Shown here: in pieces, positions 1 to 32,000 of the stretch
How positions within the stretch are numbered: position 1 is the stretch's first letter
Layout of the letters: the number at the start of each line of letters is the position of its first letter
Assembly (NCBI RefSeq): GCF_003966335.1
Contig: NZ_CP034549.1
Location: 2,700,001 to 2,732,000, forward strand
Reading direction: 5' to 3'
DNA from: Nonlabens ponticola
GTDB taxonomy: Bacteria; Bacteroidota; Bacteroidia; Flavobacteriales; Flavobacteriaceae
DNA: 32,000 bases
The notes under the pieces: model-generated
Databases searched by the model: none
Seen by the model: only the letters and a program-made list of their open reading frames with translations
What the model was told of the DNA's origin: nothing
Program-made: the position numbers and the translations under genes

Positions 1-2
1 CA

Positions 3-410
3 AGCAAGGAACTAACCATGCAAGCAGTGACTGAGCAGGTTAAGAAAGCCGGGTACACACCACAAACAGCTAAAATCGTAAGAGCAAACGGCACCATTGA
101 GACCAATGAACCTAAAGCAACCGTAGCAGAACTAGGTACATTGACCACGTCAACAATGATGGTAAACGGTAAATGCGGTATGTGTAAGGCACGCATCGAG
201 AAAACCGTTGCAGATTTACCTGGCGTTCTAGATGCCTCATGGGATGTGAAAACTAAGCAACTTGTGGTGAATCACGATGCTACCATGACCAATAAAGCTG
301 CCATTTCCAAAGAGCTAGCAGCCGTAGGTCACGATACTAAATCCAATAAGGCTAGCGATGCGACTTATGATGCACTACCAGCATGCTGCCACTATAAACG
401 AGCTATATAA
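3..410 (+). CDS. Heavy-metal-associated (HMA) domain protein, probably 5'-partial
   Basis: ORF 18..410, but the frame has no stop back to nt 3. The first residues (..AVTEQVKKAGYTP) look like the tail of a preceding HMA domain. A complete HMA unit follows with metal-binding motif GKCGMCKARIEKTV, and the C terminus carries the Cys pair ALPACCHYK. Confidence 0.75.
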   Translation, partial: SKELTMQAVTEQVKKAGYTPQTAKIVRANGTIETNEPKATVAELGTLTTSTMMVNGKCGMCKARIEKTVADLPGVLDASWDVKTKQLVVNHDATMTNKAAISKELAAVGHDTKSNKASDATYDALPACCHYKRAI

Positions 411-1237
411 TGAAGAAGTTTTTATACATCATCCCGATTGTTATCGGGATGATTTCTTGTAAAGAAGATAAACCAATTGTTATGGAATGGCAATTGGACA
501 AAGTCATTGAATTTGATGGTATCAACCCTATAGGATTGGCGAGCTATGGTGAGAACATCGCTATTAGTGATGGAGATCATAATCGGCTCGTAATGATTGA
601 TCAAGACGGCACCCTAATCAGTGAGGTAGCAGATTTTGATCGTCCCATGCACATCGATGTTAAAAATGACATCATTTATGTTCCAGAATATGGTCGTGAC
701 TCTATCGCAATGGTTGCCAATCAAGAAAGATCCTACCTTAAGTTATCAGACTCGCTGGATGCACCAGCTGGCATAAGTATTTTCAATAATGAAATTGCCA
801 TTGCAGACTTTTACAACAACAAGATTCATTACAATGATGGATCTAGCTGGTCAAGCTTTGGTAAAGAAGGAAAGGCGCTAGGCGACTTCTACTACCCTAC
901 TGATGTTCAAATTACTGATGATTATATCTATGTAGCTGATGCTTATAACAATCGCGGTCAAGTATTTGACAAATCAGGTAAGGTGATAAAAGCCTTCGGC
1001 GAGGATCAAAATTTCAACGCTGCTACAGGCATTTACGTGAGCGACCAAGAGATTTTCCTGACGGACTTTGAGAACAATCGTGTGGTCATTTTCAGTAAAG
1101 ATTATACCGTCCAGCAAGTTATTGAATCAGGAATTGACAAACCTACTGATATGATTGTGGTAGATAATCAACTGTTTATCACTAATTATAGAAAAGGGGA
1201 GTTAGTGATTTATAAGCTGCAACAAGTATCTAGTTAA
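410..1237 (+). CDS. NHL-repeat beta-propeller lipoprotein
   Basis: Lipoprotein signal MKKFLYIIPIVIGMISC (Cys17). Repeated NHL-like units are present, e.g. FYYPTDVQITDDYIYVADAYNNRGQVFD, IAIADFYNNKIHY and IFLTDFENNRVVIF. The ATG overlaps the upstream stop (TAATG). Confidence 0.7.
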   Translation: MKKFLYIIPIVIGMISCKEDKPIVMEWQLDKVIEFDGINPIGLASYGENIAISDGDHNRLVMIDQDGTLISEVADFDRPMHIDVKNDIIYVPEYGRDSIAMVANQERSYLKLSDSLDAPAGISIFNNEIAIADFYNNKIHYNDGSSWSSFGKEGKALGDFYYPTDVQITDDYIYVADAYNNRGQVFDKSGKVIKAFGEDQNFNAATGIYVSDQEIFLTDFENNRVVIFSKDYTVQQVIESGIDKPTDMIVVDNQLFITNYRKGELVIYKLQQVSS

Positions 1238-1255
1238 ATTGATTTTGTTGATTAC

Positions 1256-1269
1256 GCTTTCGCGAAAGC
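1256..1269. repeat. GCTTTCGCGAAAGC palindrome, copy 1 (intergenic; palindrome extends to 18 nt, 1254..1271 ACGC..GCGT)
   Basis: Read directly from the sequence; it is a perfect self-complement. Confidence 0.95.
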
Positions 1270-1294
1270 GTGTTCCCTCTAAACCAATTCAAAT

Positions 1295-2044
1295 ATGACC
1301 ATGAAACACACTTATAACATTGAAGGAATGACCTGCACGAGCTGCAGTGCTGCCGTTGAGAAGTCGCTTAAAAAAGTTGCTGGTATCGACGAGGTAAGCG
1401 TTGATCTGGAAAACAAACAAGCAACGGTAGAAATGAAGCAACATGTGGCTCTATCTGAGCTGCGTGAGACTTTGCCTTCAAAATATTCCATTTCTCAAGT
1501 TGAGGAAACAAACAATTTTAATAATACAGGCGCGACCTCAACTACCATGATGTCCAACAATGTAGAAGAGAGTAAATGGCAACAATTAAAACCGTTATTC
1601 TTGATTTTGGGATATATCGCGGCGGCTACAATCTTGCTCAATTACTCACGTGATAATTGGAATGGGGCGATGCTGGATTTTATGGGATTGTTCTTTATCG
1701 TTTTTAGCTTTTTCAAGATTCTTGATCTTCAAGGTTTTCCTGAAAGCTTTAAAATGTACGATCCACTTGCCAAGATCTTTCCGGCATACGGCTGGATCTA
1801 TCCGTTTATAGAAACAGCACTTGGATTGATGTTCTTGATGCGATTTGAGATTGACATTGCTTTGATAATCACTTTAGTTATCTTGGGAATAACCACTGTA
1901 GGCGTGACTAAAACATTGTTGGATAAAAAATCCATTCAATGTGCTTGTCTGGGAACGGCACTCAAATTACCTATGACCCAAGCTACCTTTATTGAGAACG
2001 CCATCATGATTGTCATGGCAGTGGTCATGTTATTTATCCTTTAA
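1295..2044 (+). CDS. HMA domain fused to a MauE/DoxX-like multi-pass membrane domain
   Basis: N-terminal HMA motif GMTCTSCSAAVEKSLKKV. After a linker there are about 4 hydrophobic helices and a conserved-looking QCACLG Cys pair, as in the CxC(F/L)G motif of MauE-type proteins. Confidence 0.65.
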   Translation: MTMKHTYNIEGMTCTSCSAAVEKSLKKVAGIDEVSVDLENKQATVEMKQHVALSELRETLPSKYSISQVEETNNFNNTGATSTTMMSNNVEESKWQQLKPLFLILGYIAAATILLNYSRDNWNGAMLDFMGLFFIVFSFFKILDLQGFPESFKMYDPLAKIFPAYGWIYPFIETALGLMFLMRFEIDIALIITLVILGITTVGVTKTLLDKKSIQCACLGTALKLPMTQATFIENAIMIVMAVVMLFIL

Positions 2045-2050
2045 AAACAT

Positions 2051-2080
2051 AAATGCCCAGCTCTTGAAAGCTGGGCATTT
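2051..2080. terminator. Bidirectional rho-independent terminator between convergent genes
   Basis: 11-bp stem aaatgcccagc / gctgggcattt with an 8-nt loop. It is flanked by an A-run on one side and a T-run on the other. Confidence 0.75.
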
Positions 2081-2102
2081 TGATGTTGAATAGGCTTATC
2101 GC

Positions 2103-2603
2103 TTACTTACCTTCTGTATCGATACCTAGTTTCATAGCGACTTCCTTAGTGATGTTCACACCAGGCTCTGCATAGATAAGAACTTTACCGTCAACGACTG
2201 CTTTAAGTCCTTTTGCCTTTGCAACTTCCTCGATCGCTTTGTTCAATTTCTCGAGAATTGGCTTCATCAAGTCATTTTCTTTAGCGCCTAATTGCAGCTC
2301 TGCCGCCTTGCTTGAGTTTACATATTCTTTTTGTAACGCAGCTGCCTGTTGTTGGATGTTTTGCTGTTCTGCTTCAGTAACATTAGGCTTCTGAGCTTGA
2401 TACTGCAATTCTTGCATTTTAGCTGCAGACTTTGCTTCCATTTCTTGAAGATCAGCTTGAAGCTTTTGAGTAAGTTGAGTGATCTCTTTACGGATAGGTT
2501 CAACTTCTGGCATGTTTGCAAGAATAGCTTCATACTGCACATATCCTGTTTGTGCCATGGCACTACCTGCGACTAGAAATAATAATAAAAGTACTTTCTT
2601 CAT
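2103..2603 (-). CDS. OmpH/Skp-family periplasmic chaperone
   Basis: Signal peptide MKKVLLLLFLVAGSAMAQ, a Q/E/K-rich coiled-coil core, and a size of about 165 aa typical of Bacteroidetes OmpH. Confidence 0.75.
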   Translation of the reverse strand: MKKVLLLLFLVAGSAMAQTGYVQYEAILANMPEVEPIRKEITQLTQKLQADLQEMEAKSAAKMQELQYQAQKPNVTEAEQQNIQQQAAALQKEYVNSSKAAELQLGAKENDLMKPILEKLNKAIEEVAKAKGLKAVVDGKVLIYAEPGVNITKEVAMKLGIDTEGK

Positions 2604-2715
2604 TTTTGAAATTTTAAAGGGCGCAAGATAAGCAATCTACTTATGTTGCTATTAGTTTGGATGCGATATTCAAATACTAGACCAAAGTTGCAACAGATAG
2701 TTTAATAATATTTAA

Positions 2716-4065
2716 CTACTTCTTATTGCGCCTATTATAGTTTTTATCACCACGCGTTTTAGGCTTCTTGTATTTTTTGGCAATCTCTCTTCTATAGCTA
2801 CCGCCTTGATTGGTTTTCTTATTCTTGTCTTTTTTTTCATGAAAAGAAGCACCTTTCTCATCCTCAATCACCGTATGTGGATTGTAGCGCTCTACAACCC
2901 GAGGTTGCTCCTCTGGTGTTTTTTGTTTTGAGATCTCAACTTCTTCGGGCAAAGAGATGACAGGAATCTCTTGACTCATCAAACTTTCAATCTGCCTTTT
3001 GTATTCTTCTTCTTGTTCCGTATAGAACAACAGCGACGTTCCTTTTTCATCAGCACGACCAGTACGACCTATGCGATGCATGTAATTTTCTGGAAATTTG
3101 GGTGTGTCCATGTTTATAACGTGTGTGATCTTGTCAAGATCCAGACCACGTGCCATGACGTCTGTAGCAATCAAGATGCGAGCATCGCCACCGTCAAACA
3201 ACTCGATACTGCGCAATCGGTAATTTTGAGTCTTGTTAGAATGAATGACCGCAAGCTCACTACCGTAATGGGGTGATAATATTTCCTGTAGTCTATCGGC
3301 ACTCTTTTTTGTTTCTACAAAAACCAGGACTTTAGAATATTCTTGAGCATTGCTCAATAGGTGCATGAGCAAATTTGCCTTGGTATAATAATTAGGAACA
3401 GGATAACAGTATTGATCTATATTCTCTAATGGTGTTCCCGATACGGCGATGCTTATTTTTTCTGGATTGTAAAAATAGGATTTGATGAATTCTTCAATCT
3501 GATCTGTCATCGTCGCTGAGAACATGATGTTTTGCCTGCGTGTAGGCAGGTGATCAAAAATATTAGTCAGCTGAAATCTAAAACCCAAATCCAGCATCAC
3601 ATCTACCTCATCAATCACGACCTTTTTACAATACTTGAGTTTTACCGACTGTGCTACCGTTAGGTCATACAAACGACCTGGCGTAGCAATGAGAATGTCG
3701 CAACCTTCGGCAAGTGCTTTCTTCTGGGTATTGATGTTTGTACCACCGTAGACACCTAAAACACGAGTGTTTATATACTTTGCATAGCTCTCAACTTGCT
3801 CTACTACTTGCACTACTAATTCTCTGGTAGGAACTAAAATCAATACGCGTGGATCCAACGACTCGCTATACTGTAATTCATGAAGTAAAGGCAACATATA
3901 TCCCAATGTCTTTCCAGTACCAGTTTGTGCAATTCCTATGGTATCACGACCACTCAATATTACTGGGAAAGCCTCTTCCTGTATAGGTGTCATGGTTTCA
4001 AATCCTAGATCTACCAATCCATTTAGCAATGGCGTCTTAAGATTAAGGTCTGTAAAGGCTTTCAT
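2716..4065 (-). CDS. DEAD-box ATP-dependent RNA helicase with a basic C-terminal tail
   Basis: Q motif TPIQEEAFP, motif I AQTGTGKT, motif II DEVD, motif III SAT and motif VI HRIGRTGRA; K/R-rich tail. The track start at 4137 is probably over-extended. MKAFTDLNL at 4065 matches a typical helicase N terminus and lies 15 nt downstream of a TAnnTTTG motif. Confidence 0.9.
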   Translation of the reverse strand: MKAFTDLNLKTPLLNGLVDLGFETMTPIQEEAFPVILSGRDTIGIAQTGTGKTLGYMLPLLHELQYSESLDPRVLILVPTRELVVQVVEQVESYAKYINTRVLGVYGGTNINTQKKALAEGCDILIATPGRLYDLTVAQSVKLKYCKKVVIDEVDVMLDLGFRFQLTNIFDHLPTRRQNIMFSATMTDQIEEFIKSYFYNPEKISIAVSGTPLENIDQYCYPVPNYYTKANLLMHLLSNAQEYSKVLVFVETKKSADRLQEILSPHYGSELAVIHSNKTQNYRLRSIELFDGGDARILIATDVMARGLDLDKITHVINMDTPKFPENYMHRIGRTGRADEKGTSLLFYTEQEEEYKRQIESLMSQEIPVISLPEEVEISKQKTPEEQPRVVERYNPHTVIEDEKGASFHEKKDKNKKTNQGGSYRREIAKKYKKPKTRGDKNYNRRNKK

Positions 4066-4080
4066 AATCGTGATTTGATG

Positions 4081-4088
4081 CAAAGGTA
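4081..4088 (-). promoter_or_regulatory. Bacteroidetes -7 promoter element (TACCTTTG on the minus strand) for the helicase
   Basis: Exact match to the TAnnTTTG consensus, 15 nt upstream of the ATG at 4065. Confidence 0.5.
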
Positions 4089-4248
4089 CTTCTTTGAGAA
4101 CTTGAAAACTTGCGTAGAGATAATGAAACCAGTTCAACGTGACAAGCTAGTGCTCGTATTACGCAGAATTTATCTCAGCGCCTCAAGCAAATTCGCCGGG
4201 CAAATGCTGAAACCAGTTTAGCATGACGAGAAACGATTACCAACCGCC

Positions 4249-4256
4249 TATCTTTG
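4249..4256 (+). promoter_or_regulatory. Bacteroidetes -7 promoter element (TATCTTTG) for rlmF
   Basis: Exact TAnnTTTG match ending 4 nt before the GTG at 4261, which implies a leaderless or near-leaderless mRNA. Confidence 0.45.
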
Positions 4257-4260
4257 CTGG

Positions 4261-5115
4261 GTGCATTTAAGAAACATACATCGATACGGGTACGACTTTC
4301 CTAAACTGGTCGCCGCTCACCCTAAATTACAGGATCATATTATAAAAACGCCTACCGGTGCCGAAAGCATAGATTTTGATCAACCGGCGTCTATACTGGC
4401 TTTCAACACGGCATTGCTCAAGCATCACTACAAAGTCAAGTACTGGAAGTTGCCCGCAGGAACGCTTTATCCACCTATTCCTGGGCGTGCAGATTACATT
4501 CATCACCTCGCAGATCTTGTAGGCAAAGGAGAGAAGAAAGGACTAGATATAGGCTGTGGCGCGAGTGCCATCTACCCTATTCTGGGTAATGCCATCTATG
4601 ATTGGACGATGGTAGGTAGCGATGTAGAAGATAGCAGCATCGCATCAGCGCGCGATAACACATTAAAAAATGACGCTATCGAGATACGCCAGCAAGTAGA
4701 TAAATCAAATCTTTTTACAGGTATCATCAAAGAGGGAGAATATTTTGATTTCACGATGTGCAATCCACCTTTTTACGGTAGCGAGGAAGAAGCTCTCAAG
4801 GAGAATTTGAAAAAACAGCGTAAACTAGGCAAAAATCAAGATGGTCGCAATTTCGCTGGTATGGCTCACGAGCTTTGGTGTAATGGCGGTGAGGCCTTGT
4901 TTGTAAAACGATTGATTAAGGAATCAGTTTCTTTTAAGGATCAGGTAGGATGGTTTACTAGTTTGCTTTCGCGAAAGCAAAATCTACCAAAACTTCAAAA
5001 ACAACTCAAAAGACTCAACGCAGATCAACAAGTGATTACCATGCAGACTGGGAATAAGGAAAGTAGAATCCTCGCATGGCGATTTGTAGATCAGGAACCT
5101 AATAAAGAAGCGTAA
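4261..5115 (+). CDS. rlmF: 23S rRNA (adenine1618-N6)-methyltransferase RlmF
   Basis: HLRNIHRYGYDF.., PPIPGRADYIHHLADL, GCGASAIYP (SAM-binding motif) and the catalytic CNPPFY parallel E. coli RlmF. GTG start: the in-frame stop at 4219-4221 leaves no upstream ATG. Confidence 0.85.
   Translation: MHLRNIHRYGYDFPKLVAAHPKLQDHIIKTPTGAESIDFDQPASILAFNTALLKHHYKVKYWKLPAGTLYPPIPGRADYIHHLADLVGKGEKKGLDIGCGASAIYPILGNAIYDWTMVGSDVEDSSIASARDNTLKNDAIEIRQQVDKSNLFTGIIKEGEYFDFTMCNPPFYGSEEEALKENLKKQRKLGKNQDGRNFAGMAHELWCNGGEALFVKRLIKESVSFKDQVGWFTSLLSRKQNLPKLQKQLKRLNADQQVITMQTGNKESRILAWRFVDQEPNKEA
4965..4978. repeat. GCTTTCGCGAAAGC palindrome, copy 2 (inside rlmF; palindrome extends to 20 nt, 4962..4981)
   Basis: Read directly. 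Translated as L-L-S-R-K-Q. Confidence 0.95.
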
Positions 5116-5279
5116 TGTTCGGACTATTCAAGAAAAAAACTGAGGCAGAAAAACTGCAAGAGCAATACTCAAAACTCATGGCAGACTACCACCGACTTTC
5201 TACCACAGACCGCGCAGCGAGCGACGCAGCCTATGCAAAAGCTGATGAGATCGCCAAAAAGCTGGACTCGCTTAAATAA
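5115..5279 (+). CDS. Small 54-aa protein, Lacal_2735-like family (absent from the ORF track)
   Basis: Hand translation gives MFGLFKKKTEAEKLQEQYSKLMADYHRLSTTDRAASDAAYAKADEIAKKLDSLK. The ATG overlaps the rlmF stop (TAATG). The sequence resembles the small helical flavobacterial proteins that begin MFGLFKKK. Confidence 0.6.
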   Translation: MFGLFKKKTEAEKLQEQYSKLMADYHRLSTTDRAASDAAYAKADEIAKKLDSLK

Positions 5280-5280
5280 C

Positions 5281-7065
5281 CTACATCTGGTCTGGTACCT
5301 GAATACCTAATAACTGGCAACCTGTCTTTATAACTTGTGCCGTTTTATAACTCAACAATAATCTGAAGTGTTTGAGATCTGCATTGCTTTCCTCAACAAT
5401 TTTGGGCACGTTTTGATAAAAACTATTGAACTCTTTGACCAGATCAAATAAATAATTTGCCACCAGCGCTGGACTATAATTGCGGGCTGCTGCTTGTACT
5501 GTTTCGGGAAACTGCTGAAGCAATTTGACGATGGCTAGATCCTTGTCAGTCAATTCGAGATTAGTTGCCGCGGTGAGTTGCTGATCATTAAAACCTGCCT
5601 TACTTAAAATCGATTTTATACGGGCATGTGCATATTGAATGAATGGTCCAGTATTACCCTGAAAATCTACCGATTCTTTAGGGTCAAAAACCATGCTTTT
5701 CTTTGGGTCAATCTTGAGCATGAAATACTTGAGAGCTCCTAGGCCTATCATGCGGTATAATTCCTCGCGCTGCTCTTGATCCAGACCGTCTAACTTTCCT
5801 TGTTCTTGTGCTATTTCTCTTGCGGTATTGGTCATTTCGGCGATCATGTCATCTGCATCAACGACCGTTCCTTCTCGAGATTTCATTTTACCATGCGGTA
5901 GCTCAATCATACCATAACTCAAGTGGTACAGGTTGTCTGCCCATTCATAGCCCAGCTTTTTGAGAATCAAAAACAGCACCTTAAAGTGGTAATCCTGCTC
6001 GTTACCCACAGTATAAACCATGCTATCAATATTGTGATCCTTGACGCGCTGTATAGCGGTACCTATATCTTGAGTCATGTAAACGGCCGTACCGTCACTG
6101 CGCAATACGATTTTTTCATCCAGACCATCAGCCGTTAAATCAATCCAGACAGATCCATCCTCTTTCTTGAAGAAAACACCATTGTTGAGTCCATGTGCAA
6201 TCACATCCTTACCTAATAAATAGGTGTCGCTCTCATAATACAAGCTGTCAAAGGTGACGCCTAGATCGCGATACGTGGTGTCAAAACCTGCATAAACCCA
6301 GCCGTTCATCATCTTCCACAATTTAACGGTTTCTTCATCGCCTTGCTCCCATTTGCGCAACATTTCTTGAGCTTCCAGAATGCTAGGCGCATTTTTGGCA
6401 GCTTCTTCCTGTGTTTGACCTTGCGCGACTAGTGCGGCAATCTCCTTTTTATACTCTTGGTCAAACTTCACATAGTAATCACCTACCAATTTATCACCCT
6501 TCACGCCTTGAGATTGAGGCGTCGCATTATCACCATACTTGACCCATGCCAGCATGGATTTACATATATGAATACCGCGATCGTTGATGATTTGGGTTTT
6601 GGTAACTTCTTTACCTGCAGCCTCGATGATTTGAGCCATGGAATAGCCTAGCACTATGTTGCGTATGTGACCTAAATGCAATGGCTTGTTGGTATTAGGT
6701 GAACTGTACTCGACCATGGTACCAGCGGCATCTTCATCTATTACTTTCCTACCATAAGTTTCATTTGCTACAATTGAATTAAAATCTTCCAGAAATGCTT
6801 CTGTCTTTATAGAAAGATTTAAAAATCCCTTGATGACCTCAATGCCTGAAACTAATTTAGTTTGATACTGTAACTCTTCACCTATTGCCTGTCCTATCGC
6901 TGCTGGATTGCCTTTAATGTGGCGCAGCATCGGGAACACCATGATGGTATAATCTCCTGATTGATCCTTTCGCGTAAGCGTAACCTCAACATTTTCCAGC
7001 TTTACTTCATAGAGTTTTTCTACGGCTTTTATGGTTTCTTCCTGCAGTTGTTGCACTAGGTTCAT
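5281..7065 (-). CDS. argS: Arginine--tRNA ligase
   Basis: Class I HIGH motif PLHLGHIRN, KMSKS-like KMKSREG, a C-terminal anticodon-binding region, and about 594 aa. The track start at 7071 is a TTG; the ATG at 7065 (MNLVQQ) is preferred. Confidence 0.93.
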   Translation of the reverse strand: MNLVQQLQEETIKAVEKLYEVKLENVEVTLTRKDQSGDYTIMVFPMLRHIKGNPAAIGQAIGEELQYQTKLVSGIEVIKGFLNLSIKTEAFLEDFNSIVANETYGRKVIDEDAAGTMVEYSSPNTNKPLHLGHIRNIVLGYSMAQIIEAAGKEVTKTQIINDRGIHICKSMLAWVKYGDNATPQSQGVKGDKLVGDYYVKFDQEYKKEIAALVAQGQTQEEAAKNAPSILEAQEMLRKWEQGDEETVKLWKMMNGWVYAGFDTTYRDLGVTFDSLYYESDTYLLGKDVIAHGLNNGVFFKKEDGSVWIDLTADGLDEKIVLRSDGTAVYMTQDIGTAIQRVKDHNIDSMVYTVGNEQDYHFKVLFLILKKLGYEWADNLYHLSYGMIELPHGKMKSREGTVVDADDMIAEMTNTAREIAQEQGKLDGLDQEQREELYRMIGLGALKYFMLKIDPKKSMVFDPKESVDFQGNTGPFIQYAHARIKSILSKAGFNDQQLTAATNLELTDKDLAIVKLLQQFPETVQAAARNYSPALVANYLFDLVKEFNSFYQNVPKIVEESNADLKHFRLLLSYKTAQVIKTGCQLLGIQVPDQM

Positions 7066-7083
7066 GGGCAAAATTTAAGCCCA

Positions 7084-7091
7084 CAAAGATA
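7084..7091 (-). promoter_or_regulatory. Bacteroidetes -7 promoter element (TATCTTTG on the minus strand) for argS
   Basis: Exact TAnnTTTG match, 18 nt upstream of the ATG at 7065. Confidence 0.5.
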
Positions 7092-7124
7092 GGAATTATG
7101 AAAGGCTTGAAGTCTTATACAGAC

Positions 7125-7132
7125 TAAGTTTG
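7125..7132 (+). promoter_or_regulatory. Bacteroidetes -7 promoter element (TAAGTTTG) for the 7145 ORF
   Basis: Exact TAnnTTTG match, 12 nt upstream of the ATG at 7145. Confidence 0.45.
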
Positions 7133-7144
7133 TAACTTGATGCC

Positions 7145-7570
7145 ATGCTATATAATGTATCTTACAATAGACCTAAAATTGATCGTGCCATAAGTGATGA
7201 AGTAGGTGGTGTTTTAAGCTTGCGCGAAAGGTGGAAACTCAAAGGCTCTGGTTCTCCTCAACTCCACATTAATAGTTGTAGCATTCATATTCACAATCTA
7301 TTGGTGCTGGATAACAATGCAGATAAATGTAATATCGAGATACGCGAGAAGGGTATTATCATCAGATTTAGATCATTGCTGGAAACATATGCATTGCCTA
7401 TTCCCTTTTATAAACTCACGATCTACAAAGGCCGCGCTGAGGAATACAGCATTTACCGCGATGATTATTTTGTCAAGGTACGCGCCAATCATAAATCCAT
7501 CCACAAATTCATGGGTAAAATAAGCCAGCTCAAAAGCGATCAGGGTTTCACTTATGTGGATGATTTGTAG
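7145..7570 (+). CDS. Hypothetical protein (141 aa, no recognisable motif)
   Basis: Clean ORF with its own promoter-like motif. No signal peptide, no TM segment, and no motif I can name. Confidence 0.5.
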   Translation: MLYNVSYNRPKIDRAISDEVGGVLSLRERWKLKGSGSPQLHINSCSIHIHNLLVLDNNADKCNIEIREKGIIIRFRSLLETYALPIPFYKLTIYKGRAEEYSIYRDDYFVKVRANHKSIHKFMGKISQLKSDQGFTYVDDL

Positions 7571-7627
7571 GTAGCCTTTATAGACAGGCCGCAAACTAAG
7601 CTATCGAGAATATAATTAATTTTTATT

Positions 7628-8212
7628 CTACATGAACGCAAGTGCCAACCCTATTCCTATTCCCTTACTTTCATAAATGGTACTGCGCCCCAAACTGTCC
7701 TTTCCTGATTTAAGAGTTCTCTTACTATAAAATACATCTGCTTGCAGCAACGTTTTTCCAAGTGGTATTTGGTAGCCAAATCCTAGGTTGATCAATCCGC
7801 CAGTTTGAAAATTGGCATTCCTGATACTTGGATCTACATTGGTACCGATATCAAAGTAACCAAAAAACGAATTATTCTCTGCATTTGAATAGTATCGTAC
7901 ATCTAGATAAATGGGTAATGTATTGAGGTTAGGGTTTTGGAAACCGTCAAGTCCCAATCCTAAGCCAGCAGAAAATTGATCTGTCAAGAAATATCCAGTG
8001 ATAGTGTTTAAGGAATAAACAGCCGTGCCGCTTGCAGATATTTCTGTCGCTACGGTACCCGAATCTGGTGTAAATCTTTCTCGTTCCAGCTCAAATATCG
8101 ACTGCGCACCTATGCGCGTGATATTGAAAAGGCCTCGATCTTCTTGAGCTATACCAAGAGAGTTGATCGTGAGCGAGATAAAAAGAAGAATGTAATTAAG
8201 TTTAATATTCAT
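7628..8212 (-). CDS. Small outer-membrane beta-barrel (porin-family) protein
   Basis: Signal peptide MNIKLNYILLFISLTINSLGIAQ. Alternating hydrophobic and aromatic beta-strand pattern that is G/Y/F rich, with a C-terminal ..GLALAFM. The track start at 8251 is over-extended; the ATG at 8212 gives a proper signal peptide. Confidence 0.65.
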   Translation of the reverse strand: MNIKLNYILLFISLTINSLGIAQEDRGLFNITRIGAQSIFELERERFTPDSGTVATEISASGTAVYSLNTITGYFLTDQFSAGLGLGLDGFQNPNLNTLPIYLDVRYYSNAENNSFFGYFDIGTNVDPSIRNANFQTGGLINLGFGYQIPLGKTLLQADVFYSKRTLKSGKDSLGRSTIYESKGIGIGLALAFM

Positions 8213-8371
8213 AGCTGGTTTTGAAATAATCGAAAAAGTTTTTAGTAACAACTTCTATACCATGGGATTAATTCGGATTCTATATCCTTAGTTACATGAA
8301 TGATATAAGGTAGTTTCACATTTTTGTAACAAATCCATTGTATGGATTACTAACAAGCAAATACTACATTC

Positions 8372-9271
8372 ATGATTTTAAGTCTCAAGAACGTTTCTAA
8401 AACGTATAGCAATGGCGTCAAAGCACTAGACGATGTAACTATCGATATCCATAACGGCATGTTTGGTTTATTAGGACCTAATGGCGCTGGTAAATCCTCA
8501 CTAATGCGCACGATAGCTACCTTGCAATCGCCTGATAGTGGTGAGATTCATCTTGAAGACATCAATGTACTGGAAGAAAAAATCGAATTCCGTAAAACGC
8601 TGGGCTACCTGCCACAAGAATTTGGCGTATATCCTAAGATGAGCGCGCAGGATTTGCTGCATTATTTTGCTAGCCTTAAAGGTATTTCAAAGAAATCAGA
8701 GCGCAACGCCATCGTTGACAAAGCGCTAGAAGTAACTAACTTGACCGAAGTAAGACACAAGCATGTAGCTGGTTATTCTGGTGGTATGAAGCAGCGTTTT
8801 GGTATTGCTCAACTTCTGCTCAATGATCCTAAACTCATCATCGTAGATGAACCTACCGCAGGTCTTGACCCAGCAGAGCGTCACCGTTTTCTCAACGTAT
8901 TGCGTGAAATAGGTACCAATCACATCGTGATATTCTCTACTCACATTGTTGATGACGTCAAGGAATTATGTACAGACATGGCCATTTTGAATGGTGGTAA
9001 AATTCTAGCACATGCGACTCCTAAGGAACTGGTTGCATCGCTTACTGGCAAAATATGGACGACCACAGTAAGCCGCGAGGAAGCAGAAAAACTACAAAAC
9101 GAAGTGAACGTTATTTCCAGCAGTTTTGACCAGGATAATAATCTCAAGGTGAGAGTTTATGGTGATAACCAGCCATCTGCCATATTCTCGCCAGCAGAAC
9201 CTACTCTTGAGGACGTGTATTTCACAACCTTGAACAGCGAGCAGCATGAAGCATTAACTGAAAACGCTTAA
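8372..9271 (+). CDS. ABC transporter ATP-binding protein (ABC-2 type)
   Basis: Walker A GPNGAGKSS, signature YSGGMKQR, Walker B LIIVDEPTAGLD and H-loop STHIV. Confidence 0.9.
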   Translation: MILSLKNVSKTYSNGVKALDDVTIDIHNGMFGLLGPNGAGKSSLMRTIATLQSPDSGEIHLEDINVLEEKIEFRKTLGYLPQEFGVYPKMSAQDLLHYFASLKGISKKSERNAIVDKALEVTNLTEVRHKHVAGYSGGMKQRFGIAQLLLNDPKLIIVDEPTAGLDPAERHRFLNVLREIGTNHIVIFSTHIVDDVKELCTDMAILNGGKILAHATPKELVASLTGKIWTTTVSREEAEKLQNEVNVISSSFDQDNNLKVRVYGDNQPSAIFSPAEPTLEDVYFTTLNSEQHEALTENA

Positions 9272-9273
9272 TC

Positions 9274-12200
9274 ATGTTTGCAACCATTTTTACCCACGAG
9301 ATCAAAACATGGTTTAAGAAACCTATGTTTTACATTTATACAGCGGTCGTTTTTTTATTGGCGCTTCTTCTATCTGCATCTGCAGTTGGTGTTTTTGACA
9401 GTGATAATGTCACGGTCACCGCTGCTATTAAATTGAATAGCGCCGTAGGTATTTACGGTACCGTTGGCGTTTTTGCTTTGATCACCTATCTACTGATTCC
9501 ATCAATAATTGGTGGTACGATTCAGCGTGATTTTTCCAACAACATGCACAATGTCTTGTATTCCTATCCGCTGACAAGGATTAGTTATTTGCTAGCAAAA
9601 TTCAGCGCAGGAATGTTGATCACTTTACTGGTCATCGTTTGTAGTGTGTTAGGATTGACATTAGGATATTATTTACCAGGAGCTAACGAGGCCTTGGTAG
9701 GTCCTTTTGAGATCATGAATTACTTACAGCCATTCTTGATTTACATCATTCCTAATGTATTCTTTTATGGCATTATCGTATTTTCTGTAACGGCATTCCT
9801 GCGTAATATCAATATTGGTTTTATGGTGGTGTTGATTATCATCATTGCTCAAGCCACGGCTGGTAGTTATTCCCAAACTATGGATGACACCTACTGGCTA
9901 GAATTATTGGAACCTACAGGTGATATTGCGACCCTTGAAAAAATAAAATACTGGACTCCAGAAGAACAAAGCAATCTACTTATTCCTGTCGAGGGCACCT
10001 TGCTCTACAATCGTATCATCTGGCTAGGGTTCTCTATTCTGGTGTTTGTGGGCTTACTCTTTAGCTTCAACTTTTCACAGTCTGCGACTGGCATTAGACT
10101 TAGAAAGTCTAATGGCCTACGAGTGACAAAAGCCAACTTCAGCACGCTACAACGTGTGGTGATGCCTAAGGTGACTCAGGATTTCAGCTTTTTCTCGCAG
10201 CTCAAGACTTCTTGGGTACTTGCCAAAGCTGATCTGAAATACATCATCACGGCCTATCCGTTTATTATAATTACGGTGATTGCGTTTGCCTTTTCATTAG
10301 TTACCATGCTGGCGACTGGTCAGGTATTTGGAACTGATATCCTGCCTAAGACCTGGTTGATGCTGCAATTTGTCACCGGTATTTACACCTTATTCATATA
10401 CTTCCTCGTGTTTTTATACGGTGGTTTGATCATGGATCGTGCTCGCGCAGCACACCTGAGCCAGATCATGGATGCAACGCCTACCAGCAATTGGGCGATA
10501 TTGCTGTCTAAGTTCATAGCCTTGGTCCTTATGGTATTCACGCTGCTATTCATCGTGATGCTCAGCGGTATATTCATACAGACCTACAATGGGTTTACTG
10601 AGTATCAAATACCACTGTATTTGTTTGATCTATACGTGGTCAACAGTTGGAATTTCCTGCCGTGGATATTTTTGACCTTATTCGTACACACACTCATCAA
10701 GAACAAATGGTTGGGCTTGATTGCGCTAGTAATTTTTGCCGTTGGCGTGCCTTTCTTGTTAGACGCCATAGGTGTTGAGCAAGCACAATTTAGATTCAAT
10801 CAAGGTGGTGGCTCGCCATCGCATAGTGATATGAATGGTTATGGATTTGCCTTGCCTCGATACTATTTCTATAAATTGTATTGGCTAGCATTGGGCATCG
10901 CCTTGTTTGTGATGGCTTTATTATTCTATAGACGTGGTATGAGCACTGGTGTTGGTGAACGTTTTGCTTTCGCGAAAGCGAGATTAACCACATCAAAGCT
11001 AACATCATTAATTGCCTCACTGGTGGTATTCCTAGCCATAGGAAGCTACATCTGGTATGTCAACAATATTGAGAACGAGGTTATGACCGGCAAGGAACGT
11101 GAATTGCTACAGGTCAATTTTGAAAAGGAACTGGGTCAGTTTGCTAATGCACCACAGCCGCAAACAGTGGCGATCAATACCTTTATCGATATATTCCCTG
11201 AATCACGAGATTTCAAGGCTGGAGCTACCTACACGCTGGTCAATAGGACTGATGTTGCCATTGATACGCTGCATGTAAATTATCCGGATCGCCCTACAGA
11301 AATTGAAATAAGCCGCGCTAGCAAGGTGGTTTATGACGATGAAGATTTTGATTACCGTATGTATGAATTTGAACAAGCATTGCAGCCAGGCGATACGATT
11401 GAATTTAAATTCAATACATGGAACGAGCCTAACACGTGGCTAGAGAACAACTCGCCAGTTCAAGAGAATGGAACCTTCATTAACAACGGTATTTTCCCAT
11501 CCATCGGGTACAACGAGCAGGTAGAGATACGCAACACACAGGTACGTGAGAAATATGACCTACCACCCAAGGATCGATTACCGGCGCCTATGATTCCTGG
11601 TGTGCAGGATCGCAACTATCTAGGTCCTAACGCACACTGGATAGATTTTGAAGCAACGGTAAGCACAGCGCCAGATCAAATTGCTATTGCACCAGGTTAT
11701 CTTACCAAGGAATGGGAAGAAGATGGTCGTCGTTATTTCCATTATAAAATGGATTCCAAAATGCTGAATTTCTACGCGTTTTTGAGCGGTAGATATGAAG
11801 TCCTGAAAGATCAGCACAATGGTGTAGCACTAGAGATTTACCATCATCCAGCACATACCTACAACATTGACCGTATGATGAATGGACTCAAGGAAGGTCT
11901 GGACTACTACAATGAGAATTTTACACCTTACCAGCATAGGCAGGCTCGTATTATAGAGTTTCCTAGAACGGCTGGTACCTTTGCCCAGGCATTTCCTAAC
12001 ACCATACCTTTTAGTGAAGGCATAGGATTCATTGCAGATGTTGATGACGAGAGCAATGACGATGTGGATTATCCATTTAGCGTGACGGCTCACGAGCTGG
12101 CACACCAGTGGTTTGCACACCAGATCGTTGGTGCAAATGCTAAAGGTGCTACCCTACTTTCTGAAAGTCTGTCAGAATACAGCAGCTTGCGTGTACTCGA

Positions 12201-12942
12201 GAAAACTCGTGGTATGGCAGACTTGCGCAACTTCTTGAAAGACGCTATGGATACCTACTTGCAGGGCGGCACAACAGAGCAGATAGGTGAAAATCCGTTG
12301 ATGTATAATGAGAATCAGCAGTACATCCATTACCAGAAAGGTTCATTGGTTTTATATGCCATGAGCGACTATCTAGGCGAGGACAAATTCAATGGTGTGG
12401 TCAAGGATTTTCTAGAAAAATACAAATTTCAAGGAGCACCGTATCCACTCGCGACCGAGTTTGTTGAGGATATAAAGACAGTTACTCCTGATAGTTTGCA
12501 GTATCTAGTCACTGATATGTTTGAGACCATCACGCTGTATGATAACAAGGTCAAAAAAGCTACTTATACAGAAAATAGCGATGGGTCTTATGATGTGAAT
12601 ATCAATGCCTATATCTCAAAATACCGTCGCGGTCCTAAAGGTAAATTCAAGTATGCCGGACAGCAAGGCGACAGCTTGACCTTTACTCCGGATGGTAAAA
12701 AGACCGCTATTAAATCCTTACCATTGGCAGACTATATTGAGATAGGCGTTTTTGGTGAGAATGATGAAGATACCAATGAGCCTGAGGTACTCTACCTAGA
12801 AAAGGTAAGGGTAGATCAAATTGATAACGATTTTAGTGTTCGCGTCATGAATAAACCGGTCGAGGCTGGTGTGGATCCTTACAATAAATTGATTGATCGC
12901 ATTATTGATGACAATCGCAGGAACGTTACTGAGAGTGAATAG
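9274..12942 (+). CDS. Fusion protein: ABC-2-type permease (about 12 TM segments, aa 1 to ~600) plus M1-family gluzincin peptidase domain
   Basis: The start lies 2 nt after the ATPase stop. There are two blocks of about 6 hydrophobic helices each. The C-terminal soluble region has HELAH at 12091..12105, followed 19 residues later by a Glu (SESLSEY). The canonical GAMEN exopeptidase motif is not evident; the nearest equivalent is IPFSEG. Confidence 0.8.
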   Translation: MFATIFTHEIKTWFKKPMFYIYTAVVFLLALLLSASAVGVFDSDNVTVTAAIKLNSAVGIYGTVGVFALITYLLIPSIIGGTIQRDFSNNMHNVLYSYPLTRISYLLAKFSAGMLITLLVIVCSVLGLTLGYYLPGANEALVGPFEIMNYLQPFLIYIIPNVFFYGIIVFSVTAFLRNINIGFMVVLIIIIAQATAGSYSQTMDDTYWLELLEPTGDIATLEKIKYWTPEEQSNLLIPVEGTLLYNRIIWLGFSILVFVGLLFSFNFSQSATGIRLRKSNGLRVTKANFSTLQRVVMPKVTQDFSFFSQLKTSWVLAKADLKYIITAYPFIIITVIAFAFSLVTMLATGQVFGTDILPKTWLMLQFVTGIYTLFIYFLVFLYGGLIMDRARAAHLSQIMDATPTSNWAILLSKFIALVLMVFTLLFIVMLSGIFIQTYNGFTEYQIPLYLFDLYVVNSWNFLPWIFLTLFVHTLIKNKWLGLIALVIFAVGVPFLLDAIGVEQAQFRFNQGGGSPSHSDMNGYGFALPRYYFYKLYWLALGIALFVMALLFYRRGMSTGVGERFAFAKARLTTSKLTSLIASLVVFLAIGSYIWYVNNIENEVMTGKERELLQVNFEKELGQFANAPQPQTVAINTFIDIFPESRDFKAGATYTLVNRTDVAIDTLHVNYPDRPTEIEISRASKVVYDDEDFDYRMYEFEQALQPGDTIEFKFNTWNEPNTWLENNSPVQENGTFINNGIFPSIGYNEQVEIRNTQVREKYDLPPKDRLPAPMIPGVQDRNYLGPNAHWIDFEATVSTAPDQIAIAPGYLTKEWEEDGRRYFHYKMDSKMLNFYAFLSGRYEVLKDQHNGVALEIYHHPAHTYNIDRMMNGLKEGLDYYNENFTPYQHRQARIIEFPRTAGTFAQAFPNTIPFSEGIGFIADVDDESNDDVDYPFSVTAHELAHQWFAHQIVGANAKGATLLSESLSEYSSLRVLEKTRGMADLRNFLKDAMDTYLQGGTTEQIGENPLMYNENQQYIHYQKGSLVLYAMSDYLGEDKFNGVVKDFLEKYKFQGAPYPLATEFVEDIKTVTPDSLQYLVTDMFETITLYDNKVKKATYTENSDGSYDVNINAYISKYRRGPKGKFKYAGQQGDSLTFTPDGKKTAIKSLPLADYIEIGVFGENDEDTNEPEVLYLEKVRVDQIDNDFSVRVMNKPVEAGVDPYNKLIDRIIDDNRRNVTESE
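10966..10979. repeat. GCTTTCGCGAAAGC palindrome, copy 3 (inside the permease-M1 gene)
   Basis: Read directly. Translated as A-F-A-K-A. Confidence 0.95.
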
Positions 12943-12965
12943 AGATCTATAGAATCTTTCAATTC

Positions 12966-12994
12966 AAGCCACGGTCAACAGCCGTGGCTTTTTT
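12966..12994 (+). terminator. Rho-independent terminator after the ABC/M1 operon
   Basis: 9-bp stem aagccacgg / ccgtggctt with a 7-nt loop, followed by a T-run (tttttt). Confidence 0.75.
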
Positions 12995-13059
12995 ATGTCG
13001 CCTGTTAATATTTTCAATGAAATGACCATAACCTGCATTGCTGCCATTACCTTTAAAAC

Positions 13060-14487
13060 ATGAAGGTATTATTGACAGGTGCAAACGGTTACATAGGTGT
13101 ACGATTACTTTATGAGCTACTCAAAGCAGATCATGAAGTAGTTTGCGCCGTGCGCAGCGCCTCTCGCCTATCTGTTCCTGACGAGATCAAGGAACAAATC
13201 GAGATCATAGAAATTGATTTTCTCAAGCCGCCTAAGATTAATCCGATACCGCAGGATGTTGATGCGGCTTATTACTTGATCCATTCCATGACTAGCAGCA
13301 CCAGCTCATTTGATCAAATGGAAGCTGATAGTGCCAACAAATTTGTTGAACTGATTCAAGAAACATCATGCAGGCAGATCATTTACTTATCAGGAATTGT
13401 CAATCAAGAACAACTTAGTAAGCATTTGCTTTCGCGAAAGCGTGTTGAAGAAATACTATGTGCAAGCAAAATACCTTGTACGGTATTAAGGGCTGGAATT
13501 ATCGTGGGTAGCGGCAGCTCCTCTTTTGAGATTATACGTGATTTGTGCGAGAAATTACCCGTCATGATCACTCCAAAATGGGTCAATACGAAGACGCATC
13601 CGATTGCCATACGCAATGTGATGAGTTTTCTAGTAGGCGTTTTAGGAAGAGACGATTGCTTGAATGAGAGTTATGATATAGGCGGCAAGGACGTGCTAAG
13701 CTACAAGCAAATGATGCAGCAATATGCCAAAAACAGAAAGCTAAATCTATCCATCATCACGGTTCCTGTGATGACGCCTAAACTGAGTTCCTACTGGTTA
13801 TATTTTGTCACCAGTACTTCTTATAAACTAGCCACTAACCTTGTGGACAGCATGGCCGTTGAAGTCATCGCCAAAAACAATGATCTAGCAGATCGATTAG
13901 GTATCCAACTTTACACTTATCATGAAGCACTCAACATGGCTTTTGCCAAAATTGAGCAGAATAACGTTGCCAGCAGCTGGAAAGATTCTATGGTAAGCGG
14001 TAGGTTCAAACGCAATCTCAATAAATTCAAGAAAGTACCTACCTATGGATGTTTAAAGGATGCCCAAACCCAAAAAACCGATAACCCTCAAGAAGCGCTA
14101 CAGCGCATATGGTCCATAGGTGGCGATAATGGATATTACTACGCTAATTTCCTGTGGAAAATACGCGGCTATGTGGACAAACTAGCTGGTGGCGTTGGCC
14201 TAAGACGTGGTCGCACCAATCAGGACAAAATCTATGCTGGTGACTCGCTGGACTTTTGGCGTGTGCTGGTAGCCGATAAGGAAGAAAAAAGACTGTTGCT
14301 TTTTGCTGAAATGCGCGTTCCTGGCGAGGCCTGGCTAGAGTTTGAAATTGATGAAGACAACGTCGTACATCAAACAGCCACCTTCAGACCTCGCGGATTG
14401 ACTGGTAGGTTGTATTGGTACAGCATGTTACCATTCCACTATTTTATTTTTAATGGAATGATTAGGCATATTGCTACTGGGAAGTGA
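13060..14487 (+). CDS. NAD(P)-binding SDR-family protein with a DUF2867-like C-terminal domain
   Basis: Rossmann motif LLTGANGYIGVRL at the N terminus. The C-terminal part (..FWRVL.., LLFAEMRVPGEAWLEFEI) resembles DUF2867. Confidence 0.7.
   Translation: MKVLLTGANGYIGVRLLYELLKADHEVVCAVRSASRLSVPDEIKEQIEIIEIDFLKPPKINPIPQDVDAAYYLIHSMTSSTSSFDQMEADSANKFVELIQETSCRQIIYLSGIVNQEQLSKHLLSRKRVEEILCASKIPCTVLRAGIIVGSGSSSFEIIRDLCEKLPVMITPKWVNTKTHPIAIRNVMSFLVGVLGRDDCLNESYDIGGKDVLSYKQMMQQYAKNRKLNLSIITVPVMTPKLSSYWLYFVTSTSYKLATNLVDSMAVEVIAKNNDLADRLGIQLYTYHEALNMAFAKIEQNNVASSWKDSMVSGRFKRNLNKFKKVPTYGCLKDAQTQKTDNPQEALQRIWSIGGDNGYYYANFLWKIRGYVDKLAGGVGLRRGRTNQDKIYAGDSLDFWRVLVADKEEKRLLLFAEMRVPGEAWLEFEIDEDNVVHQTATFRPRGLTGRLYWYSMLPFHYFIFNGMIRHIATGK
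13428..13441. repeat. GCTTTCGCGAAAGC palindrome, copy 4 (inside the SDR gene)
   Basis: Read directly. Translated as L-L-S-R-K-R. Confidence 0.95.
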
Positions 14488-14505
14488 TCTTTTAGTTATC
14501 AGGAA

Positions 14506-15201
14506 TTAGTTATACTCAATTGAAGTCCAAGGTTGCGAATCAAAATCGATATAGAAATATCGAATAATGTCGCTGTTTTGGAATAGTCCATCATCATTCG
14601 AATCTTCAACAGTTCTATAATAAACCCGATTTTCAGCTTTTATATATTTCCAATCTATGAGCTCTTCATTTTCTGGCGAGATCCGATGAAAATTTCTACC
14701 ATCTGAATTGCTTAAATACAAACTTTTCAAATCATCAGTTTCAATGGATTGATCTCCATTTGAGTCTGAGTCATAAACTGTATAAAGGAAATATGAGCCT
14801 TGGTTTTGTGCCTCCACGGGTTTCAAATAACTGAATGAACTAATCAAAACTACTTCATTCGTCAAATCAGTGATCTCGTCAGTGTCAACCTTTTGAAATT
14901 TCATATTATAAATTTTTCCGCTGAAACCTCCGTCATAGGAATTAACAAGGGAAAATTGGAAACGTGACACACTAGATTCTGAACTCATGTAAGAAGACCG
15001 GTAGCCACCTGCCGTCGGCTCACCTACTACATGAATAATATGATCTAAGCTATCTATTTCAATTGGTAAATCCTGAAGAATAGTCAAAGAAGTATCTCGG
15101 ACGACTTTGGTTTCATGTTCCTGTTTGGTTTTCGTCTTCTCGTCACATGAAGTAAGAGTTATTATAATCGCCGTGATCATCATTGCAAATAGACATCTCA
15201 T
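14506..15201 (-). CDS. Hypothetical lipoprotein with Asp-rich EF-hand-like loops
   Basis: Lipobox ..IITLTSC. Loops DSDSNGDQSIET and DSNDDGLFQNSD resemble DxDxDG calcium-binding loops. Confidence 0.55.
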   Translation of the reverse strand: MRCLFAMMITAIIITLTSCDEKTKTKQEHETKVVRDTSLTILQDLPIEIDSLDHIIHVVGEPTAGGYRSSYMSSESSVSRFQFSLVNSYDGGFSGKIYNMKFQKVDTDEITDLTNEVVLISSFSYLKPVEAQNQGSYFLYTVYDSDSNGDQSIETDDLKSLYLSNSDGRNFHRISPENEELIDWKYIKAENRVYYRTVEDSNDDGLFQNSDIIRYFYIDFDSQPWTSIEYN

Positions 15202-15243
15202 GTGCTAGAATCATTTTTAATTAATAGGCAGCAATATAATTGA

Positions 15244-16185
15244 TTATCTCCTAGGCAAGAAAACCTCAGCCATCATACAGCGCACGCTGCCGCCGCCTAA
15301 AGTTTCAATGGTTTTGATATCTGGATGGATGATCTCGTTGAACTTCTCTAGTTGTTTAATTTGGTTTTGATCTAGTGAGTTGTAGGCTTGATCGCTCATG
15401 ACCAGAAACTTCTTGCCAGTGGCATTTTTGACCTGGATCATATTGCCAGCAAATGCATTTACTTGATCTTCTGTAATGGCTACCACATGCTTACCATCTG
15501 CTTTTAAATGTTTTAAGACGTTCTTGCGTTGTTTTTTCTCATCAATACAGTCTAGACAGATTACCGCAAACTCCTCGCCTAGCGCCATCATGACGTTAGT
15601 GTGATAGATAGGTAGGCGCTTGTTATCTACCGTTTGATATGCGGTAAAAATGACTGGTGTGTATTCAAAATCTTCACAGAATTCGATCAACAAGTCTTCA
15701 TCGGCTCGCGGTGAGATGCTGCAGTAGGCTTTTTCATTGACGCGGTCCAGCAGCAAGCTGCCTGTTCCTTCTAGAAAAACGTCTTCATCTTCGGCACTGG
15801 TGTAATCGACGATGTTGTTGATTTGGAATCCTTCTTCCTCTAGCCTATCCAGTACCTCAGGTCTGCGTTCTAGTCTACGGTTTTCGGCAAACATGGGATA
15901 GAGCACTGCATCTCCATTGGCATGTGTAGACAACCAGTTGTTGGGGAAAATACTGTCAGGAGTATCGTGTTTATCATCATCACTTACAATGATAACGTTG
16001 ATGCCTTTTACTTGTAACGCTTTCGCGAAAGCGTCAAACTCATCCTGCGCCCTGCTGTTTGCAGTTGCATCCTTGATTTCCTGATGAAAATCTTGATCCT
16101 GGTAATAATTATTGACGGCAGTTTCTTCATTTAAACGGAACTGCACGGGACGCACCATGAGAATGGTATCGGTAATTTGACTCAT
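15244..16185 (-). CDS. ctlX: Guanidino-group-modifying superfamily hydrolase, CtlX-like (citrulline utilisation / arginine deiminase-related)
   Basis: N terminus ILMVRPVQFRLNEETAVNNYYQ and C-terminal catalytic-Cys motif GGGSVRCMMAEVF are typical of the COG4874/CtlX family. Confidence 0.6.
   Translation of the reverse strand: MSQITDTILMVRPVQFRLNEETAVNNYYQDQDFHQEIKDATANSRAQDEFDAFAKALQVKGINVIIVSDDDKHDTPDSIFPNNWLSTHANGDAVLYPMFAENRRLERRPEVLDRLEEEGFQINNIVDYTSAEDEDVFLEGTGSLLLDRVNEKAYCSISPRADEDLLIEFCEDFEYTPVIFTAYQTVDNKRLPIYHTNVMMALGEEFAVICLDCIDEKKQRKNVLKHLKADGKHVVAITEDQVNAFAGNMIQVKNATGKKFLVMSDQAYNSLDQNQIKQLEKFNEIIHPDIKTIETLGGGSVRCMMAEVFLPRR
16019..16032. repeat. GCTTTCGCGAAAGC palindrome, copy 5 (inside the ctlX-like gene; palindrome extends to 18 nt, 16017..16034)
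   Basis: Read directly. Translated on the minus strand as A-F-A-K-A. Confidence 0.95.
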
Positions 16186-17106
16186 TTAATCTCTGATTAA
16201 GGGTAAGGTAGAACAGCGCAACAGGCCTTCCTGCTTGGCGATCTCAGCATAGGGAACTTCTTCTACGGTGATGTTGTGTGAACGCAGCCAGTCATTCAAT
16301 CTTGTAAATCCACGTTCTGAAATGACGACATCTGGAGCGATAGAAAAGATGTTGGAATTCATGTGGTACATCTCATCTTTGGTGAGTTCAAAGCAGTTTT
16401 GCTTGCCAAAAAGATCTACCAAGAACTCATACTCTTCTTCTTCAAGAAAACCATTGCGATGAATGATGCACTTGTTGTGACCAACAGGCTGGAAACAACA
16501 ATCCAGGTGCAAAGCATTGTCTCTCGCAACTTCGTTAGACTTGCGCAGATTAAAACTGACAACTTTTTTATTTGGGAACGTTTTTTCTAACCATTCAACC
16601 GCTTGAACATTGGTACGAGCAGTAATGAAATTAGGATAATCATCGCCGCGATAAGTACCTACAAAAATGTAATCGTTGTGCACCATAACGTCGCCACCTT
16701 CTACATGAACTTCTTCTGGTGGTTTGATGATTTTGCTAGGATCGATCTTATTAAGAATATGCTGAATCGCCTCTATTTCCTGATCACGATCTGGCAGGAT
16801 ATTAGACTTGACAAATGTATCACCGATCACGAAGCCTATATCTCTAGTAAAAATCTGGTTGTAATCCTGAATCTGTACTGGCGAGAAGATCGCCACATCA
16901 TACTTTGATAGGACAGCTGCAACATGTGCCATCTCGATAATCATATCTGGATTTTGAGGATAAGTTCCTGCGGCAATATGCTCTCGTGATTTTGGGTCAT
17001 AGGCTTCTTCAAGACTAGGCGCAGCACCATTGCTCATGGCGGTTCCTAGAATGACGGCTCGCAGCCTGGCAGTCTCATTAGGTATGTGTAAATCGATTTT
17101 ATCCAT
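16186..17106 (-). CDS. Dimethylarginine dimethylaminohydrolase / amidinotransferase-family protein
   Basis: About 300 aa with motifs of the same superfamily (..ALHLDCCFQPV.., C-terminal EGLLRCSTLPL with a nucleophile Cys). Its stop directly abuts the start of the downstream ctlX-like gene with zero gap. Confidence 0.6.
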   Translation of the reverse strand: MDKIDLHIPNETARLRAVILGTAMSNGAAPSLEEAYDPKSREHIAAGTYPQNPDMIIEMAHVAAVLSKYDVAIFSPVQIQDYNQIFTRDIGFVIGDTFVKSNILPDRDQEIEAIQHILNKIDPSKIIKPPEEVHVEGGDVMVHNDYIFVGTYRGDDYPNFITARTNVQAVEWLEKTFPNKKVVSFNLRKSNEVARDNALHLDCCFQPVGHNKCIIHRNGFLEEEEYEFLVDLFGKQNCFELTKDEMYHMNSNIFSIAPDVVISERGFTRLNDWLRSHNITVEEVPYAEIAKQEGLLRCSTLPLIRD

Positions 17107-17264
17107 GTAGCGAATTTACCACTTAACCCAATTCTTATGAGAATCAAATAAGATCTCTGACAAGTGAGTTTTCAACGATTTAAGAGCATGACATATTTAA
17201 AGTTTCTGTTTAAAAGTTGAGGCATATATTTCATGGACACAAAACTGATGAGCTACCTAGATCG

Positions 17265-17272
17265 TACTTTTG
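17265..17272 (+). promoter_or_regulatory. Bacteroidetes -7 promoter element (TACTTTTG) for the DUF4198-HupE operon
   Basis: Exact TAnnTTTG match, 24 nt upstream of the ATG at 17297. Confidence 0.45.
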
Positions 17273-17296
17273 GCATCCAACAATAACCTGATATTC

Positions 17297-18457
17297 ATGA
17301 AGAAGTATTTCTTTCTAATCCTTTTAGTTTTTGTCCTCTGTAGCCACGATATGTTTTTAAAACTGGATTCCTATTTCCTTGAAGCCGATAGTGATGCCGT
17401 AATCCAACTTTATAATGGGACTTTTGACGCTAGTGAGAACGTCATCGATCGCGATCGCATGATTGATGCGAGCATAGTAGCAAATGGTCAACGCACAGCC
17501 ATTCAAGAAAAACAGTGGACTGAAAAAGACAGCACCACCTTTTTAAATTTCAAGACTGGTGCCTCTGGAACTTATGTAGCTGGCGTTTCTACCAAAGCCA
17601 GAAATATAGAGATGCAACCCGAGGCTTTCAACAATTACCTAGAACATGATGGCGTCATAGACATGCTCGCATCTAGAAAAGAAAACGGCGAACTAGAATC
17701 TGATGCGATTGAGAAGTATTCTAAACACGTCAAAACCATATTTCAAGTAGGTGATCGTTTGACTGACGACTGGAATACCAACTTAGGTTATCCTATCGAG
17801 TTCATACCGCTATGCAATCCTTACAGTAAGCATACAGGCGATAGTCTGACATTTAAATTACTGAAAAATAATGAGCCGCTAGCTAACCAATTGGTCATCG
17901 TGGATTATAAAGCGGCACCTGGCGGACATACGCACAGTGAGAACAACAATCAGCACTCTCATGATAATGGTGAGACGCACTCGCATGATAATGAAACTAG
18001 TGAAGAGCACACTCATGATGATGGCACGACTCACTCACACGAAAATGAAAAGAGTGACAATCACTCGCACGATCAAGAAGCTGCAGAACACACACATGAA
18101 GACGGTACCAGGCATTCTCATGATGCAGAAAGCAAATCTGAGGCGACCGCTGACCACACGCACGATTCTGGAACTCAAATGCGTACTAATGACAATGGCG
18201 AACTCACCATTAAATTAGAAGAAGATGGTATCTGGTTCTTACGTACCATTCACATGGTAGAAAGTGAAGAAGATGGACTGACCCATGAATCTAATTGGGC
18301 TACTGTCACATTTGAGGTTACACACGATCATGCAGATGCGCACTCTCACGATGAAGATCATGATCATGATGAAGATGGTTTGCCTATTTGGATATTTATT
18401 GCAGGTAGCATTGTGTTGATAGGTGGTTTGTTCTTCTACTTCAGCCGTAAGAAGTAA
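17297..18457 (+). CDS. DUF4198 (NikM/CbiK-like periplasmic metal-binding) protein with a His-rich insert and a C-terminal TM anchor
   Basis: Signal peptide MKKYFFLILLVFVLCS; the track start at 17270 is a TTG. The fold-like context (..IEFIPLCNPY.., LTFKLL.., NDNGELTIKL.., GIWFLRTIH) fits DUF4198. There are nine H[ST]H motifs at 17927..18163, a second HDHADAHSHDEDHDHDED stretch at 18320..18373, and a terminal TM helix. Confidence 0.7.
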   Translation: MKKYFFLILLVFVLCSHDMFLKLDSYFLEADSDAVIQLYNGTFDASENVIDRDRMIDASIVANGQRTAIQEKQWTEKDSTTFLNFKTGASGTYVAGVSTKARNIEMQPEAFNNYLEHDGVIDMLASRKENGELESDAIEKYSKHVKTIFQVGDRLTDDWNTNLGYPIEFIPLCNPYSKHTGDSLTFKLLKNNEPLANQLVIVDYKAAPGGHTHSENNNQHSHDNGETHSHDNETSEEHTHDDGTTHSHENEKSDNHSHDQEAAEHTHEDGTRHSHDAESKSEATADHTHDSGTQMRTNDNGELTIKLEEDGIWFLRTIHMVESEEDGLTHESNWATVTFEVTHDHADAHSHDEDHDHDEDGLPIWIFIAGSIVLIGGLFFYFSRKK

Positions 18458-18458
18458 T

Positions 18459-19133
18459 ATGTTACGATCCTCAAAGAGAATCTTATTGTGCTTGATATTG
18501 CTGCTACCTGTTATGGCATTTGCGCATGGCGTGAGCAGTACAGATCAAGCAACACTCGATAGCGGTGGACTGTTATCCTATATCTATGTAGGTGCCAAGC
18601 ACATGCTTACTGGCTATGACCACTTGCTTTTCTTAGTAGGCGTTGTTTTTTACTTGAAGGGCTTTAAGGATATCCTGAAATTCATAACTGTATTTACCAT
18701 AGGTCATTGCATTACTCTTCTAGGCGCAACTTATTTAAGTTTCAAGGTTGATGAACATCTGATTGATGCTGTCATTGCCTTGAGCGTTTTATACAAGGGC
18801 TTTGAAAACCTTGGTGGATTCAAAAAATTGAACATCAATGCACCTAATTTGTTGGCTATGGTATTTGGCTTTGGACTTATTCACGGATTGGGTTTATCGG
18901 CCAGACTGCAGTCCTTTGATATAGGTACCGATCAATTTCTAGCTAAGATCCTGTGCTTTAATGTTGGTGTGGAAATCGGTCAAATCCTGGCGCTGATTCC
19001 TATTGTTTTTCTCATCTCCTTATGGAAAGGAAAGAAGAGCTATCTGCCATTTTATAAAGCTGCAAATGTTTATTTAGTGATCGCTGGAATTGGTTTGTTT
19101 ATTTATCAGTTAGTTGGGTATTTCAATTCTTGA
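18459..19133 (+). CDS. HupE/UreJ-family metal (Ni/Co-type) permease
   Basis: Signal peptide followed by ..AFAHG. The family signature GAKHMLTGYDHLLFLVGVV and about 6 TM helices are present. The ATG at 18459 lies 1 nt after the upstream stop; the track start at 18423 overlaps the previous gene and is rejected. Confidence 0.7.
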   Translation: MLRSSKRILLCLILLLPVMAFAHGVSSTDQATLDSGGLLSYIYVGAKHMLTGYDHLLFLVGVVFYLKGFKDILKFITVFTIGHCITLLGATYLSFKVDEHLIDAVIALSVLYKGFENLGGFKKLNINAPNLLAMVFGFGLIHGLGLSARLQSFDIGTDQFLAKILCFNVGVEIGQILALIPIVFLISLWKGKKSYLPFYKAANVYLVIAGIGLFIYQLVGYFNS

Positions 19134-19197
19134 AAAAATCGGAGCGATTTTATATAGGACGAAAAATCGAGAATCTTATTGCAGTAAGACTTTCATG

Positions 19198-19242
19198 ATT
19201 CCGCTTTCCTGCCTTGCTGGCAGGCAGGCGCTTAAGCGGAAT
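19198..19242. repeat. REP-like nested hairpin element
   Basis: Outer 9-bp stem attccgctt / aagcggaat encloses an inner cctgcc..ggcagg stem. The 5' arm CCGCTTTC matches the arm of the 14-nt palindrome family. Confidence 0.6.
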
Positions 19243-19278
19243 ACCATAAAGTCAAACTCACGTCCTAAATTATTTCAA

Positions 19279-19310
19279 CAAAAAATCCCATAAGCAACAG
19301 CTTATGGGAT
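19279..19310 (-). terminator. Rho-independent terminator downstream of gltA (also usable by the plus-strand HupE operon)
   Basis: 11-bp stem atcccataagc / gcttatgggat with a 4-nt loop. On the minus strand it is followed by a T-run. Confidence 0.75.
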
Positions 19311-19333
19311 TTCAATTTTATAGGAATTGAGGA

Positions 19334-20620
19334 TTATCTCTTTGAAACTTCCTTGAATTCTCTGTGCGTCTCACCTACATAAACTTGACGTGGACGTCCT
19401 ATAGGTTCTTTGTTTTCTCTCATTTCTTTCCACTGTGCGATCCATCCTGGTAATCTACCTAGTGCAAACATTACCGTGAACATCTCTACTGGAATTCCCA
19501 TGGCTCGGTAAATGATACCTGAATAGAAATCTACATTAGGGTATAACTTGCGGTCAACGAAATATGGATCGTTCAAGGCTTCTTTCTCAAGACCTTTGGC
19601 GATCTCCAGGATAGGATCCTCTACTCCTAGGTCAGAAAGAACCTCATCTGCCGCTTTCTTGATGATGCGTGCGCGTGGATCAAAGTTTTTATAAACTCTG
19701 TGACCAAAGCCCATCAAACGGAAAGGATCTTCCTTATCCTTGGCTTTTGCCATGTATTTTTTGGTATCACCACCATCTTCTTTGATAGCTTCTAGCATTT
19801 CAAGAACTGCCTGGTTGGCACCACCATGCAATGGACCCCAAAGGGCGTTGATTCCAGCACTTAAACTAGCAAAGAGACCTGCGTGAGAAGAACCAACGAT
19901 GCGTACCGTACTTGTGGAACAGTTTTGCTCGTGGTCTGCGTGCAGAATTAAGAGTTTATCAAGTGCATCAACCACTACCTGATTGTGCTTGTATTCAGAA
20001 TTAGGCTTCTTGAACATCATCTTTAAGATGTTCTCTACATATCCTAGATTGTCATCACCATAGTCTAATGGCTGTCCAGTGCGCTTGCGCAAGGCCCATG
20101 CTACCAACACTGGGAATTTACCCATGATGTTGACAATGGCCTTATACATGTCTTCCTCGCTATCTACATTGACTGAAGATGGGTTGAAAGCAATAAGTGC
20201 GCTAGTCAAAGAAGACAGCACGCCCATAGGGTGTGCAGACTTAGGGAAACCGTCCAATATTTTCTTCACATCCTCATCTACATGAGATTGTGCCTTGATA
20301 TCGTTGTGAAATTTATCTAGCTGGTCGCTGGTAGGCAGCTCGCCAAAAATGAGCAAATACGCCACCTCTAGAAAACTAGCTTTTTCTGCTAAATCCTCGA
20401 TCGCATATCCTCGATACCTCAGGATTCCTTCTTCTCCATTCAAGAACGTGATCGCACTTGTACAGCTACCCGTGTTTTTAAAACCTGGATCGATGGTAGT
20501 AACACCATCTGTCGCACCGCGCAACGCCTTGATATCTATCGCTCTTTCATTCTCAGTTCCTGTGATGATGGGAAATTCATATTTTGACCCATCAATGTCT
20601 AGTATCGCTTTATCTGCCAT
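19334..20620 (-). CDS. gltA: Citrate synthase
   Basis: 428 aa with the signature MGFGHRVYKNFDPRA, the HGGAN motif and HADHEQN. Confidence 0.95.
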   Translation of the reverse strand: MADKAILDIDGSKYEFPIITGTENERAIDIKALRGATDGVTTIDPGFKNTGSCTSAITFLNGEEGILRYRGYAIEDLAEKASFLEVAYLLIFGELPTSDQLDKFHNDIKAQSHVDEDVKKILDGFPKSAHPMGVLSSLTSALIAFNPSSVNVDSEEDMYKAIVNIMGKFPVLVAWALRKRTGQPLDYGDDNLGYVENILKMMFKKPNSEYKHNQVVVDALDKLLILHADHEQNCSTSTVRIVGSSHAGLFASLSAGINALWGPLHGGANQAVLEMLEAIKEDGGDTKKYMAKAKDKEDPFRLMGFGHRVYKNFDPRARIIKKAADEVLSDLGVEDPILEIAKGLEKEALNDPYFVDRKLYPNVDFYSGIIYRAMGIPVEMFTVMFALGRLPGWIAQWKEMRENKEPIGRPRQVYVGETHREFKEVSKR

Positions 20621-20643
20621 TAGTCTTTAAAATTTTGTAATCT

Positions 20644-20651
20644 CAAAAATA
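20644..20651 (-). promoter_or_regulatory. Bacteroidetes -7 promoter element (TATTTTTG on the minus strand) for gltA
   Basis: Exact TAnnTTTG match, 23 nt upstream of the ATG at 20620. Confidence 0.5.
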
Positions 20652-20785
20652 CGACCTGGCTTTATCAATTTGAAGTTTTGGCAGCTTGATCTCCATCATT
20701 TTAATAAAAGATTGAGAATAAATTGCAGGAAACTCATTGAGTTAGAGAATATTCATTTGATTGTTATGATAAATGATGTGTGTTA

Positions 20786-20799
20786 GCTTTCGCGAAAGC
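20786..20799. repeat. GCTTTCGCGAAAGC palindrome, copy 6 (intergenic)
   Basis: Read directly. Confidence 0.95.
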
Positions 20800-20822
20800 A
20801 TAATCATAAAAACCTACTGCAT

Positions 20823-20850
20823 AAAAAACGGCGACCAGATGGCCGCCGTT
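20823..20850 (-). terminator. Rho-independent terminator after the metalloprotease gene
   Basis: GC-rich stem cggcgacc / ggccgccg with one mismatch and a 4-nt loop. A T-run follows on the minus strand. It lies about 30 nt past the stop codon. Confidence 0.7.
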
Positions 20851-20880
20851 ATCGTCTATTAGCTCCAAAACAAATAAACG

Positions 20881-23800
20881 TTATTCAATCACAAGCTGAC
20901 GTGTGATGCTGTGCTCGCCTGAGGTAACTTTTACCATGTACAATCCTGAACTCATGCGGGTTGTTGGCTCGATGATTAGCCTGCCGTCAAAGGAATCATT
21001 TTGAGAATAGATATTTTGACCCAGCGCATTAAAGATCTCAACCTTGACTGCAGATTGATTTGTGGCTAGATTCTCGATGGTGAATTTTCCCTGACTTGGA
21101 TTAGGGTACATCGTCCAACTATCAAGGTTTATATCATCACTACTTAATGTGCCAGATGTGCGCTTGATGTAAAATCTATCAGCAGCTTTGCTTTGTTCAT
21201 CATCACTAACGGTAAATGAGATTTGCTGATCATTTGCGATGACTGTTTCTGTCTCTAGGTAATTGTCGACTAGAACAAAGTCTGCATTTTCAACACCATT
21301 CAACTGTACGTTTATAGCGTAGCGAGTAGATCTCAAACGATCCATGTGCAACTTGATTTGTTCATTGAGTTCTAAGTCCTGACGTCGCTCAATACTTAAT
21401 AGTTTGTCATAAGAAGATATGGCAAATGTCTCGTCTTGATTATAGAATTTGGCGGCGTCATTGTCATCCACTTCATTGTTGTGACTTGCATCAAATCTCA
21501 ATTTGACCTGGTCTAGAATAGTGCCTTGGTCATTATTCAAGCTCACCACCATAGATTTAGATGGTTGCTGTATGTCAAATACATTAGCTATAGGTTGATC
21601 TAGGGCCTTCATGGACTGCGTGAACTCAAACTGACTAGCGCCAGTTGCTTTGACAAAAAATGATTGACCTGGCTGCAAAAATTTACTAGCTGAACTATTA
21701 GATGGTGTAGGCTCGCCATTTCCTTCATTGATTTCTACGGCAACATAGGCGCCGCGCTCATTTAATGTAGCGTCCCATACATAAACGAAGCCTGTTGCTA
21801 CACCGCTCGTTTGAGCATTGCCCATAAGAGCCGTCGCATCTACGGCTGCCTGATAAGGGTTAGCCACCAATACAAAGTCTTGATCGCTCGTTGCATAATT
21901 TGTATTAACCGCACCTGGATTTAACGTACCAATTGATCGCAAGATGGTATTAGTTGCGGTAGCCGTATTGCTTGACAAATCTACAGTCCGGTCACCGCGC
22001 ACCAACATTCTATATCCTGTACCAACGGTAGGCTTATTGACATCTGTATTAGAGATGGCTTGCCATCTTTGCGTATCATTATTAAAAGTAAATAGCGATG
22101 GATTACCACTAGCTGTTTGATCAAAGCCATTTGCTCCTGTGTTTGAGCCTGTGATGTGAGTGCCTAATCCTGCAATCGTGGTTCCATTTTCTTGCCAATT
22201 TTCATAAATCGTCTTGCTTGAATTAACGGTAGGTGCTATAAATCTGAAGGCTCTTCTTGCCGGAATATACTGCTCGACAATCACGTTACCTGTGATGGTA
22301 GCTTGATCCAGATTTGCCACCTGCGCCGTACCATTTTCACTACTGCCTAAGGTTAGTAAATCATTGGTGTTGATTGTTGCATCGTTAGGCGTTAAAACAC
22401 CATTGATTCTCACAGGAACATTTATATCTACTAATGACGAAAAAGGAACTGTAAGCTTATGCACCTGAACATCACCTGTTCCCGTGATGGACACGTTAGG
22501 TGCATCGAGTACTAATTCTCCCAAATTGCTAGTACTTATCGTACCATCAACAAATAAGTCACCTGAGACATTTAAGGTTGAATTAAGAACAAGTGATTGT
22601 CCAGCATCCACGAATAATTCACCTATGAAGGCTTCACTATCAATCGTTGCCTCACCACTTATTACTGTTGCTGTAAGATCTTGAGTGTCAAATCTAGGTG
22701 CAAAAGGTTCCCAGAAATTATTGAACGTCAAGATAGGCTGCTCAATGTTGATCGCCATAGTTTTCTCGCCATCGATGGTGTTATTCTTGCCCAACAAAAC
22801 ATAATCAAATGCATCATTGTAAACCAGCTCATCAGAGGTATGAGAATAAGCTATGGAACCGTTGTCAATATCTGCCTGTGTAAATGTTGCACCTAATCCT
22901 AGAGTGATACCAGCACGAGTGATTTGTCCATAAACCGGAAGTTTTGATAGCACATAAACCATGTCTGTAGTGGTTGCGCCAGCTTGAGTGCTGCTTAATG
23001 TACTTGTCTGTATTTGAGAAATACCATTGAAAAATGCAGATAATTCTTGATTAGATGATGAAAAGTCATTTACATACTGTAATCTTCCTGTAATGGTTAC
23101 TGAAAAGTCGTTAAAAGTACCTCCATTACCGTTACGTGTGTCACGATCAGTAGCTAGCAGTTCCCATGTACCCTTAGAGCTTTCTCCATGGAATCTTTTG
23201 AAGCTTTGACCTGGGAAACGAGTACCACTCAAAGGATTGGGACGTGACCCACTTGTACAAGCGAAAGCTACAGATGAATTGTCAGTTACTGTCACATTGA
23301 AATTTCTACCTTCTGCACAATCGCGATTATACACTTCACTAAAAGTTCCCGATGGCCCTCTAAATTGCATTTTTATATCTCCTGTACGTCCATGCGTTGC
23401 GTTCATGTAAAAGCTAACATCAGTCATTTCAATGTCATCTGTTATGTTGACTTTTACACTTATCGCGTTATTAGTATTAGGGTTCCAGGTGTTATCAGGC
23501 GTACTACCTTCATTGAAGTAAGTCTCATCGTCATATGTTCTAGTAACTACTTGAGAAGTCTGAAACGCGTAAACCTTGGAATATTCTGAACTACCACAGT
23601 CATTTGATGCCTTAATACTCCAGTAATAAAGATTTCCAGGAACTAGGCTGGTTGTATTGTAACTAGTTACGTTACCTATGGTGGCTGTTTCTACGACTTG
23701 AGTAAGTGTGGGATCTGTAGCGATTACGATCTCATATCCATTTGCCGATGCTAGGTCCTGCCATTCAATAGTAGTATTCACATCTTGATTACCTGCTCCA

Positions 23801-26112
23801 TTAGCAGGAGACAAGACAATTACTTCATCAATATTATTGTTAAACACTTTGAGTATTAAGTCCTTTACCACCGTTAAACTAGCAGTAGTTGCTGTTAATT
23901 GGAAAGGATATGCACCGGCAAGAACATTTTGGGTTCCTGATATACTAATATTTAAAGAGGTATCTGCCGTTGCGGTTGTAGTAGAAAGTGTCGCGTTGAG
24001 TGCCGCCGGTAATCCCGTTAGTTGAAAGGTTGCCGGCTCTTCAAATCCGGGCGCAGCATCATAGGTCACATTCATAGAGGCATCTGCTGGTTTGCAAGAA
24101 CTAGCCAAGTCGTTTGCCGCTATAAGCTCGAAGGAACCGCTTTTAATCTCAAAATTAGTGCTGTTGATATTGAAGAAAACGTTTTGTGCAGCCTCTACCA
24201 TAATGCGTGCATTTGTTGTAGCAACTTCTGGAACGGTAACTTCATGTGATCCATTATTGGTTACAGAATTGGCCAATTCTATTGGATAAGTTAAACCACC
24301 ATCCAGCGATAATTTTATATTGACCGTAGGTGAATATGTGTTTGCATTTGTACCGTTAACATTCCACGTGATGGTCTGCTGTGAATTACCGTACCATATA
24401 CTGTTGGTAGGATTATTGACTGTCAAAGGGCCGCTGGACCCTACACTCAAAGTTACTTGTGTAAAGTTCGTTTGTCCACCAAATGGATTGTTGTCTCTGA
24501 CAGTGCAATAAAACGTCATATCTCTTTCTACAGATGGTAAGGTTTCCCATACTGGATCAATCCCTACAGATAAATCTTTGAGATTAGGGAAAAAGCGAGT
24601 TGGATTGATAGTCGCAAATTTGGACCTAAACATAGGGCCTTTGTCATTTGTAGATCGAGGTGGTTGAGGTGCACCTGTTTCTGCAGCTGCACCAAAATCA
24701 TATTGCTCCCAATTGTAGGTGAGAATTTCATTATCATCAGCACCGGTCGAGGCATTAGCTGTTAATTTAAAAGGCGTTGATTTAGGAATAGTTTTATTAG
24801 CCACATCATCAATGACCAATCCATTAGGGTTTAATATTCCTAAACTAGTCTGAGCATCACAAGTATCATCTTGTAACGCATTATGCATTTGAGCAATGCT
24901 TACATGATGAAAATATGCGTCTGAATTATCTTGAACATTAGGACCACAAATACCAGCGTAGCCCATGATTGTGGATGCGCTGCCAGATTCAAATGGAGCG
25001 CTAGAAGGGCTACCACCAAAACAACCATTGTAAAATGTATGACTAGCCCCAAACTGATGACCTATCTCATGAGAGACGTAATCAATGTCAAAAGCATCAA
25101 ATTCTGGTGTTACAATTCCGGTTACACCTTGTCCTTTGGAAGAATTTGTACACCTAACAGGCGATGCCACACCACCACCACCGGTAGAAAATATGTGTCC
25201 TATATCATATCGCTGTGATCCTATAATATTATTAATTACACCAGTATTGGCATAAAGCATTTGAGTCGCACTGTAGTTATCAAAAGTGTCCGTTCTACCT
25301 TGCCTATTGCGACCGTTATAGAAAATCAAATAATCGTTATAGTCATTGAGTTGAAAACGAATGGCCATATCACGCTCAAAAACTGAATTTACCCTGGTCA
25401 TCGTTATAACTATGGCTGCTAGAGCATCCTCCATGATATTACCATTAGTATCATCACCATCATCATGATAAGCAGAATACTCTGATGTGGTTGATACCGC
25501 AATGGTATAAGTCCTAAGCGCGCGATCGCTGAAAGCTTTACCAATTGAAGAGCTATTAACTTGTTCTAGAACTGAAATCTCACTATCATCAAATTCACAG
25601 GTGAAGTTGTCACTATCACTTCTAAGCATATCACTACGATCGTAAACTATCATCTTAGAAGCTATCCCTTTTTGAGCTGGGCTTAAGTATGATATGCGCT
25701 CACCGTCTATCGTGCCATAAAGGCCTTGAGGTGTAATACTAAAGAAGATCTTTTGAAGCGGATTATTAGGATTGAAACCGTAGTAAGATCTTATTTCAGG
25801 ATACCTTTCTTCTAGTAAAGGCGACATAGCACCAGATTTATAGACCGAGAATGTTACCATAGTACCATTACCCGTTGGGAACGGCATTTCAATGGCATCA
25901 TTTCCTGAAAATCGATCACTAGCATCTACAAGTAGCGCTGATATCGCATCGATATCAACTTGATACGTATCTGATTTGGCAATAAGTTCTTGTCGTTCTT
26001 TGCTTATCGACTTTGAAAAAGTAGATATAGGACTAGGAGTCCATATTTGAGCATTACTAGAAATGGTCATAGCCACAAAAGCAGCTATGCTTAGGAGTAG
26101 AGTATTTTTCAC
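20881..26112 (-). CDS. Secreted multidomain reprolysin-like (metzincin) zinc metalloprotease with a proprotein-convertase P-domain, Fn3-like modules and a T9SS C-terminal sorting domain
   Basis: GTG start followed by signal peptide MKNTLLLSIAAFVAMTISSNAQ. HEIGHQFGASH lies at 25039..25071. P-domain-like segment THGRTGDIKMQFRGPSGTFSEVY. The C-terminal ~80 aa (..WTMYPNPSQGKFTIE..GLYMVKV..) are typical of a T9SS type A CTD. Confidence 0.85.
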   Translation of the reverse strand: MKNTLLLSIAAFVAMTISSNAQIWTPSPISTFSKSISKERQELIAKSDTYQVDIDAISALLVDASDRFSGNDAIEMPFPTGNGTMVTFSVYKSGAMSPLLEERYPEIRSYYGFNPNNPLQKIFFSITPQGLYGTIDGERISYLSPAQKGIASKMIVYDRSDMLRSDSDNFTCEFDDSEISVLEQVNSSSIGKAFSDRALRTYTIAVSTTSEYSAYHDDGDDTNGNIMEDALAAIVITMTRVNSVFERDMAIRFQLNDYNDYLIFYNGRNRQGRTDTFDNYSATQMLYANTGVINNIIGSQRYDIGHIFSTGGGGVASPVRCTNSSKGQGVTGIVTPEFDAFDIDYVSHEIGHQFGASHTFYNGCFGGSPSSAPFESGSASTIMGYAGICGPNVQDNSDAYFHHVSIAQMHNALQDDTCDAQTSLGILNPNGLVIDDVANKTIPKSTPFKLTANASTGADDNEILTYNWEQYDFGAAAETGAPQPPRSTNDKGPMFRSKFATINPTRFFPNLKDLSVGIDPVWETLPSVERDMTFYCTVRDNNPFGGQTNFTQVTLSVGSSGPLTVNNPTNSIWYGNSQQTITWNVNGTNANTYSPTVNIKLSLDGGLTYPIELANSVTNNGSHEVTVPEVATTNARIMVEAAQNVFFNINSTNFEIKSGSFELIAANDLASSCKPADASMNVTYDAAPGFEEPATFQLTGLPAALNATLSTTTATADTSLNISISGTQNVLAGAYPFQLTATTASLTVVKDLILKVFNNNIDEVIVLSPANGAGNQDVNTTIEWQDLASANGYEIVIATDPTLTQVVETATIGNVTSYNTTSLVPGNLYYWSIKASNDCGSSEYSKVYAFQTSQVVTRTYDDETYFNEGSTPDNTWNPNTNNAISVKVNITDDIEMTDVSFYMNATHGRTGDIKMQFRGPSGTFSEVYNRDCAEGRNFNVTVTDNSSVAFACTSGSRPNPLSGTRFPGQSFKRFHGESSKGTWELLATDRDTRNGNGGTFNDFSVTITGRLQYVNDFSSSNQELSAFFNGISQIQTSTLSSTQAGATTTDMVYVLSKLPVYGQITRAGITLGLGATFTQADIDNGSIAYSHTSDELVYNDAFDYVLLGKNNTIDGEKTMAINIEQPILTFNNFWEPFAPRFDTQDLTATVISGEATIDSEAFIGELFVDAGQSLVLNSTLNVSGDLFVDGTISTSNLGELVLDAPNVSITGTGDVQVHKLTVPFSSLVDINVPVRINGVLTPNDATINTNDLLTLGSSENGTAQVANLDQATITGNVIVEQYIPARRAFRFIAPTVNSSKTIYENWQENGTTIAGLGTHITGSNTGANGFDQTASGNPSLFTFNNDTQRWQAISNTDVNKPTVGTGYRMLVRGDRTVDLSSNTATATNTILRSIGTLNPGAVNTNYATSDQDFVLVANPYQAAVDATALMGNAQTSGVATGFVYVWDATLNERGAYVAVEINEGNGEPTPSNSSASKFLQPGQSFFVKATGASQFEFTQSMKALDQPIANVFDIQQPSKSMVVSLNNDQGTILDQVKLRFDASHNNEVDDNDAAKFYNQDETFAISSYDKLLSIERRQDLELNEQIKLHMDRLRSTRYAINVQLNGVENADFVLVDNYLETETVIANDQQISFTVSDDEQSKAADRFYIKRTSGTLSSDDINLDSWTMYPNPSQGKFTIENLATNQSAVKVEIFNALGQNIYSQNDSFDGRLIIEPTTRMSSGLYMVKVTSGEHSITRQLVIE

Positions 26113-26255
26113 CGTTTATTTGTTTTGGAACGGCAAATAAATACGATTAAGTGCTATAATCCTAAATTTTACTTAATAAAAAATGTCTTTTATCTTAATG
26201 TACTGTATTTAAACGACGAAAGCCACCTGTTAAAGTGGCTGTTTATCGATATTAT

Positions 26256-26269
26256 GCTTTCGCGAAAGC
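26256..26269. repeat. GCTTTCGCGAAAGC palindrome, copy 7 (intergenic, about 10 nt downstream of the eno stop)
   Basis: Read directly. Confidence 0.95.
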
Positions 26270-26278
26270 GTAATGGTT

Positions 26279-27565
26279 CTAAATCTGGAACGCTTTACGT
26301 CCAGGAAAGTAGGCTGAATCATTCAATTCTTCCTCAATCCTAAGTAGCTGATTGTACTTTGCCATACGATCAGATCTTGAGGCAGATCCAGTTTTTATCT
26401 GTCCAGTACCTAGGGCAACTGCAAGGTCTGCAATGGTATTATCCTCAGTCTCACCACTGCGGTGTGACATTACAGATGTAAAGCCTGCTTTATGGGCCAT
26501 ACTAACCGCAGCGATGGTCTCGCTGAGTGTCCCTATCTGATTCACTTTAATCAAGATGCTGTTTGCAATATTTTCCTTGATACCACGAGAGAGTCTCTCA
26601 ACGTTAGTCACAAAAAGATCATCGCCTACCAGCTGTACCTTATCACCTATAAGATCGGTGACCATTTTCCAGCCATCCCAATCATTCTCATCCATTCCAT
26701 CCTCGATAGAGATGATAGGATATTTACTGGCTAGTTGTGCTAGATATTCTGCCTGCTGTTGGCTTGTGCGCTTAACGCCAGTGTCTCCTTCAAACTTGGT
26801 ATAATCATACATGCCATCCACGTAAAACTCTGCAGCGGCACAATCAAGAGCGATCATCACTTGCTCACCTGGTGTATATCCAGCATTTTTGATAGCTAGT
26901 AATATTGTGTCAAGGGCATCTTCAGTTCCATCTAGTGTAGGTGCAAATCCACCTTCATCTCCTACTGCAGTGCTTAATCCACGATCATGCAATACTTTCT
27001 TTAGATGGTGAAAAATCTCGGTACCCATTTTTAATGCCTGACTAAAGCTATCTGCTTCCACTGGCATCACCATAAATTCTTGAAATGCAATGGGCGCATC
27101 ACTGTGGGAACCACCGTTGATAATGTTCATCATAGGTACCGGCAAGGTTGCTGCACTCATACCGCCGATGTATTTGTATAATGGCTGGTTGAGTTCATTA
27201 GCGGCCGCCTTTGCAACTGCAAGAGATACTCCTAGAATCGCATTAGCTCCCAACTTAGCTTTATTAGATGTGCCATCCAGATCGATCATGGTTTGATCAA
27301 TATAGCTTTGCTCAAATACGGATACTCCACGCAATTCATCTGCAATGGCAGTATTTACATTGTTTATAGCATTCTTGACACCTTTACCCATGTAATCGCT
27401 ACCGCCGTCACGCAACTCGACAGCTTCATGCTCACCTGTCGACGCTCCTGATGGCACGGCTGCTCTACCCATGATACCATTTGCTGTTATTACATCAACT
27501 TCTACCGTTGGGTTACCTCGAGAATCAAAAATTTGTCTCGCGTGTATATCTATAATTGTACTCAT
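26279..27565 (-). CDS. eno: Enolase (phosphopyruvate hydratase)
   Basis: [25 protein letters not shown], signature [12 protein letters not shown] and SHRSGETED. The start overlaps the carA stop (ATGA). Confidence 0.96.
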
Positions 27566-28680
27566 ATTGTTTCTTGTTTAGTTGTATTGATTAATTCTAT
27601 AAATTGGTCAAAAAGATAGGTCGCGTCATTAGGACCTGGTCCAGCTTCTGGGTGATATTGAACAGAAAAGCATGGTTTTGAAATTAGTTTTATACCAGCC
27701 ACTGTATCATCATTAAGATGCATGTGTGTTATTTTGACATCAGGATTGCTCTGTGCTTCCTCTTTATTGATGGCAAATCCATGATTTTGTGAGGTAATCT
27801 CACCTTTATTATTTTCAAGATTTTGTACCGGATGATTGATTCCTCTATGACCGGTGTGCATTTTATAGGTACTGATCCCATTTGCAAGGGCTATCACTTG
27901 ATGACCCAAGCATATTCCAAATAGTGGATGTTGTTTTTCTAGTACCGCTTTCGCGAAAGCTACCGCATCGACCAGCGGTGCAGGATCACCAGGACCGTTT
28001 GAAATGAAGTAACCGTCTGGGTTGAATGATAAAGTTTCCTCATAAGTCGCATTAAAAGGGAAAACCTTGATATAGCAATCCCTAGAAGCTAGGTTGCGCA
28101 AGATATTGGTTTTAACTCCAAGGTCTAAAGCTGCAATGCGATATTGAGCATTTTCATCACCAAAGTAATAGGGCTCTTTAGTGGATACAGCGCTAGCCAA
28201 CTCTAGACCTTTCATGGACGGTGTATCATTCAATTGCTTCTTGAGTTGATCAACGTCATTTACCTGCGTGGACATGATGGCATTTTGAGCTCCATGATCC
28301 CTTATGTGACTGACCAATGCACGAGTATCAACATCTGAAATGATACATAAGTTATTGTCTTCCAAAAACTCAAAAAGTCCTTTATCAGCTGCCGGTCGTG
28401 AGAAATCACTAGAGAAGTTTTTACAAACTAGTCCTGCAATCTTGACCGAATCTGACTCTATATCAAAATCAGTAGTGCCGTAATTACCTATATGAGCATT
28501 TGTAGTGACCATGATCTGCCCATAGTACGATGGATCTGTAAAGATCTCCTGATAACCAGTCGTTCCTGTATTAAAACAAATCTCACCAGTTGCGTGATTC
28601 TGGGTGCTTACCATCTTACCATGAAATATGGTACCATCTTGTAACAGAATGATCGCGTCTTTTTTTTCTAAATATGCCAT
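27562..28680 (-). CDS. carA: Carbamoyl-phosphate synthase small (glutaminase) subunit
   Basis: N-terminal CPSase small-chain domain plus the class I amidotransferase triad context GICLGHQ and ..QYHPEA. Confidence 0.92.
27947..27960. repeat. GCTTTCGCGAAAGC palindrome, copy 8 (inside carA)
   Basis: Read directly. Translated on the minus strand as A-F-A-K-A. Confidence 0.95.
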
Positions 28681-28684
28681 AATT

Positions 28685-28692
28685 CAAAATTA
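28685..28692 (-). promoter_or_regulatory. Bacteroidetes -7 promoter element (TAATTTTG on the minus strand) for carA-eno
   Basis: Exact TAnnTTTG match ending 4 nt before the carA ATG, located just downstream of the rplQ terminator. Confidence 0.45.
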
Positions 28693-28698
28693 AAATAT

Positions 28699-28733
28699 AA
28701 AAAAAGGATCAATGAACGAGCCATTGATCCTTT
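28699..28733 (-). terminator. Rho-independent terminator after rplQ
   Basis: 12-bp stem aaaggatcaatg / cattgatccttt with a 7-nt loop. On the minus strand it is followed by a T-run of about 7 nt. Confidence 0.8.
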
Positions 28734-28754
28734 ATTAAATTGTTATGAAGATTT

Positions 28755-29231
28755 TTATTCTTCTTCATTGCTTTTTTCAGTTGCAGTTTCTACTGGAGCG
28801 ACTGCTGGTTTTGACTTACCACGACGACTTCTTCTTGTCGTCTTTTTGTTTGCCTCACCTGGCTTATAAAGCTCGTTGTAATCAACTAATTCTATCATCG
28901 CCATATCTGCATTATCACCAAGACGATTACCCAATTTGATGATTCTGGTATATCCACCTGGACGATCACCAACCTTTGCACTAACTTCTCTAAAAAGCTC
29001 GGTTACCGCATCCTTACTGCGCAGCTTTGCAAAAGTCAATCTGCGGTTGTGAGTGGTATCTTCTTTTGACTTAGTTATTAGAGGCTCTACAAATTGCTTA
29101 AGTGCTTTAGCTTTTGCAACTGTTGTATTAATTCTCTTGTGCTCTATAAGGGAACAAGCCATGTTAGAAAGCATCGCCTGACGGTGAGCTGTCTTCCTGC
29201 TTAAATGATTTACTTTTTTTCCGTGTCTCAT
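28755..29231 (-). CDS. rplQ: 50S ribosomal protein L17
   Basis: [25 protein letters not shown].. is a canonical L17 N terminus, and the gene sits downstream of rpoA. Confidence 0.95.
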
Positions 29232-29260
29232 TATATATTCTTTTCTCCAACTAGGATTAC

Positions 29261-30253
29261 CTAGTCACGGTCTAATTTATATTTAGAAAGATCCATTCCA
29301 AAGTTCAAACCTTTCACGTTTACCAGTTCTTCTAACTCAGTCAATGATTTTTTACCAAAGTTTCTAAACTTCATTAAATCATTCTTGTTGTAAGATACTA
29401 GGTCGCCTAATGTCTCAACTTCTGCGGCTTTCAAACAGTTTAATGCTCTAACAGAAAGTTCCATATCAACAAGCTTAGTTTTAAGCAATTGTCTCATATG
29501 AAGACTTTCTTCATCATAAGTTTCTGTCTGTGCGATCTCATCAGCTTCAAGTGTTATTCTCTCATCAGAGAACAACATAAAGTGGTGAATCAACGTCTTG
29601 GCAGCCTCAGTCAATGCATGCTTAGGGTGAATACTACCGTCAGTAACGATTTCAAAAACTAATTTTTCGTAGTCGGTCTTCTGCTCTACACGATAGTTCT
29701 CGATGCTATACTTTACATTTTTGATTGGTGTAAAGATGCTGTCAACCGCGATGGTACCTAATGCTGCACTTGAGTTTTTATTCTCTTCTGCAGGAACATA
29801 ACCACGACCTTTCTCGATGGTTAATTCTAAGTTCAAATTGATTGAAGACTCTGTATTGCAAATCACCATTTCTGGGTTCAACACTTGAAAGCCAGAAATA
29901 TATTTTTGCATATCACCTGCAGTAAATTGATCTTTACCAGAGAATGATACATTAACAACCTCACTGTCAACCTCGTCAATTTGACGACGGAAGCGAACTT
30001 GCTTAAAATTCAAAATGATTTCGGTGACATCTTCTACAACACCTTCAATTGTTGAGAATTCGTGATCGACACCTTCTATACGAATAGAAGTAATCGCAAA
30101 ACCTTCAAGAGAAGAAAGTAGTACACGACGCAATGCGTTACCAACTGTCAATCCATATCCAGGTTCCAAAGGTCTAAATTCAAACTTACCTTCAAAATCG
30201 GTTGAATCGATCATGATTACTTTATCCGGCTTTTGGAAATTTAAAATTGCCAT
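29261..30253 (-). CDS. rpoA: DNA-directed RNA polymerase alpha subunit
   Basis: 330 aa. The N-terminal domain contains ..[11 protein letters not shown].. and the C-terminal domain contains ..[10 protein letters not shown]... The position between rpsD and rplQ is conserved. Confidence 0.96.
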
Positions 30254-30274
30254 AAAAATTTTGTGGTTTAGTTA

Positions 30275-30880
30275 TTATTTAGAATACAATTCAACTATCA
30301 ACTGCTCCTTGATATTTTCAGGGATTTGAAGACGCTCAGGTACTGCTACAAAAGTACCAGACATTGTAGCCTTATTGAAAGTTATAAAGTCGTATACATG
30401 CTCGTTGCTAGAAAGAGCATCGTCAATTGCAGTTAAAGATTTTGATTTCTCACGTACTGCAACTACATCACCAGCCTGTAGCTGATAAGAAGGAATATTA
30501 ACCAACTGTCCATTAACAGTAATGTGTCTGTGTGACACCAGTTGTCTAGCACCACGACGAGAACGAGAAATACCCATGCGGTACACCACATTATCTAATC
30601 TAGATTCTGCTAATTGAAGTAGGACTTCACCTGTGATTCCTGTGCTACGAACAGCTTTTTCAAACATCAAGCGGAATTGCTTCTCTAAAATACCATAAGT
30701 GTATTTTGCTTTTTGCTTCTCTTTAAGCTGAACCGCGTATTCAGATTCTTTTCCACGGCGTCTTGCGTTACCGTGCATTCCTGGAGGATAATTTTTCTTC
30801 TCCAATGCCTTACTAGGGCCAAAAATTGGTTCTCTAAATCGACGAGCAATTTTTGCCTTAGGACCTCTATATCTTGCCAT
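30275..30880 (-). CDS. rpsD: 30S ribosomal protein S4
   Basis: [15 protein letters not shown].. followed by an S4 RNA-binding domain. Confidence 0.96.
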
Positions 30881-30964
30881 TTTCTTGTTGTTTAGTTGTT
30901 GATGTACTGTGAATTCAGGTCAATATCCTTCAGCAGCCAATAATCAACAGATATTTATAATTAA

Positions 30965-31354
30965 TTATACTCTACGACGCTTAGGTGCTCTACAACCATT
31001 GTGAGGCAGTGGAGTCACATCTATAATTTCAGTCACCTCGATACCTGCATTGTGAATTGTGCGAATAGCACTTTCACGACCGTTACCTGGACCTTTAACA
31101 TAGGCTTTCACCTTACGTAAACCTGCCTCATGAGCTACTTTAGATGCATCTTCTGCAGCTAATTGTGCTGCATAAGGAGTATTCTTCTTAGAACCTCTGA
31201 AACCCATTTTACCAGCAGAAGACCATGAGATAACCTCACCTTTCTTATTGGTTAAAGAAATAAGGATATTGTTGAATGATGAAGAAATGTGCGCCTCACC
31301 AATTGAATCAACAACGACTTTACGTTTTTTAGATACTGTTTTAGACTTTGCCAT
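30965..31354 (-). CDS. rpsK: 30S ribosomal protein S11
   Basis: ..[14 protein letters not shown].. and a C-terminal ..[12 protein letters not shown]. Confidence 0.96.
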
Positions 31355-31362
31355 ATCAAATA

Positions 31363-31737
31363 TTATTTAGTTGCTTTCTTCTTGTTAGCAACTGTCTTAC
31401 GCTTACCTTTTCTTGTACGCGAATTGTTCTTAGTTCTTTGACCTCTTAACGGAAGACCAGATCTGTGACGGATACCACGATAACAGCCGATGTCCATCAA
31501 ACGTTTGATATTCATTTGCGTTTCTGATCTCAGCTCACCTTCAATAGTAAACTCGCCTATCGCGTTACGTATCTTACCGATCTCATCATCATCCCAATCA
31601 CTTACTTTTTTATCTAAACCGACACCAGTTGACTGAAGTACTTCTTGAGCACGACTTCTACCTACACCGTAGATATAAGTTAGGGCGATCTCGCCTCTTT
31701 TATTTTTTGGTATGTCTACACCTGCAATTCTTGCCAT
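31363..31737 (-). CDS. rpsM: 30S ribosomal protein S13
   Basis: [14 protein letters not shown].., [20 protein letters not shown]. Confidence 0.96.
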
Positions 31738-31740
31738 AAC

Positions 31741-31857
31741 TTAACCTTGTCTTTGTTTAAATTTTGGGTTCTTTTTGTTGATCACATAAAGGCGACCCTT
31801 GCGACGCACGATCTTACAATCGGCGCTTCTCTTTTTAATTGATGCTCTTACTTTCAT
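31741..31857 (-). CDS. rpmJ: 50S ribosomal protein L36 (38 aa; absent from the ORF track)
   Basis: Hand translation of the minus strand gives [38 protein letters not shown]. Confidence 0.93.
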
Positions 31858-31859
31858 AA

Positions 31860-32000
31860 TTAGTATCTATAAGTGATCCTTGCTTTCGTCAAATCGTAAG
31901 GACTCATTTCTAATTTTACTTTATCTCCTGGTAATAGTTTGATATAATGCATACGCATTTTACCAGATATGTGTGCTGTGACAACATGTCCATTTTCAAG
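31860..32000 (-). CDS. infA: Translation initiation factor IF-1, 3' portion (runs off the window edge)
   Basis: Hand translation of the minus strand gives ..[46 protein letters not shown] followed by a stop. Confidence 0.9.

Follow-up and report, generated by a model that had tools for sequence, protein, structure and literature searches.

The question raised by this locus is why one 14-nt perfect palindrome, GCTTTCGCGAAAGC, occurs in eight exact copies within the window, by which is meant the whole 32,000-nt stretch of Nonlabens ponticola DNA analysed here. The copies start at positions 1256, 4965, 10966, 13428, 16019, 20786, 26256 and 27947, all of them where the preliminary description had placed them. 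Its chance expectation of roughly 1e-4 also stands, since Markov models of orders 1-5 (copies masked) predict 1e-5 to 1e-4 occurrences per window and none of 100 dinucleotide shuffles of the window contains the exact word. The enrichment is thus about 1e5-fold, against the more than 15-fold over-representation relative to background composition by which HIP-class palindromes are recognized and the 15-300-fold enrichment of cyanobacterial HIP1 itself. Each of the eight TTCGCGAA octamers found in the window belongs to a GCTTTCGCGAAAGC 14-mer, no other 12- or 14-nt palindrome was found more than once in the window, and the eight copies are spaced more evenly than random (P ~0.02).

Three copies are intergenic, and two of these stand shortly behind a gene. 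The core at 1256..1269 is located 19 nt past the stop of an NHL-repeat ORF (410-1237) and 26 nt ahead of the next ORF (1295); it is part of an 18-nt palindrome, ACGCTTTCGCGAAAGCGT (ACGC..GCGT, 1254-1271), flanked by no C on the left (1238-1252) and no G on the right (1273-1287). The exact 14-mer is aligned there in the related loci L003, L006 and L008, the reverse comparison being without the L006 and L008 matches. The core at 26256..26269 lies 10 nt downstream of the enolase stop (eno, 26279-27565, minus strand), and is exact in L003, L006, L008 and L041, with one mismatch in L007. The third, at 20786..20799, is found 82 nt beyond the stop of a gene for a 1743-aa T9SS-sorted metalloprotease; it lies just past the terminator-like hairpin belonging to that gene (20827-20850) and precedes the start of citrate synthase by 166 nt, again with no C in its left arm and no G in its right.

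The other five copies are genic, in the genes and the two reading frames first reported. The palindrome is read as L-S-R-K in rlmF (core 4965..4978; gene 4261-5115, plus strand) and in an SDR/DUF2867 gene (core 13428..13441; gene 13060-14487, plus strand), and as A-F-A-K-A in a 1222-aa M1-peptidase fusion (core 10966..10979; gene 9274-12942, plus strand), in ctlX (core 16019..16032; gene 15244-16185, minus strand) and in carA (core 27947..27960; gene 27562-28680, minus strand). The longer dyads that had been claimed are present, with TTTGC..GCAAA at 4962-4981 (20 nt) in rlmF and ACGC..GCGT at 16017-16034 (18 nt) in ctlX, in addition to the one at 1254-1271. The rlmF and M1-fusion copies each have one C in the left arm and no G in the right. 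Two 12/14 degenerate copies had also been listed, and both exist, CCTTTCGCGTAAGC at 6966..6979 in argS and GCTTGCGCGAAAGG at 7218..7231 in an ORF at 7145-7570, but neither is likely to be a decayed family member. Relatives align with unrelated sequence at 6966, so that match is probably a chance resemblance, and the 7218 position has the same variant in L006, L008 and L041, where the protein sequence probably maintains it.

The palindrome is not a peculiarity of one genome. Eleven clade sequences from Nonlabens, Dokdonia and two Flavobacteriaceae MAGs contain 44 copies in 219 kb, and 104 low-GC stretches from marine metagenome contigs contain another 171, while 70 loci of other genera (~1.3 Mb) contain none. 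GCTTTCGCGAAAGC ranks first among the palindromes of all clade loci but L007, and no further hyper-abundant word was found besides it. The contexts are nearly all unrelated to each other (195 of 214 are unique). The density is about 1 per 4-5 kb (0.2 per kb), or by extrapolation several hundred copies per genome of a few Mb, and on some prophage-like contigs the motif is as dense as in the host. The sites are found both inside and between genes: 118 of the 195 unique ones (61%) are coding and 39% are in spacers, the latter being 3.3-fold enriched in sites, usually just downstream of stop codons. The proposal of a HIP-like hyper-abundant palindrome therefore holds across the lineage, and its supposed novelty in Flavobacteriia agrees with literature searches, in which no earlier description of this palindrome was found.

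Conservation between species occurs at the level of DNA. In a site-conservation test modelled on Xu et al. (PMC5861425), the exact 14-mer was kept in 126 of 183 orthologous pairwise comparisons (69%) versus 4.7% for control 14-mers, about 15-fold more often, among species that are ~73% identical, and the conservation of the flanks did not exceed background. The M1-fusion copy is matched exactly by the orthologues in L002, L006, L008 and L041, and the deepest conservation is seen in the SDR gene, where the site is exact in L001, L002, L003, L004, L006, L008 and L041 at ~73% overall nucleotide identity. Gains and losses by lineage are nevertheless frequent, as at the carA and ctlX sites and in the decayed copies of L007. 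Changes in decayed copies are chiefly C:G->T:A, several of them at the two CpGs.

The ctlX and carA copies sit in variable protein segments and illustrate how the word is acquired. The ctlX site is present in the window, L001, L005 and L006, and with one mismatch in L002; it is absent from L003, L004, L007, L008, L041 and L064 and from the five outgroup loci aligned (L009, L026, L038, L045 and L067), where D-x-F/Y-V/A-x-x-L is encoded. The carA copy is a gain specific to the window's lineage, standing in place of QTAKD, KLTKK or QTARK in relatives, and 8 of 15 nt differ from L007. In both genes the motif imposes nonsynonymous changes, with no indels. The orthologue alignments show positions shared exactly and ancestral residues overridden by replacement, and they bear out the proposal that conservation belongs to the DNA and not to the protein. 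One gain can be followed between the sister loci L006 and L008, whose ctlX genes are 91% identical outside a tract in which L006 gained its copy. The 72 nt around the L006 motif show twice the background divergence, and 8 of 13 changes are toward the state of the motif-bearing lineages; this single case can also be read as evolution of the arms in situ after the motif was gained.

These observations bear on whether the motif acts in RNA, as a hairpin (terminator, processing site or Rho entry site), or as a selected A-F-A-K-A peptide. The 14-22 nt dyad is foldable into a hairpin of 5-11 bp with a CGCG loop (-3 to -9 kcal/mol), spacer copies follow shortly after stop codons, and the 3' arm is C-rich and G-poor, resembling Rho utilisation sites, which share this composition. 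Yet all three reading phases are in use (phases 0, 1 and 2 at 60, 20 and 18 sites), in both gene orientations, and the exact sequence is maintained, with no compensatory variation; as for the peptide, the encoded residues override the ancestral ones in ctlX and carA. An intrinsic terminator, that is, a G+C-rich hairpin followed by a T run, was rejected: none of the eight sites scores as one, the 3' arm is A/C-rich and not T-rich, and genuine terminators are found elsewhere. Rfam gave no match in the window at gathering score. An RNA or peptide role is therefore scarcely credible.

The recurring unit extends beyond 14 nt. Its usual form is YGC..GCR, with C/G at position -1/+1 in 77% of the half-sites of the unseeded clade set, and it is often an 18-22 nt palindrome, TTNC..GNAA being a frequent extension. 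On each side of it extends, for ~18 nt, a mirror-symmetric strand skew, with a 5' arm rich in G/T and poor in C and a 3' arm rich in A/C and poor in G. C falls to 3-9% within the arms against a background of 18%, the GC skew stays at +0.4 to +0.7 over the first ~18 nt and dies away by ~30 nt, and the G+T fraction is 0.64 upstream and 0.32 downstream versus 0.49 in the control. The skew is the same in spacers and coding sequence and is independent of gene direction; its changes run C->T and A->G and are strongest at the third codon position, with the first and second skewed nearly as much. The functional unit is accordingly a 16-22 nt palindrome with ~18-nt skewed arms, and GCTTTCGCGAAAGC is the invariant core of a ~50-bp dyad-symmetric genomic signature element specific to the Nonlabens-Dokdonia lineage of Flavobacteriaceae. 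The first account had held that the flanks differ between copies. They are indeed non-homologous, but they are not featureless, having this dyad-symmetric compositional signature in common.

A common signature in the flanks could suggest a miniature mobile element, such as a very short MITE or a REP/RAYT-type hairpin, whose palindromic core has outlasted its decayed arms. The arms do share a weak consensus (T at -3, -4, -7, -10 and -13), and copies therefore align at 65-89% over 27-35 nt. The enrichment in spacers points the same way, as does the copy upstream of ctlX in L003, L004 and L005, which lies in a spacer of 55-80 nt that is absent from seven relatives, where the genes overlap; indels can therefore accompany intergenic copies. 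REP/BIME sequences with their RAYTs and MITEs are likewise short, dispersed palindromic repeats, but they are extragenic, imperfect, conserved over longer sequence and born by insertion, whereas only a 14-16 bp core is conserved here, ~60% of the unique sites are genic, and coding copies arose by replacement with their length unchanged. Moreover, complementarity within sites past +/-4 is not above that of a chimeric control, the core is conserved between species and the arms are not, and neither target-site duplications nor a transposase context were seen. Both marks of such elements fail here: longer homology with insertion is contradicted by unique contexts and the lack of coding indels (one spacer indel case apart), and restriction to extragenic DNA by the genic position of 5 of the 8 copies in the window and of 118 of the 195 unique sites. 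A mobile origin is consequently very improbable, and the earlier statement that the copies are not a shared longer insert is upheld. What selection or drive maintains is the DNA word itself, and no peptide, RNA or mobile insert.

The centre of the motif offers a clue as to what acts on it. The isolated Nonlabens phage P12024S lacks the motif and avoids CGCG ~5-fold (9 observed vs 43.6 expected), an avoidance that implies some host system directed at the centre of the motif; the absence of the motif from this phage is not independent of its CGCG avoidance. The phage thereby lends indirect support to the methyltransferase or nuclease target suggested in the preliminary description, and is an indirect hint of another HIP-class trait, sub-sites that conserved orphan methyltransferases modify. 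In host DNA the observed/expected ratio is 1.05 for TCGCGA outside the motif, 0.81 for CGCG and 0.81 for CGATCG, and the values for TCGCGA and CGCG mean that the sub-site itself is not driven up.

One way to account for such a centre is that the motif has no function of its own and is a by-product of methylation-linked repair, in which near-cognates would be continually converted to the palindrome by a CGCG/TCGCGA methyltransferase acting with either a Vsr-like mismatch nickase or biased gene conversion, short repair patches leaving the skewed arms. Explanations of this class were put forward for HIP1 by Elhai (PMC4390886). The centre of the motif, the phage's CGCG avoidance and the C:G->T:A decay with its changes at the CpGs are all consistent with it, and arms of ~18-30 nt would match short-patch resynthesis, with a polarity fitting nick-initiated 5'->3' patches. 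On the other hand, such a drive would favour a 4-6 bp sub-site over the whole word, and TCGCGA outside the motif is at expectation, with CGCG slightly low. We know of no methyltransferase or Vsr-type enzyme that reads 14-16 bp. Neutral replenishment also predicts turnover of positions, in conflict with their 69% orthologous retention, and the carA copy needed ~8 substitutions, transversions included. Xu et al. argued against neutral repair for HIP1 by the same retention reasoning (PMC5861425). Overall, this explanation appears improbable.

Retention of positions speaks for a site for a lineage-specific nucleoid or chromosome-organisation protein (compare Noc, ParB, SlmA and MatP) with far more sites than these, serving as loop anchors or domain boundaries. 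Dimeric DNA binders typically recognize a perfect dyad such as this one of 14-22 bp, positions are strongly conserved across species, the window copies are spaced more evenly than random, and the motif is missing from the isolated phage. Xu et al. proposed a role in chromosome organisation for HIP1 and read its periodicity in this way (PMC5861425). Against such a role stand the strand-asymmetric arms, in which G:C and C:G are distinguished over ~18 nt with no obvious role in duplex binding, the frequent lineage-specific gains and losses (carA, ctlX and the decayed L007 copies), and the copies on prophage-like contigs. The density is, to our knowledge, at least 10-fold above that of any specific nucleoid-protein site set. 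The sites of parS (ParB), Noc and SlmA are likewise 12-16 bp perfect palindromes, sometimes genic, with TTTC...GAAA half-sites bound by dimers, but they number from a few to ~70 per genome and the parS and Noc half-sites are spaced as TTTC-N4-GAAA, whereas this motif has TTTC-N2-GAAA and, by extrapolation, several hundred copies; a parS or Noc-binding site was rejected on spacing and density. A nucleoid-protein site is, all considered, rather unlikely.

The closest parallel is the one drawn by the preliminary description, HIP1 (GCGATCGC) of cyanobacteria, and abundance, placement and orthologous conservation all support it. Both words are perfect palindromes, hyper-abundant throughout a lineage, found inside and between genes and conserved at orthologous positions beyond codon usage, and in both the centre could plausibly be methylated; the function of HIP1 was long unknown. 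They differ in sequence and phylum, in length (8-10 bp for HIP1, 14-22 bp here) and in density, which is ~10-fold lower here than the up to ~3 per kb of HIP1; HIP1 sub-sites have cognate methyltransferases, where those of this motif are putative, and no description of arms such as these was found for HIP1. HIP1 proper was rejected for its different sequence and phylum and for the CGATCG ratio in host DNA. GCTTTCGCGAAAGC in Nonlabens and Dokdonia is, then, a second, independent example of highly iterated palindromes besides the cyanobacterial ones.

A second likeness is to the uptake sequences of Pasteurellaceae (USS) and Neisseriaceae (DUS), which are lineage-specific exact words in hundreds to thousands of copies, common to related genera, enriched in spacers just downstream of genes and, within genes, placed in tolerated reading frames and variable protein segments. 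The flanks of the Haemophilus USS are compositionally biased too. The present motif has this distribution, although more sparsely: USS and DUS are asymmetric 9-12-mers at ~1 per kb, with demonstrated uptake bias and competence, while here a perfect dyad occurs at 1 per 4-5 kb and a role in uptake is putative. Chi is another over-represented lineage-specific word, tied to double-strand-break processing and G/T-rich single-stranded DNA and lacking in some phages, but it is 5-8 nt long, asymmetric, strand-biased and read as single-stranded DNA, where the motif is a 14-nt dyad without orientation.

Taken together, the explanation we favour, tentatively and at somewhat less than even confidence, is a self-DNA signal like HIP1 and USS, recognized by a protein that processes DNA outward from it and promoting uptake and/or recombination within the lineage. 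A putative homodimeric sequence-specific protein would recognize the perfect 14-22 bp dyad as duplex DNA, and the arms probably record processing from the core outward, 5'->3' on each strand. Such processing could begin with a nick or cut and continue with short resection or resynthesis of a patch, with the 5'-arm strands left single-stranded or as template and C->T and A->G changes becoming fixed on them. By analogy with cyanobacterial HIP1 and uptake signal sequences, the likeliest function would be self-DNA uptake and/or homologous recombination, and methylation of the central CGCG may be required for the signal. The traits shared with USS and HIP1 are spacer enrichment after stops, spacing more even than random, variable protein segments and absence from the isolated Nonlabens phage; the CGCG avoidance of that phage and the diverged tract around the L006 motif also speak for this explanation. 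HIP1 is conserved by selection (PMC5861425) and raises transformation efficiency in a methylation-dependent manner (bioRxiv 10.1101/2024.09.10.611283), and natural competence with a preference for own DNA occurs in Flavobacteriaceae, so far shown only for Riemerella, where no signal was identified (PMC7965970).

Several observations weigh on the other side of the self-signal explanation. Neither competence nor uptake specificity is known for Nonlabens or Dokdonia, nor is a nuclease or binding protein. The uptake sequences described elsewhere are asymmetric words of 9-12 nt and ~4-fold denser, and some prophage-like contigs have the motif at host density. Deep positional conservation would equally fit a position-dependent structural role, and the skewed arms could stem from selection for an extended protein footprint instead of being a mutational scar, codon positions 1 and 2 being nearly as affected as the third.

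In its most specific form, possible but doubtful, the self-signal explanation would make the motif part of a second, independently evolved HIP-type system in Bacteroidota, in which a dedicated homodimeric enzyme cuts or nicks the 14-22 bp dyad on self DNA, the flanks are a mutational scar left by its outward 5'->3' processing, and the word serves as both a Chi-like and a USS-like signal. If this is true, a palindromic signal directs uptake or recombination within the Nonlabens-Dokdonia gene pool, and the 30-year-old question of HIP function would become directly testable, since a word of this length has virtually no background of chance occurrences.

The 14-nt palindrome GCTTTCGCGAAAGC, which the preliminary description had counted eight times, indeed occurs in eight exact copies in the window, at 1256, 4965, 10966, 13428, 16019, 20786, 26256 and 27947. 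Once the copies are masked, Markov models from order 1 to order 5 predict between 1e-5 and 1e-4 occurrences, and the word is absent from 100 of 100 dinucleotide-preserving shuffles of the window; it is long enough for every copy to be taken as signal and not as chance. All TTCGCGAA octamers in the window fall within a copy of the 14-mer, and no second repeated palindrome of 12 or 14 nt is found there. The sites are more evenly spaced than random (coefficient of variation 0.40, P = 0.017), with a smallest gap of 1691 nt (P = 0.024). The rplQ-rpoA-rpsD-rpsK-rpsM block (28000-32000) carries no motif, the last site being the carA copy at 27947; these genes are strongly conserved and highly expressed, and constraint may keep the motif out, although 4 kb is also a normal spacing.

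Gene calls agree with those proposed earlier for the motif-bearing genes: rlmF (4261-5115), a gene encoding a 1222-aa fusion protein that includes an M1 peptidase domain (9274-12942), the SDR/DUF2867 gene (13060-14487), ctlX (15244-16185) and carA (27562-28680). As also reported, the palindrome is read as A-F-A-K-A in three of them and as L-S-R-K in two, the other three copies being intergenic. Two 12/14 matches, previously listed as degenerate copies, do exist but look unrelated to the motif family. The one at 7218 is kept as the same variant in three other species, and at 6966 the relatives align with unrelated sequence. Other repeats in the window include a palindromic 10-mer, AAATCGATTT, present twice (5607-5616 and 17090-17099) against 0.06 expected, one copy extending to TAAAATCGATTTTA; this pair is probably due to chance. 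A 23-nt direct repeat, TGAAACCAGTT.A.C.TGAC.AG, occurs at 4124-4146 and 4208-4230 (83% identical, spaced 84 nt), one copy overlapping the 5' end of a DEAD-box helicase ORF and the other lying in the spacer before rlmF.

The motif is a property of a lineage and is not peculiar to this window. A locus scan with CtlX as query and one genome per species yielded 80 loci, among which CtlX identity to the window protein is 80% in the closest relative, the Flavobacteriaceae MAG L001, and 73-77% in Nonlabens species. The 14-mer is the commonest palindrome, with 2-6 copies per ~20 kb, in the Nonlabens loci L002, L003, L004, L006, L008 and L041, and also in the Dokdonia MAG L064 and the Flavobacteriaceae MAGs L001 and L005. 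Counting the window as well, the clade sequences total 219 kb with 44 copies; this density of one per 5 kb extrapolates to hundreds of copies per genome. No copy was found in 70 loci of other genera (~1.3 Mb; Aquimarina, Winogradskyella, Tenacibaculum, Gramella/Christiangramia, Algibacter and others). L005 and L064 have near-zero synteny with the window, yet their motif density is equal. A metagenome scan with the 16-mer form of the motif recovered at least 120 stretches; among the matches listed, 104 low-GC marine contigs hold 171 copies in 674 kb, and 16 high-GC stretches are single chance matches. When the exact copies are masked, the only over-represented words remaining are one-sided variants of the same motif.

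The Nonlabens sp. MAG 3300049783_147 (L007) has no exact copy in 11 kb and carries decayed copies, ACTTTCGCGAAAGC and GCATTTGCGAAAGC, at 5543 and 5837, where its relatives are exact; it may represent a lineage losing the element. It also contains TTTTCACGTGAAAA, similar to the parS consensus TGTTTCACGTGAAACA. In many Aquimarina loci (L009, L011, L012, L013, L016, L018, L020, L022, L031 and L036) a different 14-nt palindrome, CTATAACGTTATAG, is present exactly once per locus around ctlX, and looks like a conserved single operator-type site rather than an iterated element.

Within the clade, individual sites are maintained at the DNA level. The species are ~72-75% identical in alignable DNA, with the exception of the Nonlabens pair L006 and L008 (90%), and still the SDR site is exact at the orthologous position in seven other loci, the M1-fusion site in four, and the site downstream of eno in four, with a single mismatch in one more. 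When all ordered pairs are pooled, exact retention is seen at 126 of the 183 motif sites that can be aligned (69%), compared with 4.7% of control 14-mers in the same alignments; for the window sites alone the figures are 18 of 32 and ~2.5%. In divergent pairs, the 10-100 nt adjoining shared sites are not conserved above background.

In ctlX and carA the motif takes precedence over the protein sequence. In ctlX, the five aligned outgroups read D-x-F/Y-V/A-x-x-L where motif-bearing species have D-A-F-A-K-A-L, identically encoded. In a variable segment of carA, the window has A-F-A-K-A in place of the QTAKD, KLTKK or QTARK of its relatives, and 8 of 15 nucleotides differ between the window and L007. 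Neither alignment contains an indel at the motif site. Gains and losses of the motif are lineage-specific: the carA site is confined to the window among the compared loci, and the ctlX site is present in the window, L001, L005 and L006 and absent from the sisters of L006. Over their main aligned block of 15.8 kb (93% identical), L006 and L008 differ by a single site, this ctlX copy. Within the 72 nt around it, 13 positions differ from L008, a rate of 18% where the remainder of ctlX has 9%. Eight of these changes shift L006 toward the state of the window, and they also follow the skew of the flanking arms described below, adding G on the left and C on the right. This single case is suggestive but ambiguous: a short tract may have been imported, or the arms may have evolved rapidly in situ once the motif had been gained.

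A simple ORF-based gene call, in which 88% of bases are coding, places 39% of unique sites in spacers, a 3.3-fold enrichment. Convergent, divergent and tandem spacers are used without preference. Of 39 sites in tandem spacers, 30 are closer to the stop codon upstream than to the following start codon; the median distances are 50 nt to the stop and 120 nt to the start. Coding copies occupy the three phases 60, 20 and 18 times, A-F-A-K-A being favoured. A spacer of 55-80 nt upstream of ctlX carries the motif at 9952 in L003, 9969 in L004 and ~9950 in L005, the last being decayed to GCTTTTGCAAAAAC; in the window (16185/16186) and at least six relatives this spacer is missing and the stop codon of an amidinotransferase-like gene abuts or overlaps the ctlX start.

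Several familiar explanations do not fit these sites, and mobile-element, RNA and peptide readings are all unlikely. An origin as MITE or REP elements fails on the genic sites, the replacement without indels, the unique flanks and the arms unconserved between species. A role as intrinsic terminator is rejected: none of the eight scores as a terminator, and the 3' arm is A/C-rich instead of T-rich. Hairpins at the window sites are weak to moderate (-3 to -9 kcal/mol). Terminator-like hairpins sit elsewhere, for example at 20827-20850, adjoining the 20786 site, and the window has no Rfam match. Restriction avoidance in host DNA is not indicated: outside the motif, TCGCGA is as frequent as expected. 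CGCG shows no more than a slight deficit.

The preliminary description held that differing flanks exclude a shared longer insert. This part stands, since 195 of 214 sites with full flanks (the metagenome part being the matches listed) have unique contexts, but the flanks do share a dyad-symmetric skew. In the unseeded clade set, 77% of half-sites have a C immediately 5' of the core or, equivalently, a G immediately 3' of it, and G never occurs at -1; in the larger set the palindrome is commonly extended to T-T-N-C-(core)-G-N-A-A. Outside this extension, each strand is rich in G and T and markedly poor in C on its 5' side (C 3-9%, against 18% background), with a GC skew of +0.4 to +0.7 and T exceeding A. 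The skew runs from -4 to ~-18, is weaker to ~-30 and absent farther out, and is mirrored on the 3' side; in the window it is clearest at 1256, 4965, 10966 and 20786. It is because of this shared skew that a repeat finder aligns the copies at 65-89% over 27-35 nt. An extended hairpin is rejected: complementarity of the arms beyond +/-4 is no higher than in chimeric controls, so that what they share is base composition and no longer stem is formed. The functional unit is longer than 14 nt, which is a new finding.

Spacer sites show the skew, and so do coding sites in each of the three phases. For 71 genic sites located 160 nt or more from the gene ends, sense-strand G+T is 0.64 upstream and 0.32 downstream, against 0.49 in controls; this symmetry speaks against transcription as its driver, which would predict an asymmetry with gene direction. 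All codon positions are affected, the third most strongly, where upstream frequencies compared with controls are 0.05/0.19 for C, 0.49/0.34 for T, 0.24/0.17 for G and 0.22/0.30 for A, the downstream values being the complement. On the strand 5' of the core, the change is from amino to keto bases. Such a bias is the signature of exposed single-strand deamination, or of lesions fixed on the template strand. The mirror symmetry would point to a process that begins at the dyad and runs outward 5' to 3' on each strand, for example the resection of a cut end or short-patch resynthesis from symmetric nicks. Selection for a protein footprint of ~50 bp may instead account for the arms, because first and second codon positions are affected too.

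The motif is a lineage-specific, DNA-level, positionally maintained dyad element. The reading we tentatively favour is that of a protein-recognised self signal of the HIP1 or USS type, with processing that would start at the dyad, serving uptake and/or homologous recombination; as supporting context, Riemerella, also of the Flavobacteriaceae, is competent with a preference for its own DNA (PMC7965970). The main rival, on this analysis somewhat doubtful, is that it may be the binding site of a chromosome-organisation protein, a role that has been proposed for HIP1 (PMC5861425). That the motif arose as a by-product of repair alone is improbable, being disfavoured by the positional conservation of the sites and the normal frequency of sub-sites.

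Phage sequences offer a further view of the word. The isolated Nonlabens phage P12024S (L319, JQ823122, 35.7 kb) contains no motif, even with two mismatches allowed, where ~7 would be expected at host density. Its tetramers CGCG (9 observed, 43.6 expected), GGCC (0, 34.8) and CCGG (2, 33.9) are depleted in a classic restriction-avoidance pattern, which suggests that its Nonlabens host has restriction systems for GGCC, CCGG and CGCG; for CGCG, the motif's central tetramer, the host system presumably includes a methyltransferase. The phage itself encodes a DNA methyltransferase, P12024S_51. In an IMG/VR scan, matches were mostly high-GC chance singletons, together with a few low-GC prophage-like contigs bearing 2-3 exact copies per 11-14 kb, in which CGCG is not avoided. 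L133 (IMGVR_UViG_2617271332_000001), with copies at 4210, 7851 and 10955, encodes a head maturation protease and an endolysin; other low-GC viral or prophage-like contigs with the motif are L169, L194, L197, L102, L116, L158 and L166. A BLAST search of one motif-bearing contig against isolated phages gave no match. These contigs look like resident or temperate elements, and resident mobile DNA of the lineage would therefore also hold the motif.

Full-text searches returned nothing that describes this word or any other HIP-like element for Flavobacteriia or Bacteroidota, in line with the earlier remark that no equivalent was known, and the genome papers of N. dokdonensis and D. donghaensis do not mention it. 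The motif is classed with highly iterated palindromes and uptake-signal-like genomic words, among which it is distinguished by its 14-22 bp dyad, ~1e5-fold enrichment and skewed arms. Hyper-abundant short palindromes have hitherto been treated as a cyanobacterial peculiarity whose function is still contested, one view favouring nucleoid structure and the other DNA uptake or recombination; this one behaves like them, but in an unrelated phylum. The flanking strand skew narrows the mechanism to a process that works on both strands and moves away from the dyad. The motif also measurably shapes proteins, leaving insert-like A-F-A-K-A or L-S-R-K patches with biased codons for ~6 residues on either side. 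Its sharp boundary, present in Nonlabens and Dokdonia and absent from the sampled neighbouring genera, makes phylogenetic profiling for the responsible protein feasible. The motif could serve as a taxon marker and, if it improves transformation, could provide a practical handle for the genetics of marine flavobacteria.
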